Shown one piece after another: positions 1 to 64,000 of a DNA stretch of 64,000 bases. The position numbers and the translations under genes were made by a program. Source of the stretch: an uncultured Enterobacterales bacterium (lineage in GTDB: Bacteria; Myxococcota_A; UBA796; JAFGLY01); the NCBI GenBank assembly GCA_964512185.1, contig CAZEJJ010000010.1, positions 291 to 64,290 on the forward strand, in the 5' to 3' direction. The stretch's first letter is position 1; every line of letters begins with the position of its first letter. Under the pieces are notes generated by a model. It ran no database searches. It was not told the origin of the DNA and saw nothing but the letters and a program-made list of their open reading frames with translations.

Positions 1-14
1 AGGAGGAGTGAGGC

Positions 15-1700
15 GTGCGACCTCGTTCGTTCTTGCTACTTTTGCTGGCCGGCTGCGGCCACTGCAAGCCCGACGACAGCGACCCGGCGGGGCACAGCGG
101 CGACACGCAGGCCCCCGACAGCCCGCCGGGTGACAGCGACAGCGGCGGGGACGAGTCGGAGCCGCCCGAGGAGACCGGCGACACAGGCGACAGCGGCGAT
201 CCCCCCGTGGAGGACGCGGACGGCGACGGCTGGACCGCGGCTGCGGGGGACTGCGACGACAACGACCCAGCGGTGAACCCGGACGCCGTCGAGGTATCCG
301 GAGACGGCATCGACCAGGACTGCGACGGCTACGTGGATCTCGACGCCATGAACGCCTGGGACGCCAGCCTGTGGTGGGAGGGCGGCACAGCCTCGACCAC
401 CTGGTCCAGGCTCGGCTACCAGGGCATCGCGGTGCTGCCCGACCTGGACGGTGACGGGGGCGCCGAGCTGGCTGCCACCACTGACTACGCCGTCCACGTG
501 CTGCAGAGCTCGCTCATCGCCACGCACGAGCTGGCCTACGTGGAGGGCCAGGCCCTCGCCACCGTGGAACCCCGGAACCCGGACGATCCCCCCGGCGACT
601 ACGGACCGCGTGGGCTGGCCAGCGGGGAGGATCTGGACGGCGACGGGCTCTTGGACCTGGCGGTCATCCTGGGCAACGGAGCCGACGATGAGGTAGCCCT
701 GTTCGACAGCGCCAGCCTGGCGCTGGGAGGCAGCTTCCACCGCGACGACGCGCTGCTCCACGTGCACCTCGAAGAGTACTACAGCACCGGCCGCAACCTG
801 CTCTGGAGCGCCGACTACGACGGCGATGGGCTCGACGACCTGGTGCTGGGGGAGCCCTACGCCAGCTGGGAATCTGAGCATACTGCCGGGCGCGTGCGGA
901 TCTTCGGCGGCGCCGAGCTGGCCCTGGGGGCCGACCTGTTGGAGACAGACGCGACCGTGACGATCCTCGGCGACACAGACGTGGACCACTGGACCGGGAT
1001 GTACTGCCACGATCTCGGGGACGTGGACGGCGACGGCACAGCGGATCTGCTCGTGGCGGCGGGGAAAAACTCCGGTGTGCTCTCGGGCGCCGGTCTGGCC
1101 GCAGCCGACGGGATGCAGCGCCATGACGTGGCCATCACCACCCTCGACCACGGCGACTCCGCCTGGGCCGACGAGGGCTTCTCGCCAGGCGATCTGGACG
1201 GAGACGGGCGGGACGACGTGCTCCTGCTCAACCCCGACGCCGAGCTGGAGATCGAGGGGATCTTCTACGGCAGGAGCATCGATCTGTTCCTGGAGCTGGG
1301 GGCCGGGGGCACCCTCACCTACCATGACGCCGATGCCAGGCTGGTGAGCTCGGACACCAGCGTGGGTATCGGCACCATGGCCCACTCGGCCGGCCTCAGG
1401 GAGCAGGGGACGGACCTGCTGGTGGGCGGTTCCCATGGCGTGCTGATGATGCCCGTGGAAGAGCTGTCCCTGGAAGGCCTGACCGACCTGGCGGGCTGGG
1501 ATGACCTCATCGCCACCGATGGATACGGCTTCCACACCGCCAGCGAGCGCGGCAGGTCCTTGCTGGCCGCGGACCTGGACGGTGACGGCTTCGACGACGT
1601 GGTGGCCGGCAACAACGCCACGAACTCGGACTTCGAGTCTGACTTCGGCGTCTACGTCGCCCCAGGCCTCATCAGCCTGTTCCTGAACCCCATCGACTGA
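15..1700 (+). CDS. Lipoprotein with FG-GAP (integrin-alpha-like) repeats and one Cys-rich MopE-like putative metal-binding motif
   Basis: 561-aa ORF; GTG start 8 nt after AGGAGG (1-6); signal peptide with lipobox LLLAGC; CDDNDPAVNPDAVEVSGDGIDQDCDG; repeated DLDGDG/DYDGDG/DVDGDG loops. Confidence 0.8.
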   Translation: MRPRSFLLLLLAGCGHCKPDDSDPAGHSGDTQAPDSPPGDSDSGGDESEPPEETGDTGDSGDPPVEDADGDGWTAAAGDCDDNDPAVNPDAVEVSGDGIDQDCDGYVDLDAMNAWDASLWWEGGTASTTWSRLGYQGIAVLPDLDGDGGAELAATTDYAVHVLQSSLIATHELAYVEGQALATVEPRNPDDPPGDYGPRGLASGEDLDGDGLLDLAVILGNGADDEVALFDSASLALGGSFHRDDALLHVHLEEYYSTGRNLLWSADYDGDGLDDLVLGEPYASWESEHTAGRVRIFGGAELALGADLLETDATVTILGDTDVDHWTGMYCHDLGDVDGDGTADLLVAAGKNSGVLSGAGLAAADGMQRHDVAITTLDHGDSAWADEGFSPGDLDGDGRDDVLLLNPDAELEIEGIFYGRSIDLFLELGAGGTLTYHDADARLVSSDTSVGIGTMAHSAGLREQGTDLLVGGSHGVLMMPVEELSLEGLTDLAGWDDLIATDGYGFHTASERGRSLLAADLDGDGFDDVVAGNNATNSDFESDFGVYVAPGLISLFLNPID

Positions 1701-1897
1701 TCCGCCGCCTCCGGCACGGCGGGCAGGGCCTGGCTGCCGGGGCCGCCAATCCAGGGTGGCTTCTCTGAAATCCTTTTGTACGGCGGGATATCGCGCGAGC
1801 ACGGCGGCGCCGCCGCGTCCGATCGATCGGCACGCGCCAAAAACCTGCCCCCAACACGTTCAAATAGCCTGAAGGCGGCGCAAAAGCTCGTCGCCAA

Positions 1898-1922
1898 GCG
1901 GACAGTTTCTGTCCGCCTTTTT
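1898..1922 (+). terminator. Rho-independent terminator-like hairpin upstream of the nucleotide block
   Basis: GCGGACAG-TTT-CTGTCCGC stem-loop followed by CTTTTT. Confidence 0.5.
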
Positions 1923-2005
1923 GCACTACCGGGCGGGCACTTCACGTGGATCCGGGGGGACCCGTGACATATGGGAGCTGCCACCGTAGCCCCCCGGAGC
2001 GCCCC

Positions 2006-3496
2006 ATGGCCAAGGTCGTCTCCCTGGAGCCATCGCGGACCCTGGCTGAGTTCAGGCTCTTGCCCGGACTCACAGAGCGTACGCACGCCCACCACCTCAT
2101 CTCTCTCGGCACCTGCCTGGCCGAGCGCCCCGGCACCGCAGAGCATCTCTCGCTCAACATGCCGCTGTGCTCCGCCGCCATGCAGTCGGTGTCGGGCGCC
2201 CAGATGGGCATCGCGCTGGCGCGCGAAGGTGGTGCGGCGTTCATCTTCTGCTCGCAGTCCATCGCCAGCCAGTCCGCCATGGTCACCCAGGTCAAGCAGC
2301 ACAAGGCTGGCTTCGTCCAGCCCCTCACCGTCGGTCCCCGGCAGACCATCGCCGATCTGCACCAGATCGCATTGCGCACCGGCTACTCCACCTTCCCGGT
2401 GGTGAGCGAACAGGGCCGCCTGCTGGGCTTGGTCACGCGCAACGACTACCACGTGGACAAGCACGGCTCCTTGCCGGTCACCGAGCGCATGATCCCCCGC
2501 GACCGGCTCGACGTGGGGGTCGAGGTCACCAGCCTCAGCGAGGCCAACGACCTGCTGCTCGAGAGCCACCACTCGGGCCTGCCCATCGTGGACTCCCAGG
2601 AGCGGCTGCAGTACCTGGTGTTCAAGCGCGACATCCGCGATCAGCGCGAGCACCCGCTGCAGGTGGTGGATTCGCAGAAGCGCCTGCTGTCGGTGGCGGC
2701 GGTCAACACCCACGACCACGATCAGCGCGTGCCCGCCCTGGCAGAAGCCGGGGTCGACGCCCTGGCGCTGGACAGCTCCGACGGCTTCTCCGTCTACCAG
2801 GCCGAGACCGTCGGCTGGATCCGCGAGCGCTTTCCCGATCTGCCCATCATCGGGGGCAATGTCATCAGCGCTGCGGGCTTCCGCTACCTGGTGGCAGCCG
2901 GCGCCCACGCCATCAAGGTGGGCATGGGCGGGGGCTCCATCTGCATCACCCAGGAGCAGAAGGGCACCGGCCGAGGCCTGGCCACCGCCATCCTGGACGT
3001 GGTCCAGGAGCGCGATCGCTTCCACGCCGAGTCCGGCCGCTACGTCCCGGTCATCGCCGACGGCGGCATCGTCACCTCCAAGGACATGGTCATCGCGCTC
3101 GCTCTGGGAGCCGACTGCGTCATGGCGGGCCGCTGGTTCGCCCGCATGGAAGAGTCCCCCACCGAGAAGGTGCGCATCAACAACCGGGTCATGAAGCCCT
3201 ACTGGGGCGAGGGCTCCGCCAAGGCCCAGGAGTGGCGCAACGCCCGCTACCACCAGGGCAAGTTCGTCGAGGGCGTCGAAGGCTTCGTGGACTACGCCGG
3301 CTCCCTGGCCGACAACCTCGACTCCACCATGGCCAAGATCCGCGCCTCGCTCTCGTCCTGCGGCGCCGCCAGCATCCCCGAGCTGCACCGCGTGGCCCAG
3401 CTGGAGCTGGTCTCGCCCCTGTCCATCCGCGAGGGCAAGGTGCACGACATCCACATGGCCCCCAACGAGTCCTCCTACACCTCCAGCACGAGCTAG
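2006..3496 (+). CDS. guaB: IMP dehydrogenase family protein
   Basis: ATG at 2006 (MAKVVSLEPS) inside ORF 1946-3496; CBS-pair region; catalytic loop GGGSICITQE; IADGGI; stop 2 nt before purA start. Confidence 0.85.
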   Translation: MAKVVSLEPSRTLAEFRLLPGLTERTHAHHLISLGTCLAERPGTAEHLSLNMPLCSAAMQSVSGAQMGIALAREGGAAFIFCSQSIASQSAMVTQVKQHKAGFVQPLTVGPRQTIADLHQIALRTGYSTFPVVSEQGRLLGLVTRNDYHVDKHGSLPVTERMIPRDRLDVGVEVTSLSEANDLLLESHHSGLPIVDSQERLQYLVFKRDIRDQREHPLQVVDSQKRLLSVAAVNTHDHDQRVPALAEAGVDALALDSSDGFSVYQAETVGWIRERFPDLPIIGGNVISAAGFRYLVAAGAHAIKVGMGGGSICITQEQKGTGRGLATAILDVVQERDRFHAESGRYVPVIADGGIVTSKDMVIALALGADCVMAGRWFARMEESPTEKVRINNRVMKPYWGEGSAKAQEWRNARYHQGKFVEGVEGFVDYAGSLADNLDSTMAKIRASLSSCGAASIPELHRVAQLELVSPLSIREGKVHDIHMAPNESSYTSSTS

Positions 3497-3498
3497 AA

Positions 3499-4719
3499 AT
3501 GAGCACCTGCATCGTCCTGGGCTCCCAGTGGGGAGATGAAGGCAAGGGCAAGATGGTGGATCTGCTGGCGGCGGGCGCCGCGGTCGTGGTGCGCTTCCAG
3601 GGTGGGGCCAACGCCGGCCACACCATCTGGCACGGCGACCGCAAGGTGGTGCTGCACCAGGTACCCTCGGGCATCCTCACCCCTGGCTGCCTCAACCTGG
3701 TGGGCAACGGCTGCGTGGTGGATCCGGTGCTCATCCACCTGGAATTCGACGACCTCCGGGTGGCGGGTGTGGAGCCCACGCCTGAACGGCTGGGCATCTC
3801 CACCCTGGCGCACCTGATCACCCCCATCCACAAGCGCCTCGACGCCATCGGCGGGGGCCGCATCGGCACCACCGGCCGGGGCATCGGCTACTGCTACGCC
3901 GACAAGGCCCTGCGCATCGGCGTGCGCCTGCAGGCCATCCTCGACGGAGACCTCCAGCAGCGCTGCGAGATCCTGCTGCAGCACCACAGCCCCTGGCTCG
4001 AGAGCCATGATCCCGGCTCGGTCCAGCAGCTGGCCGTCCAGCTGCCTTCCTTCTACGAAGCCTGCGAGCGGCTCTCCCCCCTGCTGCGCGACATCCGTCC
4101 CGAGCTGCAGGCCGCGCTGCAGGCCGGCCGCAACGTGCTCTACGAGGGCGCCCAGGGCGCACTGCTCGACCTCGACCAGGGCAGCTACCCCTTCGTCACC
4201 TCCTCCAGCACGGCCCTGGGGGGCGCGCTCACGGGCACCGGGGTGTACACCCCCTTCCACGAGCGCATCGCGGTGCTCAAGGCCTACACCACCCGCGTGG
4301 GCAACGGCCCCTTCCCCACCGAGCTGCACGACACCACCGGCGAGCAGCTGCGCGCCAACGGGCGCGAGTTCGGCGCCACCACCGGCCGGCCCCGGCGCTG
4401 TGGCTGGCTCGATCTCTCCCTGCTGCGCGAAGCCTTCCGCGCCTCCGGCTACACCGGCATCGCGCTGACCAAGCTGGACTGCCTCACAGGGCTGCCCGAA
4501 GTGCGGGTTGCCACCGGGCGCGACGCCCTGGGCGAGCCCGTCTACCGCAGCTTCCCCGGCTGGTCCGAGGACATCTCCGCTGCCCGCGGCCTCTCCGACC
4601 TGCCCCCCCCTGCCCGCGCCTATGTGCACTTCGTAGCCGAGCAGCTCGGCACCCCCCTGGCTCTCTTGTCGACCGGCCCCGATCGCGACCAGACCATCCT
4701 CCTGGAGTCTCCATGGTAG
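3499..4719 (+). CDS. purA: Adenylosuccinate synthase
   Basis: MSTCIVLGSQWGDEGKGKMVD signature, GANAGHTI, TTGRGIG, GATTGRPRRCGW; in frame within ORF 2167-4719. Confidence 0.95.
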   Translation: MSTCIVLGSQWGDEGKGKMVDLLAAGAAVVVRFQGGANAGHTIWHGDRKVVLHQVPSGILTPGCLNLVGNGCVVDPVLIHLEFDDLRVAGVEPTPERLGISTLAHLITPIHKRLDAIGGGRIGTTGRGIGYCYADKALRIGVRLQAILDGDLQQRCEILLQHHSPWLESHDPGSVQQLAVQLPSFYEACERLSPLLRDIRPELQAALQAGRNVLYEGAQGALLDLDQGSYPFVTSSSTALGGALTGTGVYTPFHERIAVLKAYTTRVGNGPFPTELHDTTGEQLRANGREFGATTGRPRRCGWLDLSLLREAFRASGYTGIALTKLDCLTGLPEVRVATGRDALGEPVYRSFPGWSEDISAARGLSDLPPPARAYVHFVAEQLGTPLALLSTGPDRDQTILLESPW

Positions 4720-5810
4720 CCAGCAACGGCAAGGGCCCCTCCCAGCCGGGCCTCGACATCGACCTGGGCAACCTCTGCTCCAAGACCGCCTACGGCTGGG
4801 CCAAGCGCAGCTTCCAGAACCGCTGGAACAAGCTGGGCATGCCCTGCCTCAACGCCGAAGGTTCCTTCTCCAACCTGATGGAGTACGGCGAGCTGCGCAT
4901 CGCCATGAGCTCCGACGGCATCGGCACCAAGGTGGAGCTGGCCGAGCGCATGGGGGTCTACGACAGCCTGGGCTTCGACCTGGTGGCCATGACCTGCGAC
5001 GATCTCGCCGCCACGGGCATCGAGCCGGTCAACCTCAACAACGTGCTCGACGTGGACCGCCTGGACCACGAGGTGGTCGACGCCTTGATGCGCGGCCTGC
5101 ACGCCGCCGCCACCCAGGCCGGCGTGGCCGTGGTGGGCGGCGAGATCGCCGAGCTGGGCGATCGCATCGGAGGCTGGGGAACGGGCATGCACTTCAACTG
5201 GTGCGCCACCGCCATCGGCGTGCTGCCCAAGCCGCGCAAGCCCATCGACGGCACCGCGGTGGAGCCCGACCAGGCCGTGATCTCCGTGCGCAGCCGTGGC
5301 TTCCGCTCCAACGGCTTCTCCCTGATCCGGCGCGTCATGCAGCGGGCCCACGGCCCCCACTGGCACCGCGAGGCCGCCGACCACCGGCAGAGCTGGGGTG
5401 AGGTGCTGCTGGCTCCGTCGCTGATCTACTGCCCGCTGGTCAACGCCCTCTTGCGCGAAAAGTACACCCTCAGCGGCGTGGTGCATGTCACCGGCGGCGG
5501 CGTAGCCGACAACCTCTCCCGGGTGCTGGCCACCAACGGCCTGGGCGCCCACCTGGACGATCTGCACGAGCCCCAGGCCTTCGTGCGCGCCCTGCAGGCC
5601 CTGGGCGACGTACCCGAAGAGCAGGCCTACCGCCTGTGGAACATGGGCAACGGCCTGCTGCTCATCGTGCCCCGCGGCGAGCTCGAGGCGGCCTGCAAGT
5701 TCGCGGCTCGCAAGGGCTACATGGCGCGTCCCTGCGGACGCATCACCGACTCCCGCCACATCCTGCTGGAGACCAAGGGCTGCCACCCCACCCAGCTGGT
5801 CCACGAATAG
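4713..5810 (+). CDS. purM: Phosphoribosylformylglycinamidine cyclo-ligase (AIR synthase)
   Basis: SSDGIGTKVELA, GFDLVAMTCDDL and VTGGGVADNL motifs; ATG overlaps purA stop by 7 nt. Confidence 0.9.
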   Translation: MVASNGKGPSQPGLDIDLGNLCSKTAYGWAKRSFQNRWNKLGMPCLNAEGSFSNLMEYGELRIAMSSDGIGTKVELAERMGVYDSLGFDLVAMTCDDLAATGIEPVNLNNVLDVDRLDHEVVDALMRGLHAAATQAGVAVVGGEIAELGDRIGGWGTGMHFNWCATAIGVLPKPRKPIDGTAVEPDQAVISVRSRGFRSNGFSLIRRVMQRAHGPHWHREAADHRQSWGEVLLAPSLIYCPLVNALLREKYTLSGVVHVTGGGVADNLSRVLATNGLGAHLDDLHEPQAFVRALQALGDVPEEQAYRLWNMGNGLLLIVPRGELEAACKFAARKGYMARPCGRITDSRHILLETKGCHPTQLVHE

Positions 5811-5823
5811 CTCCGGAGAACCG

Positions 5824-8502
5824 ATGAGCCGCTCCCACCCCGCGGTCGTACAGCTCCACCTGGAACCGGGCGTGCCCGACGTGGCCGGCCGCCGCGTGTC
5901 CGAGGCAGCCCGCGCCTGGCTCGGCGTGGACACAGGTCGCGTCAAGACCGTGCAGGTCTATGTCATCGACTTCCCGCTCTCCGGCGGGCAGCTGCGCGAC
6001 TTCGCCCAGCAAGCCCTGCGCGACCGGGTCATCGAGCGGGTGCTGGTGGACGAGCCCTACAGCGATCCTGGCTACCGCTCCTTCGTGCTGGTGGCCAAGC
6101 ACCCGGGGGTCACCGACGACGTGGGCATCTCGGCCCAGCGCACCCTGGCCGACTGGCTCAACACCCAGCTCGACACCGCCACCCAGCACATCTTCGCACA
6201 GACGGTGTACCTGTTCGAGAACGCCGTGCCCGCCGAGCAGCTGCGCCAGCTGGCCGAGCAGGTGCTGGGCAACCCGCTGATCAACCAGTTCCGCTACGGG
6301 GCCTTCGACACCCTTCCCTGGGTGCACCCGGTGGTCAGCCTGCCCGCCGAGCCCGCGACCCACACCATCTCCCTGGACCTGCCGGACGACGAGCTGCTGG
6401 CGCTGTCCCAGCGCATGGTGCTCTCCCTCGATCTCGCCGAGCTGCACGCCATCCAGGCCCACTTTCGGGATCCGGCGGTGCGAGCGGGGCGCCGCCAGCG
6501 CAGCATGCCCACCGATCCCACCGACTGCGAGCTGGAGATCCTGGCCCAGACCTGGTCGGAGCACTGCAAGCACAAGGAATTCAACGCGCTGATCACCTAC
6601 CGCGACCTCGACACCGGCGAAGAGCAGGTGGTGGACTCCCTGTTCAAGACCTACATCCGCGGCTCCACCGAGGCCATCCGCGGCCAGCTGCGGGCCGCAG
6701 GCCACGACTGGTTGGTCAAGATCTTCTCCGACAACGCCGGCGTGGTGCGCATCGACGACGATCGCGTCTTCGTGTGGAAGGTGGAGACCCACAACACGCC
6801 CTCGGCGCTGGATCCCTACGGCGGCGCCATCACCGGTATCCTGGGCAACAACCGCGACCCGCTGGGCACCGGCGTGGGCGGCGCCCGGCTGCTGTTCAAC
6901 ACCAACGTGCTGTGCTTCGGCCCCCCGGGCTACGACAAGCCCCTGCTGCCCGGCCAGCTGCACCCCGCCCGCATCATGGAGGGCGTGCGCAGCGGCATCG
7001 AGGACGGGGGCAACAAGTCGGGCATCCCCACCGTCAACGGGGCCATCGTCTTCGACGATCGCTACGCGGGCAAGCCGCTGGTGTACTGCGGCACCGGAGG
7101 GGTCATGCCCAGCCACTACCTGGGCAAGCCCAGCTGGGAGAAGCCCATCGATCCGGGCGATCGCATCCTGATGGCGGGGGGTCGGGTGGGCAAGGACGGC
7201 ATCCACGGGGCCACCTTCTCCTCGGCCGAGGTTGACGAGAACTCCCCCCGCACCGCCGTGCAGATCGGCAGCCCCATCACCCAGAAGCTGCTGTCCGACT
7301 TCATGCAGCGCGCCTGTCAGCTGGGGCTCATCAAGTGCTCCACCGACAACGGCGCGGGCGGGCTCTCGTCTTCGGTGGGCGAGCTGGCCACCATCAGCGG
7401 CGGCGCCGTGGTGCAGCTCGAACACGTGCCCCTCAAGTACCCGGGGCTGATGCCCTGGGAGATCTTCGTGAGCGAGGCCCAGGAGCGCATGCAGCTGGTG
7501 GTGGAGCCCGACAAGCTGCAACAGGTCATGGATCTCGCGCGCCTGTTCGAGGTGGAGATCACCGACATCGGCGCCTTCACCAGCGATGGCCTGCTGCAGG
7601 TGCGCTACGGCGACGAGACCGTCGCGGCCCTCGACATCGAGTTCCTCCACGAAGGCGTGCCCCGCAAGCGCATGCTGGCAGAGTGGAGCGCCCCCAGGCT
7701 CTCCGAGCCCGATCTGCCCGAACCTGATGACCACGGCCAGGTGCTGCTGCGCCTGCTGGCGGCCGACGACATCTGCTCCCGCGAGCGCGTCATCCGCCAG
7801 TACGACCACGAGGTCAAGGGCAAGACCATCATCAAGCCGCTCATGGGCGCCGCGGGCGTGGCTCCTCAAGATGCGGCGGTGATGCGCCTGGGCTTCGACA
7901 GCTACGACGGCGTGGCGGTCAGCTGCGGCATCCTGCCGCGCTATGGCGACATCGACGCCTACGCCATGTCCGCCGGGGCCTTCGACGAAGCGGTGCGCCA
8001 GATCGTGGCCGTGGGTGGCCAGCTGCCCGATCCGGCCGATCCCACCAACCGCTTCTGGACGGTGAACGACAACTTCTGTGTGCCCGACTCGGCGTACCAC
8101 CCCGAGCACAACCCCGACGGCAAGTACAAGCTGGCCCAGCTGGTGCGCATGGCCCAGGCCCTGTACGACATGTCCACCTTCCTGGGCGTCCCCATGACCT
8201 CGGGCAAGGACTCCATGAAGAACGACTTCAGGGTCGAGGGCACCAAGATCTCCGTGCCGCCCACCATCCTCTACTCCATGGTGGCCCGCATCCCCGACGT
8301 GCGCCGCTGCGTCACCTCCCAGTTCCAGGCCGCCGGCGATGTCATCTGCCTGCTGGGGCGCACCGCCGACGAGCTGGGAGCCAGCCAGTACTACAAGCTG
8401 CACGGCCAGCTGGGCGCCAACGTACCCCAGGTGGACATGCCCAGGGCCCGCGAGCTGTACCAGCGGGTGCACAAGGCCATCTCCTACGGCCAGATCGCCT
8501 GA
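5824..8502 (+). CDS. purL: FGAM synthase subunit PurL with fused N-terminal PurS-like region; frame closed by an in-frame TGA at 8500-8502
   Basis: 892-aa ORF; N-terminal ~160 aa PurS-like; ETHNTPSALDPYGGA, DNGAGGLSSSVGE, TSGKDSMKND motifs; homology continues in the same frame after the TGA. Confidence 0.85.
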   Translation: MSRSHPAVVQLHLEPGVPDVAGRRVSEAARAWLGVDTGRVKTVQVYVIDFPLSGGQLRDFAQQALRDRVIERVLVDEPYSDPGYRSFVLVAKHPGVTDDVGISAQRTLADWLNTQLDTATQHIFAQTVYLFENAVPAEQLRQLAEQVLGNPLINQFRYGAFDTLPWVHPVVSLPAEPATHTISLDLPDDELLALSQRMVLSLDLAELHAIQAHFRDPAVRAGRRQRSMPTDPTDCELEILAQTWSEHCKHKEFNALITYRDLDTGEEQVVDSLFKTYIRGSTEAIRGQLRAAGHDWLVKIFSDNAGVVRIDDDRVFVWKVETHNTPSALDPYGGAITGILGNNRDPLGTGVGGARLLFNTNVLCFGPPGYDKPLLPGQLHPARIMEGVRSGIEDGGNKSGIPTVNGAIVFDDRYAGKPLVYCGTGGVMPSHYLGKPSWEKPIDPGDRILMAGGRVGKDGIHGATFSSAEVDENSPRTAVQIGSPITQKLLSDFMQRACQLGLIKCSTDNGAGGLSSSVGELATISGGAVVQLEHVPLKYPGLMPWEIFVSEAQERMQLVVEPDKLQQVMDLARLFEVEITDIGAFTSDGLLQVRYGDETVAALDIEFLHEGVPRKRMLAEWSAPRLSEPDLPEPDDHGQVLLRLLAADDICSRERVIRQYDHEVKGKTIIKPLMGAAGVAPQDAAVMRLGFDSYDGVAVSCGILPRYGDIDAYAMSAGAFDEAVRQIVAVGGQLPDPADPTNRFWTVNDNFCVPDSAYHPEHNPDGKYKLAQLVRMAQALYDMSTFLGVPMTSGKDSMKNDFRVEGTKISVPPTILYSMVARIPDVRRCVTSQFQAAGDVICLLGRTADELGASQYYKLHGQLGANVPQVDMPRARELYQRVHKAISYGQIA

Positions 8503-8838
8503 TGTCACGAGTGCTCCGATGGGGGCGTGGGGGTGGCCGTGGCCGAGTGCTGGTTGGGCTGGGGGCTGGGCTGCGAGGTGGAGATCGAGGTGGAGGACTG
8601 GGGCGTCGGCGCCACGGCCCTGCTCTACGCCGAGTCCCACTCCCGCTTCGTGGTCTCGGTGCCCGCCCACAAGCTGCAGGCCTTCCTGGAGCTCATGGGC
8701 ACCCACTGCCACGTGCTCGGCCGCGCCACCTCCAAGCCGCGCATGTGGGTCTGCCACCACGGCGATCCCATCATCAACCTGCCCGTCCAGGCGCTGCTCG
8801 ACGCCTGGCAGGGCGGCTCGGTGGGGAGGGTGTCATGA
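8503..8838 (+). pseudogene. purL: C-terminal remainder of PurL, same frame, downstream of the in-frame TGA
   Basis: 8503 is in frame with 5824; translation CHECSDGGVGVAVAECWLG... matches the conserved xSDGG(L/V)xVA(L/V)AE segment of PurL; stop overlaps purQ start (ATGA). Confidence 0.7.
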
Positions 8839-9677
8839 GCCGCTCCGTACACACGCTGGTCATCACCGGCTTCGGCATCAACTGCGAAGAGGAGCTGGCG
8901 GCGGCCTGGCAGCTGGCCGGCGCCGCGGCCCGCATCGCACACCTCAACGAGGTGCTCAGCGGCGCCGTGTCCATCCACGACTTCCAGGTCATCAGCCTGC
9001 CCGGCGGCTTCTCGTTTGGCGACGACCTGGGCTCGGGCAAGGTGCTGGCCAACAAGATCCGCTTCGCTCGCCTGCCCTCCGGGCGCACCCTGCTGGCCGA
9101 GATCCGCGTCTTCCTCCAGGGCGGCGGCTTCATCATCGGCATCTGCAACGGCTTCCAGGCGCTGGTCAAGATGGGCCTGCTGCCCGATGTGGGCGGCGAG
9201 CAACGCCAAGAGGTCTCCCTCACCACCAACAAGTCGGGCCTCTTCGAGGACCGCTGGGTGCACTGCAAGGTGCGCCCCGACACCCACACGGTCTTCTTGA
9301 AGGGCATCGACATCATCGCCCTGCCGGTGCGCCACGGCGAGGGCCGCCTGCTCATGCCCGACCCCCAGCTGCGCGAGCACATCCGCAGCCAGCATCTGGA
9401 CTGCATGGCCTACTGCACCCCCGACGGCGAGCCCACCAGCGACTACCCGGCCAACCCCAACGGCGCCGACCTGGACTGCGCGGCCTTGATCGATCGCAGC
9501 GGCCAGGTGCTGGGCATGATGCCCCACCCCGAGGCCTTCCTCTCCCTCTACAACCATCCCGACTGGCCTTCCATGCTGCGCGCCGATCCCGCGCGCTGCG
9601 AAAAAGGTGCTGGGCTGCGCATCTTCGAGAACCTGGTGCAGCACCTGCAGGGCCAGCCCTCCGAGGAGCAGGCATGA
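8835..9677 (+). CDS. purQ: FGAM synthase glutamine amidotransferase subunit
   Basis: MSRSVHTLVITGFGINCE start; nucleophile elbow ICNGFQALVKMGLLP; MMPHPE; 4-nt overlaps at both ends. Confidence 0.9.
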   Translation: MSRSVHTLVITGFGINCEEELAAAWQLAGAAARIAHLNEVLSGAVSIHDFQVISLPGGFSFGDDLGSGKVLANKIRFARLPSGRTLLAEIRVFLQGGGFIIGICNGFQALVKMGLLPDVGGEQRQEVSLTTNKSGLFEDRWVHCKVRPDTHTVFLKGIDIIALPVRHGEGRLLMPDPQLREHIRSQHLDCMAYCTPDGEPTSDYPANPNGADLDCAALIDRSGQVLGMMPHPEAFLSLYNHPDWPSMLRADPARCEKGAGLRIFENLVQHLQGQPSEEQA

Positions 9678-11287
9678 ACATCCCCATCCGACGCGCGCTG
9701 CTGTCGGTGTCCGACAAGACGGGCATCACGGACCTCGCCCGGGCGCTGCACGGCCTCGGCGTGGAGATCATCTCCACCGGCGGCACCGCCGCGGCGCTGC
9801 GCGAAGCCGGGCTGCCGGTCACCGACATCCAGCAGGTGAGCGGCAACCCCGAGGCCTTCGGTGGCCGCATGAAGACCATCAGCTTCGCGGTGGAGTCGGC
9901 GCTGCTGTTCCATCGCGAGCGCGACGCCGCCGAAGCCGCCAGCCTGGGCATCGAGCCCATCGACCTGGTGGCCTGCAACCTCTACCCCTTCCAGCAGGCC
10001 TGGCAGGCGGGGGCCGAGCTGCCCGAGCTCTGTGAACAGATCGACATCGGCGGCCCCACCATGCTGCGCGCGGCCGCCAAGAACGCCGCCTTCGTGGCCG
10101 CGCTGTGCGACCCCACCCACTACGGCGCGGTCATCGCGGAGCTGCAGGCCAACCAGGGCGGCCTGTCGCTGGCCACCCGCCAGCTGCTGGCGCGCCAGGT
10201 GTTCAACCACAGCGCCGACTACGACGCCGCCATCGCCCAGGCGCTGGACCAGGCGGGCGGCGAACGCAGCCTGCGCCTCGCCTACCACCAGCCCACCCCG
10301 CTGCGCTACGGCGAGAACAGCCACCAGCAGGCCTCGTTCCTGCGCCAGCGCGACGCCGAGCATTCCCTGCACGACGCCGAGATCCTGGGCGGCAAGGCGC
10401 TGTCCTACAACAACATCGTCGATCTCGACGCGGCGCTGCAGGCCGCGCTGGGGCTGGGCCCCGGGGGCTGCGCCATCATCAAGCACACCAACCCCTGCGG
10501 CCTGGCCCAGGGTGCCGAGCAGGCCTCGGTGTTCGCGGCGGCCTGGGCGGGCGATCCCCTCTCCTCCTTCGGCTCGGTCATCGCCTTCAACGCGCCCCTG
10601 CAGCTCGAAGCCGCGCGCTTCCTGAACCTGCACGCCGACAAGATCCGCCAGCGCCGCTTCGTCGAGGTGGTGGCCGCCCCCGCCTTCGAGGACGGCGTGG
10701 TGGAGTACCTGCAGCGCAACAGGAACCTGCGCATCCTGCGCTACCTGCCCGAGCAGGTGGCCCAGGCCCGCCAGCTGCGGCACGTCCCCGGCGGGCTGCT
10801 GCTGCAGGACTGCGACGACCAGGCTCTGGGCGAGCTGCGGCAGGTCACCCAGCTGCAGCTGGAGCCGCTCGACCACCAGCTCCTGGGCTTCGGCGCGGCG
10901 GCGGTCCGCCAGGTCAAGTCCAACGCCATCGTGGTGGTGAGGCGCCGAGACGACGGCGTGCTGCAGCTGCTGGGCATGGGCGCCGGCCAGCCCAACCGGG
11001 TCAACAGCACCCGCCTGTCCATCGAGCGGGCCCGGCTCAACCTCGAGCTCGAAGCCAAGCTGCTGGAGCTGGATCCTGTCCAGCACATCCAGCGGGAGCT
11101 GGGCCGCGCCTACCTGGTCTCCGACGCCTTCTTCCCCTTCCCCGACAACGTGGAGGTGGCCGCCGAAGCCGGCCTCCGCCACCTGTTCCAGCCCGGTGGC
11201 TCCATCCGCGACAAGGCGGTCACGCGCCGCTGCGACGAGCTGGGGCTGTCCATGACCTTCACCGGCCTGCGCCACTTCAAGCACTAG
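9674..11287 (+). CDS. purH: Bifunctional AICAR transformylase / IMP cyclohydrolase
   Basis: RALLSVSDKTGI, ISTGGTA, IKHTNPCG, ends GLRHFKH; in frame in ORF 8339-11287. Confidence 0.93.
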   Translation: MNIPIRRALLSVSDKTGITDLARALHGLGVEIISTGGTAAALREAGLPVTDIQQVSGNPEAFGGRMKTISFAVESALLFHRERDAAEAASLGIEPIDLVACNLYPFQQAWQAGAELPELCEQIDIGGPTMLRAAAKNAAFVAALCDPTHYGAVIAELQANQGGLSLATRQLLARQVFNHSADYDAAIAQALDQAGGERSLRLAYHQPTPLRYGENSHQQASFLRQRDAEHSLHDAEILGGKALSYNNIVDLDAALQAALGLGPGGCAIIKHTNPCGLAQGAEQASVFAAAWAGDPLSSFGSVIAFNAPLQLEAARFLNLHADKIRQRRFVEVVAAPAFEDGVVEYLQRNRNLRILRYLPEQVAQARQLRHVPGGLLLQDCDDQALGELRQVTQLQLEPLDHQLLGFGAAAVRQVKSNAIVVVRRRDDGVLQLLGMGAGQPNRVNSTRLSIERARLNLELEAKLLELDPVQHIQRELGRAYLVSDAFFPFPDNVEVAAEAGLRHLFQPGGSIRDKAVTRRCDELGLSMTFTGLRHFKH

Positions 11288-11296
11288 GACACAGCG

Positions 11297-12682
11297 ATGA
11301 GCACCCTCACCGACTTCACCATCGGACAGCTTCCCTACCTGCACCAGGGCAAGGTGCGCGAGATCTACCGGGCGGCCCCGGGTCAGCTCCTGATCGTGGC
11401 CACCGACCGCCTCTCGGCCTTCGACTCGGTGCTCGACAGCCCCATCCCCGGCAAGGGCTCCGTGCTCTCCTCCCTGGCCGCCTGGTGGTTCGAGCAGACC
11501 GCGGATCTAGTGCCCAACCACCTGCTCCGGGTGGTGGATCCCAACGCCTGCCTGGTCAAGGAGTGCCAGCCCATCCTCATCGAGGTGGTGGTGCGCGGCT
11601 ACCTCTGCGGCTCCATGTGGCGCCGCTACCGGGCCGGCGAACGCAGCTTCGAGGGCAACGTGCTGCCCGATGGGCTCACCGAGAACGCCCGGCTGCCGCA
11701 CCCCATCGTCACCCCCACCACCAAAGAAAAGTCCGACCGGCCCATCACGCCCGCGGCCATCGTGGCCGAGGGCTGGACCACCCAGGAGCGCTGGGCCCGC
11801 ATGCAGCGGCTGGGCCTGCAGCTGTTCGACCGCGGCACCCGTCTGCTGGCCGAGCAGGGCATCATCCTGGTGGACACCAAGTACGAGTTCGGCCTGCTCG
11901 ACGGCGAGATCATCCTCATCGACGAGATCCACACCCCCGACTCCTCGCGCTTCTGGCCGGCGGAGTCCTGGGCGCGGGACCCCGCCAGCGCTGTACAGCT
12001 GGACAAGGAGTTCGTGCGCAAGTGGCTCATGGCCCACAAGCTGGGCGGCGTGGTGCCCAGCTCGCTGCCGGCGGACGTGGTGGGCGAGACCACCCAGCGC
12101 TACCGCGACATCTTCCAGCGCATCACGGGCCAGCCCGCCCCCGGGCTGAGCGCCGATCCTCTCGGTCGCCTCTACGACAACCTCGTGGCCAACCAGGTCA
12201 TCCGCGAGGGCTACGTGGTGCTGATCATGGGCTCCCCGGTGGACGAGCCCCACTGCCTGCGCATCAAGGAGCTGGTGGAGGCCTACGACATGGGCTGCCA
12301 CATGCGGGTGGTCTCCGCCCACAAGAACGGCGAGCGCATCTTCGACATGGCCCACTTCTACAACCGCTCCATCGAGCCCGGCTCGGTGGTGGCGGTGGCC
12401 GGGCTGTCCAACGGCCTGGGCGGCGCCCTGGCGGCCAACTTCGCGCTGCCGGTCACCAACTCGCCCCCCTTCGCCGACAAGCTGGATCTGCTCATCAACA
12501 TCAACTCCTCGTTGATGCTGCCCAGCAAGACCCCGGCCGGCACAGTGGTGCGCCCCGAGTCGGCCGCCATGCTCTCGCTGCGCAACCTGAACCTGCCGTC
12601 GCTTCGGCGCCGGTTCCGCGCCGAGATCGCCTCCTTGAAGGCCGATCTCATCGAAAAGGACGCGCTCTTCCGGGAGAAGTAG
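11297..12682 (+). CDS. purC: SAICAR synthase fused to a class II PurE-like AIR carboxylase domain (PAICS-like)
   Basis: N-terminal GKVREIY...ATDRLSAFD, VDTKYEFG (PurC); C-terminal from about nt 12190: VVLIMGSPVDEPHC, VVSAHKNGE, AVAGLSNGLGG, LPS (PurE fold, SAHK type). Confidence 0.85.
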   Translation: MSTLTDFTIGQLPYLHQGKVREIYRAAPGQLLIVATDRLSAFDSVLDSPIPGKGSVLSSLAAWWFEQTADLVPNHLLRVVDPNACLVKECQPILIEVVVRGYLCGSMWRRYRAGERSFEGNVLPDGLTENARLPHPIVTPTTKEKSDRPITPAAIVAEGWTTQERWARMQRLGLQLFDRGTRLLAEQGIILVDTKYEFGLLDGEIILIDEIHTPDSSRFWPAESWARDPASAVQLDKEFVRKWLMAHKLGGVVPSSLPADVVGETTQRYRDIFQRITGQPAPGLSADPLGRLYDNLVANQVIREGYVVLIMGSPVDEPHCLRIKELVEAYDMGCHMRVVSAHKNGERIFDMAHFYNRSIEPGSVVAVAGLSNGLGGALAANFALPVTNSPPFADKLDLLININSSLMLPSKTPAGTVVRPESAAMLSLRNLNLPSLRRRFRAEIASLKADLIEKDALFREK

Positions 12683-12683
12683 C

Positions 12684-14051
12684 ATGCACGACAGCGCCCT
12701 CTCGCCCCTCGATGGCCGCTACGCCCAGCGGCTGGAGCCCCTGCGCAGCTTCTTCTCGGAGCGCGCCCTGGTCACCGCCCGCTGCCGGGTGGAGCTGTGC
12801 TGGGTGCAGGCGCTGTGCCAGCCGGGGCTGTTCCCGGAGCTGGACGAGGACGAAGCCCAGCGCGTACAGGGTTGCCTGGCGGATCCCCTGGGCGAGAGCG
12901 GCTGGCGACGCGTCAAGGAGATCGAGGCCCGCACCCGGCACGACGTCAAGGCGGTGGAGATCTACCTGCGAGAGCGGCTGCAGCTGGGCCACGCTCAGGT
13001 GATCCACTTCGGGCTCACCTCCGAAGACGTCAACAACCTGGCCTGGTCCACCCTGTTCCAGGCCTACCGCGACCAGCAGCAGCTGCCCCAGCTGGCCGGT
13101 CTGATCCGGCAGCTCTGCGAGCAGGCCAGGGGCTGGCGCGCGGCGGCCTTCCCCGCCCACACCCACGGCCAGCCCGCCTCGCCCACCACCGCCGGGAAAG
13201 AGCTCGCGGTGTTCGCCCATCGCCTGCTGCGGCTGTACAGCGAGCTGCGCGCCCTGCCCTTCCGCGGCAAGCTGGGGGGCGCCACGGGCAACCACAGCGC
13301 CCTGCTGGCGGCCTTTCCGCAGCACGACTGGCCCGCCGTCAGCGCCGACTTCGTCAGCTCGCTGGGCCTGCAGCCCAACGCCATCACCACGCAGGTAGAG
13401 GACCACGACTCCTGGGTGGCCTGGTTCGACTGCACCCGGCGCGTCAACAGCGCGGTGCTGGACCTGGATCGCGACGCCTGGGCCTACATCTCGCGCGGGC
13501 TGTTCAAGCAGCGCAAGGCCCCGGGCCAGGTGGGCAGCTCCACCATGCCCCACAAGGTCAACCCCATCAATTTCGAGAACAGCGAAGGCAACCTGGAGAT
13601 CTCCTGCGCCCTGCTGGCCTTCCTGGGCAGCAAGCTGGGCCACTCGCGCATGCAGCGCGACCTGTCCGACAGCACCGTGCAGCGCAACGTGGGGGTGGCG
13701 ATGGGCCACGCCTGGCTGGCACTGCAAGAGACCGGGCGTGGGCTGGGCAAGCTCGATCTGGACGCGGCTCGCTGCCGCGCCCTGCTGGCGGGCCTGCCCG
13801 AGCTGCTGGCGGAACCCCTCCAGACCGTGCTGCGGCTCGAGGGTATCGAAGACCCCTACGAGCTGCTGCGGCGAGCCACGCAGGGCCGCGCCGTCACCCG
13901 CGAGCTGCTGGCGGAGCTGGTGGCCTCGCTGCCCATCCCCCAGGCCACCAAGGAACGTCTTGGGGCCCTCACCGTCGCCGGCTACGTCGGCGTCGCCCCC
14001 CTGCTGGTGGATCGTGTCTTGCGAGAAGCCGAGGAGGTCCTGGCATCATGA
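12684..14051 (+). CDS. purB: Adenylosuccinate lyase
   Basis: SPLDGRY, GSSTMPHKVNPINFENSEGN signature; 1-nt gap after purC-E. Confidence 0.93.
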   Translation: MHDSALSPLDGRYAQRLEPLRSFFSERALVTARCRVELCWVQALCQPGLFPELDEDEAQRVQGCLADPLGESGWRRVKEIEARTRHDVKAVEIYLRERLQLGHAQVIHFGLTSEDVNNLAWSTLFQAYRDQQQLPQLAGLIRQLCEQARGWRAAAFPAHTHGQPASPTTAGKELAVFAHRLLRLYSELRALPFRGKLGGATGNHSALLAAFPQHDWPAVSADFVSSLGLQPNAITTQVEDHDSWVAWFDCTRRVNSAVLDLDRDAWAYISRGLFKQRKAPGQVGSSTMPHKVNPINFENSEGNLEISCALLAFLGSKLGHSRMQRDLSDSTVQRNVGVAMGHAWLALQETGRGLGKLDLDAARCRALLAGLPELLAEPLQTVLRLEGIEDPYELLRRATQGRAVTRELLAELVASLPIPQATKERLGALTVAGYVGVAPLLVDRVLREAEEVLAS

Positions 14052-14365
14052 GCAACGTCGCAGTGATCGGTTCGGGTGGCCGTGAGCACGCCCTGGCCTG
14101 GAAGCTCTCGCAACACATGGATCCTTCCAGGGTGCTGGTGCTGCCCGGCAACGGGGGCACGAGCGACAACCTGGCCGTGGATCCCATGGACTTCGCCGCG
14201 GTGGAGGCCGCCTGCCGCCAGCACCAGGTGGGGCTGCTGGTGGTGGGTCCCGAGGCCCCGCTGGCGGCCGGCATCGCCGATCACTTCGCGGGCTGGGGCG
14301 TCATGGTCTTGGGGCGGGGGGGCTCCGGGGCGGGGCTCGTGGGCTCCAAGATCTGGTCAAAGTAA
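14048..14365 (+). pseudogene. purD: N-terminal domain of GAR synthetase, closed by in-frame TAA at 14363-14365
   Basis: MSNVAVIGSGGREHALAWKL...VVGPEAPLAAGIAD...GSKIWSK then TAA; ATGA overlap with purB stop. Confidence 0.75.
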
Positions 14366-14368
14366 TTC

Positions 14369-15298
14369 ATGGCCCGCCAGGGGGTGGCCACGGCGGAGTT
14401 CCAGGTGTTCCAGCGGCCCTCCGATGCGCGCGCCTACGTGGAGCGGCTGGGGGACGACCTGGTCATCAAGTACGACGGTCTCGCCGCTGGAAAGGGAGTG
14501 TTCGTCTGCACCAGCGTGCCCCAGGCCCAGGCCGCCCTCGACACCCTGGAGCAGCGCTACGGCGCCGACGCCGCCTGCCTGGTGGAGCAGCGGCTGCTGG
14601 GCGACGAGATCTCCATCCTGGGCCTCACCGACGGCCAGACCATCCGCCTGCTGCAGCCTTCCCAGGACCACAAGCAGCTGCTGGAAGGCGACCGGGGCCC
14701 CAACACCGGCGGCATGGGCGCCTTCTGCCCGGTGCCCGCCTTCACCCCGGCCATGCTGGCGGCGGTGCGGCAACAGATCGAGGCCCCCACCCTGGCGGGG
14801 CTGCGCGCCGAAGGCATCGACTACTGCGGAGTCATCTACTTCGGCATCATGATGACCGCCCAGGGCCCCCAGCTGCTGGAGTACAACGTGCGGCTGGGCG
14901 ATCCCGAGACCGAGGTGCTGCTACCAGCCCTGCGGTCCGATCTGCGCGAGCTGCTCGAAGCCTGCGCCGACGGCGAGCTGCACCGGGTGCAGCCGGTGTT
15001 CAACCCGGGCTTCTTCGTGGACGTGGTGTTGGCCTCGGGCGGTTACCCGGGCAGCTACCCCAAGGGCCTGGAGATCACCGGAGTGGAACAGGCCGCCGAA
15101 CAGGCCCTGGTCTTCCATGCCGGTACGCGCCGTGATGGCGATCGCCTGCTCACCTCGGGTGGCCGCGTGCTCAACGTGGTGGCCCAGGGCCCTGACCTCG
15201 AGAGCGCCATCCAGGGCGCCTACGCCGCCGCCGAGCAGATCAACTTCCAGGGCAGGACCCTGCGCGCCGACATCGGCCGCAGGAGCTGGTGCACATGA
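14369..15298 (+). CDS. purD: GAR synthetase, ATP-grasp and C-terminal domains (continuation of purD, same frame)
   Basis: ATG 3 nt after the TAA; MARQGVATAEF..., IKYDGLAAGKGV, GPNTGGMGAF, EYNVRLGDPE. Confidence 0.88.
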   Translation: MARQGVATAEFQVFQRPSDARAYVERLGDDLVIKYDGLAAGKGVFVCTSVPQAQAALDTLEQRYGADAACLVEQRLLGDEISILGLTDGQTIRLLQPSQDHKQLLEGDRGPNTGGMGAFCPVPAFTPAMLAAVRQQIEAPTLAGLRAEGIDYCGVIYFGIMMTAQGPQLLEYNVRLGDPETEVLLPALRSDLRELLEACADGELHRVQPVFNPGFFVDVVLASGGYPGSYPKGLEITGVEQAAEQALVFHAGTRRDGDRLLTSGGRVLNVVAQGPDLESAIQGAYAAAEQINFQGRTLRADIGRRSWCT

Positions 15299-15903
15299 TC
15301 ACCTCCGCCAAGCAGCGCATGGCCATCCTGCTGTCGGGCCGCGGCAGCAACATGGTGGCGCTGGTGCGCGAGGCCCAGCAGGGCATCCTGCAGGGCTGCT
15401 GCGATCCGGTGCTGGTCTTCTCCAACGTGCCCGACGCTCCGGGCCTGGCCAAGGCCGCCGCGCTGGGCCTCCCCACCCGCAGCGCCCCTTCCCGCGGCAA
15501 GCGCCGCTCGGTCTTCGACCGCGAGCTGCTCCAGCTGGTGGAACCCTTCGAACCCGACTGGCTCGTGCTGGCCGGCTACATGCGCATCCTCACGCCCCAG
15601 GTGGTGCGGCGCTTCCGCGACCGCATCGTCAACATCCACCCCGCCGATACCCGCCAGCACCAGGGGCTGGGCGGCTACGACTGGGCCTGGGACAATCGGC
15701 TGGAGTCCACCATGATCACCGTACACGTGGTGGACGAGGGCCTCGACACGGGCCCGGTGCTGGCCCAGCGCGAGGTTGATCTGCGCGGCGCGGCCAGCCT
15801 GCACGAAGTAGAGCAGCGGGGTCTCGCCGTCGAACACGGCTTCTACGCGCAGGTGCTGCGCGATCTCTTCAGCGGGCGCATCAGCTGCCCACCGGAGGCC
15901 TAG
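15295..15903 (+). CDS. purN: Phosphoribosylglycinamide formyltransferase
   Basis: ILLSGRGSNM, VLAGYMRIL, NIHPAD; ATG 15295 forms ATGA overlap with purD stop (alternative GTG 15289). Confidence 0.88.
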   Translation: MITSAKQRMAILLSGRGSNMVALVREAQQGILQGCCDPVLVFSNVPDAPGLAKAAALGLPTRSAPSRGKRRSVFDRELLQLVEPFEPDWLVLAGYMRILTPQVVRRFRDRIVNIHPADTRQHQGLGGYDWAWDNRLESTMITVHVVDEGLDTGPVLAQREVDLRGAASLHEVEQRGLAVEHGFYAQVLRDLFSGRISCPPEA

Positions 15904-15906
15904 CCC

Positions 15907-17321
<1,415 letters not shown>

Positions 17322-17340
<19 letters not shown>

Positions 17341-19136
17341 ATACCGTCGTCATCCTCGACTACGGCGGGCAGTACACGCACCTCATCGCCAAGGCCGTGC
17401 GCGGCCTGGGTGTGTACAGCCGCATCGAGCAGCCCGAGACCTTCCGGCCCGAACGCGAGCCGCACCTGGTGGGCCTGGTGCTCTCCGGCGGCCCCAGCTC
17501 GGTGTACGAGCCCGACGCCCCGGGCCTGCACTTCGATCCCCGCGAGGTCCCGGTGCCCATCCTGGGGCTCTGCTATGGCCACCAGCTGCTGGCCCAGGCC
17601 GTCGGCGGCGAGGTGCACGGCGAAGGTGAAGGCGAGTACGGTCTGGCCGAGGCCGACTGCAGCGCCGAAGCGGCACTGTTCCAGGGCCTCGACGCTGTGC
17701 AGCCGGTGTGGATGAGCCACCGCGACGCGGTGGTGCGCCTGCCCGCCGGCTACCGGGTCACCGCCTCCTCCATCGACCTGCCCATCGCCGCCTTCGAGTC
17801 CCCCGACCAGCGCATCTTCGGGCTGCAGTTCCACCCCGAGGTGAGCCACACGCGAGCTGGTCCCGCCATCCTCGATCGTTTCCTCTCGCGCTGCACCGAG
17901 CGCCGTGACTGGGATCCCGGCAGCTACGCCGATCTGTTGGCGGAGCAGCTCAGGCGCCAGGTGGGCCAGCGGCAGATCTTCCTGCTGGTCTCCGGCGGGG
18001 TGGACTCCCTGGTCACCCTGGCGCTGCTCATCCGGGCCCTGGGCCCCGACCGCGTGCACTCCCTGCACGTGGACACAGGCTTCATGCGCCTGGGCGAGTC
18101 CAGCGCCATCATGGACTTCCTGGCGGGCCTGGGCTTCGGCAACCTGCACCTGGCCCAGGCCGAGCAGCGCTACCTGCGCGCGCTGGCCGGGGTGGTGGAC
18201 CCGGAAGAGAAGCGCGCCATCATCGGGCGCCTGTTCATCGACGTGGTGGACGACGAGGTGCTGCAGCTCGACCTGGGTCCCGACTGGCTGCTGGCCCAGG
18301 GCACCATCTACCCCGACAGCATCGAGTCCGGCGCCACCGCCAAGGCCGAGGTCATCAAGACCCACCACAACCGGGTGCCCGAGATCCAGCGCCTCATCGC
18401 CGCCGGCCGGGTGGTGGAGCCCCTGCTGGATCTCTACAAGCACGAGGTGCGCGATCTGGGCCGCCAGCTGGGCCTGCCAGCCCACCTGGTGGATCGCCAC
18501 CCCTTCCCCGGTCCGGCGCTGGCCATCCGCGCCCTGTGCAGCGCCGACCAGCAGCCCCCCGCGGGCTTCGACGCCGAGCAGCCTGTCGCGGCGTCCCTGG
18601 CTGCCGAGCACGGCATGCTGGCCAGCGTGCTGCCGGTGCGCTCGGTGGGCGTGCAGGGCGACTCCCGCACCTACCAGCACCCGGTGGCCCTCTGGAACCC
18701 GCCGGATCGCTCGCTCGACTGGCAGGCGGTGCATCGCTGCGCCAGCGAGGTGGTCAACCGGCTGCGCAGCCTCAACCGCGCCGTCTTCGCCCCGGCGGGG
18801 CTCCACCCGGCCAGCCTGCGGCTGCTGCCCACCACCCTGGACAAGCCCGGCATGGACCTGCTGCGACAGGTTGATCACCTGGCTCACGAGCTCACCGCCC
18901 ACTGCAGCGACATCTGGCAGATGCCGGTGGTCTCCCTGCCCCTGGTGGACTCCCGGGGGCGGCGGGCCTTCGTGCTGCGTCCCGTCACCTCCCGCGACGC
19001 CATGACCGCCGACTTCTTCCGCATGCCTCCCGACCTGTTGGCTCGGCTGATCGGCGCCCTGCAGGCCATCCCCGGGGTAGGCCCCATCCTCTACGACGTC
19101 ACCACCAAGCCCCCGGGGACCATCGAGTGGGAGTAA
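17322..19136 (+). CDS. guaA: GMP synthase (glutamine-hydrolysing), long form with duplicated C-terminal dimerisation-type domain
   Basis: GATase LGLCYGHQLL; PP-loop LLVSGGVDS; HPFPGP; two copies of the LPV(R/V)S..GD.R.. module; ends KPPGTIEWE; 604 aa. Confidence 0.9.
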
Positions 19137-20434
19137 TCCAGCGCATCGTCGACGCCCGCTGGTTGGAGCCCCAGGGCGGCTTCGCGCAGGGCGTGATCCT
19201 CATCCAGGACGGCCGCCTGCGGCTGCGCCCTGGTGTGCAGGATCGCGCCGGGTCGGGCGACATCGGCGCCCAGGGCATGCTGGTGCTGCCCGGGCTGGTG
19301 GATCCCCACGTGCACCTGCGCGAGCCCGGCCAGGCCCGCAAAGAAGGCCTCAAAAACGGCGGCCTGGCGGCCCTGGCGGGGGGCGTGACCACCCTGCTGG
19401 ACATGCCCAACAACAATCCGCCCACCAGCACCGCGGCGCGCCTGGAGGCCAAGCGGGGCCTCTTTCGCCGCAAGAGCCCCGTGAACTGGGGCCTGTTCCT
19501 GCAGGCCACCCCCCGGCACCAGGATCCAAACGTGGCGGCCAGCATCGCGCCGGGCACCAGCGCGCTCAAGATCTACATGGCCCGGTCCTCGGCCCATCCA
19601 GCGGTCAACGATCCTCGCGTGCTGCGGGGCCTGCTTCGTGCCTGGCCGCGGGTGGCGATCCACGCCGAGGACGACAGCGCTTTCAAGGCCGGGCCCTTCG
19701 ACCAGCGCCAGGTCCGCCACCACGTTCACCGCCCACGAGCCTCCATCCAGCTGGCCCTGCACAAGATCGAAGCCGCCCTGCGAGCCCTGCCACCCAACGA
19801 GCGACCCCGGGTGGTCATCCTGCACGCCGCCACCATCCAGGAGGTGCGCTGGCTGGCGCGCATGAAGGCCGAAGGCTTCGACCTGTGGGGCGAGACCTGC
19901 CCCCACTACCTGGTGTTCACGGAGCAGGACCAGGAGCGCCTGGGTGGACTGCTCAAGGTCAACCCGCCCATCCGTGGGCCACAGGACCGCGAGGCCCTGC
20001 GCCGGGCCCTGGCCGACGGCACCATCGACTTCCTGGCCACGGATCACGCCCCGCACGCCCCCACCGAGAAAGCCCAGCTCGCCGACCCCCCCTCGGGGAT
20101 CGCCGCCATCGAGTGGCTCTGGCCCCTGCTGCTGGGTTTCCAGGAGCAGGGCTGGCTGGGCTGGGAGCAGCTCACCCGGGTGGGCTGCGCGGCGGCTTCC
20201 CGCTGCTACCACCTGCCCGGGCGCGGCGGCATCCGCGACGGCGCGGCGGCCGACCTGGTGCTGGTGCGGCGGGTGGAGAAGCCGCTCCCCACCCGGATAC
20301 ACACGCGTGCCGCCGCCCGGCCCTACCCGGCCCTGTCCTGGCGGGTCCAGTCCACCATCGTCAACGGCCTGCTCGCCTACCACGACGGGCACGCCACCGG
20401 CGCCAGAGGCGCCCAGGAGATCTACGCCCCATGA
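19127..20434 (+). CDS. pyrC: Dihydroorotase (amidohydrolase family)
   Basis: GTG start; PGLVDPHVHLREPG, ATDHAPH; position between guaA and pyrE. Confidence 0.8.
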   Translation: MGVIQRIVDARWLEPQGGFAQGVILIQDGRLRLRPGVQDRAGSGDIGAQGMLVLPGLVDPHVHLREPGQARKEGLKNGGLAALAGGVTTLLDMPNNNPPTSTAARLEAKRGLFRRKSPVNWGLFLQATPRHQDPNVAASIAPGTSALKIYMARSSAHPAVNDPRVLRGLLRAWPRVAIHAEDDSAFKAGPFDQRQVRHHVHRPRASIQLALHKIEAALRALPPNERPRVVILHAATIQEVRWLARMKAEGFDLWGETCPHYLVFTEQDQERLGGLLKVNPPIRGPQDREALRRALADGTIDFLATDHAPHAPTEKAQLADPPSGIAAIEWLWPLLLGFQEQGWLGWEQLTRVGCAAASRCYHLPGRGGIRDGAAADLVLVRRVEKPLPTRIHTRAAARPYPALSWRVQSTIVNGLLAYHDGHATGARGAQEIYAP

Positions 20435-21045
20435 GCTACCAAGACGACCTGGTCCGGCTGCTGTGCGACGCGGGTGCCTTGCGGTTCGGCAGCTTCACCC
20501 TCAAGTCCGGCGCCTCGTCGCCCTTCTTCGTCAACCTGGGTGATGTGGCCTCGGGCGCCCACGTGGCGGCGCTGGGTGGCCTGATGGCCCAGGGGCTGCG
20601 CGAGGGTTTTCCTCAGGCGGAGAGCCTCTTCGGCCCGGCCTACAAGGGCATCGTGATGGCCAGCGCCATCGCCCAGGCCGCCAGCCGCGAGCTGGACTGG
20701 GATCTGCCCTTCTTCTACGACCGCAAGGAGCAGAAGACCCACGGCGAGGGTGGCAGCTACATCGGCACCCTGCCTGAGCCGGGCTCCGTCGTGGTCATCA
20801 TCGATGACGTCTACAGCTCGGGGGGCACCAAGCTCGACGCGGTGCGCGCCCTGCGCCGCGACTTCGACGTGGACCCGGTGGGCATCCTGGTGGCGGTGGA
20901 CCGCCGCCAGAGAGACGTGGAGCTGGATCCCGAGCTGCCCCCCATGGCTTCCCTGGTGGACCTGCCCTTCCTGGTGGACTGGCTGGCCCGCAACGACCCG
21001 GCGCACTTCGGCGCCGTCCTGCGCTTCTTCGAGGAGAGACCATGA
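20431..21045 (+). CDS. pyrE: Orotate phosphoribosyltransferase
   Basis: FGSFTLKSGASSPFFVN, PRTase loop VVVIIDDVYSSGGT; ATGA overlap. Confidence 0.9.
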   Translation: MSYQDDLVRLLCDAGALRFGSFTLKSGASSPFFVNLGDVASGAHVAALGGLMAQGLREGFPQAESLFGPAYKGIVMASAIAQAASRELDWDLPFFYDRKEQKTHGEGGSYIGTLPEPGSVVVIIDDVYSSGGTKLDAVRALRRDFDVDPVGILVAVDRRQRDVELDPELPPMASLVDLPFLVDWLARNDPAHFGAVLRFFEERP

Positions 21046-21740
21046 GCTCCAAGACCTGGCGGCTGATCCCGGCCATGGACGTCACCAGCTTGAGCGAGGC
21101 CCGGCGCATCGCCGCCGCGGTGGGCGAACACCCCTTCGTGCACGGCTTCAAGCTGGGCTTCTCCCTTGGCCTCGGCTTCGGCCTGCCCGCGGCGGTGGCG
21201 GCCATCCGCGAGCACAGCAGCAAGCCCATCATCTACGACCATCAAAAAGCCGCCACCGACATCCCGGCCACCGGCGCGCTCTTCGCCCGGGTCATGGCCC
21301 AGGCGGGCATCGACGAGGTCATCCTCTTCCCCCAGGCGGGGCCCGAGACCCTGCGGGCCTGGGTCGCCGCCCTCCACGACCAGGGCCGCAAGGTCATCGT
21401 GGGCGGCGCCATGACCCACCCGGCCTATCTCGCGGCCGAAGGCGGCTTCCTGCAGGATGACGCCCCCGCGCGCATGTACGGCGTCGCGGCCCAGGCTGGC
21501 GTGCGGGCCTTCGTGGTGCCGCTCACCAAGCCCGAGGTGGCGCTGGCCTCCATGCGCGCCGCGGGCATCGGCGCCGAGTCCGAGTTCTACTCGCCGGGCT
21601 ACGGCAAGCAGGGCGGCGACCCCTCCCGCTTCGACTTCATCCAGCGGCACCACATCATCGTGGGCCGCTCGCTGCTGGGAGCCGCCGACCCGGCTGCCTG
21701 GGTCGATGGCCTGCAGCGCGAGCTCGAGGGTGGCTCATGA
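21042..21740 (+). CDS. pyrF: Orotidine 5-prime-phosphate decarboxylase
   Basis: LIPAMDV..., IIYDHQKAATDIPAT (DxKxxDI motif); ATGA overlaps both ends. Confidence 0.8.
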   Translation: MSSKTWRLIPAMDVTSLSEARRIAAAVGEHPFVHGFKLGFSLGLGFGLPAAVAAIREHSSKPIIYDHQKAATDIPATGALFARVMAQAGIDEVILFPQAGPETLRAWVAALHDQGRKVIVGGAMTHPAYLAAEGGFLQDDAPARMYGVAAQAGVRAFVVPLTKPEVALASMRAAGIGAESEFYSPGYGKQGGDPSRFDFIQRHHIIVGRSLLGAADPAAWVDGLQRELEGGS

Positions 21741-22657
21741 AGCGCGACCTCATCTCCATCAACGATCTGTCCAGGGAGGCCATCGAGGCCTACCTGGCCG
21801 GCGCGGCCGCCATCGAGCGCGTGCCGCGCCGTCACAAGCTGGAGCTGCTGCGTGGCTTCATCCTGTTGGAGATGTTCTTCGAGCCCTCCACGCGCACCAA
21901 GCTGTCCTTCGAGGCGGCCATGCGGCGCCTGGGTGGCGATGTCATCGGCTTCTCAGACGTGAGCACCACCTCCGTCAAGAAGGGCGAGTCCTTCCTCGAC
22001 ACGGTGCGCACCGTCGAGAACTACGCCGACATCATGGTCATCAGGCACCACCAGGAGGGCGCTGCCCGGCTGGCCGCGGTCACCAGCCGCCTGCCGGTGC
22101 TCAACGCCGGCGATGGCACCAACCAGCACCCCACGCAGACCCTGCTGGACCTGTACACCATCAAGAAGTTCTTCGGCCGCATCACGGGCCTCAAGATCTG
22201 CCTGGCGGGCGATCTCAAGTACTCGCGCACCGTCTACTCGCTGCTGCGCACCCTGCGCCTGTTCGAGGACAACGAGTTCCTGCTGGCCTCCCCCGACGCG
22301 CTGCGGGTGCCCGAGTACCTCAAGTACGACGACGCGGGCCGGCGACAGTCCTTCGTGGAGACCGACGATCTGCACGCCGCGGTGTGCAACTGCGACGTGC
22401 TCTACATGACGCGCATCCAGCGCGAGCGCTTTCCGGACATCGTGGAGTACGAGAAGGTCAAGAACATCTTCAGGCTCGACGCAGCCATGCTCGAGGGGGC
22501 CAGACCGCACCTCAAGGTGCTGCATCCGCTGCCCCGGGTCGACGAGATCACCGCCGATGTCGATGCCACCGGGCACGCCGGCTACTTCGAGCAGGTGGGC
22601 AACGGCGTGATCATGCGCGAAGCCGTGCTGCTGCATCACCTGGGGGTGTCGCTGTGA
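21737..22657 (+). CDS. pyrB: Aspartate carbamoyltransferase catalytic subunit
   Basis: FFEPSTRTKLSFE, HPTQTLLD, HPLPRV. Confidence 0.93.
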   Translation: MKRDLISINDLSREAIEAYLAGAAAIERVPRRHKLELLRGFILLEMFFEPSTRTKLSFEAAMRRLGGDVIGFSDVSTTSVKKGESFLDTVRTVENYADIMVIRHHQEGAARLAAVTSRLPVLNAGDGTNQHPTQTLLDLYTIKKFFGRITGLKICLAGDLKYSRTVYSLLRTLRLFEDNEFLLASPDALRVPEYLKYDDAGRRQSFVETDDLHAAVCNCDVLYMTRIQRERFPDIVEYEKVKNIFRLDAAMLEGARPHLKVLHPLPRVDEITADVDATGHAGYFEQVGNGVIMREAVLLHHLGVSL

Positions 22658-23139
22658 GCGCAACCGAAAAGCACCTCCTCATCCCCAAGATCGAGAGCGG
22701 CGTGGTCATCGACCACATCCCGGCCGGGCTCGGGCTGCGCATCGTCGAGATCATGCGGCAGTGGGCGGGCCTCGAAGACGCCATGCTCACCCTGGGCCTC
22801 AACCTGGCCAGCACCCGGGCCGGCACCAAGGACATGGTGAAGCTGCACGACCACCAGCTGCCCGCCGCGGTGGTGGCGCAGATCGCGCTGGTCTCGCCCG
22901 GCCTGACCATCAAGCGAGTGCAGGACTTCCGCGTGGTCGAAAAGCTCGTGCTGCAGCCTCCGCGCGAGATCCGGGATCTGGCCATCTGCCGCAACCCCAA
23001 CTGCGTCACCAACCGCGAGGCGGGTGTGCGCACCCACTTCAAGGCGGTGGATCCCAAGGCCAGCAAGTTCCGCTGTTCCTTCTGCGAGCGGGTCTTCCGC
23101 CTGCGGCACATGCAGTTCACCACGCCCATCTCCGCCTGA
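22654..23139 (+). CDS. pyrI: Aspartate carbamoyltransferase regulatory subunit
   Basis: GTG start overlapping pyrB stop; LLIPKIESGVVIDHIP; C-terminal Zn site CRNPNC...CSFC. Confidence 0.88.
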   Translation: MSATEKHLLIPKIESGVVIDHIPAGLGLRIVEIMRQWAGLEDAMLTLGLNLASTRAGTKDMVKLHDHQLPAAVVAQIALVSPGLTIKRVQDFRVVEKLVLQPPREIRDLAICRNPNCVTNREAGVRTHFKAVDPKASKFRCSFCERVFRLRHMQFTTPISA

Positions 23140-23162
23140 TCTCCGCCACCATCGAGCTCGCC

Positions 23163-24083
23163 TTGCCGTCCATCGCCACCTCCATCGCCGGTGTCCCCCT
23201 GGCCTCTCCGCTGGTGCTGGCCTCCGGGGTCCTGGGCATCTCAGCCTCCTCCCTGGCCTTCGTGGCCGATCATGGCGCGGGAGCGGTCACCACCAAGTCC
23301 TGCTCCCTGCAGCCCCGCAAGGGGCACCCCACCCCGGTGGTGGCGGCCTTCGAGCACGGGTTGATCAACGCGGTGGGGCTCTCCAATCCCGGCGCCGCCG
23401 GCATGGCCGCCGAGGTCCAGGACTACCTGCGGCGGGGCGGCGCGCCGGTCATCGCCTCGGTCTTCGGTGCCGACGCGCGGGAGTTCGCCCAGGTCAGCGC
23501 CATACTAGCCGCCGCGCGGCCGCAGCTGCTGGAGGTGAACGTCTCCTGCCCCAACGTGGCCTCCGAGTTCGGCACCCCTTTTTCATCCGATCCGGTGGCC
23601 ACCGCCGAGATCACGCGGGCGGTGGTGGAGCAGGCCCAGGGCATCCCCGTGGCGGTGAAGCTCTCCATCCACTGTCCCTCCCTGGGCGCGATGGCCGCGG
23701 CCTGCGCCGACGCGGGTGCCTCCGCCCTCACCGCCATCAACACGGTGGGACCGGCCATGATCATCGAGACCGGCTCCCGCCACGCGGTGCTGTCCAACAA
23801 GGTGGGTGGGCTCTCGGGGCCCGCCATCCTGCCCCTGGCGGTCAAGGCGGTCTGGGAGCTCTCCCACGCCTGCTCGCTGCCCATCATCGGCACCGGAGGT
23901 GTGGAGACCACCGACGGCGCGCTGCAGCTGCTGCTGGCCGGTGCCTCGGCGGTGGGTGTGGGCACAGGCATCTGGCGCAGGGGCGTCACCGTGCTGCAGG
24001 AGATCAACCAGGGACTGCGGGGCTGGCTCCACCAGCAAGGCTGCGCTGAGCTCTCCGAGATCATCGGAGCTGCCCATGCCTGA
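23163..24083 (+). CDS. pyrD: Dihydroorotate dehydrogenase, class 1B-type catalytic subunit
   Basis: AVGLSNPG, EVNVSCPN, GGLSGPAI, IIGTGGV; start uncertain (TTG 23163 is the nearest candidate; no ATG/GTG close by). Confidence 0.85.
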   Translation: MPSIATSIAGVPLASPLVLASGVLGISASSLAFVADHGAGAVTTKSCSLQPRKGHPTPVVAAFEHGLINAVGLSNPGAAGMAAEVQDYLRRGGAPVIASVFGADAREFAQVSAILAAARPQLLEVNVSCPNVASEFGTPFSSDPVATAEITRAVVEQAQGIPVAVKLSIHCPSLGAMAAACADAGASALTAINTVGPAMIIETGSRHAVLSNKVGGLSGPAILPLAVKAVWELSHACSLPIIGTGGVETTDGALQLLLAGASAVGVGTGIWRRGVTVLQEINQGLRGWLHQQGCAELSEIIGAAHA

Positions 24084-24858
24084 GTCCCCCGGCGCCATGC
24101 GCAGCTACCCCCTGCTGCGGGTCCTGGAGCACGCCCCGGACACCCGCAGCTTCGTTTTCTCGCAGCCCTTCCATGCCCTGCCAGGCCAGTTCGTGTTCGC
24201 CTGGATCCCCGGCGACCAGGAGAAGCCCTTCTCCATCTCGGAGCTCTGCGATGGTGAGCTGGAGATCACGGTCAAGGCCGTGGGCGGCTTCACCCGCGCC
24301 ATGATGGCCCTGCGCCCTGGCGACCGGGTGGGCCTGCGCGGTCCCTTCGGCAGCAGCTTCGATGCCTCGGGCCCCGTGGTGCTGCTCGGGGGCGGCATCG
24401 GCATCGCGCCTATCCGCTTCCTGGCCAGGCAGCTGCGGCGGCAGGGCCGACAGGATCCAGTGCTGCTGGGGGCGCGCGGCGCCGACGAGCACATCTTCGT
24501 CCATGACTTCCGACGACTCGGGGCGCGCTTTGCCACCGACGACGGCAGCCTCGGGCTGCATGGAACCGTGAGCGACCTGCTGCAGCGGCTGCCTGATCTC
24601 CAGGCTGGCACCACGCTCTGCGGCTGCGGTCCCGAGCCCATGCTGCTGGCCCTGCGGGCGGCGGCCCTGGAGCGCGGCCTGGCGGTGCAGCTGTCCTTCG
24701 AGCGCCTGATGAAGTGCGGGCTTGGCATCTGCGGCCAGTGCTGCGCAGACGGCTCGGGCATCCGCCTGTGCGTGGAAGGCCCGGTGCTGAGCGAGGCCCA
24801 CCTGGCACGACTCACCCACCTGGGCCAGCCCCACCGCGACGCGACGGGGCTCAGGTAG
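24076..24858 (+). CDS. pyrK: Dihydroorotate dehydrogenase electron-transfer subunit
   Basis: FNR-like fold (LLGGGIGIAP); C-terminal Cys cluster CGLGICGQCC...C; overlaps pyrD stop by 8 nt. Confidence 0.85.
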   Translation: MPESPGAMRSYPLLRVLEHAPDTRSFVFSQPFHALPGQFVFAWIPGDQEKPFSISELCDGELEITVKAVGGFTRAMMALRPGDRVGLRGPFGSSFDASGPVVLLGGGIGIAPIRFLARQLRRQGRQDPVLLGARGADEHIFVHDFRRLGARFATDDGSLGLHGTVSDLLQRLPDLQAGTTLCGCGPEPMLLALRAAALERGLAVQLSFERLMKCGLGICGQCCADGSGIRLCVEGPVLSEAHLARLTHLGQPHRDATGLR

Positions 24859-27391
24859 CGCCGTCGCTGCCCGCTCCGCTGTGCAGGTGGGCGGCGGCGA
24901 TGTCGGCCACCTGCCGCGGCATGGGCACGATGCGCTCGAGCTCGTCGCGGAACACCACCTCGGTGACGGCATCCGCCACCACCTCGCCGCTGCCGTCGAT
25001 GACCAGGCGCTGACCGAAGATCAGCTTGCGGGTCTCGAGCCCCAGCACGCCGGTCCAGACCTCGAGCCGATCGCCCAGGCGGGTGGACTGCAGGTAGCGC
25101 AGATCGATGCCGGAGACGCTCACCCGGTTGCGCGACATCCATGACTGCAGGCCCTGGCTGGGCCAGATGGTGCGCACCAGGTCGAACAGGGCCCGCTCGG
25201 CGAAGCGCAGGTAGGAGACGTGGAAGGTGATGCCCTGCAGGTCGGTGTCTTCGAAGTAGACCCGCGCCTTGCTGCGGAATGGGAAGTGCTCGCGATCCGA
25301 GAACGGCAGGGTGCGGATGGGCTCCGCCAGCAGGTCGCTGTCGAGGGACTCCGGCTGGGACAGCTCGTCGGGGGCTGGCAGCATAGCGCCCTGGCGATCC
25401 AGGAACAGCACCTCCACCGAGCCCTCCATCAGCAGGGCGCCGGTCTGTCGGTCCACCAGGCGCTGATCGAAGGCGCCCCGGTGGGTGGAGACCCGGCGCA
25501 GGCCGGTGCGCACCTCGAGCTTGCTGCCCAGGCCCACCACCAGCGCGCAGCGGGCCTGGATGCGGTAGACGCTCACCAGGTGGCTGTCGTGCCACGAGGG
25601 CCTGCCCTGTTCCTGGCAGAGGGCTTCGATGGCCTCCATGCGGCCGCGATCCAGGTAGCGCAGGTAGGCCTCGACATCGGCGTAGCCCCTGGAATTGAGG
25701 TCTTCGCCGTAGACGCCCACGGGGTGGCGGTGGCGGTAGTGGCGCTCCTGCTCGCGGCCGCGGGCGGGCCAGGTGAGGGCCCCGGCGACCGGGCTGCCCG
25801 GCGAGCCCATGGAGGCCGCTTCAGAGTCGGCGGCGAGCCCGAGGGCCGGCGCGACGGGGTTGTGCTCGGCATAGGCCATGGCCGCGACGGCCGCCTGCAA
25901 GCCGCCCAGGAGCGCGCCTTCGCAGCCGCCGCCCGCCCGCGCCCAGGCGCCCGCCAGGAAGAGCCCCGCCAGGGGTGCGCGCGTGCCCAGCCGACGTCGG
26001 CCCGACTGGGCCACGGTCTGCGCGAAGCCGAAGACGGCGCCCTGGTGTGTGCCGAGGATGCGGTGCAGGGTGTACGGGGTGGCCAGCTCGCTGAGCACGA
26101 TGTGATCGCTCAGGCCCGGGAAGCGCCGCTCTGCCTTGCCCAGCAGGGCCGCGCGCGCCTGGGCCTTGCGGGCGGCGTTCTCGGAGGCATCCAGGCCCAG
26201 CCAGCTGCGGCCCACGGCGGGCTCGGAGAGCGAGACGATGCCGCCCCCGGTGGGGTAGCACTCGTCGTGGCTGCCCTCGAAGCTGGTGAGGCGCCAGTCG
26301 GTGTGGTGCAGCTCGCGCTCCATCACGCGCCGGTAGGACTCGTCGTGGTCGGGCTGGTGTGCGAAATATGAGGTGCCAGCGGGGATTCCCAGCCGGCTGG
26401 GGGGGCAGTCCAGGCCCAGGTGCAGCGTGGTCATGGAGATGGACGGCTCGAGCCGCTCCAGGCGGAAGCGGAACAGGCGGGAGATCTCGTCGCCGGGGAC
26501 GAGCCGGAAGAAGACCTGGTAGGGATCCACCGCGGCGATCACCAGCGGGCACTCCACCCGCTGTCCGCTCTCGAACTGCAAGCCCGAGACCCGCCCGTCG
26601 CGCAGCAGGATGCGCCGCACGGGACGGTTCATGAGGCAGTCACCACCGAGGTTTCGCAGCCGCTCTACGAGGGCATGGACCAGCGCTGCACCGCCGCCCA
26701 CCACCGTGCGGATGCCCTCGATCCAGCCGCTGGAGAATACGCAGGCGTTGAAGGGCGCGGCCGCCTGGCTGGGGGGCAGCCCGATGCTGGGCCAGGTCTG
26801 CCCGAGCAGGGCCCTCAGGCGCGGATCCACCACGAAGTCAGCCAGCAGGTCCTCGAAGCTGCGATCGCGCCAGGAGCTGAGCACCTGGCGACCCGCCTCG
26901 GCTTCCCGCTGGGTACCCAGGGTGGACGCCAGCACCGCAGCCTTGATCCTGGGCACGGAATCGAAGAGGGCTTCCAGCCCCTGGCGTTCCCGGGGGAAGC
27001 GAGAGCAGAGCGCCTGGAGCAGGGCCGGCCCGTCGTTGGGCAGCTGGACCCGGAAGTCCTGCAGCTCGGCGGTGAGGAAGATCTCGGGCTTGCGAAGGCG
27101 CACATCTTCGAGCACGCCCAGGCCGTGCAGGATGCCGTGGCTGGCCCCACCCGGCTGCAGGCCACCCAGGTACTCCGGCGAGAGGTTGAAGTGGTAGCCC
27201 TCGGTGCGGATGGCGCGCAGACAGCCGCCTGGCAAGGGGCCACCCTCGAGCACACAGACCTTGAGCCCCTGCCGCGCCAGCTCCACAGCACAGGTGAGCC
27301 CACCCAGGCCTGCGCCGATGACGATGGCGTCGCAATCCTCGAGGGATCGAGGCGCGGCGCACCGCTCCTCCAGGCCTTCCCGTACCTCCAT
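24851..27391 (-). CDS. CrtI/phytoene-desaturase-like FAD oxidoreductase fused to two C-terminal 4HBT/hotdog thioesterase domains
   Basis: 846 aa; N-terminal dinucleotide fold DAIVIGAGLGGLTCAVELARQGLKVCVLE; C-terminal halves each resemble YbgC/FadM-type thioesterases (…YFEDTDLQGITFHVSYLRF…). Confidence 0.75.
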   Translation of the reverse strand: MEVREGLEERCAAPRSLEDCDAIVIGAGLGGLTCAVELARQGLKVCVLEGGPLPGGCLRAIRTEGYHFNLSPEYLGGLQPGGASHGILHGLGVLEDVRLRKPEIFLTAELQDFRVQLPNDGPALLQALCSRFPRERQGLEALFDSVPRIKAAVLASTLGTQREAEAGRQVLSSWRDRSFEDLLADFVVDPRLRALLGQTWPSIGLPPSQAAAPFNACVFSSGWIEGIRTVVGGGAALVHALVERLRNLGGDCLMNRPVRRILLRDGRVSGLQFESGQRVECPLVIAAVDPYQVFFRLVPGDEISRLFRFRLERLEPSISMTTLHLGLDCPPSRLGIPAGTSYFAHQPDHDESYRRVMERELHHTDWRLTSFEGSHDECYPTGGGIVSLSEPAVGRSWLGLDASENAARKAQARAALLGKAERRFPGLSDHIVLSELATPYTLHRILGTHQGAVFGFAQTVAQSGRRRLGTRAPLAGLFLAGAWARAGGGCEGALLGGLQAAVAAMAYAEHNPVAPALGLAADSEAASMGSPGSPVAGALTWPARGREQERHYRHRHPVGVYGEDLNSRGYADVEAYLRYLDRGRMEAIEALCQEQGRPSWHDSHLVSVYRIQARCALVVGLGSKLEVRTGLRRVSTHRGAFDQRLVDRQTGALLMEGSVEVLFLDRQGAMLPAPDELSQPESLDSDLLAEPIRTLPFSDREHFPFRSKARVYFEDTDLQGITFHVSYLRFAERALFDLVRTIWPSQGLQSWMSRNRVSVSGIDLRYLQSTRLGDRLEVWTGVLGLETRKLIFGQRLVIDGSGEVVADAVTEVVFRDELERIVPMPRQVADIAAAHLHSGAGSDGAT

Positions 27392-27496
27392 GACGCTGCA
27401 CTCCCTTGGTAGGGAGCGCCTATCCCGCGACCGGACAATTCGCTCACTCGCGACGATGCCAATATGGGCGGGTTCTAGGGCCGCGACGGCGAGCAG

Positions 27497-28375
27497 CTAC
27501 AACCCCAGGATCGCCACCAGCAGCACCCCGGTGAGGTTGAGCGCCAGGTGTGCCACCAGGGCAGCCTCCAGGCAGCTACGGCGAGCCAGCTCCGAGAAGG
27601 CGAGTCCCAGCAGGAAGATCTGGGTCAGCTTGATGAGCGGCGCGCCCGTAGCGGTGAGGTGCAGCAGGGACCAGAGCAGGGCGACCAGCACCGTGGCGGC
27701 GATGACCACCCAGCGGCGCTCCCCCCCGGCTCGCAGCAAGAAGCCCAGCAGGGCACCCCGGAAGACGATCTCCTCCGAGATGGCGGCGGAGGTGACGAAG
27801 GGCAGAGCCACCGCCATGCGCGTGGCCACGCCTGCGGAGGACAGCTGCGGGAAGAAGCGGTCCAGGTACTCCAGGGATCGCCCCGCATCGACGCCCCAGC
27901 GCTGGAAGAGCAGGGTCGAGATCACGCTGGCCACCACCCCCAGCAGCATGGCGAGAACCAGCGCGCGCACCGGAACGCTGCGGCGCAGCAGCACCGGGCA
28001 GGCATCGTCGCGCAGGCGGCTCCACTCGGCCAGGGCCACGCCGCTCACCAGCACCAGCCAGCCCGCCTGCAGCAGGCTGGTGCCGAGCCCCAGCAGCATT
28101 CCGAGGCCGATGCCGAACTTGACGGCCACTCCTCCCTCATCTCCCGGCAGGCCCAGCTCGGAGGCCAGAGTGCTGGAGTCGAGGAAGAAGAGGGTGGCGG
28201 CGTACTGGGGCAGGGACAGGCACAGGATCGCCAGCCCCACCAGGGCAGCGGTTCGCCAGTAGAGACGGATGGCGGCCCGGTTCAGCGCCACCAGCGCCAG
28301 CAAGGCCGCGAAGACAGCCAGGTTGATGCCGCCTTCCACCGCCACGAGGGCCAGGTGCAGCAGATCGCCGTCCAC
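27497..28375 (-). CDS. CPBP (CAAX) family intramembrane glutamic endopeptidase
   Basis: Polytopic membrane protein; SEEIVFRGALLGFL and LLWSLLHL motifs. Confidence 0.75.
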   Translation of the reverse strand: MDGDLLHLALVAVEGGINLAVFAALLALVALNRAAIRLYWRTAALVGLAILCLSLPQYAATLFFLDSSTLASELGLPGDEGGVAVKFGIGLGMLLGLGTSLLQAGWLVLVSGVALAEWSRLRDDACPVLLRRSVPVRALVLAMLLGVVASVISTLLFQRWGVDAGRSLEYLDRFFPQLSSAGVATRMAVALPFVTSAAISEEIVFRGALLGFLLRAGGERRWVVIAATVLVALLWSLLHLTATGAPLIKLTQIFLLGLAFSELARRSCLEAALVAHLALNLTGVLLVAILGL

Positions 28376-28396
28376 GGATCGCCTCGGGTGCCGGGA

Positions 28397-28936
28397 TCAG
28401 CCGCGCATGCGCCGCTCGAGGTCCGCCAGCCTGGCGCGCAGATCGTCCAGCTCCTGGTTGGGGCTGGGCAGCTCGGGGCCCACGTCGGGTGGGGGCTCAG
28501 GGGGCGGGAGGGGCTCCACCGGGGGCTCGCTGGTTGGGGGCGCTGTGGGGCGCTGGGGCTGGGCGCTGGGCGGCTGGGCTCCCATGCCGAAGGGGCCCCC
28601 TCCGAAGTTGATCACCCGCTCGGCCTGGTCGAGCTGGCTGGAGATCATCTGCAGGCCCGCCACCAGCTGCTGGTAGATCACGCGGTTCCAGGGATTGCTG
28701 CCCGTGGAGCGGATGATGCGGTGCAGCATGTCTGGGGTGAAGAGGTCGCTGCCCTGCAGCACCTCCATGACCACCTGCAGCAGGACCTCGCGGGTGAGAT
28801 CCTCGCCCGTACGCGCGTCCAGCACCTGCACGGTCTGTCCGCTCTGCACCAGCTCCGCCAGCTGGTCCAGGTTGATGTAGCTGGAGCGACTCGTGTCGTA
28901 CAGCCTGCGGTTTCCGTACTTCTTGATGGTGATCAT
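28397..28936 (-). CDS. phaR: PHA synthesis repressor PhaR
   Basis: MITIKKYGNRRLYDTSRSSYINLDQLAELV N-terminal DNA-binding signature; Pro-rich tail. Confidence 0.85.
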   Translation of the reverse strand: MITIKKYGNRRLYDTSRSSYINLDQLAELVQSGQTVQVLDARTGEDLTREVLLQVVMEVLQGSDLFTPDMLHRIIRSTGSNPWNRVIYQQLVAGLQMISSQLDQAERVINFGGGPFGMGAQPPSAQPQRPTAPPTSEPPVEPLPPPEPPPDVGPELPSPNQELDDLRARLADLERRMRG

Positions 28937-29048
28937 CGCTGGCCTCCCAGGGGTCCATGGTAGCCGAGCGCCGCCGTTGATGCCAGCGCCAGGCCCGCGG
29001 AGGGCGGCGCTTCATGCCACCAGATTCTGGGCCGAGATCTGGGAATTG

Positions 29049-29084
29049 TTGCGGCACAGCAATATCGTTCTTGCCGCGCTGCAA
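29049..29084. promoter_or_regulatory. Two TTGC-N6-GCAA dyads, 22 bp apart, in the phaR/phasin-like divergent intergenic region (candidate PhaR operator)
   Basis: TTGCGGCACAGCAA (29049-29062) and TTGCCGCGCTGCAA (29071-29084); locally AT-richer; near-identical sites at 39310-39376. Confidence 0.45.
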
Positions 29085-29143
29085 CATCGTGGGTAGATAG
29101 GATTCACGCCGGGAATCAACCCAGGCCAGAGCAGGAGTCAGAG

Positions 29144-29371
29144 ATGTTCGAGACAACCCGCAAGAATGCCCGCGAAGTCGCGGATGAGATGATCCAGCTG
29201 CAGCGGCAGTTCATGGAGCGCCAGCTTGAGCACAGCCGCAAGCTGGACAAGCTCGGCCGCGAGGCCTTCGAGGCCAGCTACCGCGACTGTGAGCAGGCCA
29301 TGAAGACCGGCTTCGACGCGCAGCGCCGCCTGATGGAGCAGTTCCTGCCCGGGGACGCCGCCAAGGCCTAG
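29144..29371 (+). CDS. Small helical protein, possible mini-phasin
   Basis: 75-aa ORF divergent from phaR, 9 nt upstream of the PhaB-like gene; charged amphipathic sequence; no recognisable domain. Confidence 0.45.
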   Translation: MFETTRKNAREVADEMIQLQRQFMERQLEHSRKLDKLGREAFEASYRDCEQAMKTGFDAQRRLMEQFLPGDAAKA

Positions 29372-29380
29372 GAGCCGAAG

Positions 29381-30136
29381 ATGGAACTCACCGATGTCCG
29401 CGCCCTGGTCACCGGCGGCGCCAGCGGCATGGGGCGCTGCTTCGTGCAGCAGCTGCGCGCCGCCGGAGCCTCCACCTTCTTCTGTGACCTTTCCACCGAA
29501 GCTGTCGCCGCCACGGCGACGGAGCTGGACGTGCCGGGCGCCGTGGCCGACGTGTCGAGCGAAGGCGACGTGCGGAGGCTCTTCGCCCAGGCGCGCGACG
29601 CCCTGGGCGCTGGTGTCAACGTGCTCATCAACAACGCCGGCATCATCCGCGATGGCCTGCTGGTCAAGCGCGATCGCGACACGGGCGAGCTGCGCTGCTT
29701 GTCGAAGGAGCGCTGGGACCAGGTCATCGCAGTGAACCTCACCGGGCCCTTCCTGTGCATGCGCGAGTTCAGCCTGGGCTGCCTGCGGGACGGCATCCGC
29801 CCCGCGGTGGCGGTGAACATCAGCAGCGTGACCCGGGCCGGAAACATGGGCCAGAGCAACTACTCGGCCGCCAAGGCCGGCCTTGTGGCGGACACCACGC
29901 TGTGGGCCCGGGAGCTGGCGCGGCACGGGATCCGCGTGGCAGCGGTGGCCCCGGGGTACATCGCCACCCCCATGGTCAAGGCCATGCGCCCCGCAGTGCT
30001 GGAGAAGGTGCTCTCACCCGTGCCCCTGGGCAGGCTGGGCGAGCCCGAAGAGGTCTGGCACGCTGTGCGCTTCGCGCTGGAGTGCGAGTACTTCACCGGC
30101 CGGGTGCTGGAGGTGGACGGCGGGCTGCGCCTCTGA
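29381..30136 (+). CDS. SDR family reductase, PhaB/FabG-like (acetoacetyl-CoA reductase candidate)
   Basis: ALVTGGASGMG, NNAG, NISSV...YSAAKAG catalytic YxxxK; C-terminus PGYIATPMVKAMRPAVLEKV resembles PhaB. Confidence 0.8.
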   Translation: MELTDVRALVTGGASGMGRCFVQQLRAAGASTFFCDLSTEAVAATATELDVPGAVADVSSEGDVRRLFAQARDALGAGVNVLINNAGIIRDGLLVKRDRDTGELRCLSKERWDQVIAVNLTGPFLCMREFSLGCLRDGIRPAVAVNISSVTRAGNMGQSNYSAAKAGLVADTTLWARELARHGIRVAAVAPGYIATPMVKAMRPAVLEKVLSPVPLGRLGEPEEVWHAVRFALECEYFTGRVLEVDGGLRL

Positions 30137-30233
30137 TCCGCGCGCATGCTGTGTGCCCCCAGGCGAGCGCTCCGCAGGCGCATGGTGCGGGCGCAGGGGC
30201 GCCCTCACGGGGATCCTGGCGGATCTGGCTCTA

Positions 30234-30264
30234 GGGGCGGGTGTGCTCCCGCCCCCTGCTTTCC
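30234..30264 (+). terminator. GC-rich hairpin with weak U-tract, possible terminator of the PhaB-like gene
   Basis: GGGGCGGG-TGTGCT-CCCGCCCC followed by CTGCTTTCC. Confidence 0.35.
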
Positions 30265-30399
30265 GGCTTCGTGAGGGGCTGAACCCCTCTCCTGCCGGGC
30301 CCGACCGGCGGGGTGGCGGCGACGACAAGGGAGCGCTGAGTCATTCGTCGAGAGCTGGCCCCAGCCACGCAGGAACCACTCAGAGCGCGTCATTCGTGA

Positions 30400-30465
30400 C
30401 AGGAACCAGGTTGATATGATTACGTTTTTGAAGGCAAAAACGTAATCATATCAACCTGGTTCCTG
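30400..30465. repeat. Perfect 30-bp-arm inverted repeat with 6-nt spacer, AT-rich core
   Basis: cAGGAACCAGGTTGATATGATTACGTTTTT-GAAGGC-AAAAACGTAATCATATCAACCTGGTTCCTg; inner 44 bp is about 27 percent GC in a roughly 67 percent GC context. Confidence 0.9.
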
Positions 30466-30505
30466 CCCTGGTTCCTGCCCTGGTTCCTGCCCGCCTTGTT
30501 CCTGC
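30455..30505. repeat. Tandem 12-mer CCTGGTTCCTGC x3 plus one degenerate copy, abutting the right palindrome arm
   Basis: Exact copies at 30455, 30467 and 30479; degenerate CCGCCTTGTTCCTGC at 30491; same core (AGGAACCA) in opposite orientation at 30371 and 30401. Confidence 0.85.
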
Positions 30506-30577
30506 CCGCCCTACCCGCCTACGCGGGTTCCTACCCGTCGCGTACCCGGTGAGCAGCCCTCCATCGTCGCGCGGCGC

Positions 30578-31330
30578 TCAGAAAGCTGAGGCCACGTCGA
30601 AGATCTGCACGAAGTCCACGCCGTTGGCCTCGTCGCTGACGGTCAGGCTGATCTCGCCGCCCTCGATGAAGTACACCGAAGCCTCGGAGATGCTGCCCCA
30701 GACGCCATCCTCGTAGACGCCCCAGCTGTCGTAGGCCGCCACCACCGAGCCCTCGGGATCGGCGCTGATGCTGACCTCGAGCTCGCCGGCGATGCGCTCA
30801 CCTTCGGCATCCAGGGGGATGGCCACGAAGCTGACCTGGCTGCCCTCGTCCACCGAGGGCTGAGCCACCATGGGCTCCACGAACTCCTCGTCGCCTGGAG
30901 AGCGGATCCAGGTAACGGCGTCGAGGCTGGCGGGGGCCGCGAACTCCACGGTGATGTAGTCGAACACCGCCCCGTCCAGCTCGGTGGTGATGGTGTAGGT
31001 GCCTGCCTGCTCCACGGTGATGTCCAGCTCTTCGAGGACCTCGTCGTCGGCGTAGTACTCGAGGGTGACACCCTCGGAGGGAGAGACCGAGTGGCGGACG
31101 GTGGTGAGATCGCTGGCGCCGCGATCGCCCCTGTCGGTCAGCGAGAGGTAGATGCTCTGCCGGTGCATGGTGAGGATGGGTGTGTCGGTGATGTCCCCGT
31201 TCCCCGGGTCGTAGTCGGTGTACAGGGAGTAGCGGAGGTGGCCCAGCTCGCCGGTGCCGCGGGTGACGTCGAGGCAGGCGGTGGTGCCGAGCATGGCGAT
31301 GGTGGCGGCGGTGAGCATGGTGCGGTTCAT
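30578..31330 (-). CDS. Lipoprotein of unknown function
   Basis: ATG 31330 (MNRTMLTAATIAMLGTTAC lipobox) preceded by GGAG; acidic beta-rich sequence; high GC3. Confidence 0.7.
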   Translation of the reverse strand: MNRTMLTAATIAMLGTTACLDVTRGTGELGHLRYSLYTDYDPGNGDITDTPILTMHRQSIYLSLTDRGDRGASDLTTVRHSVSPSEGVTLEYYADDEVLEELDITVEQAGTYTITTELDGAVFDYITVEFAAPASLDAVTWIRSPGDEEFVEPMVAQPSVDEGSQVSFVAIPLDAEGERIAGELEVSISADPEGSVVAAYDSWGVYEDGVWGSISEASVYFIEGGEISLTVSDEANGVDFVQIFDVASAF

Positions 31331-31470
31331 GGGGGTCTCCTCGGGTCGAGCGTGTCCTTGTCCGTGCACTGGGAGAACACGCCAGGCCTGCAGTGTGGGA
31401 ACCCTGCGCAGACAAACCGTTCACGACCGCGGTTCGAAGACGGCGTCTTCCGCCCGCACCATGCTGGCCT

Positions 31471-31782
31471 TCATCCCCGAGTGGGTTGAGCGCCGCGCAC
31501 AAACGCTTCACGGAAGCTCTCGTACTCCTCCGCGAGGGGCCGGTATTTCCTGGTGCGGCGGTAGGCGCACACGGCGTCTTCGTAGACCTGGAGCCTGTCC
31601 TGGTCGGGCCACAGCGCCAGCAGGGCCACCTTGGCGGCCAGCAGCTCGTACCGGCCGATCAAGGGGCTGAACTCGGTGGCCTTGCTGCAGGCCAGGCCGA
31701 TGGCGGCGTGGCGGAGCCGGCGAGCGATCTCAGCGCCTTCGGCCCGCCGCGCTGCGCGCTCGCGCCGGGTCGCGCTGGACAT
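31471..31782 (-). CDS. Hypothetical protein (about 103 aa)
   Basis: C-terminal part of ORF 31471-32112 has strong GC3 bias from ATG 31782 (MSSATRRERAARR...); the upstream part of that ORF looks non-coding. Confidence 0.4.
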   Translation of the reverse strand: MSSATRRERAARRAEGAEIARRLRHAAIGLACSKATEFSPLIGRYELLAAKVALLALWPDQDRLQVYEDAVCAYRRTRKYRPLAEEYESFREAFVRGAQPTRG

Positions 31783-31818
31783 GGTCGCCACGAACCTGTT
31801 GCCGAGGACTTCGTTCTC

Positions 31819-32021
31819 ACAGCAGGCGACAGAACAGGCCGCCGCATGGCGGCCGGCCCGGATCGTAGCGAGGGCCAGCAGGCGCCAGGTGCAGCGTGCT
31901 CTGCGCAGTAGTGCCGGGTGAAGGCATATTATCGATATGTCGAGGTCGGCACTGCAAGCAGGGCGCGCTGCGGCGGCGAGCTGCTGGGTCGCAGTAGATT
32001 CGGGGTTCTGTCGCCTGCTGT
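31819..32021. repeat. 17-bp perfect inverted repeats bracketing a 169-bp non-coding segment
   Basis: ACAGCAGGCGACAGAAC (31819-31835) and GTTCTGTCGCCTGCTGT (32005-32021); interior has hairpin GGCCGCC-GCAT-GGCGGCC and the AT-rich centre GCATATTATCGATATG. Confidence 0.8.
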
Positions 32022-32093
32022 CAGGCTCTTCCATGGGTCCTCGCGGCGGGTGGGGCTGGAGGCATCCACTACCACGCCCGGTTGAGAGCGTGT

Positions 32094-32429
32094 TCACGGC
32101 GTTGTGCACCATGGCTCGGGTTCAGGACAAGCGCGCCCGCAGCTGCTCGACAGTCTTCGAAGGATCCAGGTAGTCCCGCAGCTTGCGGTCCACGTGGTCC
32201 TACCGATCTTTCGGGCGAAGAAGGGCACATCGACCCGTACGATCACGCGGCCTGGAGCCGCGGTGAAGGTGGCGCCGAGGCGGATTCCCTTGGTCTTGCC
32301 CGTGATGCGGAAGGCCTCGCCGCGCCAGGAGCCGCTCATGGCGTAGCGGGTGGACCAGTGCTCCGTCAGCGCATCGATCCTGGCGCGCGCTTCGTCGTCG
32401 CTGTGCCCATGGCCGTGCTCCATCTGCAT
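32094..32429 (-). CDS. PHA-granule-region (polyhydroxyalkanoic acid system) family protein, apparently frameshifted near 32198-32203
   Basis: N-terminus ...DEARARIDALTEHW...SWRGEAFRITGKTKGIRLGATFTAAPGRVIVRVDVPFFARKIG fits the family; the expected C-terminus DHVDRKLRDYLDPSKTVEQLRARLS is in another frame ending at 32122. Confidence 0.6.
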   Translation of the reverse strand: MQMEHGHGHSDDEARARIDALTEHWSTRYAMSGSWRGEAFRITGKTKGIRLGATFTAAPGRVIVRVDVPFFARKIGRTTWTASCGTTWILRRLSSSCGRACPEPEPWCTTP

Positions 32430-32499
32430 AGGGGGCTCTCTCCTGGCAGGGGCGGTGACCGCCTCAGCGGTCGGAGGCTGGGCTGGGCTGGGCTGGCGG

Positions 32500-34053
32500 C
32501 TAGCGGCCCTCTACGATGGCGTCGAAGCCTGCAGCCAGCAGCAGGTAGGCCTTGCCGGCGTCCAGGCCGCCCGTGTTGGTGTGGGTGGCGCCGATGAACA
32601 GGTCGGCCAGGCTGTCGCCGTCCACATCGCCGGGACCCGCCAGCGCGCGGCTGGCCAGGTCTCCCGAAGACTGCCCCAGCCAGCTCATGTCGGCGTCGGC
32701 CAGCTCCAGGCTGGAGCTGGCCTGCAGGCCGCTGCCCAGGACAAGGTAGGCCTTGCCAGCGTACTCACCGCCCTGATCGTTGTACATGGCGCCGATGAGC
32801 AGGTCGCTGAGGCCGTCGCCGTCCACATCTCCTGCATCTGCCACGGTCTGCCCCGCGCGGTCTTCGGCTTCTTCGCCGGTGAAGCTGTGGTCGGCGTAGG
32901 CCAGGCCGAGGCTGACCTGGTGGGTCAGGGTGGAGCCCAGCACGAGGTAGGCCTTCCCGGCGAGGTCTCCGCCGTCGTCGTTGCAGGGCGCACCCACCAG
33001 TAGATCGGCGAGCCCGTCGCCGTCCACGTCGCCCGTGCCGGCCACGCTCAGGCCAGCGGCGTCGCCGGTCCGCTCCCCGGAGAGGGAGGTGTCGGCCATG
33101 GCGAGGTCTCCGTCGGAGGCGCCGCCCAGGGTGTCACCCTGCAGCAGGTAGACCTTGCCCGCCTCGTCGCCGCTGTCGTTGTTGCCAAAGGCGCCGACGA
33201 GAACGTCGTTCAGACCATCGCCATCCACGTCTCCGGCCATGGCGGGGCTGAGGCCGGCGTTGTCGCCCTCGGTGACGCCCGAGAGGCTCAGATCTGCCGA
33301 GCCCAGAGGCAGGATCCCCGCCCCGTGGCGGGTGCCCAGGACCAGGTGCACGTAGCCGGTGGCGTAGCGCCCCACGGCCCCGATGAGCACGTCGTCCAGG
33401 CCGTCGCCGTTGACGTCACCGCCACCAGCCACGCTCACCCCTGCGCCGTAGGCGCCCTCTTCGCCCACGAAGGACCAGGCCGCCTGATCCAGGCCCACCG
33501 CGCTGCCCAGCGCCAGGTCCGCTCCGGCCAGCAGGTAGGCCTTGCCCGCCGAGCCGGCCCCGTCGTCGTTCCGGTATGCGCCCACCAGCAGGTCGGCGAG
33601 CCCGTCGCCGTCCACGTCGCCGGCCGCGGCCACAGCCCCGCCGGCGCCGTCGCCCGTGGCCTCGCCGGTGAAGACGACGCTGGCGTCGGACAGGTCCAGC
33701 GAAGATCGGCTGCCCACCTGGCCGCTGATCACGAGGTAGGCCCGGCCGGCGCCCACACCTCCGGCGTCGGCTCCAGGTGCGCCCACCAGTAGGTCGGCGA
33801 GCCCGTCGCCGTCCACGTCGCCTGCGGAGGAGACCGCGCCGCCGGCATAGTCGTGGGCCTCTTCGCCCACCAGGGCCAGATCGGCCAGGGCCAGGTCGAT
33901 GGCGTCCGGATCCACGGGTGGATCGCCGCTGTCGTCCGGTTCGCTGTCGCGCGGCCCGCTGTCCTGGGGCTTGTCGCCCTCGGGCAGCACGCCGCCCCGC
34001 GGGCAGCCTGCGGCGATCAGGCAGATGCCGGTTAGAAGTCGCCGTACATTCAT
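32500..34053 (-). CDS. FG-GAP repeat lipoprotein (beta-propeller type)
   Basis: 517 aa; lipobox LIAAGC; about 7 repeats of GDVDGDGLADLLVGA...GKAYL. Confidence 0.85.
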   Translation of the reverse strand: MNVRRLLTGICLIAAGCPRGGVLPEGDKPQDSGPRDSEPDDSGDPPVDPDAIDLALADLALVGEEAHDYAGGAVSSAGDVDGDGLADLLVGAPGADAGGVGAGRAYLVISGQVGSRSSLDLSDASVVFTGEATGDGAGGAVAAAGDVDGDGLADLLVGAYRNDDGAGSAGKAYLLAGADLALGSAVGLDQAAWSFVGEEGAYGAGVSVAGGGDVNGDGLDDVLIGAVGRYATGYVHLVLGTRHGAGILPLGSADLSLSGVTEGDNAGLSPAMAGDVDGDGLNDVLVGAFGNNDSGDEAGKVYLLQGDTLGGASDGDLAMADTSLSGERTGDAAGLSVAGTGDVDGDGLADLLVGAPCNDDGGDLAGKAYLVLGSTLTHQVSLGLAYADHSFTGEEAEDRAGQTVADAGDVDGDGLSDLLIGAMYNDQGGEYAGKAYLVLGSGLQASSSLELADADMSWLGQSSGDLASRALAGPGDVDGDSLADLFIGATHTNTGGLDAGKAYLLLAAGFDAIVEGR

Positions 34054-34187
34054 CCCACACCCCTCGGTCCTTGGGGTCCACTTTGACTCTACACGGAGGG
34101 GTGGTGGGTGTAAACCAGGAACAACCGGGAGGCGACGCTGCGCCCAGAACCCCCCGTTGTGTCCAGCGCGAAGCTCCGGGTATACAG

Positions 34188-35192
34188 ATGGGGATGTTCC
34201 TTCTTCCTGCCCTCGGTCTTGCCGTCCTCTTCGTCACATCGGCTGCCCCTGCCGGCGAAGCGGCGCAGCCTTTCGAGCTCCCCGAGGGCGAGGTCGTGGA
34301 GGACTGGGAGCCCATCCTGCGCGACGTGGGCCTGGTGGTGGGCTACGCCACCGACACGCCCCGTGCGCGGCTGCTGCGCCAGGGCAGCGGCTGCGAGCTG
34401 TGGGTGGCGCCGCCGGGTGCGCCGGAGATCATCGAGGCGGTCCCCTGCCCTGCCAGCCGGGCCGAACGTGAAGAGATCGCCGCGCTGGCGGTGGTGATGG
34501 CCCAGCCGCTGGTGCGGGCCAGGATCGGTCCCCCTCCACCGAGACCGGTGGTGGCGATCATCCCGCCCCCGGCTCCTGTGGTGGCGCTGGCGGAGGCCCC
34601 GCCAGCGGCCCTCGACGAGCCCGCCGAGCGCGCGTCCGAGCCGGCTCCGGTCGCGGAGCCGGCTCCGGTCGCCGTGACGGCGCCTGTCCAGCCCGAGTCG
34701 GAGCGGCCGCACGATGCCGGCGAGCAGGCTGGGGTACCCGCTGGGGAGATCCCACCGGCGGCCGGGCCTGGAGCCGAGCTGCCGTCGGAGGAGCCCGCTG
34801 TGCCACATGAAGGGGGAGCCTCCGCCGGAGCTCCCTCGGAGGTCCTGGCATCCGCCGACATCGATCCCGTGGGAGCCTTCGGGCCGATGTCCAACACCAC
34901 CTACTGGTCCGCTACTTGCACCACGACTGGATGCACGGCGCGTTTCAACCAGGCTTGCACGACCCCCGAGAGCTGCTCCACAGCTGAGGCCTGCCCCGAC
35001 ACCTGGTATCCCGACGTGGACCGTGATGGCTACGGCGATCTCGCCGGCTGTCGCCCGGCGCCCGGGTTCGCGATGTTCCCGTGGGTCCAGACCCTGGGTG
35101 ACTGTCACGACCGCCTCGTGATCGTTCATCCCGGCGCCGAGGAGATCATCGGAGATGGTCTCGACAACGACTGCGACGGCGTGGCGCGATGA
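34188..35192 (+). CDS. Secreted Pro/Ala-rich protein with C-terminal MopE-like Cys-rich motif
   Basis: ATG 34188 (MGMFLLPALGLAVLFV signal); Pro-rich linker; C-terminus DCHDRLVIVHPGAEEIIGDGLDNDCDG. Confidence 0.7.
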   Translation: MGMFLLPALGLAVLFVTSAAPAGEAAQPFELPEGEVVEDWEPILRDVGLVVGYATDTPRARLLRQGSGCELWVAPPGAPEIIEAVPCPASRAEREEIAALAVVMAQPLVRARIGPPPPRPVVAIIPPPAPVVALAEAPPAALDEPAERASEPAPVAEPAPVAVTAPVQPESERPHDAGEQAGVPAGEIPPAAGPGAELPSEEPAVPHEGGASAGAPSEVLASADIDPVGAFGPMSNTTYWSATCTTTGCTARFNQACTTPESCSTAEACPDTWYPDVDRDGYGDLAGCRPAPGFAMFPWVQTLGDCHDRLVIVHPGAEEIIGDGLDNDCDGVAR

Positions 35193-35274
35193 TCCTGTCT
35201 TCAGCTGTCACGAGAAGGATCCGAACAGGGGTCCGCTCCCACAAGCAGTGTGAAGAGCCCGGAGCGTTCACCTG

Positions 35275-35910
35275 ATGGCAGCACAACTTCCGCCTTGGGA
35301 TCCCGCCGATATCCAGGGAGCCGTCCAGGGCGATCCCCGCTCCTGGGACCGCCTGGCCCGCACCTGGGGCCCGGTGGTGCTGCGCTGGTGCAGCTTCATG
35401 GGCGGCGCCAAGGTGGATCCCGAAGACGCAGCACAGCAGGTCTTCGTGGTGGTCTGGCGCCGGCTCGATTCCCTCCGCGAGCCCAAGCGCTTCCCCTCCT
35501 GGCTGTTCGGCATCACGCGCCGGGTGCTGGCCGATCAACGTCGCAGCGCCTGGGCGCGGCGCTGGCTGCCCGGAGCCCGGCTGGAGCGCACCGACAACGC
35601 CCTGAGCCCAGAACGTCGTGTGGCCCAGACCGAGCTGGCCGTGCGCGTGGGCCAGGCCCTCGAGGAGCTCAGCTCCAAGCACCGCGAGGTGCTGATCCTC
35701 TGCGATCTGCAGGATCACACCGTGGCTGAAGCGGCCGAGATGCTCGACATCCGGCTCAACACCGCCAAGAGCCGCCTGATCCGGGCGCGGGTGCGCTTCG
35801 CCCACGCCGCTCGCCTGATGGGCCTCGACGCCAGCAGCGACGACGATCGGGTCGAGCTCGGCATCGAAGCCGAGGCGGCCACGGCCACGGCCACGGAGCG
35901 GCGGTCATGA
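35275..35910 (+). CDS. ECF-type sigma-70 family RNA polymerase sigma factor
   Basis: Region 2 (FPSWLFGITRRVLAD) and region 4 HTH (HREVLILCDLQDHTVAEAAEMLDIRLNTAKSRLIRAR). Confidence 0.88.
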   Translation: MAAQLPPWDPADIQGAVQGDPRSWDRLARTWGPVVLRWCSFMGGAKVDPEDAAQQVFVVVWRRLDSLREPKRFPSWLFGITRRVLADQRRSAWARRWLPGARLERTDNALSPERRVAQTELAVRVGQALEELSSKHREVLILCDLQDHTVAEAAEMLDIRLNTAKSRLIRARVRFAHAARLMGLDASSDDDRVELGIEAEAATATATERRS

Positions 35911-37043
35911 ACAAGCGCCGCTGGCTGCTGCATGTCTTCGAGCGGGCGCGGGAGCCCTCGCCCGAAGCCCAGGCGCGTCTGGGCAACGCGATCCGGCGAC
36001 AGACTCCCGACGGACGCAGCAGCCAGGCCCTGCTCGGGCAGCTCGACGCTCCTTCGGTCCAGGCCCAGGCCCGCCTGCAGGATCGCATCGCCGAGATCCC
36101 AGAGCGCTATCCACGCGGGGGTATCGCGCGGCCTGCGCGCACGGCCGGGCTCCTGGCCCTGGCTGGCGCCGCGGGTCTGGTGCTGCTCTCCCCGCTCTCC
36201 GATCCTCCGCTGACGCTCGAGCCGCTGGCCACCGCCCTGGAGCAGAGCGACACCCCCACCGACCTGGCCCCCTTCCCCGGTGTCTCCCTGGCCTACCACG
36301 ACGGCTACGGCGAGCTGGCGGGCACCACCCGCAGCCCGGAGATCCAGTGGGTGCACGGCCGCCTCGACGTGGAGGTGGAGCCCGAGCGGGGCATCGAGCT
36401 GGCCGTGCACACCGAAGAGGCCGACATCCGCGTGGTGGGCACCCGGTTCTCGGTCACGCGCGAAGACGCGCGCACCGTGGTGGCGGTGGAGCGCGGCAAG
36501 GTCGAGGTCAGCTGCAACGAGCACGACACGGTCCTGATCACCGCGGGCCAGAGCAAGGCCTGCGATCCGCGCACACCCGCGCGCCTGCTGCTGCGCGCCG
36601 ACCGGCTGCGCAAGCGCGGCGCCGAGCCCGACGAGGTGCTCGAGGTGGCCGAGCGGGGTCTGGCCCTGGCCCACACCGGCGACGCCGCCTGGAGCCACCT
36701 GCAGATCCTCTCGATGCTGGCCCTGGAGTCCGCCGGGCGCCAGGAACAGGCGCTGCAGCGCGCCGAGAGCTACCTGCAGGCAGGCCACGCGCGTCGCCGA
36801 GACGAGGTCCTGCGGCTGGCCATGGGTCTCAGTGAATCCCCCTGCCAGCTGGCGGCGGCGCACCGCGCCATGCTGGAGTCCGAACAGGCCCAGGCCGTGG
36901 ACCTGGTGCGCCTGTCGGACTGCATGGGTGCCGACGAGGGCGAGCAGGCCCGCCGCCTGCTCGTGCGCGCCCTGGCTGCCCCTGAGCTGGGCCCCACCGA
37001 GATCCAGCACCTGCAGCAGCGCCTGGATCGCCTGCGCCAGTAG
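35907..37043 (+). CDS. Anti-sigma factor candidate with FecR-like domain
   Basis: ATGA overlap with sigma gene stop; TM segment LLALAGAAGLVLL; VHTEEADIRVVGTRFSVTRE...VAVERGKVEV. Confidence 0.7.
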   Translation: MNKRRWLLHVFERAREPSPEAQARLGNAIRRQTPDGRSSQALLGQLDAPSVQAQARLQDRIAEIPERYPRGGIARPARTAGLLALAGAAGLVLLSPLSDPPLTLEPLATALEQSDTPTDLAPFPGVSLAYHDGYGELAGTTRSPEIQWVHGRLDVEVEPERGIELAVHTEEADIRVVGTRFSVTREDARTVVAVERGKVEVSCNEHDTVLITAGQSKACDPRTPARLLLRADRLRKRGAEPDEVLEVAERGLALAHTGDAAWSHLQILSMLALESAGRQEQALQRAESYLQAGHARRRDEVLRLAMGLSESPCQLAAAHRAMLESEQAQAVDLVRLSDCMGADEGEQARRLLVRALAAPELGPTEIQHLQQRLDRLRQ

Positions 37044-39221
<2,178 letters not shown>

Positions 39222-39309
39222 GGAAGCTCCTGGTCCTGTGCGCAACAGTATGCATCGAAACGCAGCATCGCCCTTGAAAAATCCCTGCGGTCTCGGGAGG
39301 GTTGGCAGA

Positions 39310-39376
39310 TTGCCGCATCGCAACATTTCCCCTTGACAGACATGCCGCGGTGCAGCAAGTTGTTGCAGCGCAGCAT
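39310..39376. promoter_or_regulatory. TTGC-N6-GCA(A/T) dyads and a TTGACA box upstream of the symporter-phaC operon (candidate PhaR operator/promoter)
   Basis: TTGCCGCATCGCAACAT (39310-39326), compare TTGCCGCGCTGCAACAT at 29071; TTGACA 39333-39338; TTGTTGCAGCGCAGCAT (39360-39376), compare TTGTTGCGGCACAGCAA at 29046. Confidence 0.45.
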
Positions 39377-39404
39377 TCACCCCTGCGGCAGCCCCGGAGA
39401 AGCC

Positions 39405-40934
39405 ATGGACAAGATGCTCCTCGCCTGGACCGCCATCGGTCTGTACGTGGCGCTCACCCTCGCGCTGGCCTGGCGGGGCTGGCGCCACACGCGCTCCATG
39501 GAGTCCTTCGCCACAGGTTCCGGCAGCCTGTCGCCCTGGCTGGTGGGGCTCTCGCTCGCCGCGCAGCTCACCAGCGTGGCCACCTTCGTGGTCAACCCCG
39601 GCCTGGTCTTCGCCTACGGGCTCTCGGGCCTGCTGGGCTTCGGGGTCGCTGCCGCGCTGGGCATCACCCTGGGCCTGGTGCTCTTCTCCAGGGCCTTCCG
39701 CCGTCTCGGCGAGCGCAGCACGGCCCTGACCGTGCCCCAGTGGATCGGCGCCCGCTTCGGCGACCAGCGCCTCGCCCTCGGGTTCGCGGTGCTGTCCCTG
39801 GCGCTGGTCAGCTACGCGGTGCTCATCGTGGTGGCGCTGGCCTACGTGCTGGGGGTGCTGCTGGAGCTGCCCCCCTGGCTGCCCGCCTTCGTGCTGGTGG
39901 CATTCGTCTTCGGCTACGTGAGCCTGGGCGGCGCCAACACGCACGCACGCACCAATGCCGTGCAGGCGGGCATCATGCTGGTGGTGGCCCTGCTGCTCAT
40001 CGGCACCGGCCTGCCCAGCCTGTGGCAGGGAGAGGGCCTCTTCGCCAGCCTGGCTGCACAAGACCCCCTGCTGGTGCGGGCCACCAACCCCAGCAGCCCC
40101 TACTTCCGCAACCTCTTCGAGGTCTTCGCCTGCAACTTCCTGGTGGGCCTGGCCCTGGTCTGCCAGCCCCACATCCTCTCCAAGGCCCTGTACCTGAAGT
40201 CCGACGGCGACCTGCGGCGCTACCTGGGGGTGGCCATCGCGGTGGGCACGGTGTTCATGATGATGATGTGGGTGGGGCTCTTCGCCCGGCTGGAGCTGGC
40301 GCCCACCACCACCATCGACATGGTGGTGCCGCTGTACATCGCCTCCCACTTCGGCCCGGCCCTGCAGGTGCTCATCTCCATCGGCCTGCTCTGTGCCGGC
40401 ATCTCCACGCTGGAGGGCATCATCCTGGCCCTGTCCACCAGCTGTTCGGTGGACCTGTTCCTGGTGCCACTGGGGGAGAAGCTCATGCCAGGCCGCGACC
40501 CGCAGCAGCGGGGCATGGTGGCGCTGCGGGTGGGGCGGGCCAGCGTGGTGCTCATCGCCCTGATCACAGCCTGGCTGTCCTGGCGTCAGCTGCAGGATCC
40601 CACGGGCGGCTCGGTGGCCATCTTCGCCCAGTACGGCGTCTACGGCTTGATCACCGCCAGCATCGTGCCGCTGGGCGCGGGCGTGTTCCTCCAGCGCGCC
40701 TCCCGCGGCGCGGTGAGCCTGGGGGCGCTGGTGGCGCTGACCACCTACCTGGCCGCCGGCTTCTTCGGCTTCACCGCCCTGTCCAACAACCCCGCCTTCC
40801 TGGCCTGCTGCGGCATGGCCTGCGGCTGGAGTGCCTTCGCCATCTTCCAGCTTGTCGTCGCCATCCAGCGGGCCTATGCTCGCTCCCGAAGCAGCCACGG
40901 AGCCGCCCATGAGCGCTTCTTCGCGACCCGATGA
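39405..40934 (+). CDS. Sodium:solute symporter family transporter
   Basis: ATG 39405 after GGAGA; about 13 TM helices; SSF-type sequence (…LTVPQWIGARFG…); part of run-on ORF 37356-40934. Confidence 0.8.
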   Translation: MDKMLLAWTAIGLYVALTLALAWRGWRHTRSMESFATGSGSLSPWLVGLSLAAQLTSVATFVVNPGLVFAYGLSGLLGFGVAAALGITLGLVLFSRAFRRLGERSTALTVPQWIGARFGDQRLALGFAVLSLALVSYAVLIVVALAYVLGVLLELPPWLPAFVLVAFVFGYVSLGGANTHARTNAVQAGIMLVVALLLIGTGLPSLWQGEGLFASLAAQDPLLVRATNPSSPYFRNLFEVFACNFLVGLALVCQPHILSKALYLKSDGDLRRYLGVAIAVGTVFMMMMWVGLFARLELAPTTTIDMVVPLYIASHFGPALQVLISIGLLCAGISTLEGIILALSTSCSVDLFLVPLGEKLMPGRDPQQRGMVALRVGRASVVLIALITAWLSWRQLQDPTGGSVAIFAQYGVYGLITASIVPLGAGVFLQRASRGAVSLGALVALTTYLAAGFFGFTALSNNPAFLACCGMACGWSAFAIFQLVVAIQRAYARSRSSHGAAHERFFATR

Positions 40935-42474
40935 GCTCCTCGAGGCCTTCTGGAGCCAGACCCATGACCTCTGGGCGGACCAGGCTGCGGCCTGGCGATC
41001 CTGGCTCGACGCCGTGAGCCAGGGCATGCACGCAGCGCAGCAGTCCTGGCCCCAGCCCATGCAGGGCTGGATGCAGGCCCAGGCCCAGCTCTGGTCCGCA
41101 TGGTCCGACCAGGTCCAGAACATGGCGCCTCCCCAGCCTGCAGCGGGCGGCGAGCAGGATCCGCTGGCCCAGGCGGTGCAGGCCAACCTTCAGGCCGCGC
41201 TGCAGGTGCTCTCCCAGGCCACCGAGAGCATGGCGGCTCGCATGGAGGCCGCCGATCCAGAGAGCCTGGCCGCCATCTGGGCTGGCCTGGCGCGCGAGTA
41301 CCAGCGGGACCTGGCGGATCTGCCGGGCAAGCTGGAGCCCGCCCGCGCCGAGGAGCTGACCCGCATCGCCCAGGAGCTGGGAACCGACAGCCCCAGCCCC
41401 GAGGCGCGGCGCTACCTGCAGCGCTTCGTCGAGACCATGCGGGTGAAGGGCTCGCAGGGTCCCGAGCACTACGTCGATCCCTCGCAGGTCCAGGTGGCCC
41501 CCACCCCCCGGGAGCTGGTGCTGCAGACCGGCTCGCTGGAGCTGTACCGCTACCGGGCCTGCCAGGACGAGCCTACGGAGCCTGGGCGCCCACCGATCCT
41601 GCTGGTGTACTCCATCATCAACCGGGCTTGGATCCTCGATCTGGTGCCGGGCTTCTCCATCGTGTCCCACCTGCTGGAGCAGGGCCTCGATGTCTACCTG
41701 GCGGAGTGGAGGCCCGCCCAGCCCGGCTGCACCGACACCCTGGACGATTTCATCGATCCCTGGCTGCACGAGGCCGTCGCCGAGATCAAGCGCCTGTCTC
41801 AGGCCCAGCGGGTGCACCTGTTCGGGTACTGCATCGGCGGCACCCTGGCGATGATCTACGCCGCCCGCTTCCCCCAGGACTGCCAGTCCCTCATCACCCT
41901 CACCACCCCCATCACCAGCAGCGACAGCGGCATCCTCGAGCTCCTCGCCAACCCGGCGCTGTTCCCGGTGGACGAGATCGTCGCCGCCCACCAGGGCATC
42001 GTGCCCGGCAAGCTCATCCGCTCCAGCATCATGGCCATCAAGCCCTACCTCGAGGTGCTCAAGTGGAAGGCCTACTACGAGAACCTCCACGATGACCGGG
42101 TGATGTACCTGTTCGAGCCGGTGGATCGCTGGGCGAACGACAACCCGGATCTGCCGGGGCTCGTGTTCCAGAAGTTCATGCGCGAGGTGTACCAGGACGA
42201 CGGCCTGGTGCAGGGATGCACCACCATCCACGGCCAGCCCGTACAGCTGAAGGACATCGACTGTGCGCTGCTGAACCTGGTGGCCGAAGATGACTGGATC
42301 GTGCCGCGCGCCTCCGCCGAGCGCGTGGCGGAGCTGGTGGGCTCCCAGGCGGCGCGCAGCGAGATCATCCCCGGACCCCACGTGGGCATCGTGATGGATC
42401 CCCGCGCGCGCTATGCCTGGGACCTGGTGGTGGACTTCGTCCGAGAGCACCACCCCCGCGCGGAGGAGAGCTGA
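40909..42474 (+). CDS. phaC: PHA synthase PhaC, class III/IV-like core with about 190-aa W/Q-rich N-terminal extension
   Basis: Lipase-box GYCIGG, ...DDWIVP..., ...GPHVGIV (catalytic Cys/Asp/His context); start 40909 or 40876, both overlapping the symporter gene. Confidence 0.85.
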   Translation: MSASSRPDELLEAFWSQTHDLWADQAAAWRSWLDAVSQGMHAAQQSWPQPMQGWMQAQAQLWSAWSDQVQNMAPPQPAAGGEQDPLAQAVQANLQAALQVLSQATESMAARMEAADPESLAAIWAGLAREYQRDLADLPGKLEPARAEELTRIAQELGTDSPSPEARRYLQRFVETMRVKGSQGPEHYVDPSQVQVAPTPRELVLQTGSLELYRYRACQDEPTEPGRPPILLVYSIINRAWILDLVPGFSIVSHLLEQGLDVYLAEWRPAQPGCTDTLDDFIDPWLHEAVAEIKRLSQAQRVHLFGYCIGGTLAMIYAARFPQDCQSLITLTTPITSSDSGILELLANPALFPVDEIVAAHQGIVPGKLIRSSIMAIKPYLEVLKWKAYYENLHDDRVMYLFEPVDRWANDNPDLPGLVFQKFMREVYQDDGLVQGCTTIHGQPVQLKDIDCALLNLVAEDDWIVPRASAERVAELVGSQAARSEIIPGPHVGIVMDPRARYAWDLVVDFVREHHPRAEES

Positions 42475-42475
42475 G

Positions 42476-43402
42476 ATGCGCCGAATCCACTGCCTGTCGC
42501 TGGCCTGCCTGCTGGGCGCCTGCCAGCCCCCCACGGACAGCGCCGAGACCGGGGAATCCCGGGACAGCGCCCCCGGCGACACCAGCCCGCAGGACAGCGC
42601 CGACACCGCCGATACCAGCGACACCGACGCCTGCCTGCCCGACCACGACGGCAGCATCCGCTTCGACGAGTTCGTGGCCGACCCGGCCCTGGGCATCCAG
42701 GCCATGTACACCGTGAACGCCGCGGGCGAGACGGTCTCCGTGGCTGGTGTGGGCGGCGTGGTGGGCCAGGACGGGCTGTACGCCTGGGACTTCAGCGCCA
42801 TCGACACCAGCAGCGACAGCACCTGGACGGTGGCGCTGCAGGAGCCTGAAGGCGCCTGGTTCCAGGAGCACTTCCAGCAGGCGAGCTACACGGTGGGGCT
42901 GGATGCCTCCGAGGCCATCCTGGGCATCTACCGGGTGAACGACAGCGCCGAGCGGCTGGAGCTGCTGGGCATGGCCACCGCCGAGCCCGACGGCGGCCTG
43001 TTGGTCTACCAGGAACCCGTGGTGGTCTTCGAGTTTCCCCTGACCCTCGACAACAGCTGGGCCAACGACCAGGTGCAGGCCGACGGCAGCTGGGAAGGCC
43101 AGGACTACCCCATCGACTACGGCTGGGCCGGGGTGGTCACCCTGGAGCACTCTTACAGCTTCCACGTGGACAGGGCCGGCGTCGCCCAGGTGCCGCTGGG
43201 CGGCTTCGACGTGCTGCGGCTGCGCCTGGACCAGGTCGTGGAGGCCACCAACTCCATCAGCGGTCCCTTCGCCACCGAGACCATGATCTCCTACTTCTAC
43301 CTGGCCGAGTGCACCGGGCTGGTGGCGCGCATCCGCTCCACCGAGGGCGAGACCGACCCGGACTTCGAGCGCGCCTCCGAGTACCTGCGGCTAGGGTTCT
43401 GA
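42476..43402 (+). CDS. Lipoprotein of unknown function (paralog of 45950-46798)
   Basis: MRRIHCLSLACLLGAC lipobox; 1 nt after phaC stop; C-terminal YFYLAECTGLVARIRSTEGETDPDFERASE shared with the paralog. Confidence 0.75.
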   Translation: MRRIHCLSLACLLGACQPPTDSAETGESRDSAPGDTSPQDSADTADTSDTDACLPDHDGSIRFDEFVADPALGIQAMYTVNAAGETVSVAGVGGVVGQDGLYAWDFSAIDTSSDSTWTVALQEPEGAWFQEHFQQASYTVGLDASEAILGIYRVNDSAERLELLGMATAEPDGGLLVYQEPVVVFEFPLTLDNSWANDQVQADGSWEGQDYPIDYGWAGVVTLEHSYSFHVDRAGVAQVPLGGFDVLRLRLDQVVEATNSISGPFATETMISYFYLAECTGLVARIRSTEGETDPDFERASEYLRLGF

Positions 43403-43405
43403 TCC

Positions 43406-44335
43406 ATGAACCTCCGCCCCCTGCTGCTCCTCACCGTCTCGTCAGCCCTGCTGCTGGCGGGCTGCCTGAGGGCACAGCAGGCCCCCCTGCGCGAGCCGGG
43501 GCGCAGCTACATGGCCGTGGGCGAGCAGGAGCTGCGCTACCGCGACAGCGGCTGGCCCGCCGTGGACGAGACCGCGGACGTTCCGCTGCTGTTCATCCAC
43601 GGCTTCGGCTCGAGCCTGGAGACCTGGGACCTGGCGGCTCCCCTGCTCTGCCAGACCCGCCGCTGCGTCTCCCTGGACCTGCCGGGCTTCGGGCTGTCCA
43701 GCAAGCTGGAGGCGGACTACGGACCGCAGTCCATGGTGGCGGCCGTGCTGACCTTGATGGACAGGCTGGACCTGCAGCAGGTGGACCTGGTGGCTCACTC
43801 CTTCGGCTGCTCGGTGGCGCTGGATCTGGCCGCGGCCCATCCCACCAGGGTGCGCCGCCTGGTGCTCTCCGACGGCTTCGCCTACGCCGACCAGCTGCCC
43901 TGGTTCTTCGCCTGGTCCCGCACCCCCGGCCTGGGGGAGATCCTGATGGGCCTGTTCTACGATCAGCAGCTGGACTGGCGCATCCCCCTCTCCTTCCACA
44001 ACAAGGCCCTGGTCAGCCACGACATGGTCACCCGGGCCTACGAGGCCCTGGCTCGCCCCGGTACCCGCGCGGCGGCGCTGGCCGTCGTGCGCGGCCTGGA
44101 TCTGCAGCGCGCCGAGCAGGGCTACGGCCGCCTGCCCCACCACGTGTTGGTCATCTGGGGCCGCGAGGACCAGGTCACCCCCCTGCGCTACGGCGAGCGC
44201 CTGGCCCAGCACCTGCCCCGATCCTCCCTGGTGGTGGTGCCCTTCGCCGGTCACTTCCCCATGGTGGAGGCGCCGGGTATGTACGCCGAGCAGGTGTCCA
44301 CCTTCCTGGCCCGCCGCGGCCTGGAGCTGCGATGA
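43406..44335 (+). CDS. Alpha/beta hydrolase lipoprotein
   Basis: Lipobox LLLAGC; LLFIHGFGSS oxyanion region; nucleophile elbow VAHSFGCS; C-terminal ...VVPFAGHFP (His). Confidence 0.8.
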   Translation: MNLRPLLLLTVSSALLLAGCLRAQQAPLREPGRSYMAVGEQELRYRDSGWPAVDETADVPLLFIHGFGSSLETWDLAAPLLCQTRRCVSLDLPGFGLSSKLEADYGPQSMVAAVLTLMDRLDLQQVDLVAHSFGCSVALDLAAAHPTRVRRLVLSDGFAYADQLPWFFAWSRTPGLGEILMGLFYDQQLDWRIPLSFHNKALVSHDMVTRAYEALARPGTRAAALAVVRGLDLQRAEQGYGRLPHHVLVIWGREDQVTPLRYGERLAQHLPRSSLVVVPFAGHFPMVEAPGMYAEQVSTFLARRGLELR

Positions 44336-45945
44336 GCCCGGCCGCGCTGCTGTTGCTGGCCCTGCAGCCCGTCCTCGCCGGCGAGCCCGAGCCGCTGCCG
44401 GTGGAGCTGCCCCTGCCCGCCACCCCCGAGGTGGAGCCGCGGCTGGAGCTGGATGGCTCCTTCCGCACGCGCGGTCACTGGTTCTACAACCTGGATCTCA
44501 ACCACGGCACCACCCCCAGCACCGGCGAGCCCGTCTTCCCCTACAGCGCCTCGGGCGACGAGAGCTTCAGCGGTGGCGACATGCGCCTGCGGCTCGACGC
44601 GGCCTTCCACATCGTGCCGGAGATCTCCGTGCACCTGCGCGTGGACGGGCTCGACAACGTGGTCTTCGGCAGCACACCGGCGGGCTTTCCCGCCGATCGC
44701 TGGACCCCTTCCATCTACGCCTCCAGCTCCCAGCAGCCACCCGCCTCGGGGGTCAACGCCTTCCAGGACAGCGTCGCCCTGGAGCGCGCCTGGGGCCAAG
44801 CCCTCACCCCCCTTGGCCTGTTCTCGGTGGGGCGCATGGGCATGCCCGAGTGGGGCGTGGGCATGGTGGCCAACCCTGGCGACGGCCTGGATGACGACTA
44901 CGACCAGAACGTGGACCGCATCGGCTTCGCCACCACCGTGCGCGACCACTTCCTGGGGGTCTCCTACGACTGGAACGCCAGCGGCCCCAGCACCGCCACG
45001 GCTGCCGGATCTTCCTGGGGCCAGGACTTCGACCTCGAGCGCTCCGACAACCTGCACACCCTGTCCCTGACCCTGCTCAGGCACCTGGACGAACGAGCCG
45101 TGGCCCGCCGCCACGACGCCCAGGTGGCCGCCTTCCGCTACGGCGCCTACCTCACCTGGCGCAGCCAGGAAATGGACGTGCCCAGCTACTGGCTCGGCGG
45201 CCTCGACGAACAGGACGGCACCCTGGACGAGGACGACCTGGTGCGGCGCGACCTCCAGGCCTTCGCCGCCGACCTGTTCCTTGACCTGCAGGCCCCGCGC
45301 TTCGGCCTGCAGCTGGAAGCGGCCCACCTGCGCGGCTCGGTGGGCGACCTGTCGCTGCTGCAGGGGGTGCAGGCCTCCGAGGTCACCATGGACCAGACCG
45401 GCGCGGTGCTCAAAGGCCACGTGCACGCCCTGGCCGAGCGCCGCCTGACCCTGGCCATGGAGTGCGGCTACGCCTCGGGCGACGACGCGCCGGGCATGGG
45501 CATCGCCCCGCCCCTGGATCAGCTGAGCGCGCAGGCGGGCGATCTGGACGGGCCGCAGTTCGCCCTCCCCGACGACTCCACCCTCGACAACTTCCGCTTC
45601 CATCCCAACTACCACGTGGACCTCATCCTCTGGCGGCAGATCCTGGGCGCCGTCAGCGACGCCGTCTACCTGCGCCCCGCCCTGCTGGGGCGGCCCCACG
45701 CGCGCCTGGAGCTGGAGCTGGCCCTGGTGCACTCCAGGGCGGTCCAGGCCAGCTCCACACCCAGCGGAGAGCCCACTCTGGGCACCGAGCTGGACCTGGC
45801 GCTGGAGTGGGTCATCTGGCACGGGCTGGTGGGACGCGCCCAGTACGGGCTGCTGCTGCCGGGCGCTGGCTTCGAGAACCGCATCCAGGGCCTGCAGCCC
45901 GATCCGGCCCAGGCGGCTCGCCTGCTGCTGGCCTTCCAGTTCTGA
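44332..45945 (+). CDS. Predicted outer-membrane beta-barrel protein
   Basis: Signal peptide MSPAALLLLALQPVLAG; alternating-pattern strands; C-terminal ...RLLLAFQF with terminal Phe (OMP beta-signal); ATGA overlap with hydrolase. Confidence 0.65.
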   Translation: MSPAALLLLALQPVLAGEPEPLPVELPLPATPEVEPRLELDGSFRTRGHWFYNLDLNHGTTPSTGEPVFPYSASGDESFSGGDMRLRLDAAFHIVPEISVHLRVDGLDNVVFGSTPAGFPADRWTPSIYASSSQQPPASGVNAFQDSVALERAWGQALTPLGLFSVGRMGMPEWGVGMVANPGDGLDDDYDQNVDRIGFATTVRDHFLGVSYDWNASGPSTATAAGSSWGQDFDLERSDNLHTLSLTLLRHLDERAVARRHDAQVAAFRYGAYLTWRSQEMDVPSYWLGGLDEQDGTLDEDDLVRRDLQAFAADLFLDLQAPRFGLQLEAAHLRGSVGDLSLLQGVQASEVTMDQTGAVLKGHVHALAERRLTLAMECGYASGDDAPGMGIAPPLDQLSAQAGDLDGPQFALPDDSTLDNFRFHPNYHVDLILWRQILGAVSDAVYLRPALLGRPHARLELELALVHSRAVQASSTPSGEPTLGTELDLALEWVIWHGLVGRAQYGLLLPGAGFENRIQGLQPDPAQAARLLLAFQF

Positions 45946-45949
45946 GGGA

Positions 45950-46798
45950 ATGAGCGTGCCCATCACCCGCGCCTGTCTGTGCTGCTGCCTGGCCCTGGGC
46001 TTCGCCTGCTCGCCCGGCAATCCTCCCATCGCCGACACGGGCGGGGAGCCCTTTGTGTTCGACTGCGAGGGCGACAACGACGGCAGCATCAGCGCCAGCG
46101 AGCTGCCGGTCGCCACGGGCCTCTCCGTGCCCTACCTGGCCAACGCTGCGGGCACGACCGTCGTGACAGATCCCCACGGCCAGCAGGACGAGACGAGCAC
46201 CACCTGGGACTTCACCTCGGCGCCGGGGACCCTGACCGTCGACTTCCCCATGCTGGATCCCGGCGGCCTGTGGTTCGACTCACACTTCCCCGACGCCGAC
46301 TTCGCGGCCCCCCTCTTCGCCCACGAGCCCCTTCTGCTGGGCGTGATCAGCGCGAGCGAGCATGAGCTCAGCATGCTCGGGCTGGCCTCGCGCGAGGAGG
46401 CTCCCGCAGAGGGACAGACCCTGGTGGTCTACGACCAACCCGTGAAGGTCTACGATCTGCCCCTGGAGCTGGGCACCCAGTGGGAGAGCAGCGGCAGCTT
46501 CAACGACGCGGTGATCGCCGGCGTGCCCAACGCGGGCCTGGAGGACTACAGCTTCGAGGTGGACGCCATCGGCACGCTGCTGCTCCCGGGCTACGCCCTC
46601 GAGAACACCCTGCGCCTGCACGTGGAGCTCACCCAGACCTTCGCCGTGAGCAGCGGCGACAACACGGTGGAGTCGCAGCGCTACCTCTACCTGCGCGAGT
46701 GCTTCGGGGAGCTGGCTCGCATCACCAGCCTGCCGGGTGAGACCTCCCCCGACTTCGTGGAGGCCTCAGAGCTGCGCGTGCTGGACGTGGAGGGCTGA
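45950..46798 (+). CDS. Lipoprotein of unknown function (paralog of 42476-43402)
   Basis: Lipobox LALGFAC; RYLYLRECFGELARITSLPGETSPDFVEASE matches the paralog C-terminus. Confidence 0.75.
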   Translation: MSVPITRACLCCCLALGFACSPGNPPIADTGGEPFVFDCEGDNDGSISASELPVATGLSVPYLANAAGTTVVTDPHGQQDETSTTWDFTSAPGTLTVDFPMLDPGGLWFDSHFPDADFAAPLFAHEPLLLGVISASEHELSMLGLASREEAPAEGQTLVVYDQPVKVYDLPLELGTQWESSGSFNDAVIAGVPNAGLEDYSFEVDAIGTLLLPGYALENTLRLHVELTQTFAVSSGDNTVESQRYLYLRECFGELARITSLPGETSPDFVEASELRVLDVEG

Positions 46799-46907
46799 GC
46801 CGAGCTGCTGGGTCCAGGATGGAGCCTGGCGCTCGCCTGCCGAGGCGGCAGCGCGCCGAATGCTGCGATAGGGAATCCCTCCGACAGGCCTCGACCAAGG
46901 ATCGCGG

Positions 46908-48434
46908 GTGACCCGAAAGAGCATCGTCGAACGCAGCCTCGCGCTGGCCATCGGGCTGGTGGTGCTGCTGGTCCTGCTGGAGCTGACGCTCCGGCTCGCC
47001 GGCAGCTTCTTCGACGATCCAGCTCAACGGCTGCCCACCGAATTCCAGCCCAAGCCTGGAGATCTCGTGGTGCTGTCCATGGGCGACTCCATGACCTGGG
47101 GCATCGGAGCCTCAGAGGGCATGACCTACCCGGATCAGCTGCAGCCGCTGCTGGAGCAGGCGCTGTCCGACCGGGGGATCGCGGTGTTCAACGGCTCCAT
47201 GGCGGGCGCCAACTCCACCATCATTCTGGCCCTGCTGGAGGACTACCTGCGCGTGCTTGAGCCGGACGTGGTCACCATCCTCACCGGGGGGATCAACAAG
47301 ACCAACTACTACGGCTTCAACGCCTGGAAGAAGCGCAGCACCACACCTTCGCGGGCGGACGACGCCCTGCACCAGGTGCGGGTCTACCGCCTGTGGCGGT
47401 ACTTCTCCCGACACATGGGCACCCACTCCGCGCAGCAGGCCCTGGTCTTCGACGGCGTCGGCGCGGGTGTCACCGCCTGCCAGAAGTGGCACTCCGCCCA
47501 GGGCTCCCCTCCGACCCGGAGCTTCGAACAGGGCGGCAGCCTGCTGCGCGTGGGCCGCTTCCACCAGGCGCGACAGGTCTTCGAGCAGGGGCTCGCAGAG
47601 GATCCCGGCGACAGCGCCCTGCTGTGGGGGCTGGCCACGGCCCACAAGGGCGCCAGGAACAACGCCGCCGCCGAGGTGACCTTCGAGCGCTGCCTGCAGG
47701 CGAATCCCGCGGATCCCAACTGCCACTACGGGCTGGGCGAGCTCTCCCTGGAGGGCGCCCCCCGGGGGCCGGGCAGCTCCCCTGAGCTGGACGCAGCCGA
47801 GACCTGGTTCGAGAGCGGGCTGAAGGCCGACCCCGCGTTCTCGGCCAACCACTGGGGCATGGGCATGGTCCACATGAAGACCAACCGCAGCTCGGACGCG
47901 GTGGACGCCTTCCTCCAGTGCGCCCGCGCCGATCCCGACGACACGCGCTGCTACCCGAACCTCGTCACCCAGGCGGGCCGCAGCAAGCGCAGCGCCGAGG
48001 TGGAGCGCATCCTGGAGACCATGGCCGCCGAGCACCAGGTGGCCGACGACTACCTGCCCGCGCTGCGCGCCAGGCTGGACACCGACTCCATCGATGCCTG
48101 GATCCGAGCTGACCTGGAGCGCATGGTGGAGCTCTCCCAGGCATCAGGCGCCAAGGTCATCATGCAGACCTACCCCTACCAGGAGCCCACCAACGAGCTG
48201 CTGGGGGCCATCGCTCGCGAACAGGGCCTGCCCTTCGCCGATCACCGGGCCCGGTTCCTCCAGGAGATGGAGGCGGGCGTAGCCTACGATGATCTGTTCT
48301 CCGCCGATCAGCTTCACTGCAACGACCGGGGCTACGGGATCATGGCGGCCACCCTGCGCGACGCCATCCTGGGCACGCTGCAGGCCAAACCCGGCGCGGG
48401 TGGCGGACAGGGCCCCGTTCGGTCCAGGTACTGA
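46908..48434 (+). CDS. Membrane-anchored SGNH/GDSL hydrolase with an embedded TPR-like module
   Basis: GTG start; TM anchor; block I SMGDSMTWG, block III GGINKTN, block V DQLHCNDRGY; about 250-aa helical-repeat insertion between blocks III and V. Confidence 0.75.
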   Translation: MTRKSIVERSLALAIGLVVLLVLLELTLRLAGSFFDDPAQRLPTEFQPKPGDLVVLSMGDSMTWGIGASEGMTYPDQLQPLLEQALSDRGIAVFNGSMAGANSTIILALLEDYLRVLEPDVVTILTGGINKTNYYGFNAWKKRSTTPSRADDALHQVRVYRLWRYFSRHMGTHSAQQALVFDGVGAGVTACQKWHSAQGSPPTRSFEQGGSLLRVGRFHQARQVFEQGLAEDPGDSALLWGLATAHKGARNNAAAEVTFERCLQANPADPNCHYGLGELSLEGAPRGPGSSPELDAAETWFESGLKADPAFSANHWGMGMVHMKTNRSSDAVDAFLQCARADPDDTRCYPNLVTQAGRSKRSAEVERILETMAAEHQVADDYLPALRARLDTDSIDAWIRADLERMVELSQASGAKVIMQTYPYQEPTNELLGAIAREQGLPFADHRARFLQEMEAGVAYDDLFSADQLHCNDRGYGIMAATLRDAILGTLQAKPGAGGGQGPVRSRY

Positions 48435-48442
48435 GGTCGGTC

Positions 48443-49933
48443 GTGGCCCGGAAGAGCATGCTCGAGCGCGGCCTGGCCCTCGCCCTGGGCCTGCTGCTCA
48501 CGCTGGGCATGATCGAGCTGGGCCTGCGCCTGGCGGGCAGCCTCTACGACGATCCTGCCCAGGCCGTCCCCGGCGAGTACCTGCCCCGGCCAGGGCAGCA
48601 GGTGTTCCTCTCGATGGGCGACTCCATGACCTGGGGTGTGGGCGCCTCTCGAGGCATGGCCTACCCCGACCAGCTCCAGGCCCTGATGGCCTCCGAGGCT
48701 CCGACGCAGGACGTCGCCATGTTCAACGGCTCCATGGCCGGGGCCAACACCGCGATGGTGCTGGCCCTGCTGCAGGACTTCCTCGAGGTGCTCGATCCCG
48801 ACGTGGTCCTCATCCTCGTCGGCGGCAACAACGAGACCAACTACTACGGCTACAACGCCTGGAAGCGGCGCAGCCCTGCCTGGGTCCGGCTCGACGACTC
48901 CCTGCGCGGGATTCGAGTCCTGCGGCTGGCGCGCTACCTCTCCCGCCAGCTGCGCGCGCGCTCCGTTGAGCAGCCCCGGATCCTCGATGGTGTGGGAGCC
49001 GGCGTGGCCGCCTGCGCCGCCTGGCACGAAGCCCAGGGCCGCACCATCGGTGTAGCCTTCCGGCAGGGAGCCAGGCTGCTGGAGCTCAACCGCTTCGAGC
49101 TGGCCCGGGAGCACTTCCAGGTAGCCGTCGAGCTGGCACCCGATGACACCTCCCTGTACTGGGGTCTGGCGACAGCCCACAAGGGCCTGCGGGACAAGGG
49201 TCGGGCGTCCATGGCCTTTCGCCGCTGCCTGCATGTGGATCCCAGGGATCCCAGCTGCCACTACGGGCTCGGCGAGCTCGTGCTGGAGGGAGCGCCGCGG
49301 GAGGCCGGCAGCTCACCCCAGCTCGACGCTGCCCGCACCCGGTTCCAACAGGGGGTGGAGGCCGATCCGTCCTTCGCAGCCAACCACTGGGGGCTGGGCA
49401 TGGTGCACATGAAGACCAACAAGGCTCCCGAGGCGGTGAGAGCCTTCCTGCGCTGCATCGAGGCTGATCCCGATGACGCGCGCTGCTACCCCAACCTGCT
49501 CATCCAGGGGGAGATGAGCGGGGAACAGGCCCGTGTCGAGGCCGTGTTGGCGGCGCTGGCCGAACAGCACCAGGTGGCCGACGACTACCTCCACGCGCTG
49601 CAGCTGCAGCAGGACCCGGGCTCCGTCGAGCAGTGGATCCTGGCCGACCTGAGGCGCATGACCCAGCTCTCGCGGGCCGCCGGCGCCCAGGTGATCCTGC
49701 AGACCTATCCCTACGAGAACCCATCCAATGAGCTGGTGCGGAGTGTCGCCTTGGAGCTGGACCTGCCGCTGGCCGACCACCGCTCTCGCTTCCTGCAGGA
49801 GCTGGACTACGGCGTCTCCTACGAGGATCTCTTCTCTGCCGATCGAAGGCACTGCAACGACCGCGGCTACGCGCTCATGGCGGCCACGCTGCGCGACACC
49901 CTCCTCGCGCACGCCACCGCGGGGGGTGGATGA
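48443..49933 (+). CDS. Membrane-anchored SGNH/GDSL hydrolase with embedded TPR-like module (tandem paralog)
   Basis: Collinear with 46908-48434 over full length (SMGDSMTWG, GGNNETN, DRRHCNDRGY). Confidence 0.75.
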   Translation: MARKSMLERGLALALGLLLTLGMIELGLRLAGSLYDDPAQAVPGEYLPRPGQQVFLSMGDSMTWGVGASRGMAYPDQLQALMASEAPTQDVAMFNGSMAGANTAMVLALLQDFLEVLDPDVVLILVGGNNETNYYGYNAWKRRSPAWVRLDDSLRGIRVLRLARYLSRQLRARSVEQPRILDGVGAGVAACAAWHEAQGRTIGVAFRQGARLLELNRFELAREHFQVAVELAPDDTSLYWGLATAHKGLRDKGRASMAFRRCLHVDPRDPSCHYGLGELVLEGAPREAGSSPQLDAARTRFQQGVEADPSFAANHWGLGMVHMKTNKAPEAVRAFLRCIEADPDDARCYPNLLIQGEMSGEQARVEAVLAALAEQHQVADDYLHALQLQQDPGSVEQWILADLRRMTQLSRAAGAQVILQTYPYENPSNELVRSVALELDLPLADHRSRFLQELDYGVSYEDLFSADRRHCNDRGYALMAATLRDTLLAHATAGGG

Positions 49934-50084
49934 TGGTGGCTGAGCCTGGTCGGACCTGCCGGGCGGCCAGGCGGGAACGCGGGCGTGATACACTCCTCGC
50001 CGCCCCGAGGTTCCCTGGCGGGAACGGCATCAGCAGGAGACTCCGCTGCAGCTACCCGGATTCATCTCGCGAACCTACGAGCGG

Positions 50085-50291
50085 GTGAAGGCCGTCGGCC
50101 GGCGGGTGCAGGCCGTGGTGGTCACCGTCAACCTGTACCTGCTCTACGTCTTCGGCATCGGCAGCGCGCGGCTGTACGCCAGGCTCTTCCACCGCAGGCT
50201 GCTGCAGAGCCGGCAGGATCCCGCTGGGAGCTACTGGCGCGAACTGCCCCCGGTGACCTTTGACAGGAACGAATCCCTGCGCCAGAGTTAG
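50085..50291 (+). CDS. Small single-TM protein resembling the C-terminal half of SxtJ-family proteins
   Basis: GTG start; 68 aa; TM AVVVTVNLYLLYVFGIG then RLFHRRLL...DPAGSYWRE; position upstream of DUF5989 and carbamoyltransferase as in sxtJ-sxtK-sxtI type trios. Confidence 0.45.
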   Translation: MKAVGRRVQAVVVTVNLYLLYVFGIGSARLYARLFHRRLLQSRQDPAGSYWRELPPVTFDRNESLRQS

Positions 50292-50309
50292 CAGATTCGG
50301 AGGCCAACC

Positions 50310-50471
50310 ATGCGGAAACTCGCCCTGATCCTGAAGGAGATGTTTCGCCTGATCGGCAGGAACAAGCTCTATTTCCTAGCCCCAATCCTCATCAGCCTGG
50401 CCATCCTCGCCTTCCTCGTGTACACGCTGGGGCCCGTGGCCATGGTCACCTTCCTGTACGCGGGCATCTGA
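50310..50471 (+). CDS. DUF5989 (SxtK-like) small membrane protein; below the ORF-track length cutoff
   Basis: ATG 50310 8 nt after GGAGG; MRKLALILKEMFRLIGRNKLYFLAPILISLAILAFLVYTLGPVAMVTFLYAGI; stop TGA overlaps the carbamoyltransferase ATG (TGATG). Confidence 0.75.
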   Translation: MRKLALILKEMFRLIGRNKLYFLAPILISLAILAFLVYTLGPVAMVTFLYAGI

Positions 50472-52159
50472 TGAACGTCCTCGGGCTGTCGTGCTACTAC
50501 CACGACGCCGCCGCTTGCCTGGTCCAGGACGGGCGCATCACCGCCGCCGCCCAGGAAGAGCGCTTCGATCGGGTCAAGGCCTCGGCCGAGTTCCCCGAGA
50601 ACGCCATCAACTTCTGCCTGCAGCGGGCTGGCATGACCATCGATGACGTCGATGCCATCGCCTTCTACGAAAAACCCTTCCTCAAGCTCGAGCGGCTGAT
50701 AATCAGCCACCTGCGCGCCTGGCCCCGCTCCCGTGCCACCTTCCTGCGGACCATCCCTCCCTGGCTGCAGGACCGCCTGATCGTCCCGCTCACCCTCCGC
50801 AAGCAGCTGGCGTACGACGGCGAGGTGCACTTCGTCCCCCACCACCTCTCCCACGCAGCCAGCTCCTTTCTGGCCTCGCCCTTCGACGAAGCCGCCGTGC
50901 TCACCGCCGATGGTGTAGGCGAGTGGGCCACCACCACCCTGGGGCAGGGCAGCGGCACCCAGCTGCAGCTCATCGCAGAGCTGCGCTACCCGCATTCCCT
51001 GGGCCTGCTCTACACCGCCGCCACCACCTGGCTGGGCTTTCGAGCGCTGCGGGGTGAGGGCAAGGTCATGGCCCTGGCCGACTTCGGACAGCCGCGCCTG
51101 CTGGAGCAGTTCCAGCGCCACATCGCCGTCGCCGACGACGGGAGCTTTCAGGTCGACCCGGCCTTCCTCTCGGTGGTGGAAGGCGACCGCATGTACGGGC
51201 CGGCCTTCCTGTCAGCCTTCGGCGAGCCCCGCGCGCCGGGGAGCGAGCTCACCGACCACCACCGCGACGTGGCCGCCAGCCTGCAGCGCCTCCTCGAGCT
51301 GGTCATGGAGCGCATGTGCCGGCATCTGCACGAGCGCACGGGGCACACCAGGCTCTGCCTCGCCGGAGGCGTGTGCCTGAACATCACCGCCACCTCCCGG
51401 GTCATGGAGCGCACCCCCTTCGAGCAGATCTTCATCCAGCCCGCGGCGGGCGACGCCGGGGGAGCGCTGGGCGCGGCGCTGTACCTCACCCACGCCCTGG
51501 GCACCGTGGAGCGGGGGCCGGCCATGGACTCGGCGGCGCTGGGCCCCTCCTTCTCCCCCGCGCAGCTCCGTCGAGCCCTCAAGACCCAGCGGGCCAGCTT
51601 CCGCGAGCTACCCGACGATCAGCTGGTGACCGAGGTTGCGCGCCGCATCGAGCAGGACCAGGTGGTGGGCTGGTTCCAGGGGCGCATGGAGTTCGGACCC
51701 CGAGCCCTGGGACAGCGCAGCATCCTGGCCAACCCCTGCAGTCCCCACATGAAGACGCAGCTCAACGCCAAGGTCAAGCACCGCGAGGAGTTCCGGCCCT
51801 ACGGCGTGAGCGTGCTGCTGGAGCGCGCGGCGGAGTTCTTCCACAGCGACCATCCCTCGCCCTACATGCTCCAGGTGGCCCAGGTCAGGCGGGCCATGGC
51901 CGAGCGGATCCCCGGCGCCCTGCACGTCAACGGCAGCTCGCGGCTGCAGACCATCACCCGCGAGCACAATGGCCTGTACTACGATCTGGTGCAGGCCTTC
52001 GCAGCTCGTACAGGTGTGCCCATGGTCATCAACACCTCCTTCAACGACAACAACGAGCCCATCGTCTGCACGCCGTTGGACGCCTGGCGCTGCTTCCAAG
52101 GCACCCAGATGGACAGCCTGGTGCTCGGCAATCTCCTGGTGGACAAGGCCTCCGCCTGA
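50471..52159 (+). CDS. Carbamoyltransferase, NodU/CmcH family
   Basis: MNVLGLSCYYHDAAACLVQDGRI...AAQEERF, HHLSHAASSF, INTSFN. Confidence 0.9.
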   Translation: MNVLGLSCYYHDAAACLVQDGRITAAAQEERFDRVKASAEFPENAINFCLQRAGMTIDDVDAIAFYEKPFLKLERLIISHLRAWPRSRATFLRTIPPWLQDRLIVPLTLRKQLAYDGEVHFVPHHLSHAASSFLASPFDEAAVLTADGVGEWATTTLGQGSGTQLQLIAELRYPHSLGLLYTAATTWLGFRALRGEGKVMALADFGQPRLLEQFQRHIAVADDGSFQVDPAFLSVVEGDRMYGPAFLSAFGEPRAPGSELTDHHRDVAASLQRLLELVMERMCRHLHERTGHTRLCLAGGVCLNITATSRVMERTPFEQIFIQPAAGDAGGALGAALYLTHALGTVERGPAMDSAALGPSFSPAQLRRALKTQRASFRELPDDQLVTEVARRIEQDQVVGWFQGRMEFGPRALGQRSILANPCSPHMKTQLNAKVKHREEFRPYGVSVLLERAAEFFHSDHPSPYMLQVAQVRRAMAERIPGALHVNGSSRLQTITREHNGLYYDLVQAFAARTGVPMVINTSFNDNNEPIVCTPLDAWRCFQGTQMDSLVLGNLLVDKASA

Positions 52160-52184
52160 TCCCCCCTGCCCCGAGAAACCCGCG

Positions 52185-53339
52185 ATGGCTCCCGAGCGTA
52201 TCTCCGAGGTCTACCTGGACAACGCGGCCTCCACCGCGCTGGATCCAGCGGTGGCCACGGCCATGGCGCCCTTCCTCCAGCGGCGCCCCGGCAACGCCTC
52301 CGCCGTCCATCGCCCCGGGGTGCTGGCCGCCAGGGGCGTGGAGCGGGCCCGGGCCATCGTAGCCCGTCGCCTGAACGTCCAGGCGTCCCGGATCTTCTTC
52401 ACCAGCGGCGGCACCGAGTCCAACAACCTGGCCATCCAGGGGGTGGCGCGGGCCCTCGCCGAGCGCCGTGGCCGCCACCTGGTGAGCTCCCGCGTGGAGC
52501 ACTCCAGCGTCTCGGAGCCGCTGCGCTGGCTGGAGCGCCAGGGCTTCGAGCTGAGCTGGCTCGAGGTGGACTCCTCAGGCCGCGTCTGCCCCGCCGCCGT
52601 GGCGCGCGCGCTCCGCCCCGACACCGCGCTGTTGTCCCTGATCCACGGCAACAACGAGATCGGCACCTTGCAGCCCGTCGCCGCCATCGGCGCCCTCTGT
52701 CGCCAGGCCGGCGTGCTGTTTCACGTGGACGCCTGCCAGAGCTTCACCCGCGAGCCCATGGATCTGCGGGCGCTGCCCATCGACCTGCTGAGCGTCAACG
52801 CCCACAAGCTGCACGGGCCCAAGGGCGTGGGAGCCCTCTATGTTCGCAGCGGTGTCGAGCTCGAGCCGCTGTGCCACGGCGGGGGCCAGGAGCAGGGGCT
52901 GCGCCCGGGCACCCTCAACACGCCAGGGATCGTAGGCTTCGGCGAGGCCGTGCTGCAGGCACAGCCCGAGCAGAACCAGGCCGTGCGGGCCCAGCGGGAC
53001 TGGTTCGCCGAGCGGCTGCTGCACAGCGTCCCCGACGCGCAGATCAATGGCCACCCCACCGAGCACCTCTGCCACGTGCTGAGCGCCACGCTGCCCTCCA
53101 TCGATGGCAAGACGCTCTTCCTCGAGCTGAACCGGCGCGGCATCCACGCCTCGCTGGGCTCCGCCTGCTCCTCCGCGGCCACCACTCCCAGCCACGTGCT
53201 CTCCGCCATCGGGCTGTCTCCCCAGCAGGCCAGGCGCACCCTCCGGTTCAGCCTGAGCCGCTGGACCACACGCGCCCACATGCAGTATGTTCTAGACAAT
53301 ATCCTCGAAATCCTGCAGTCCAGTGAAGACCTCATTTGA
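52185..53339 (+). CDS. Cysteine desulfurase (NifS/IscS-like, class V aminotransferase)
   Basis: YLDNAAST, TSGGTESNN, SVNAHKLHGPKG (PLP Lys), SLGSACSS (active-site Cys). Confidence 0.88.
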   Translation: MAPERISEVYLDNAASTALDPAVATAMAPFLQRRPGNASAVHRPGVLAARGVERARAIVARRLNVQASRIFFTSGGTESNNLAIQGVARALAERRGRHLVSSRVEHSSVSEPLRWLERQGFELSWLEVDSSGRVCPAAVARALRPDTALLSLIHGNNEIGTLQPVAAIGALCRQAGVLFHVDACQSFTREPMDLRALPIDLLSVNAHKLHGPKGVGALYVRSGVELEPLCHGGGQEQGLRPGTLNTPGIVGFGEAVLQAQPEQNQAVRAQRDWFAERLLHSVPDAQINGHPTEHLCHVLSATLPSIDGKTLFLELNRRGIHASLGSACSSAATTPSHVLSAIGLSPQQARRTLRFSLSRWTTRAHMQYVLDNILEILQSSEDLI

Positions 53340-53596
53340 CCAGCCACGCGACCGATCAAGACCCCGGCGGGCCTGAGCTGCTGGACCTCTCCGGCGTCCC
53401 CTGCCCGCAGAACACAGCCATGGCGCTGCTGCAGCTGGAGCTCATGGACGAGGGGGAGCAGCTGGAGCTGCTGCTGGACGACGGCGAGCCCATCGAGAAC
53501 CTGCCCCCCAGCCTGGAGCTCGAGCACCACAAGATCGTGTCGGCGGGCCGAGTCGGCGCCCAGTGGCGGCTGCTGGTGGAGAGAGGCGAGGACTGA
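53336..53596 (+). CDS. TusA/SirA-like sulfur-carrier protein
   Basis: TTG start overlapping desulfurase stop; LDLSGVPCPQN (Cys in the TusA CPxP position), ...LELLLDDGEPIENLP... Confidence 0.6.
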   Translation: MTSHATDQDPGGPELLDLSGVPCPQNTAMALLQLELMDEGEQLELLLDDGEPIENLPPSLELEHHKIVSAGRVGAQWRLLVERGED

Positions 53597-54618
53597 TGTT
53601 CCAGGCTCGCACCTGCAGCCGCTGCGTCATGCCCGAGCGGCCCCCCGCCATCCTGCTGGACCAGCAGGGGGTCTGCAGCCTCTGCCTCAAGCACGATCAG
53701 GTGCAGGCTGCTGCCGGGCGCACCCGCGGCCACCTGGAGACGGATTTCGTGCGCCTGCTCAAGAAGCACCGCGGCAAGGGGGACTACGACGCCCTGGTTA
53801 TGTGCAGCGGCGGCAAGGACAGCACCTCCGCCCTGCTGTACATGGTGCGGCGTTACAAGCTCCGGGTGCTGGCGTTCACCTTCGACCACGGCTTCGAGAC
53901 CGACGAGGCCCTGGACAACGTGCATCGCGCGGTGGAGAAGCTCGACGTGGACTTCATGACCTTCCGCTCCACCTGGATGAACGACATGTTCGCTCGCATC
54001 CTGGAGACGGGCTCCCAGGCGGTCATCTGCCACCTGTGCTCCATCTGGTACATGGATCTCACCTTCAAGATCGCGGCGCGCTTCCGCATCCCCATCATCA
54101 TCGCCGGCTGGACCAAGGGGCAGTCCACCGATCACGAGGTGATGTCCAAGTGCGCCTGCAACATCACCGCCCCCGAGTTCAAGGCCATGGGCGAGGCCAC
54201 CATCGAGTTCCTGAACTCTCTCAAGGGCGATCCCAAGTACGATGACTTCCCGCGCAGCATGGAAGAGGTGCTGCGGCGAGCCAAGAAGCGCTTCAAGTCC
54301 GTGGTGCTCTCCCCTCATTGGTTCCTGCCCATCGAGGTAGACGAGTACGTGCAGACCATCATGCGCGAGCTGGACTGGGACTACCCGCGGCTGTCCTACC
54401 CAGCCCAGTCCACCAACTGTGCCCTGAACTTCATCTCCGTCTACAACTCCATGCGGTACTACGGCTACACGCACTACCACGTGGAGATGAGCAAGCAGAT
54501 CCGCGCCGGCATCATGACCCGCGAAGAGGCGCTGGAGCTGCTGCGCATCGACTTCGACGAGACCCTGCTCAACGAGATCGCCCGCCCCCTGGGCTACACG
54601 TTTCAGCCCACCGGGTGA
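53596..54618 (+). CDS. PP-loop ATP pyrophosphatase of the N-acetyl-sugar amidotransferase (WbpG/PseA-like) type
   Basis: ATG overlaps TusA-like stop; N-terminal CSRCVMPERPPAILLDQQGVCSLC zinc-ribbon pattern; PP-loop VMCSGGKDST; CHLC; C-terminal MTREEALELL. Confidence 0.75.
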   Translation: MFQARTCSRCVMPERPPAILLDQQGVCSLCLKHDQVQAAAGRTRGHLETDFVRLLKKHRGKGDYDALVMCSGGKDSTSALLYMVRRYKLRVLAFTFDHGFETDEALDNVHRAVEKLDVDFMTFRSTWMNDMFARILETGSQAVICHLCSIWYMDLTFKIAARFRIPIIIAGWTKGQSTDHEVMSKCACNITAPEFKAMGEATIEFLNSLKGDPKYDDFPRSMEEVLRRAKKRFKSVVLSPHWFLPIEVDEYVQTIMRELDWDYPRLSYPAQSTNCALNFISVYNSMRYYGYTHYHVEMSKQIRAGIMTREEALELLRIDFDETLLNEIARPLGYTFQPTG

Positions 54619-54621
54619 GCT

Positions 54622-54969
54622 TCAGAAGTCCACGTCCGGATCCTTCCAGGCCAGCCAGCCGCGGGCCTTCATGGTCTGCAGGAACACCGCCAACCTCACG
54701 TGCTCAGGATCGAAGTCTTCGCCGAAGCGCTCGCCGATGAGGGTGGCGATCTGACGCACCGTGTGCTCACCGTCGCAGAGCTGCCACACCAGGCTGCCCA
54801 CCTCGTCGAGCTTCACGTGGTTGTGGCCGCTCTCCAGCCCCTTGGCCAGCAGCTTGCCGATCCACCCCTCGGCCGCGCGTGACTCCAGCACGGTGACGCG
54901 CTCGTGCTCGCCCTGCTCGGAGTGCACCAGGCGCACAGGTACGAGGGTGGAGAGGTCCTCGGGATTCAT
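54622..54969 (-). CDS. PqqD-family (RRE-like) small protein
   Basis: 115 aa; KLDEVGSLVWQLCDGEHTVRQIATLIGERFG...VFLQTMKARGWL. Confidence 0.7.
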   Translation of the reverse strand: MNPEDLSTLVPVRLVHSEQGEHERVTVLESRAAEGWIGKLLAKGLESGHNHVKLDEVGSLVWQLCDGEHTVRQIATLIGERFGEDFDPEHVRLAVFLQTMKARGWLAWKDPDVDF

Positions 54970-54975
54970 GACGGC

Positions 54976-55779
54976 TCAGTCTCCTTCCAGGATCTCGCCA
55001 CGGGCGTCCACCTGCAGCACGCGATCGCGCCGCAGCCCACTGATGGTCACCTGTACCGCGCCTCCCGCGGCCGGTTCGAAGCTCGCCCCGAGCAGGTTGC
55101 CCTGGGAGTCCGCGATGGAGTAGCTACCCTGGCGCGGCACGGGCAGGCCTGGCGGCATGACCGTGTCGCTCATCTGGAGCTCCCAGTCGCCCTTCCAGTA
55201 CCAGCTGCGCTCGCCCTGCACGTCCAGGCCACCGTCCAGGCCCAGGCTGTCGTCCACCAGGGTCTGCTCACGGTCGCCTTCCGCGTCCACCACGCGGCGG
55301 CCGTCCGACCAGGTGCTGCGGTGCTCCACCCGGTGCAGGCTGTCTCCCTCGGCCCAGGACACGCTGGCGGAACCGTCCACCAGGACCCCGTCTCGCGCCA
55401 GGCCCTGCCACTGGTGGACCACCAGCAGATCTTCCGGCCCCGCCAGGTCGACGGTGAGCGTGGCGCTGCCATGGTAGCCGCTCCCGGTGGCGCAGCTCCC
55501 GCTCGCGTCTCCCAGCTCCAGCTGCAGCGACCGCTCGTTGCAGGCCGCGCTGCCGCAGGGAAAGCGACCTGTGAACACCTCCTGCAGCTGGACGCAGGCC
55601 AGGCGCGTATCGCCGCCCGGCTCGAAGCGCGTGGAGAGCTCCACCAGCTCTTCCACCACCACCTCACCGCGGGCCGACACCAGCACCTCGGCCACCCCCT
55701 CGCTCACCACGGACCAGCCGGGCAGGCCGGCGCAGCCTGCGAGCAGCAGGCCCAGGGATGTGCCCAGGCTGCGTTGCAT
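54976..55779 (-). CDS. Lipoprotein of unknown function
   Basis: ATG 55779 (MQRSLGTSLGLLLAGC lipobox) inside ORF 54976-56010; 6 nt upstream of the PqqD-like gene. Confidence 0.65.
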   Translation of the reverse strand: MQRSLGTSLGLLLAGCAGLPGWSVVSEGVAEVLVSARGEVVVEELVELSTRFEPGGDTRLACVQLQEVFTGRFPCGSAACNERSLQLELGDASGSCATGSGYHGSATLTVDLAGPEDLLVVHQWQGLARDGVLVDGSASVSWAEGDSLHRVEHRSTWSDGRRVVDAEGDREQTLVDDSLGLDGGLDVQGERSWYWKGDWELQMSDTVMPPGLPVPRQGSYSIADSQGNLLGASFEPAAGGAVQVTISGLRRDRVLQVDARGEILEGD

Positions 55780-55799
55780 GACCGATCCTGCTGCGTAGC

Positions 55800-57254
55800 T
55801 CAGGCGCCCAGCTCTCGCAGCCAGTGCACCAGGGCGCGCAGCATGGCTCCGGTGCCCCCCTTGACGTAGTAGCGCTCGGTCTTGTCGAGGAAGGCCGGGC
55901 CTGCGATGTCCAGGTGGGCCCAGCGCGGCCCGTCCACGAAGCGGGACAGAAAGGCCGCGGCGGTGCTGGCTCCACCCCAGCGAGGGCCGACGTGGTTGGT
56001 GTCGGCCCACTCGGCCTTGAGCAGATCCTTGAAGTGCTGGTCGAGGGGTAGCCGCCAGAGGCCGTCGCCCGCGGCTTCAGCGGCTGCCAGCAGCTGCTCG
56101 GCGAGCTCGTCGTCTTCGGTGAACAGGCCGGTGTAGCGGCTGCCGAGGGCCACCACGCAGGCTCCTGTGAGGGTGGCCAGGTCGAGGCAGTAGTCCACCT
56201 CGAGCTGGCTCGCATAGACCAGGCAGTCGGCGAGCACCAGGCGCCCCTCAGCGTCGGTGTTGTGCACCTCGACCGTGGTGCCGTCGTACATCTCCAGGAT
56301 GTCTCCCAGCTTGTAGGAGTCGGCGGCGTTCATGTTCTCGGCGGCGCCCACCACGCCGTGGAGCTCGATGGGCAGCCCGAGCTGGTCCGCCGCCCGCAGC
56401 ACCCCGATGACGGTGGCGCTGCCCGCCATGTCACAGCGCATGGTCTTCATGGACTCGCTGGTCTTGAGGGACATGCCCCCGGAGTCGAAGGTGACCCCCT
56501 TGCCCACCAGGGCCACGCTGGCGCGGGCCTCACCCTCGGGCTGGTAGTGCATGTGCACCAGACGGGGTGGGCGCGAGCTCCCACGACCCACCGCGTAGAG
56601 CCCACCCATGCCTTCTTCCTGGATGCGCTCGTGATCCCAGATCTTCACCTGCATGGTGTCGCTGCTGAGGGAGGCGGCGAAGGCCGCGAGGGTCTCCGGA
56701 TAGATGGCGTCGGCGGGCTCGTTGACCAGGTCGCGAGCCAAGCACTGGGCGCGCGCCACCTGGGCGGCCTGCTCGACCGCAGGCTGCGCGGCAGCGGGGC
56801 CCGCGAGCACCAGCTCGGAGCACTCGGCCTTGCGCTTGGACTCTTCCTTGTAGCGATCGAACTTGTAGTTTCCGGCCGCGAAGCCCTCGACCAGGGCTGC
56901 CGAGCCCGCGATGTCCAGACCCGCGGCGGCGAAGTCGAGGCCCACACGCTCGGCGCCCATCTTGCGGGCCGTGACGCCCACGGCCCCAGCGCTTCCGCGC
57001 AGCTGCTCGGTGCTGGCCTCACCCAGCCCCACCAGCAGCAGCCGGCGAGCGGGCACGCGACCCAGGGGGCGGATGGTGAAGATGGACTCGGCCTTGCCCT
57101 TGAATTTCTCGGCGCTGAGTGTGTCGGCCAGGCCTGGGCCAAGCGCGGCCACCAGCGCGGGCGGCAGCGCCACCGGATCGGCGGCGAGGACGCCGATGGC
57201 GAGCAGGTCGGCTTGCAGGTCCACCGGGACCGAGGAGCGGAGATCGAGGTCCAT
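55800..57254 (-). CDS. pepA: Leucyl aminopeptidase (M17)
   Basis: VGKGVTFDSGG, NTDAEGRLVLAD, TLTGA. Confidence 0.92.
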   Translation of the reverse strand: MDLDLRSSVPVDLQADLLAIGVLAADPVALPPALVAALGPGLADTLSAEKFKGKAESIFTIRPLGRVPARRLLLVGLGEASTEQLRGSAGAVGVTARKMGAERVGLDFAAAGLDIAGSAALVEGFAAGNYKFDRYKEESKRKAECSELVLAGPAAAQPAVEQAAQVARAQCLARDLVNEPADAIYPETLAAFAASLSSDTMQVKIWDHERIQEEGMGGLYAVGRGSSRPPRLVHMHYQPEGEARASVALVGKGVTFDSGGMSLKTSESMKTMRCDMAGSATVIGVLRAADQLGLPIELHGVVGAAENMNAADSYKLGDILEMYDGTTVEVHNTDAEGRLVLADCLVYASQLEVDYCLDLATLTGACVVALGSRYTGLFTEDDELAEQLLAAAEAAGDGLWRLPLDQHFKDLLKAEWADTNHVGPRWGGASTAAAFLSRFVDGPRWAHLDIAGPAFLDKTERYYVKGGTGAMLRALVHWLRELGA

Positions 57255-57272
57255 GGCTACTCCAGGTGTTCC

Positions 57273-59231
57273 TCAGTTCTTGAGCAGGAACAGGGCGAAG
57301 AGCAGGACCACGGCCACCACCGCCGCGCCGATCATGAACATGGCCCAGGCATCGCCTCGCACCATGTCGAGCAGCTGGCCCCAGGGGGACCTGGGCGCGA
57401 ACTCGTCCAGGTCATCGTAGTCATCGCCCAGGTCGGTGAGATCGTCGTGACCTTGCTCGGAGAGGGGGAGATCGGTCCAGGACCCGGAGGCGGAGAGCCC
57501 AGCGGGTTCCGGCTCCTCGTGGAGCTGCGGCTCGGGCCGAGACAGGGCGGCAGGTTCGGGGACGGGCTCCGGCTGGGCCGCGGCCGCAGCAGAGAGATCG
57601 GGTGCGGGCGAGAGATCGGGCCGGGGGGCGGGCTGCCGCGAGCGCTCCGGGGCCACCCGCGGCTGCTCCATGGGCACCGCTGTGTCGGCCTGGGACGCAG
57701 GCTGTGTGCCTCCACCGAAGCTCACAGTGCTGGCGCGTGTGACCCAGGTGTCGGCGCTCGGGGTGCCGGCCTGCTCCGGACGCGGCTCCGCCACGGTGGG
57801 TGCTGGTTCCTGGGGGAGCTGCTGCGGCGTGGGCTCAGGAGGCGGAGGAGGGGCCGGGCTGGGCGGCTCGGGGAGCTGCGCCAGGGGCTCGGTGGCGACG
57901 CGCGCTTCGCCGGGCTCTTCAGGGATGGGCAGCGCCGCGGACGGGGGCCGCTCCGGGGGCGGGATGTAGCCGTGGGCAGCGCGGATCTCCAGCTCCGCTT
58001 CCTTGACGGTGGGCTCACGCCCCGAGTCGCGGATGGCGAAGGCTGCTCGCAGCCTGTAGTTGCCCGGTCGCAGATCGGAGAGCTCGAACTGGAAGCGGAA
58101 GCGCCCGGACGGATGACGGCTGACGTCGTAGGTGCTGGGGACCTCGCGCACACGCTCGGCGGTGTCGCGATCGAAGATGGCGACCCCGCAGGCGATCTCC
58201 TCGTGGCTGTCCACTCCCGCACTGCAGCCGACGCTGATGGTGTACCGGACCTTCTCGTCGGTGCTGAAGTGGCTGCTGTTGGGCGGGCGTTCTAGGATCA
58301 CCCTGCCCACCGTGACCACCTCGGGGCGCACCAGCGAGAGCAGCTCTTCGAGCCGAGGGACCAGCTCGTCGTGACGGTTGAAGCGATAGGGAGGCGAGGG
58401 GCTGGCCTTGAGCGAGGCTGCGCGGGAGATGGTGGCGGCGAGCCTCTCGGCCAGCCGGCCGTGGAAGCGCGGGTTGGAGTCTTCCTGCTTGATGCGGGCG
58501 TGCAGGCGGTCCTTCAAGCTGACCAGCGCCGCGCGCTCGAGACCCTCGCGCGGCAGGGGCCGGGCGTCCTCGAAGCCCAGGACGATCCGCCAGAGCATCA
58601 TGCCCAGGGCGTAGGTGTCGGCGGTGGGCGAGAACAGGGCGTCCTTTGCGTCGGTGGTCTCGGGAGGCAGGTAGCAGTGCTCGGGACCCCTGGCCTGGAG
58701 CAGGCGCGGGAAGGTCCGTCGAAGGCTGGGCGTGCTCACATCGGAGAGCACCACGCCGCCATCGGCGTCGAGCAGCACGTTGGTGGGTTTGAGAGCCCCG
58801 TGGCAGCCGGGACCGTCCTTGAGCTGCTGGCAGAGACGGCCCGCCTGGGCCAGCACGGACAGGCAATCGCGCAGGCTCGCACCGCCCGCCATGCTCTGCT
58901 CGAGGCTGCCGGGCAGACGCTCCAGCAGCATGACCATGCCACCATCGCTGGTGGTGAAGTGGCTGACGACGGTGGGCAGGAAGGGGTAGGCTCGCTCGGC
59001 GAGGAATTCCGCCTGCTCCACCAGGATCTCGCGGCAGGCCTTCTCCAGCTTGTCGGCTTCGGACAGGCCGGCGGGCAGATCGTCGATGGTGAGGGGACAC
59101 TTGAGGAGCAGGTCACCCGGCAGGTGATCGCACTGGACGCGGTAGGTCTTGCCCCACAGGCCGCGTCCCAGCAGCAGGCCCACCTTGTACGCTCTCTCCT
59201 GCTCGTCATAGACGATGTCGCCAGTCTTCAT
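57273..59231 (-). CDS. Tail-anchored Ser/Thr protein-kinase-like protein, predicted pseudokinase
   Basis: Kinase fold (GRGLWGKTY, LLLK, ...LKPTNVLL, SDV) but catalytic loop reads HGALKPTN instead of HRDLKPxN; Pro-rich region; C-terminal TM MFMIGAAVVAVVLLFALFLL. Confidence 0.75.
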   Translation of the reverse strand: MKTGDIVYDEQERAYKVGLLLGRGLWGKTYRVQCDHLPGDLLLKCPLTIDDLPAGLSEADKLEKACREILVEQAEFLAERAYPFLPTVVSHFTTSDGGMVMLLERLPGSLEQSMAGGASLRDCLSVLAQAGRLCQQLKDGPGCHGALKPTNVLLDADGGVVLSDVSTPSLRRTFPRLLQARGPEHCYLPPETTDAKDALFSPTADTYALGMMLWRIVLGFEDARPLPREGLERAALVSLKDRLHARIKQEDSNPRFHGRLAERLAATISRAASLKASPSPPYRFNRHDELVPRLEELLSLVRPEVVTVGRVILERPPNSSHFSTDEKVRYTISVGCSAGVDSHEEIACGVAIFDRDTAERVREVPSTYDVSRHPSGRFRFQFELSDLRPGNYRLRAAFAIRDSGREPTVKEAELEIRAAHGYIPPPERPPSAALPIPEEPGEARVATEPLAQLPEPPSPAPPPPPEPTPQQLPQEPAPTVAEPRPEQAGTPSADTWVTRASTVSFGGGTQPASQADTAVPMEQPRVAPERSRQPAPRPDLSPAPDLSAAAAAQPEPVPEPAALSRPEPQLHEEPEPAGLSASGSWTDLPLSEQGHDDLTDLGDDYDDLDEFAPRSPWGQLLDMVRGDAWAMFMIGAAVVAVVLLFALFLLKN

Positions 59232-59313
59232 GGGAGCTTCCGAAAGGTGATTTCTTCGGGGGGGTGGCCAGCCGCGCCCTCCCGTGTCAACGGAATAGCC
59301 TGTTGGAGAGACC

Positions 59314-61005
59314 GTGACCCGTCCCCACGACGCGCCGCACGCGGATCTGGACAGCTTCCGGCTGTCTCGCTGGGGGAATCCCGCCTACCGCCTCCTTCGA
59401 GGGGCCCACGAAGGGCTGGTCAGGCGCTTCGAACGCGCGGTACGGGACCCTGAGCGGGCCCAACGCGCCTTGCTGGATCGCATCCTGCGCGGCAGCCGCG
59501 CGACGGCCAGGGCTCGCGACCTGGGGCTCGCCGCCGTGCGCAGCTACGAGGATCTCCGCCAGCGCCTGCCCCTGGTGGGCTACGAGCAGCTGTCGCCCTA
59601 TGTCCAGCGGATCGAGGCCGGCGAAGCAAGGGTGCTCACCCGGGAGCCGGTGGTCCAGCTCCTGCAGACCAGCGGCACCACAGGGGCTGCCAAGCTGATC
59701 CCCGTCACCGCGTCCTGGGCCCGCGGGGTGTCGGAGGCCCAGAAGATCTGGCTTCTGGGCCTGCTTCGCGAGCACGAAGGTCTGGCGCAGGGTGCCGCCT
59801 TGACCCTCGTCTCTCCAGCGCAAGAGCGGCTGAGCCGCGGTGGCATCCCCATCGGCAGCAACACGGGGCGCATGCACCTGGCCCAGCCCTGGTGGGTTCG
59901 TCGCCGCTACCCTGTGCCCTACGAGGTCTACACGCTCCCGGACCCGGAGCTGCGGCTGTACGCCATCCTGCGCTTCGCGCTGCAGGCGCCCCTGCGCTCC
60001 ATCACCACGGCCAATCCCACCACCGTGCTGCTCATCGCCCGCAAGCTGCGCGAGCACGCCGACGCGCTGGCCTGCGACCTCAGGGCGGGCTCCCTCCAGC
60101 ACGGCCCCGCCCGCGCCCTCGATCCGGTCCTGCGCCGGCAGCTCGCTGGGCAGCTGCGGCGTGTCCAGCCTCCCCAGGACTGGCGCCCCGCGCGGATCTG
60201 GCCCCTCGAGGTGATCAACTGCTGGAAGGGGGGCCTGGCCGCCTGGTTCCTGCCGCTGCTCGGCGAGGCCCTGGGAGCGCCGGTGCCCGTGCGCGAGGTG
60301 GGCATCTCCGCCTCGGAGAGCTTCGTCGCCGTACCCCTGGCCAGCGGCTGGCCCGGCTGCGTGGCGTGGCCCCTGGGGGAGCTGTTGGAATTCGTCGCCG
60401 ACGACGGCTCCGTGCAGCCCCTCTGGCGGCTGGACATGGGCGCCGAGTACCGGCTTGTGGTGAGCGGCCGCCATGGCCTGCTTCGCTACGATCTCGGGGA
60501 CCGGCTGCGGGTCGTGGGCCGCTACCACGCCACCCCGGTCCTCAGCTTCCTGCGCCGCTCGGGCAGCGTCCTCTCCGCCACCGGGGAGAAGCTCACCGAG
60601 ACCCAGCTGCTGCTGGCCATGGAGCGCGTCTTCGAGCACCTGGGGCTGCCTCGCGCGCCCTTCACGCTGCGCCTGGTCATGGCCGAGACACCCTGGTACG
60701 AGCTGGCCACCGAGCACCAGGGCGACGCCGACCTCCTGGGTCGGGAGGTGGAGCGCGCGCTGCTAGAGGTCAACGTGGAGTACGCCTCCAAGAGGAGCAC
60801 GGGGCGACTCGGGCCCCTGCGCCCGCTGCGCCTGCCACCGGGCAGCTACCGGCAGCTGCGCAGGCAGCGCGTGGCCGCGGGAACCCCCGAGGGCCAGTAC
60901 AAGGACCCGGCCATGTGCCTGGACCAGGCCAGCTGGCAGGCGCTGATGGCCGCCGCGTCTACCCTGGATTCCGCCAGCGGAGCTGCAGGGTCCCCTCCAG
61001 GGTGA
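59314..61005 (+). CDS. GH3-family acyl-acid amido synthetase-like protein
   Basis: GTG start; ...LPLVGYEQLSPYVQRI..., QTSGTTGAAKLIPVT adenylation motif, ...GQYKDPAM. Confidence 0.75.
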   Translation: MTRPHDAPHADLDSFRLSRWGNPAYRLLRGAHEGLVRRFERAVRDPERAQRALLDRILRGSRATARARDLGLAAVRSYEDLRQRLPLVGYEQLSPYVQRIEAGEARVLTREPVVQLLQTSGTTGAAKLIPVTASWARGVSEAQKIWLLGLLREHEGLAQGAALTLVSPAQERLSRGGIPIGSNTGRMHLAQPWWVRRRYPVPYEVYTLPDPELRLYAILRFALQAPLRSITTANPTTVLLIARKLREHADALACDLRAGSLQHGPARALDPVLRRQLAGQLRRVQPPQDWRPARIWPLEVINCWKGGLAAWFLPLLGEALGAPVPVREVGISASESFVAVPLASGWPGCVAWPLGELLEFVADDGSVQPLWRLDMGAEYRLVVSGRHGLLRYDLGDRLRVVGRYHATPVLSFLRRSGSVLSATGEKLTETQLLLAMERVFEHLGLPRAPFTLRLVMAETPWYELATEHQGDADLLGREVERALLEVNVEYASKRSTGRLGPLRPLRLPPGSYRQLRRQRVAAGTPEGQYKDPAMCLDQASWQALMAAASTLDSASGAAGSPPG

Positions 61006-61591
61006 ACTGCAGGTCGTCTTCGGTGCCCGAGAGCAGATCGCGACCGGGGCCTCGGCACTCCAGCGCGACGACGCCCTCCAGCTCGCGTACCTGCGACCAC
61101 GACGCGTAGGCGCGACCTTTTGCGAAGCGCAGGCGATCCAGCTGCGCGAATCCACTGCAGGGCACGGCCGCAGGAGGCAGCTCAGCGGAGGCGGTGTAGC
61201 GCTCCTGGTAGCGGGCCACCAGCTGGCTGCCCTCGGTGGTGAGCAGCACGTCTCCACCCTCCACCAGCTGCTGCGAGGACAGCTCCAGCCAGAGGCTGCC
61301 GTCGAAGGGCGCTTCTTTCCAGGGAAAGGCTTCGCCCTGCAGCGCGGCCGAGCCCGCGAGGAGCACTCCGTCGTCGAGCGCTGGTGCCGCCTGGCTGGGC
61401 AGGAGCGCCAGGGACAGGCGATGTGGAGAGCGATCGTTGAGGCTCACGAGCAGATCGGCGGCCAGGTGCTGCTGGCCCTCCTGGGCCCGGCGTACCAGTC
61501 CCTGGAGCAAGAAGAGTCCCGGCACGACCGCGAGCAGCGCCACGAGGATGACGAGCACCGCAGAGGTGGAGAGGTGACGGGCCGAAGGCAA
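60959..61591 (-). CDS. Membrane-anchored hypothetical protein
   Basis: 210 aa; N-terminal TM AVLVILVALLAVVPGLFLL; high GC3; 3-prime end overlaps the GH3 gene by 47 nt (convergent). Confidence 0.55.
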   Translation of the reverse strand: MPSARHLSTSAVLVILVALLAVVPGLFLLQGLVRRAQEGQQHLAADLLVSLNDRSPHRLSLALLPSQAAPALDDGVLLAGSAALQGEAFPWKEAPFDGSLWLELSSQQLVEGGDVLLTTEGSQLVARYQERYTASAELPPAAVPCSGFAQLDRLRFAKGRAYASWSQVRELEGVVALECRGPGRDLLSGTEDDLQFTLEGTLQLRWRNPG

Positions 61592-61626
61592 CGGGCACTC
61601 CCCAGCAGACCGCGGTAGAGGCTACC

Positions 61627-62916
61627 TTGTCGTCACCTCGACTTCAAGCGGAGCTCCCCCAGCGCACACGAATCCCAGCGCCCGAGGTAGTCGTTTTGGT
61701 CCTGCTCGCCTGGTCGCTGCGCTCGCTCCTGGGTCTCATCGCCCTCACCTGGTTGGGCCTGGCGCTGAAGACCTTCGTCGGTCGCCGCCGCCAGCGCTTC
61801 CACGTCCACCTGGACGATCCGCCGGCCCCTGACGGCTCTCCCGGCGTCTCCGTGGTGATCCCCGCGCGCGACGAGCAGGACAACATCGGCCCCTGCCTCC
61901 GGGCCGTGCTGGCCCAGGACCACAGCCCGCTGCAGGTGGTGGTGCTCGACGACGCCTCCACCGACGGCACCGCCCAGGCGCTGCAGGCCTTCTCCGACGA
62001 TCCCCGCGTCTGCATCGTGATGGGCAGCGGCGAGCCCTCCCCGGACTGGTTCGGAAAACCCTGGGCGGTGCAGCGGGCCCAGGCCCACGCCACCCAGCCC
62101 TGGCTGCTCTTCCTGGACGCCGACGTGCGCCTCGATCCGCGCGCCATCTCTCGCGCCCTCGGCTACGCGCTGCGCAACGAGCTGAAGATGCTCTCGGGCT
62201 TCGGCAGGCTCGTCACCGCGGGTTTCTGGGAGAAGGTGCTGCAGCCGGTGGTGGGGGGCATCATCGTGGCGGGCAACAACCCCGACGAGGTGAACGATCC
62301 CGAGCGCAAGGACAAGGCTATGGCCAACGGCCAGTTCATCCTGATCCAGCGCGAGGCCTACGACAGCATCGGCCAACACGGCGCCGTGGCCCGCGACGTG
62401 CTCGACGACGTGGGCCTGGCCCGGGCTGCCAAGCGAGCCGACGTCCCCTACCACTGCGTCTTCATGCGCTCCCTGTTCAGCTGCCGCATGTACAGCGGCC
62501 TGGGGGAGATCTGGCGCGGGTGGCGCAAGAACCTCTTCGCGGGCATGCACTACTCCTGGCCCGTGGTCACCACGGTGGTCAGCTACCTGGCCGTCACCAA
62601 CCTGCTGCCGTGGCTGGTGCTGCTGCTGTCCCTGACCGGCGTGCTCGGGCGGGAGTGGCTGATCTGGTCGCTGGGGCTCGTGCTGCTGATGCAGGCGGTG
62701 CGCCTCTACCTGGACCTGGTCTTCCACCACCCGCCCCTGTACGGGCCCACCTTGCCACTGGGCATGAGCATGCTGCTGCTGCTGATGCTGGACTCCGCCT
62801 GGAGCAGCCGCAGCGGCAGGGTGGCCTGGAAGGGGCGCGCGGTGGACGTGGCCAGGCCGCCGCCCACCCAGCAGGACGATGCTACGCCACGAGCTACTGG
62901 AACAGGAACTGCATGA
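61627..62916 (+). CDS. Family 2 glycosyltransferase, membrane-integrated
   Basis: VSVVIPARDE, VLDDASTDGT, LFLDADV (DxD); C-terminal TM helices; TTG start uncertain. Confidence 0.8.
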   Translation: MSSPRLQAELPQRTRIPAPEVVVLVLLAWSLRSLLGLIALTWLGLALKTFVGRRRQRFHVHLDDPPAPDGSPGVSVVIPARDEQDNIGPCLRAVLAQDHSPLQVVVLDDASTDGTAQALQAFSDDPRVCIVMGSGEPSPDWFGKPWAVQRAQAHATQPWLLFLDADVRLDPRAISRALGYALRNELKMLSGFGRLVTAGFWEKVLQPVVGGIIVAGNNPDEVNDPERKDKAMANGQFILIQREAYDSIGQHGAVARDVLDDVGLARAAKRADVPYHCVFMRSLFSCRMYSGLGEIWRGWRKNLFAGMHYSWPVVTTVVSYLAVTNLLPWLVLLLSLTGVLGREWLIWSLGLVLLMQAVRLYLDLVFHHPPLYGPTLPLGMSMLLLLMLDSAWSSRSGRVAWKGRAVDVARPPPTQQDDATPRATGTGTA

Positions 62917-63994
62917 CCTCGTAGGCCAGGGGCATGTCCTTGTTGGCGAAGACATGGGCCGAGGCGGCCACCTCGGTGACCTGGGCCGAGTCGGGATCGG
63001 CGTCGGCGAGGGCCTCGACGGCGGTCACCAGGTCATCCAGGGTGCCGTAGGGAGTGACCGTGTCGTAGCTGGACCAGATGACCATGGAGCGCGCGGGTTT
63101 GGGCGTGCTTTCGTCGGCCAGGTAGGCGCCGTAGGAGTGTTGATCGATGTCAGCGATGCGATCGTCGAAGATGCGCTCCAGGCCAGTGTTGTAGTTGGCG
63201 TACTGGGCGGTCTGGTCGTAGATGAAGCTCAGATCGTCGGGGGTGGAGTCGAGCAGCACCCCCTGGATGGGCTCGTCGTAGTACGACGAGTCGGTGAGCA
63301 GCCACAGGAGCTCGGAGACCGCGCGGCCGCCATCGCCGAGCCCCAGCAGGTAGAGCTGATCCGGGTCCACCTGCACGGGCAGGGCCACGCCATGGTCGTC
63401 GGCGAAGTGCTCGTCGGTGGTGACGCGGTATATCCACGACGCCATGGCCAGGCCATCGCGGTAGAAGCGCTCGGTGGTGTAGTCGTTCTCCTGGCGGCCA
63501 CCGGAGTGGTTGTGCCAGAGGTCGCCCCAGCAATTGCTGGGCACCAGCACCAGGACGCCCTGCTGGGCCATGGCCGTGACGAGAGAACCCGTGTGCACCT
63601 CGGAGGGGTCCACCTCTTGCTGCCACATGCCCAGCGTGGAGAAGACGCGCGTCTGGGCCCATGACAGGTCCAGGCGGTCCTCTGCGGCGTAGTGCGTGCC
63701 CGAGAGGGGATCGTCCTGTGCTGGGTTCTTGACGTAGTCGAAGGCCCCCGAGTGGAACAGCACCGCGGCCGGCACCGGGGTGGTGATAGCGCTGTCGTAG
63801 ACTGCGTAGAAGGTGGCCGGCTCGTCGTTGGGACAGGTGAGCGCAGGGGAAGGCTCGAAGGTGCGCACGACGATGTCTTCGGAGGTGACGTGCTGGTTGT
63901 CGAGCGGGATCTCCTGGTAGGAGATGGCCGGATCGTCGAGCTTCCAGCATCCGGAACACAGGCACAACAGCGACAGCAAGGCAGAGGACTTCAT
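62894..63994 (-). CDS. Lipoprotein, alpha/beta-hydrolase-like fold with atypical nucleophile elbow
   Basis: Lipobox LCLCSGC; LLGLGDGG where GxSxG is expected; overlaps the GT2 3-prime end by 23 nt. Confidence 0.6.
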   Translation of the reverse strand: MKSSALLSLLCLCSGCWKLDDPAISYQEIPLDNQHVTSEDIVVRTFEPSPALTCPNDEPATFYAVYDSAITTPVPAAVLFHSGAFDYVKNPAQDDPLSGTHYAAEDRLDLSWAQTRVFSTLGMWQQEVDPSEVHTGSLVTAMAQQGVLVLVPSNCWGDLWHNHSGGRQENDYTTERFYRDGLAMASWIYRVTTDEHFADDHGVALPVQVDPDQLYLLGLGDGGRAVSELLWLLTDSSYYDEPIQGVLLDSTPDDLSFIYDQTAQYANYNTGLERIFDDRIADIDQHSYGAYLADESTPKPARSMVIWSSYDTVTPYGTLDDLVTAVEALADADPDSAQVTEVAASAHVFANKDMPLAYEVMQFLFQ

Positions 63995-64000
63995 GGACCA

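Follow-up and report, generated by a model that had tools for sequence, protein, structure and literature searches.

Does a run of nineteen nucleotide-biosynthesis genes on one strand of bacterial DNA behave as a single unit of expression, or as several units that lie side by side? In Escherichia coli these pur, gua and pyr genes are scattered; in Bacillus subtilis the pur and pyr genes lie in separate, separately regulated operons. Textbook bacteria sense purines through PurR or a guanine riboswitch, and pyrimidines through PyrR or attenuation. In the window studied here (the whole 64,000-nt stretch of DNA), all nineteen genes occupy positions 2006-24858 of the + strand, and an earlier note had proposed that they form one unusual unit.

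The gene identities given in that note are supported for all 19 ORFs by Pfam and NCBIfam, and the order is guaB-purA-purM-purSL-purQ-purH-purCE-purB-purD-purN-purF-guaA-pyrC-pyrE-pyrF-pyrB-pyrI-pyrD-pyrK. The contiguity of 19 pathway genes is far beyond chance. The block opens with guaB (2006..3496), an IMP dehydrogenase with a CBS domain (Pfam IMPDH, 1.9e-97, plus CBS), which scores 552.7 bits against the PRK07107-type IMPDH of NCBIfam, slightly below the cut-off of 585. It is followed by purA (3499..4719; adenylosuccinate synthetase; Adenylsucc_synt, 4.7e-140) and purM (4713..5810; AIR synthetase; AIRS, AIRS_C, and TIGR00878 at 8.4e-66). FGAM synthetase is encoded by purL (5824..8838; FGAR-AT_linker, with AIRS and AIRS_C on either side of an in-frame stop) and by purQ for the glutaminase subunit (8835..9677; GATase_5, 1.3e-74). 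The first part of this pair had been named purSL. The purL part of that name holds, but the PurS part is only weak: the N-terminus carries an extension of about 190 aa, weakly PurS-like, plus the linker, and the PurS profile PF02700 matches residues 132-158 only (E=4e-4; 20.9 bits, under the 22.2 cut-off). The PurS match of the PurL homologue in Calditrichota bacterium GD2 is marked 'faint'.

Next come purH (9674..11287; AICAR formyltransferase/IMP cyclohydrolase; AICARFT_IMPCHas, MGS, and NF002049 at 526 bits, above cut-off), a purC-purE fusion (11297..12682; SAICAR_synt, AIRC), purB (12684..14051; adenylosuccinate lyase; Lyase_1, ASL_C) and purD (14048..15298; GAR synthetase), in which GARS_N lies 5' and GARS_A and GARS_C lie 3' of a second in-frame stop. 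The purine part is completed by purN (15295..15903; GAR formyltransferase; Formyl_trans_N, 2.7e-36), purF (15907..17340; amidophosphoribosyltransferase; GATase_6, GATase_7, Pribosyltran) and guaA (17322..19136; GMP synthase in a long 604-aa form; GATase, GMP_synt_C, and NF000848 at 476 bits, above cut-off). This set covers all steps from PRPP to IMP and on to AMP and GMP.

Seven pyrimidine genes follow, starting with pyrC (19127..20434; dihydroorotase, GTG start; Amidohydro_1), whose top NCBIfam matches are dihydroorotases, all under cut-off, so that gene context was also used for the assignment. Behind it lie pyrE (20431..21045; orotate phosphoribosyltransferase; Pribosyltran, and TIGR00336 at 108.5 bits, above cut-off) and pyrF (21042..21740; OMP decarboxylase; OMPdecase, 1.8e-16). 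Aspartate carbamoyltransferase (ATCase) is present as a holoenzyme, with the catalytic chain PyrB (21737..22657; OTCace_N and OTCace) and the regulatory chain PyrI (22654..23139, GTG start; PyrI and PyrI_C, the allosteric and zinc domains). The last two genes, pyrD (23163..24083; DHO_dh, 9.4e-58) and pyrK (24076..24858; NF000796 at 232 bits, above the 224 cut-off), encode the catalytic and electron-transfer subunits of a class 1B dihydroorotate dehydrogenase. All enzymes of the UMP route are thus present once carbamoyl phosphate is supplied. Pfam scans of all sizeable ORFs agree with the earlier reading that carAB, purK, pyrG and pyrH are missing from the window, and purK is likewise absent from all the relatives' blocks.

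The lack of purK can be considered together with the fusion. Its PurC domain is N-terminal and its PurE domain C-terminal, and the PurE half is closest to the PAICS chains 4ja0 and 2h31 (E-values 1e-19 and 3e-17) and to the Treponema class II PurE 3rg8 (2e-11), compared with 1e-9 to 1e-4 for N5-CAIR mutases. Class II PurE is recognized by SAHK and AG-x-SN(G/A)L, where class I enzymes have SAHR and AGGAAHLPG; in an alignment with 4ja0, 2h31, 3rg8 and the class I protein 1o4v, the PurE half carries SAHK and AG-x-SNGLG. Judged by its sequence, it is a class II, PAICS-like AIR carboxylase, and purK would be dispensable for this reason. Databases name the fusion 'SAICAR synthase' alone (NCBI) or 'PurCD' (JGI); annotators should therefore be warned that pathway tools will likely list both purE and purK as absent from genomes that possess it. 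A bacterial fusion of this kind also bears on the origin of animal PAICS.

How tightly are the genes packed? They are co-directional and contiguous, and 12 of the 18 junctions are start/stop overlaps, as the earlier note had counted: eight of 4 nt (8835, 9674, 14048, 15295, 20431, 21042, 21737 and 22654) and four longer ones at 4713 (7 nt), 17322 (19 nt), 19127 (10 nt) and 24076 (8 nt). The remaining six are gaps of 2, 13, 9, 1, 3 and 23 nt, apart from which the block has no intergenic space. The widest, 23 nt before pyrD, equals the maximum previously given and presupposes a TTG start at 23163; the pyrD start is uncertain, and the alternative CTG at 23136 would turn the gap into a 4-nt overlap, as in relatives. 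Shine–Dalgarno-like (SD-like) sequences precede 12 of the 19 starts, compared with 22% of random block positions, and the SD sequences of block genes are embedded in the preceding genes. Inside the block, the terminator scan detected no + strand terminators above chance, no 40-nt window falls below 45% GC (that is, there are no AT-rich dips), and the consensus scan returned 0-1 internal promoter matches, none above chance, with a consensus that fits a 70% GC genome poorly. A single transcript of about 23 kb is plausible from this arrangement.

At the 3' end, a convergent gene for an 846-aa amine-oxidase/thioesterase (24851..27391, - strand; ORF and Pfam scan) overlaps pyrK by 8 nt, as had been noticed, and marks the boundary of the block; it is not conserved beside the block in relatives.

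A region of about 165 nt upstream of guaB (1845..2005, + strand) retains invariant blocks in an alignment of six sequences, the window and five relatives, despite differing upstream genes. Its boxes are GCnCnCAAC, TnAnGG, an inverted repeat, TGGATC (1947-1952), CATA (1968-1971) and a GGAG SD sequence (1996-1999). The inverted repeat, GCGGACAG-TTT-CTGTCCGC (1898..1916, + strand; terminator scan), had been described as a terminator-like hairpin (1898-1922). In the window it does have a GC-rich 8-bp stem followed by CTTTTTG, but the T-run sits in a window-specific insertion of 23-28 nt (1917-1944), and all five relatives keep the hairpin without it. Since the hairpin is retained beside differing upstream genes, and there without a T-run, it is not simply the terminator of the upstream gene. 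GGAC..GTCC is invariant in all six sequences, and L168 and L170 show a compensatory change from an A-T to a G-C pair.

An extended structured leader is not supported, because RNAalifold on the six sequences supports the hairpin alone (consensus energy -15.6, no net covariation bonus) and leader folding gives z = -0.55. No Rfam family reaches its gathering score anywhere in the window, in the leader or in the five relatives' loci; the leader gives nothing relevant up to E=10, and covariance models for purine, ZTP and PRPP riboswitches and for the PyrR site find no match upstream of the block. From conservation in the six sequences, TGGATC-N15-CATA is a candidate promoter. Reading TGGATC as a sigma-54 element was rejected, with GG-N10-GC seen by eye in L084 only, as was a regulon for the palindrome GGACAG-N3-CTGTCC, which the window contains only once as a good match; its occurrences elsewhere in the loci are scattered, apparently chance matches, mostly away from block gene starts.

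The earlier note's view of a single unit is supported in so far as the block behaves as one conserved unit in relatives. The same order and boundaries, guaB to pyrK, are kept in at least 10 species-level metagenome-assembled genomes (MAGs) at 54-75% identity and down to a mean of about 54%, while the flanks differ on both sides. The order across the purF-guaA-pyrC junction is found in 10 GTDB species representatives (L003, L005-L009, L011, L014, L015 and L020), the guaB-purA-purM-purL start also in L083-L085, L160, L168 and L170, and the complete block is present on a single contig, from which both L083 and L005 were sampled. Among 193 junctions in 15 relatives, 177 are of 25 nt or less. No relative has extra nucleotide genes before guaA or after pyrK; the neighbours there are unrelated and variable. 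The order extends to a second phylum in GD2 (mean 54% identity), although that genome has no guaA inside the block. The suggestion that the block is unusual therefore stands in part: we found no published description of a merged pur-pyr operon within the literature searched, but the same arrangement recurs widely, within the clade and outside it, and has gene-level annotation in at least one NCBI genome. The MAGs of relatives were deposited under the labels 'Pseudomonadota', 'Enterobacterales' or 'Myxococcales', and labels of this kind are unreliable for MAGs; the MopE-motif, FG-GAP and kinase genes flanking the block are myxobacterial in appearance.

On balance we favour, with some reserve, a conserved chromosomal 'nucleotide super-operon' that is transcribed and translated as a unit, its two in-frame stops being assembly errors. 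Transcription would start within the conserved stretch preceding guaB and continue through most or all of the block, and ribosomes would move on from one gene to the next where the two overlap by 4 nt; we propose that enzyme capacity for both nucleotide classes would therefore be set together. The balance between purines and pyrimidines could then be trimmed after translation by allosteric enzymes that the block itself encodes, namely the PyrB-PyrI ATCase, PurF and the CBS-domain GuaB. Allosteric control of E. coli ATCase and PurF is the textbook basis for such a balancing step.

An objection to a single unit is that the block of relatives can be split. A conserved cluster that is not one operon, an 'uber-operon' of modules (guaB; purA; purM to purF; guaA; pyrC to pyrI; pyrD-pyrK) with promoters inside coding sequence and separate pur and pyr regulation, would account for breaks at module borders: L014 has a 1.2-kb insert at guaA|pyrC with an opposite-strand ORF that by eye looks like a VapC/PIN toxin, L007 and L020 have inserts of about 0.8 kb at pyrI|pyrD, and L005 has a 169-nt spacer at pyrB|pyrI. 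GD2 has stretches of 97-1051 nt between several block genes, including spacers of 100-220 nt, and two of the stretches hold an extra gene; promoter and terminator scans of its locus gave counts equal to chance and are therefore uninformative. Modules also occur in other combinations, such as guaB-guaA-pyr without pur genes (L013 and L016), a second merged order pyr-guaB-pur on 18 low-GC contigs, and pyrE-pyrDK-pyrF-purCE.. in L167. The window and its close relatives, however, offer no intergenic room, AT-rich dip or terminator for such modules, and tight junctions persist across module borders (purN/purF 1-3 nt, purF/guaA -19, guaA/pyrC -10 to +3). We regard separate modules as possible but doubtful.

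A 'selfish operon', that is, a self-contained nucleotide-synthesis module kept together mainly because it moves between phyla as a unit, with co-regulation not the main reason, is compatible with the super-operon and seems to us unlikely as the chief explanation. GD2 and the 'Myxococcales' MAGs (54-56%) keep the order at equal distance from the window, pur modules recur at 47-58% identity in MAGs labelled Ignavibacteriales and Wallbacteria, flanks are never conserved, and MAGs labelled Haliangium or Kofleriaceae share the GuaA type without the block. Against such movement, the block does not differ from its flanks in GC or GC3, no tRNA, integrase or repeat was found at its borders in the window, the block has no plasmid or phage match, and the taxonomic labels of MAGs are unreliable. 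An origin in a mobile element, plasmid or phage was rejected on the composition, border and match results.

Still more speculative, and in our opinion rather improbable, is a self-sufficient 'nucleotide autonomy' cassette that has passed between phyla as a unit (among Calditrichota, a high-GC lineage resembling Myxococcota, and perhaps other members of the FCB group) under one undescribed control region upstream of guaB, in which the GGAC..GTCC inverted repeat and flanking boxes would serve a putative regulator or RNA element that switches both pathways. If true, neither E. coli nor B. subtilis would offer a parallel to this joint switching logic.

Returning to the super-operon, one should ask whether all its genes are intact. 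In the window, the purL frame is broken by a TGA (8500-8502) and the purD frame by a TAA (14363-14365); neither stop appears in the earlier note. Comparison with other assemblies places the TGA in a cluster of 11 substitutions (8500-8561, + strand) and the TAA in a cluster of 13 (14294-14383, + strand), mostly C>G and A>T. Both clusters are absent from two metagenome contigs that are otherwise identical save one SNP at 1614. Intact purL (1004 aa) is present in L001 and L002 and intact purD (416 aa) in L001, and exact look-ups find the truncated products only on the NCBI 70,924-bp contig, evidently the one from which the window derives, and the intact ones on JGI, ENA and Logan contigs. Because same-strain assemblies are intact and the truncated forms are confined to the NCBI contig, both clusters are, from these comparisons, probably errors of the deposited assembly and not gene decay. 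A template-switch or inverted-repeat origin was rejected, no matching sequence being found nearby. It is very improbable that the stops are genuine and mark a decaying block in a strain that would be a purine auxotroph: the stops are indeed present in the window and the deposited NCBI contig, but the remaining 17 genes are uninterrupted and match those of the other assemblies exactly; each stop lies within 60-90 nt that also bear 10-12 further transversions, by which invariant motifs are altered (SDGGLAVALAE becomes SDGGVGVAVAE); outside these stretches a single SNP is the one difference over 21 kb, and a further 7.4 kb matches throughout; and intact versions exist on 2-4 independent contigs.

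The block, conserved in many species, places both pathways and both purine branches behind one conserved upstream region. This suggests that in some lineages the overall capacity for nucleotide synthesis is fixed as a single quantity, with the balance left to allosteric control of the enzymes. The block is also a compact natural 23-kb cassette that, carbamoyl-phosphate synthesis excepted, provides all steps to AMP, GMP and UMP.

The merged block is a variant of known nucleotide operons. Like the B. subtilis pur operon (purEKBCSQLFMNHD), it is a long co-directional overlapping array that covers the whole IMP pathway with a split FGAM synthetase (PurL, PurQ), PurN and PurH; it differs in having no PurK, a class II PurE fused to PurC and no separate purS, in including guaB, purA and guaA, in its gene order and the seven pyr genes that follow, and in that no guanine riboswitch or PurBox was found at the block. 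With the B. subtilis pyr operon (pyrR-P-B-C-AA-AB-K-D-F-E) it shares the clustering of pyrB, pyrC, pyrK, pyrD, pyrF and pyrE and the PyrK/PyrD type 1B dehydrogenase, but it lacks pyrR, pyrP, carAB and any PyrR attenuator in Rfam, possesses pyrI, and joins its differently ordered genes to pur and gua genes. As in E. coli pyrBI, pyrI directly follows pyrB and has both domains, whereas in E. coli the two genes make up an operon of their own with a dedicated attenuator, and the other pyr genes are scattered. The fusion has the domain order of animal PAICS, from PurC to class II PurE, and its PurE half is nearest to PAICS chains; its PurC half resembles yeast ADE1 and mycobacterial PurC more closely than it does the SAICAR-synthetase domain of PAICS, and its product belongs to a bacterial protein family with predicted activity. 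In keeping an order of about 20 genes across phyla with very short spacers, the block resembles long conserved arrays such as the ribosomal-protein str-S10-spc-alpha cluster, but such an array encodes one macromolecular complex, whereas the block joins two pathways that are separately regulated in model organisms.

The window has a GC content of about 70%, and 19 ORFs on its + strand, between 2006 and 24858, were assigned with Pfam and NCBIfam as guaB, purA, purM, purL, purQ, purH, a purC-purE fusion, purB, purD, purN, purF, guaA, pyrC, pyrE, pyrF, pyrB, pyrI, pyrD, and pyrK, in agreement with the gene identities proposed in an earlier note made from the sequence alone. Together, they cover the route from PRPP to IMP in full, the two branches leading to AMP and to GMP, and every step from carbamoyl phosphate to UMP. 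The same note had described a translationally coupled unit; when the junctions were recomputed, all eight 4-nt overlaps fell where it had placed them, its four longer overlaps measured 7, 19, 10, and 8 nt, and six junctions proved to be gaps (2, 13, 9, 1, 3, and 23 nt). The last of these, before pyrD, holds only if that gene starts at a TTG. At 23136-23163, pyrD has a CTG where relatives have a 4-nt overlap with pyrI, with no ATG or GTG there, and the TTG lies nine codons 3' of this CTG without a Shine–Dalgarno (SD) sequence. SD-like sequences precede 12 of the 19 starts, as against 22% of random positions. A convergent gene (846 aa) does overlap the end of the block, sharing 8 nt with pyrK, and a Pfam search of every sizeable ORF elsewhere in the window found none of carAB, purK, pyrG, and pyrH, as the note had said.

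Two in-frame stops were missed in the earlier note: a TGA in purL (8500-8502) and a TAA in purD (14363-14365). Contigs of the same strain from JGI (L001) and ENA (L002) match window positions 1297-22682 exactly but for a single SNP and two substitution clusters, in which C>G and A>T changes predominate; the first (8500-8561, 11 changes) makes the purL stop and the second (14294-14383, 13 changes) the purD stop. Both contigs encode uninterrupted PurL (1004 aa) and PurD (416 aa) with canonical motifs, and a further 7.4 kb of the window shows zero differences from two other contigs. By exact look-up, one NCBI contig, 70,924 bp long and evidently the source of the window, is the only one to carry the truncated products (892 aa; 105 and 309 aa), and the intact products were located on contigs from JGI, ENA, and Logan. 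We conclude from these sequence comparisons that the stops appear to be local errors of the deposited NCBI assembly, not pseudogenes.

The earlier note had left the spread of the merged block to comparative genomics, by which it is found to be common in public environmental genomes. GuaA was first run against a set of genomes with a single representative of each GTDB species, and the full set of block proteins was then searched by tblastn. The order purL-purQ-purH-purCE-purB-purD-purN-purF-guaA-pyrC-pyrE-pyrF-pyrB-pyrI-pyrD-pyrK, in full or as far as the contig extends, is kept in two groups of relatives, one at a mean identity of 65-73% (L003, L005, L006, L007, and L020) and the other at 54-56% (L008, L009, L011, and L014); purF-guaA-pyrC is also present in L015. 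The 5' half (guaB-purA-purM-purL and onward) was recovered in L083-L085, L160, L168, and L170 through a GuaB metagenome scan and PurCE homologue look-ups, and L083 and L005 are parts of a single 56-kb contig that bears the whole block. Across 15 relatives, 177 of the 193 junctions scored are 25 nt or less, and the 4-nt overlaps are mostly kept. The flanking genes are unrelated and differ between species; the limits of the block are constant, with guaB always first and pyrK always last. The order is also kept on the chromosome of Calditrichota bacterium GD2, CM137747.1, at a mean identity of 54%; spacers are longer there, two small genes are added, and the block itself lacks guaA.

Whether such an array is one operon, or a conserved cluster of separately regulated modules, must be weighed against the breaks seen in relatives, which indicate that the array is modular. 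L014, a 3.3-Mb contig, has a 1.2-kb insert exactly between guaA and pyrC (L014 11839-13114), which carries an opposite-strand ORF that by eye looks like a VapC/PIN toxin and a small upstream partner; about 0.8 kb separates pyrI from pyrD in L007 and L020; 169 nt separate pyrB from pyrI in L005; and L013 and L016 possess guaB-guaA-pyr without pur genes. Other merged forms exist as well: about 18 low-GC contigs read pyrD-pyrK-pyrC-pyrEF(fused)-pyrB-pyrI-guaB-(purA)-purM-purL-purQ-purH-purCE-purD, and L167 has pyrE, a pyrD/K fusion, and pyrF, then purCE-purB-purD-purN-purF. Within the window's block, + strand terminator predictions did not exceed chance, no notable promoter-like site emerged, and GC content stayed at 45% or more in every 40-nt stretch; in DNA of 70% GC, these scans are weak evidence. 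For this block and its close relatives, one transcript would be a reasonable inference from the sequences.

The region upstream of guaB had been read as containing a terminator-like hairpin. The hairpin (1898-1916) and its T-run are present; the hairpin is not simply a terminator of the upstream gene, since it is conserved behind different upstream genes. Window positions 1845-2008 align with upstream sequences of five relatives (L083 9838-10006; L084 7457-7625; L085 9838-10006; L168 559-727; L170 561-729), defining a conserved region of about 165 nt that follows ceramidase-like or unknown genes in these relatives versus an FG-GAP gene in the window. The T-run occurs in the window only, within a 23-28-nt insertion (1917-1944). 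Conserved features include GCnCnCAAC and TnAnGG boxes, an inverted repeat with invariant GGAC and GTCC whose fifth base pair is G-C in place of A-T in L168 and L170, both arms having changed, a TGGATC followed 15 nt later by CATA at constant spacing (TGGATC-N15-CATA), and a nearly invariant 5' UTR stretch that includes a GGAG SD ahead of the guaB ATG. In L160, a related repeat overlaps a promoter-like site (TTGACC-N17-TACACT). The region has no Rfam match, and in a consensus fold the hairpin alone is supported. Our hypothesis, drawn from six sequences, is that it may control the block, acting as a promoter that is accompanied by an operator or, instead, by a short RNA hairpin.

As to origin, the composition of the block is that of its flanks, neither a tRNA nor an integrase is present, and searches for a plasmid or phage relative gave none; the block is, therefore, not an island of recent date. 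GD2 and 'Myxococcales' MAGs lie at equal distances from the window and the order is kept in both, a pattern consistent either with an old arrangement that many lineages have lost or with between-phyla transfer of the whole block.

Elsewhere in the window, a perfect 15-bp inverted repeat (ATGATTACGTTTTTG / CAAAAACGTAATCAT) between convergent genes at 30416-30449 sits in the only strongly AT-rich spot (28% GC) and may be a bidirectional terminator. Genes at 50264-55000 encode a carbamoyltransferase, a class V aminotransferase/cysteine-desulfurase-like protein, a QueC/ThiI-like ATPase, TusA (called in L163), and PqqD, and could form a cluster for peptide or sulfur modification. Large repeat proteins of the FG-GAP and MopE-motif kinds lie at 15-1700, 32500-34233, and 37044-41189, one of them with 1381 aa and five or more MopE motifs; such motif proteins also flank the L007 block.

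The block enzymes are ordinary. PurL possesses an N-terminal extension of ~190 aa, which is perhaps PurS-like, plus a linker. GuaA (17322-19136) is a long 604-aa form; its relatives in Iainarchaeota (DPANN) and Patescibacteria MAGs (L021-L056) share roughly 40-48% identity with it, and most of them have no other block gene nearby; GuaA from MAGs labelled Haliangium or Kofleriaceae is about as close. The PurCE fusion (11297-12682) belongs to a large bacterial family (homologues P0001-P0120). It is named only 'SAICAR synthase' by NCBI and 'fusion protein PurCD' by JGI, names under which pathway tools would probably take purE and purK to be missing. PurK would not be needed, because the PurE half is predicted to be class II, with SAHK and AG-x-SNGLG motifs and no class I motifs.

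In a full-text literature search of limited coverage, no account of a merged pur-pyr operon turned up, and the arrangement is a new variation on well-known nucleotide operons. Its moderate interest comes from the joint control that it implies for the two pathways, from the conserved element upstream, and from the PAICS-like fusion. Other merged blocks carry PyrE-PyrF and PyrD-PyrK fusions (L101 4141-5517; L167 7032-8636), the former with the same domain order as eukaryotic UMP synthase. The window's PurCE resembles animal PAICS, the PurE half aligning best with the animal enzyme (4ja0, 2h31) and the Treponema class II enzyme (3rg8); background on class II PurE and on eukaryotic PurCE fusions is available (PMC3261824).

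Follow-up and report, generated by a model that had tools for sequence, protein, structure and literature searches.

A conserved bacterial locus couples an sxtIJKL-type carbamoyltransferase cassette to a NifS-TusA-PP-loop module with a putative sulfur-inserting enzyme

The stretch of DNA analyzed here (the window, 64,000 nucleotides) carries a compact run of forward-strand genes (Table 1). The initial annotation described six of them, and their coordinates and overlapping junctions were matched by an ORF check of the window, by direct reading of the sequence and by public gene calls made independently for identical contigs, where the six products are likewise 68, 53, 562, 384, 86, and 340 aa long. 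HMM matches likewise upheld the identities of the DUF5989, carbamoyltransferase, desulfurase, TusA, and PP-loop proteins. GGAGG lies 6 nt upstream of the DUF5989 ATG, and the stop of this gene overlaps the carbamoyltransferase ATG in the TGATG at 50469-50473. After 25 nt (52160-52184) the NifS gene begins; its TGA stop (53337-53339) is overlapped by the TTG start of TusA at 53336, and a second TGATG, at 53594-53598, overlaps the TusA stop with the PP-loop ATG. The cluster extends beyond these six genes to two upstream genes, missed initially, for membrane-anchored GDSL/SGNH-TPR proteins (46908-49933). The locus is best explained as one functional unit built of two modules, 46908-52159 and 52185-54618.

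Table 1. Genes of the locus, with positions in the window and the basis of each assignment
Feature	Coordinates	Strand	Basis
GDSL/SGNH esterase or acyltransferase, membrane-anchored, inserted TPR repeats (paralog 1)	46908..48434	+	SxtL position; Pfam Lipase_GDSL_2 and TPR families
GDSL/SGNH-TPR protein, membrane-anchored (paralog 2)	48443..49933	+	Pfam Lipase_GDSL_2, E 1.3e-12; TPR families
Short SxtJ-like membrane protein, 68 aa as called	50085..50291	+	Conserved family and position; no Pfam/NCBIfam match
DUF5989 small membrane protein, 53 aa	50310..50471	+	PF19451, 29.7 bits vs cut-off 27; SxtK size and position
NodU/CmcH/TobZ-type O-carbamoyltransferase, Kae1-like N and YrdC-like C domains	50471..52159	+	Carbam_trans_N, Carbam_trans_C
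NifS/IscS-type (class V) cysteine desulfurase	52185..53339	+	Aminotran_5
TusA-family sulfur-carrier protein, conserved Cys in CPxN motif	53336..53596	+	PF01206, 51.8 bits vs 28.6
PP-loop (AANH) enzyme, uncharacterized family	53596..54618	+	Zn-ribbon Cys4, SGGKDS, C145xxC148 and C275 triad; TIGR03573 below cut-off

What is the first module? The carbamoyltransferase matches both of its domain families strongly (Carbam_trans_N, 244 bits, E 4e-72; Carbam_trans_C, 228 bits, E 6e-68) and the solved enzymes GdmN (E 2e-96), NovN, and TobZ (E 2e-89) over its full length. In the DUF5989 family, F(I/L)YAG is an invariant motif at the C-terminus. The translation of the first SGNH-TPR gene shows an N-terminal hydrophobic anchor with GDS and DxxH motifs, and both paralogs fall into a single de novo cluster. 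HMM searches with the 68-aa product, which combines a single hydrophobic segment with a conserved tail that contains a W and a C-terminal RQS, returned no Pfam or NCBIfam match, SxtJ PF19588 included. Despite this, the ORF is a real, conserved gene, because its family holds the equivalent position, beside DUF5989 and the carbamoyltransferase, in about 45-50 of the 80-81 PP-loop loci. An HMM of this family covers 120-150-aa proteins adjoining carbamoyltransferases over their C-terminal half, and one such protein matches PF19588 with 56 bits; the SxtJ-like label given at first reading thus survives through family and alignment, and not through a direct PF19588 match. The GTG at 50085 is the first canonical start past the stop at 49986-49988, and relatives are ~12 residues longer at the N-terminus.

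Together these genes are an sxtIJKL-type cassette. The likeness to sxtI-sxtJ-sxtK-sxtL of the saxitoxin cluster is one of four-gene content: an O-carbamoyltransferase, a small SxtJ membrane protein, a ~54-aa SxtK/DUF5989 protein, and a GDSL-family enzyme. The differences are that the SxtJ-like protein of the PP-loop loci is a short form (68-86 aa versus about 135 aa), that the GDSL gene is multiplied in the window and its products have TPR repeats inserted and an anchor at the N-terminus, and that the window locus has no other sxt genes and an added sulfur module. SxtJ and SxtK have no functional characterization in the literature. The carbamoyltransferase-SxtJ-DUF5989 trio of the initial annotation is part of this larger cassette, which is commoner alone: only 6 of 80 carbamoyltransferase-centered loci contain the PP-loop gene, and only where the carbamoyltransferase is most window-like (HMM scores of 845-951 vs ~750 elsewhere). 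The NifS-TusA-PP-loop genes are an accessory module on one carbamoyltransferase subclade.

How constant is this association when viewed from the PP-loop gene? Besides the window, 80 loci with a PP-loop homolog were collected (81 in total; flanks of at most 8 kb per side, often cut short by a contig end). All ORFs around the 80 homologs were clustered de novo, and the 36 loci whose flanks both reach 6 kb or more formed a well-flanked subset. Only seven families, PP-loop included, recur: TusA in 61 of the 80 loci, DUF5989 in 56, the carbamoyltransferase in 54, the SxtJ-like protein in 50, SGNH-TPR in 43, and NifS in 38, the next-best family being found in 8. Among the well-flanked loci the carbamoyltransferase is present in 28/36 (78%) and TusA in 27/36, and neither in only 1/36. 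The set is retained in varying gene order across at least ten phyla, and its hosts include Myxococcota, Elusimicrobia, Omnitrophota, Bacteroidota, Planctomycetota, Bdellovibrionota, Patescibacteria, Gemmatimonadota, and Desulfobacterota MAGs. The neighborhood thus recurs in 80 other genomes, and what was first presented as a trio fused with a sulfur module is indeed a coupled locus, but a seven-family cross-phylum cluster rather than a peculiarity of this genome.

The NifS-type protein matches Aminotran_5 with 241 bits (E 2e-71) and the TIGR03402 and DndA-type models with 401 and 369 bits, both below the equivalog cut-offs. Members of its cluster retain the PLP lysine (NAHK) in 40/41 cases and the active-site Cys (GSACSS) in 39/41; the TusA Cys is at least 90% conserved among 57 cluster members. 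NifS is never found without TusA in the 38 NifS loci. In 46 loci the TusA gene immediately precedes the PP-loop gene, at distances that range from -116 to +36 nt. Conservation of the relay beside the PP-loop gene in related genomes, on which the initial annotation depended, is thus evident for TusA, within 36 nt when adjacent, and in nearly half of the loci for NifS.

The PP-loop protein has an N-terminal Zn-ribbon Cys4 (C7xxC10...C27xxC30) followed by S71GGKDS76. Its family comprises 1062 matches with 58-86% identity across phyla, which is unusually high for a specialized-metabolite tailoring enzyme and counts against the reading that we favor below. A triad of cysteines, C145, C148, and C275, is invariant in 85/85 family members; C70 and C186xC188 are family-specific, the latter in a flexible loop. 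The AlphaFold model has a pLDDT of 88.5, with low confidence in loop 171-190. In a fold search with the protein the best solved structure was the NASAT 8wex (TM about 0.6), then the sulfur insertases TtuA, [4Fe-4S] LarE, and YcfA, an order in keeping with sulfur chemistry; the nitrile synthetase ArtA was also among the matches.

Is the protein then an amidotransferase of the NASAT type (TIGR03573; WbuX, PseA, WbpG, LpNASAT)? Such an enzyme would react an adenylated N-acetyl (or carbamoyl) carbonyl with free ammonia to an amidine/guanidine-type product, NifS and TusA serving cofactor maturation or being unrelated. NASATs share the N-terminal Zn tetracysteine and PP-loop (PMC10607449) as well as the overall fold, and both groups likely belong to a glycan-related setting. 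TIGR03573 (WbuX) is, moreover, the sole family model with an end-to-end match to the window protein. The match, however, scores 150.7 bits where the cut-off is 203.2, and three members of the family score 150.7, 165.3, and 180.1 where true NASATs score 282.7 and 228.6. Because of this score the WbpG/PseA-type identity given initially was rejected, while the CxxC/CxxC and SGGKDS architecture on which it was based stands. A PDB profile search matches the protein only at residues 15-101 and 282-330, the middle diverging from NASATs, and canonical NASATs lack the invariant Cys triad. The partners differ as well. Canonical members pair with HisH/HisF-like genes, as on a Limimaricola plasmid, where the NASAT gene directly follows hisH and a hisF-like gene; that this cluster also has a carbamoyltransferase-N-domain gene speaks for the amidotransferase. 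Around the PP-loop gene no HisH/HisF/GATase family recurs in the 81 loci, in agreement with the earlier statement that nitrogen-donor partners are absent, and TusA and NifS are found instead. TusA is not known as an Fe-S assembly factor, and translational coupling ties it to the enzyme in those 46 loci. We consider an amidotransferase improbable.

A second explanation is that NifS, TusA, and the PP-loop enzyme are a new-family tRNA or rRNA thiolation module, brought near the cassette by shared regulation or co-transfer and not by a shared substrate. MnmA-type tRNA thiolation canonically draws on NifS/IscS and TusA, the cross-phylum sequence conservation is very high, and in several genomes the module stands alone in housekeeping surroundings. 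The [4Fe-4S] tRNA thiolases TtcA, TtuA, and Ncs6 resemble the window protein in fold, TtuA has a Zn-finger N-terminus, and their CxxC lies ~70-75 residues past the PP-loop; in hhalign, C145xxC148 falls on TtcA C122xxC125, an Fe-S ligand pair. The third Cys, by contrast, has another spacing, and there is no family-level sequence match: the TtcA, TtuA, MnmA, and ThiI models gave nothing above noise (ThiI, 21 bits, PP-loop only), and TtcA was not recovered by the PP-loop family HMM. Placement in the TtcA/TtuA family, which the initial annotation had named as refuting its reading, is thus not what the searches show. The thiolases act on tRNA, with sulfur from TtuB thiocarboxylate or IscS-derived sulfide; the window protein, with a pI of 7.1, carries neither THUMP nor PUA nor any other RNA-binding domain. 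Its nearest relatives are NRPS-/ACP-associated enzymes and sugar amidotransferases, and the carbamoyltransferase cassette accompanies it, in shuffled orders, in 78% of well-flanked loci. On balance RNA thiolation is unlikely.

The thiotemplate-linked relatives point elsewhere. NRPS-embedded and ACP-adjacent homologs have the same Cys triad and GxxxGQ motif as the window protein, at about 25-27% identity, and score 131 and 126 bits with the family profile vs 95 and 80 for canonical NASATs; judged by these scores, the protein appears slightly nearer to them. The closest precedent is CtaC, the Fe-S-dependent AANH thioamide synthetase of closthioamide biosynthesis, in which the Fe-S residues C154, C157, and C284 and the ATP-site residues D77 and S78 have been probed experimentally (PMC6772006). 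Compared by published positions, these correspond to C145, C148, C275, D75, and S76 of the window protein; the second-to-third Cys spacing is 127 residues in both, the two PP-loop enzymes are about equal in size, and the proposed chemistry, replacement of an amide carbonyl oxygen by sulfur through an adenylate, is alike. CtaC differs in acting on carrier-protein-tethered peptides, whereas no ACP or PCP recurs among the de novo clusters of the 81 loci; the window family also has the additional C70 and C186xC188 loop. The cta cluster has no gene for a sulfur-mobilizing enzyme, and the native sulfur donor of CtaC is unknown (PMC6772006), while NifS and TusA are coupled to the window enzyme.

We therefore favor, with a probability of roughly 0.55, a persulfide relay that feeds an iron-sulfur PP-loop enzyme exchanging carbonyl oxygen for sulfur, coupled to the sxtIJKL-type cassette. 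The NifS-type desulfurase would convert cysteine sulfur to a persulfide, which TusA would ferry on its conserved Cys; alternatively, NifS could serve only to build the Fe-S cluster of the PP-loop enzyme. From the CtaC-like positions we infer that C145, C148, and C275 bind an Fe-S cluster, most likely [4Fe-4S] as in CtaC, TtuA, and TtcA, and C70 and/or C186/C188 are the probable persulfide-receiving site. The enzyme would adenylate a substrate carbonyl oxygen (ATP to AMP and PPi) and then swap in sulfur. The proposal of O-to-S rather than O-to-NH substitution made in the initial annotation thus gains from the invariant triad and its CtaC-like position and spacing (PMC6772006). PP-loop exchange of oxygen for sulfur has precedents in CtaC and in YcfA of 6-thioguanine biosynthesis. 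In YcfA/YcfC and LarE, too, a PP-loop enzyme adenylates a carbonyl or carboxyl group and sulfur replaces oxygen; both are much smaller, single-domain proteins that lack a Zn ribbon, and neither has a TusA. A dedicated PLP-dependent enzyme mobilizes sulfur for YcfA, and the substrates of YcfA and LarE are a purine nucleotide or nicotinic-acid mononucleotide derivative.

Could the carbamoyl group instead pass to sulfur? In a HypF/HypE-like scheme, the carbamoyltransferase would carbamoylate a thiol or persulfide of TusA (or of the PP-loop enzyme), and the PP-loop enzyme, in the manner of QueC or HypE, would dehydrate the carbamoyl amide through an adenylate to a thiocyanate or cyano group that goes to a metal site or is released. 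The carbamoyltransferase shares YrdC-like and Kae1-like domains with HypF and has a weak HypF_C_2 match, the PP-loop domain has a weak but consistent match to QueC, ArtA is a nitrile synthetase, and TusA has a single conserved Cys. Such dehydration, however, needs no Fe-S-type Cys triad; the cassette membrane proteins and extracytoplasmic-looking SGNH enzymes would have no role; no hydrogenase or metal-cofactor genes recur around the PP-loop gene; and 16/80 loci have the cassette and PP-loop gene with neither TusA nor NifS nearby, a count that also weighs against the sulfur-insertion reading favored above. We regard this scheme as very unlikely.

Returning to sulfur insertion, what would be modified? 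In module 1 a TobZ/NodU-type O-carbamoyltransferase of the cytoplasm stands beside two very small membrane proteins and membrane-anchored GDSL/SGNH-TPR enzymes, and the wider cassette often lies among sugar-nucleotide and glycosyltransferase genes. The substrate may be the molecule handled by this cassette, perhaps a membrane-associated glycan or glycolipid. The target carbonyl would belong either to the carbamoyl group just added, to yield a thiocarbamate, or to an N-acyl amide of the same molecule, to yield a thioamide; either is plausible as a putative product on a glycan-like molecule. In 23/80 loci (flanks of 8 kb or less, many contigs shorter), some of them in housekeeping surroundings, and in 7/36 well-flanked ones, the PP-loop gene is accompanied by TusA alone or by TusA and NifS, but not by the carbamoyltransferase; strict dependence on carbamoylation is therefore not established, and the PP-loop enzyme may have a substrate without a carbamoyl group. 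The gene set, a carbamoylation cassette with a putative sulfur-insertion module, recurs in many bacterial phyla. The SGNH-TPR gene is present in as many as five tandem copies in locus L169.

The window carries the six ORFs described in the initial annotation, and identical public contigs from marine metagenomes give gene calls of 68, 53, 562, 384, 86, and 340 aa that match them. Five of the six proposed identities were borne out by Pfam and NCBIfam searches. The junctions, read from the sequence, are as tight as had been claimed: a TGATG is shared by the DUF5989 and carbamoyltransferase genes, a 25-nt gap precedes the desulfurase gene, the TTG start of TusA overlaps the desulfurase TGA, and a second TGATG joins TusA to the PP-loop gene. 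GC content is ~70% along the entire window, and at this composition promoter and terminator scans are uninformative, with zero promoter-like and two terminator-like sites, not above shuffles. An Rfam scan of 46700-55200 for a riboswitch or leader upstream of the operon gave a best match of E 0.19.

Features of the window in and around the cluster, with the occurrence of each family among 80 loci sampled around PP-loop homologues (HMM and tblastn detection combined)
Feature	Position	Strand	Support	Loci
GDSL/SGNH-TPR, membrane-anchored, two genes	46908-48434, 48443-49933	+	Pfam; upstream of SxtJ-like gene	43/80
SxtJ-like	50085-50291	+		50/80
DUF5989	50310-50471	+	PF19451, 29.7 bits (cut-off 27)	56/80
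Carbamoyltransferase, NodU/CmcH/TobZ-type	50471-52159	+	Carbam_trans_N 244 bits, Carbam_trans_C 228 bits	54/80
Class-V cysteine desulfurase (NifS)	52185-53339	+	Aminotran_5, 241 bits	38/80
TusA	53336-53596	+	Pfam TusA, 51.8 bits (cut-off 28.6)	61/80
PP-loop protein	53596-54618	+	TIGR03573 (WbuX), sole end-to-end match, 150.7 bits (cut-off 203.2)	
PqqD-family protein (RiPP-recognition-element-like)	54622-54969	-	Pfam PqqD, 44 bits	
Kinase-like protein, 652 aa	57273-59231	-		
GH3-family (acyl-acid amido synthetase-type) adenylating enzyme	59314-61005	+		

Is this arrangement peculiar to one contig? A search with the PP-loop protein gave 1062 homologues at E <= 1e-5; the top 120 are 60-100% identical over their full length and, where the source is named, come from very different phyla. 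In an exhaustive profile search the family reduces to essentially one cluster, with one representative (571 bits), at 50% identity; below it lie graded relatives, many of them domains inside 900-5400-aa proteins. Eighty PP-loop loci were taken from a scan with one genome per species, and all of their ORFs were extracted and clustered without prior labels. Only seven families recur, namely the PP-loop protein, TusA, carbamoyltransferase, DUF5989, the 68-aa family, desulfurase, and membrane-anchored GDSL/SGNH-TPR proteins; the eighth most common ORF family is found in 8 loci only, and a search for an additional conserved partner around the PP-loop loci returned none. All six genes of the cluster first proposed therefore recur across these species, but the cluster is bigger than proposed, as the two genes immediately upstream are members of the recurring GDSL/SGNH-TPR family and also belong to it.

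Conservation of the sulfur-relay genes beside the PP-loop gene, on which the initial annotation depended, is evident: TusA is found in 61 and NifS in 38 of the 80 loci, and NifS never occurs without TusA. Among the 36 well-flanked loci (6 kb or more to either side), 28 contain the carbamoyltransferase, 27 TusA, and 18 NifS, and a single one lacks both carbamoyltransferase and TusA. TusA lies immediately upstream of the PP-loop gene in 46 loci, with a gap of at most 36 nt. Writing N for NifS, T for TusA, P for PP-loop, s for SxtJ-like, d for DUF5989, C for carbamoyltransferase, and G for SGNH-TPR, the orders seen among lineages include N-T-P-s-d-C-G, s-d-T-P-C, P-s-d-C-G, a divergent C<d<s<T<P>N, and N-T-P alone, the last surrounded by housekeeping genes. 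That the gene set is kept while its order is shuffled speaks for a functional link between the genes, not for descent from a single ancestral operon.

The carbamoyltransferase part of the cluster has the same four-gene content as sxtI-sxtJ-sxtK-sxtL of the saxitoxin cluster. There, sxtI is assigned to carbamoylation, sxtJ (405 bp) and sxtK (165 bp) are of unknown function, and SxtL is GDSL-lipase-related with a proposed decarbamoylation role (PMC2679770, PMC2885083). The window carbamoyltransferase has both domains, N- and C-terminal, of the NodU/CmcH/TobZ type, and full-length matches connect it with GdmN, NovN, and TobZ, whose structures are solved (E 1e-96 to 1e-89). DUF5989 adjoins it as a putative SxtK equivalent, judged by size (165 bp) and position, and the two GDSL-TPR genes immediately upstream occupy the SxtL position.

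The assignment of the 68-aa ORF takes a longer route. It has no Pfam or NCBIfam library match, SxtJ included, even at E <= 10, and neither the window protein nor 14 of its relatives match PF19588 (SxtJ). Carbamoyltransferase neighbors of 120-150 aa match an HMM of the 68-aa family through their C-terminal half (E 1e-9 to 1e-5), and one protein of this kind matches PF19588 at 56 bits. Common to both groups are a hydrophobic helix, then S/T-Y-W, and then a C-terminal (K/R)Q(F/S). Given this alignment, the 68-aa protein is best described as a putative short-form SxtJ homologue, by remote homology rather than Pfam membership. Its ORF is open in frame from 49989, and the first canonical start is the GTG at 50085. 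Relatives carry ~12 extra N-terminal residues, and translation of the upstream stretch in the window (49989-50084; ..FISRTYERVKAVGRRVQ) resembles those N-termini; translation may begin at a non-canonical start, or the protein may be shortened.

How often does this cassette meet the sulfur genes? In a reverse survey of 80 metagenomic loci centered on carbamoyltransferase relatives, SxtJ-like genes were found in 40, SGNH genes in 34, and DUF5989 in 30; far fewer had the sulfur genes (6 the PP-loop gene, 1 TusA, and 2 NifS). Strong matches to the PP-loop gene (L086, L089, L090, and L091) all accompany the carbamoyltransferases closest to that of the window. In these loci the cassette is frequently surrounded by epimerase/dehydratase, DegT-type aminotransferase, glycosyltransferase, and NeuB-like genes. 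The predicted sulfur chemistry is tied in this way to a common sxtIJKL-type cassette that is poorly understood in function; no role has been assigned to its SxtJ or SxtK since 2008. Weaker PP-loop matches adjoin carbamoyltransferases in L091, L095, and L115 of the survey.

The NifS, TusA, and PP-loop genes are translationally coupled and conserved together, and the catalytic residues of NifS and TusA are intact. The desulfurase keeps the PLP lysine in 40 of 41 members and the active-site cysteine in 39 of 41, as in NifS/IscS class-V enzymes; it falls below the NCBIfam equivalog cut-offs for NifS, IscS, and DndA, its best-matching equivalogs. Of 57 TusA proteins in the cluster, at least 90% conserve the cysteine of the CPxN motif. 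A role in defence, by Dnd/Ssp phosphorothioation or otherwise, was considered and excluded: the PADLOC SspA and DndA models match only the generic desulfurase, and PADLOC gave no match, including to a DndC/SspD-type partner, for the PP-loop protein or any other cluster gene.

Is the PP-loop enzyme an amidotransferase or a sulfur insertase? Public annotations call it "QueC", "TilS/MesJ", or "hypothetical". Alignment of 28 members, extended to 85, shows the PP-loop S71GGKDS76, and C7, C10, C27, and C30 are kept in 84 of the 85. The N-acetyl sugar amidotransferases (NASATs; TIGR03573) are defined by a PP-loop SGGxDS and an N-terminal CxxC...[GN]xCxxC zinc motif (PMC10607449), and the window protein has both. 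Its AlphaFold model has a pLDDT of 88.5, the exception being loop 171-190, which holds C186 and C188. Foldseek against the PDB placed the Legionella NASAT 8wex first (TM ~0.6, 17% identity), followed by the sulfur insertases TtuA, [4Fe-4S] LarE, and YcfA.

Membership of the WbpG/PseA type, as initially annotated, did not survive comparison with the family model. Against the curated whole-protein cut-off of 203.2 bits for TIGR03573, the window protein reaches 150.7 and two of its relatives 165.3 (P0075) and 180.1 (P0100); canonical NASATs, here annotated amidotransferases from plasmids, pass with 282.7 and 228.6 bits. One of these, in a polysaccharide cluster on a Limimaricola plasmid, immediately follows hisH and a hisF-like gene. 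The absence of such nitrogen-donor partners had been correctly noted, as no HisH/HisF-like family recurs in 81 loci (80 relatives and the window). Moreover, canonical NASATs lack all of C70, C145, C148, C186, C188, and C275 found in the window family, in which C145xxC148 and C275 are each invariant (85/85) and C70, C186, and C188 are each kept in 81 of 85 members. An ammonia-using amidotransferase is thus disfavored by the missed cut-off, the lack of HisH/HisF partners, the triad of C145, C148, and C275, and the coupling of TusA to the enzyme.

Two loci show other pairings of PP-loop and carbamoyltransferase genes. The canonical hisH/hisF-like/NASAT cluster of the Limimaricola plasmid (L083) also encodes, at 7708-8355, a "carbamoyltransferase N-terminal domain-containing protein", so PP-loop enzymes of the amidotransferase type are found together with carbamoyltransferases in ordinary glycan clusters as well. 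An Elusimicrobia MAG that has the full cluster carries, in addition, a different PP-loop paralogue (L023, 1711-2850, minus strand) at 201.7 bits, just below the TIGR03573 cut-off; it has the CxxC and the distal cysteine, lacks C70 and C186/C188, and adjoins an SGNH-TPR gene and a carbamoyltransferase.

The cysteine triad resembles that of CtaC, the closthioamide thioamide synthetase. CtaC is an Fe-S-containing, thiotemplate-linked AANH enzyme with ATP-site residues D77 and S78 and cluster-binding residues C154, C157, and C284, and its authors state that it carries the TtcA/TtuA cluster-binding motif (PMC6772006). Compared by published positions, these residues correspond to D75 and S76 and to C145, C148, and C275 of the window protein, and the second-to-third cysteine spacing is 127 residues in both. 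By this comparison, the three cysteine positions that matter by CtaC mutagenesis are all occupied. Translations of the CtaC mutagenesis primers (VMLSGGKDS, DCSQLCFFCGRLL, and ISSGCKLGKPY) have a compatible motif context, as fragments that constitute no test and come from a text extraction that drops repeated letters. The triad of the window family is of the Fe-S type and is predicted to provide cluster ligands.

CtaC-type enzymes differ in acting on a carrier-protein-tethered substrate in a PCP/ACP or NRPS context, which is absent around the window family; among the families that recur beside the 80 homologues there is no ACP, PCP, or NRPS. More distant homologues keep the CxxC, the C275-equivalent "STNC", and GxxxGQ, and these triad-bearing proteins lie beside an ACP (Bacillus thuringiensis plasmid) or inside NRPS proteins (Roseovarius and Streptomyces). 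Scored with the family profile, ACP/NRPS-linked homologues reach 131 and 126 bits, above the canonical amidotransferases at 95 and 80 bits. On the plasmid of B. thuringiensis HD1002 (L085; NZ_CP009349.1, ~324-337 kb), the triad-bearing PP-loop gene, annotated "QueC", sits between an ACP and two adenylate-forming enzymes, with further carrier proteins, a ketosynthase, and a thioesterase; this locus looks like an unrecognized CtaC-like thiotemplated thioamide pathway.

Could the enzyme instead thiolate tRNA? A new tRNA thiolase is a less likely reading. It would fit the strong sequence conservation and the loci where N-T-P stands alone, but the protein has no family-level similarity to TtcA, TtuA, MnmA, or ThiI, no RNA-binding domain, a neutral pI, and strong linkage to the cassette. 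No TtcA or TtuA model matches it, and the placement in these families that would have refuted the initial annotation did not come up; TtuA appears in a PDB profile search at E 0.3-0.37 through the PP-loop only, and E. coli TtcA is undetected by the PP-loop family HMM. Hhalign gives a local match to E. coli TtcA (probability 78%) that sets C145xxC148 on C122xxC125, the latter two cysteines being ligands of the TtcA cluster. Cyanation by a route like that of HypF/HypE can be imagined chemically, but it accounts for neither the cysteine triad nor the membrane components.

We rate the PP-loop protein as a putative Fe-S sulfur insertase in the style of CtaC or TtuA, with its own NifS-TusA supply, that would have been recruited to an sxtIJKL-type cassette. 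Sulfur would pass from cysteine to a NifS persulfide, from there to a TusA persulfide, and then to the PP-loop enzyme, where C70 or the mobile C186/C188 loop is probably the receiving site before transfer to the open iron of the predicted cluster. The enzyme would adenylate a substrate carbonyl and put sulfur in place of oxygen. What is the substrate? Four features together hint at a membrane-associated glycan or glycolipid, which might be both carbamoylated and thionated: the genetic tie to a single carbamoyltransferase subclade, the sugar-related surroundings of the wider cassette, the presence of small membrane proteins, and the SGNH enzymes with their anchor. The two closest characterized relatives attack amide carbonyls, one an N-acetyl group on a sugar and the other a peptide bond on a carrier protein, and a carbamoyl group is chemically similar to these. 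In 23 of the 80 loci, some in housekeeping contexts, TusA and the PP-loop gene occur and the sampled flanks (up to 8 kb on each side) contain no carbamoyltransferase, so the enzyme may act independently of carbamoylation; the sulfur may enter either a carbamate or another amide. We tentatively propose, at about one chance in five, that the product is a glycan or lipid of the cell envelope bearing an O-thiocarbamoyl group (alternatively, a thioamide on the same molecule). For the O-thiocarbamoyl group, the carbamoyltransferase would add the carbamoyl, whose C=O would be turned into C=S by the Fe-S PP-loop enzyme with sulfur from NifS and TusA.

Every part of this system is of a known kind, and we found no description of the combination or of the PP-loop family in the literature; searches returned nothing relevant on DUF5989, PF19451, or PF19588, on this gene combination, or on thiocarbamate-carbamoyltransferase clusters. 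The product could be a new kind of modification. The analysis defines an uncharacterized, tightly conserved PP-loop family with a testable prediction, that of an Fe-S-dependent sulfur insertase. How is sulfur delivered to thioamide-type AANH enzymes? NifS-TusA coupling offers a natural answer to this question, left open by the CtaC work, and the enzyme, if correctly read, would be the first CtaC-like thioamide-type synthetase with an identified, genetically coupled native sulfur donor. An O-thiocarbamoyl product would be a modification so far unreported in biology, and a surface glycan bearing a thiocarbamate or thioamide would represent an envelope modification of a new class, spread over many phyla that are mostly uncultured, among them Omnitrophota, Elusimicrobia, Patescibacteria, Bdellovibrionota, and Myxococcota.

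Several genes near the cluster deserve mention. The PqqD-like gene of the window is convergent with the PP-loop gene, their stops 3 nt apart. A RiPP reading based on it was rejected, as tblastn and de novo clustering found none in 80 related loci; being absent beside all 80 homologues, the gene is probably unrelated to the cluster. In the kinase-like protein the C-terminal half is long, rich in proline, and of low complexity, and there is a hydrophobic segment at the terminus; neither its gene nor the GH3 gene is conserved near the cluster elsewhere.

Among the sampled loci, radical SAM genes flank the cluster in 11 of 111 neighbors (among them L015, L030, L033, L043, L052, L053, L065, L067, and L073), with differing subfamilies, some of the SPASM and some of the B12-binding type. 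A 2980-bp contig labeled as a Thermoplasmatota archaeon (L037) carries a NifS-TusA-PP-loop-SGNH string at 62% identity, an archaeal occurrence that may be a binning error because the contig is so short. Tandem pairs of window-family PP-loop genes occur in L072, L074, L077, and L090, the second copy being ~53% identical to the window protein, and in L074 and L077 TusA has moved to the far side of the carbamoyltransferase. Finally, tandem arrays of up to five SGNH-TPR paralogues lie downstream of the cassette in L169 (13588-21014), L020, and L025, which suggests diversified substrate or position specificity.
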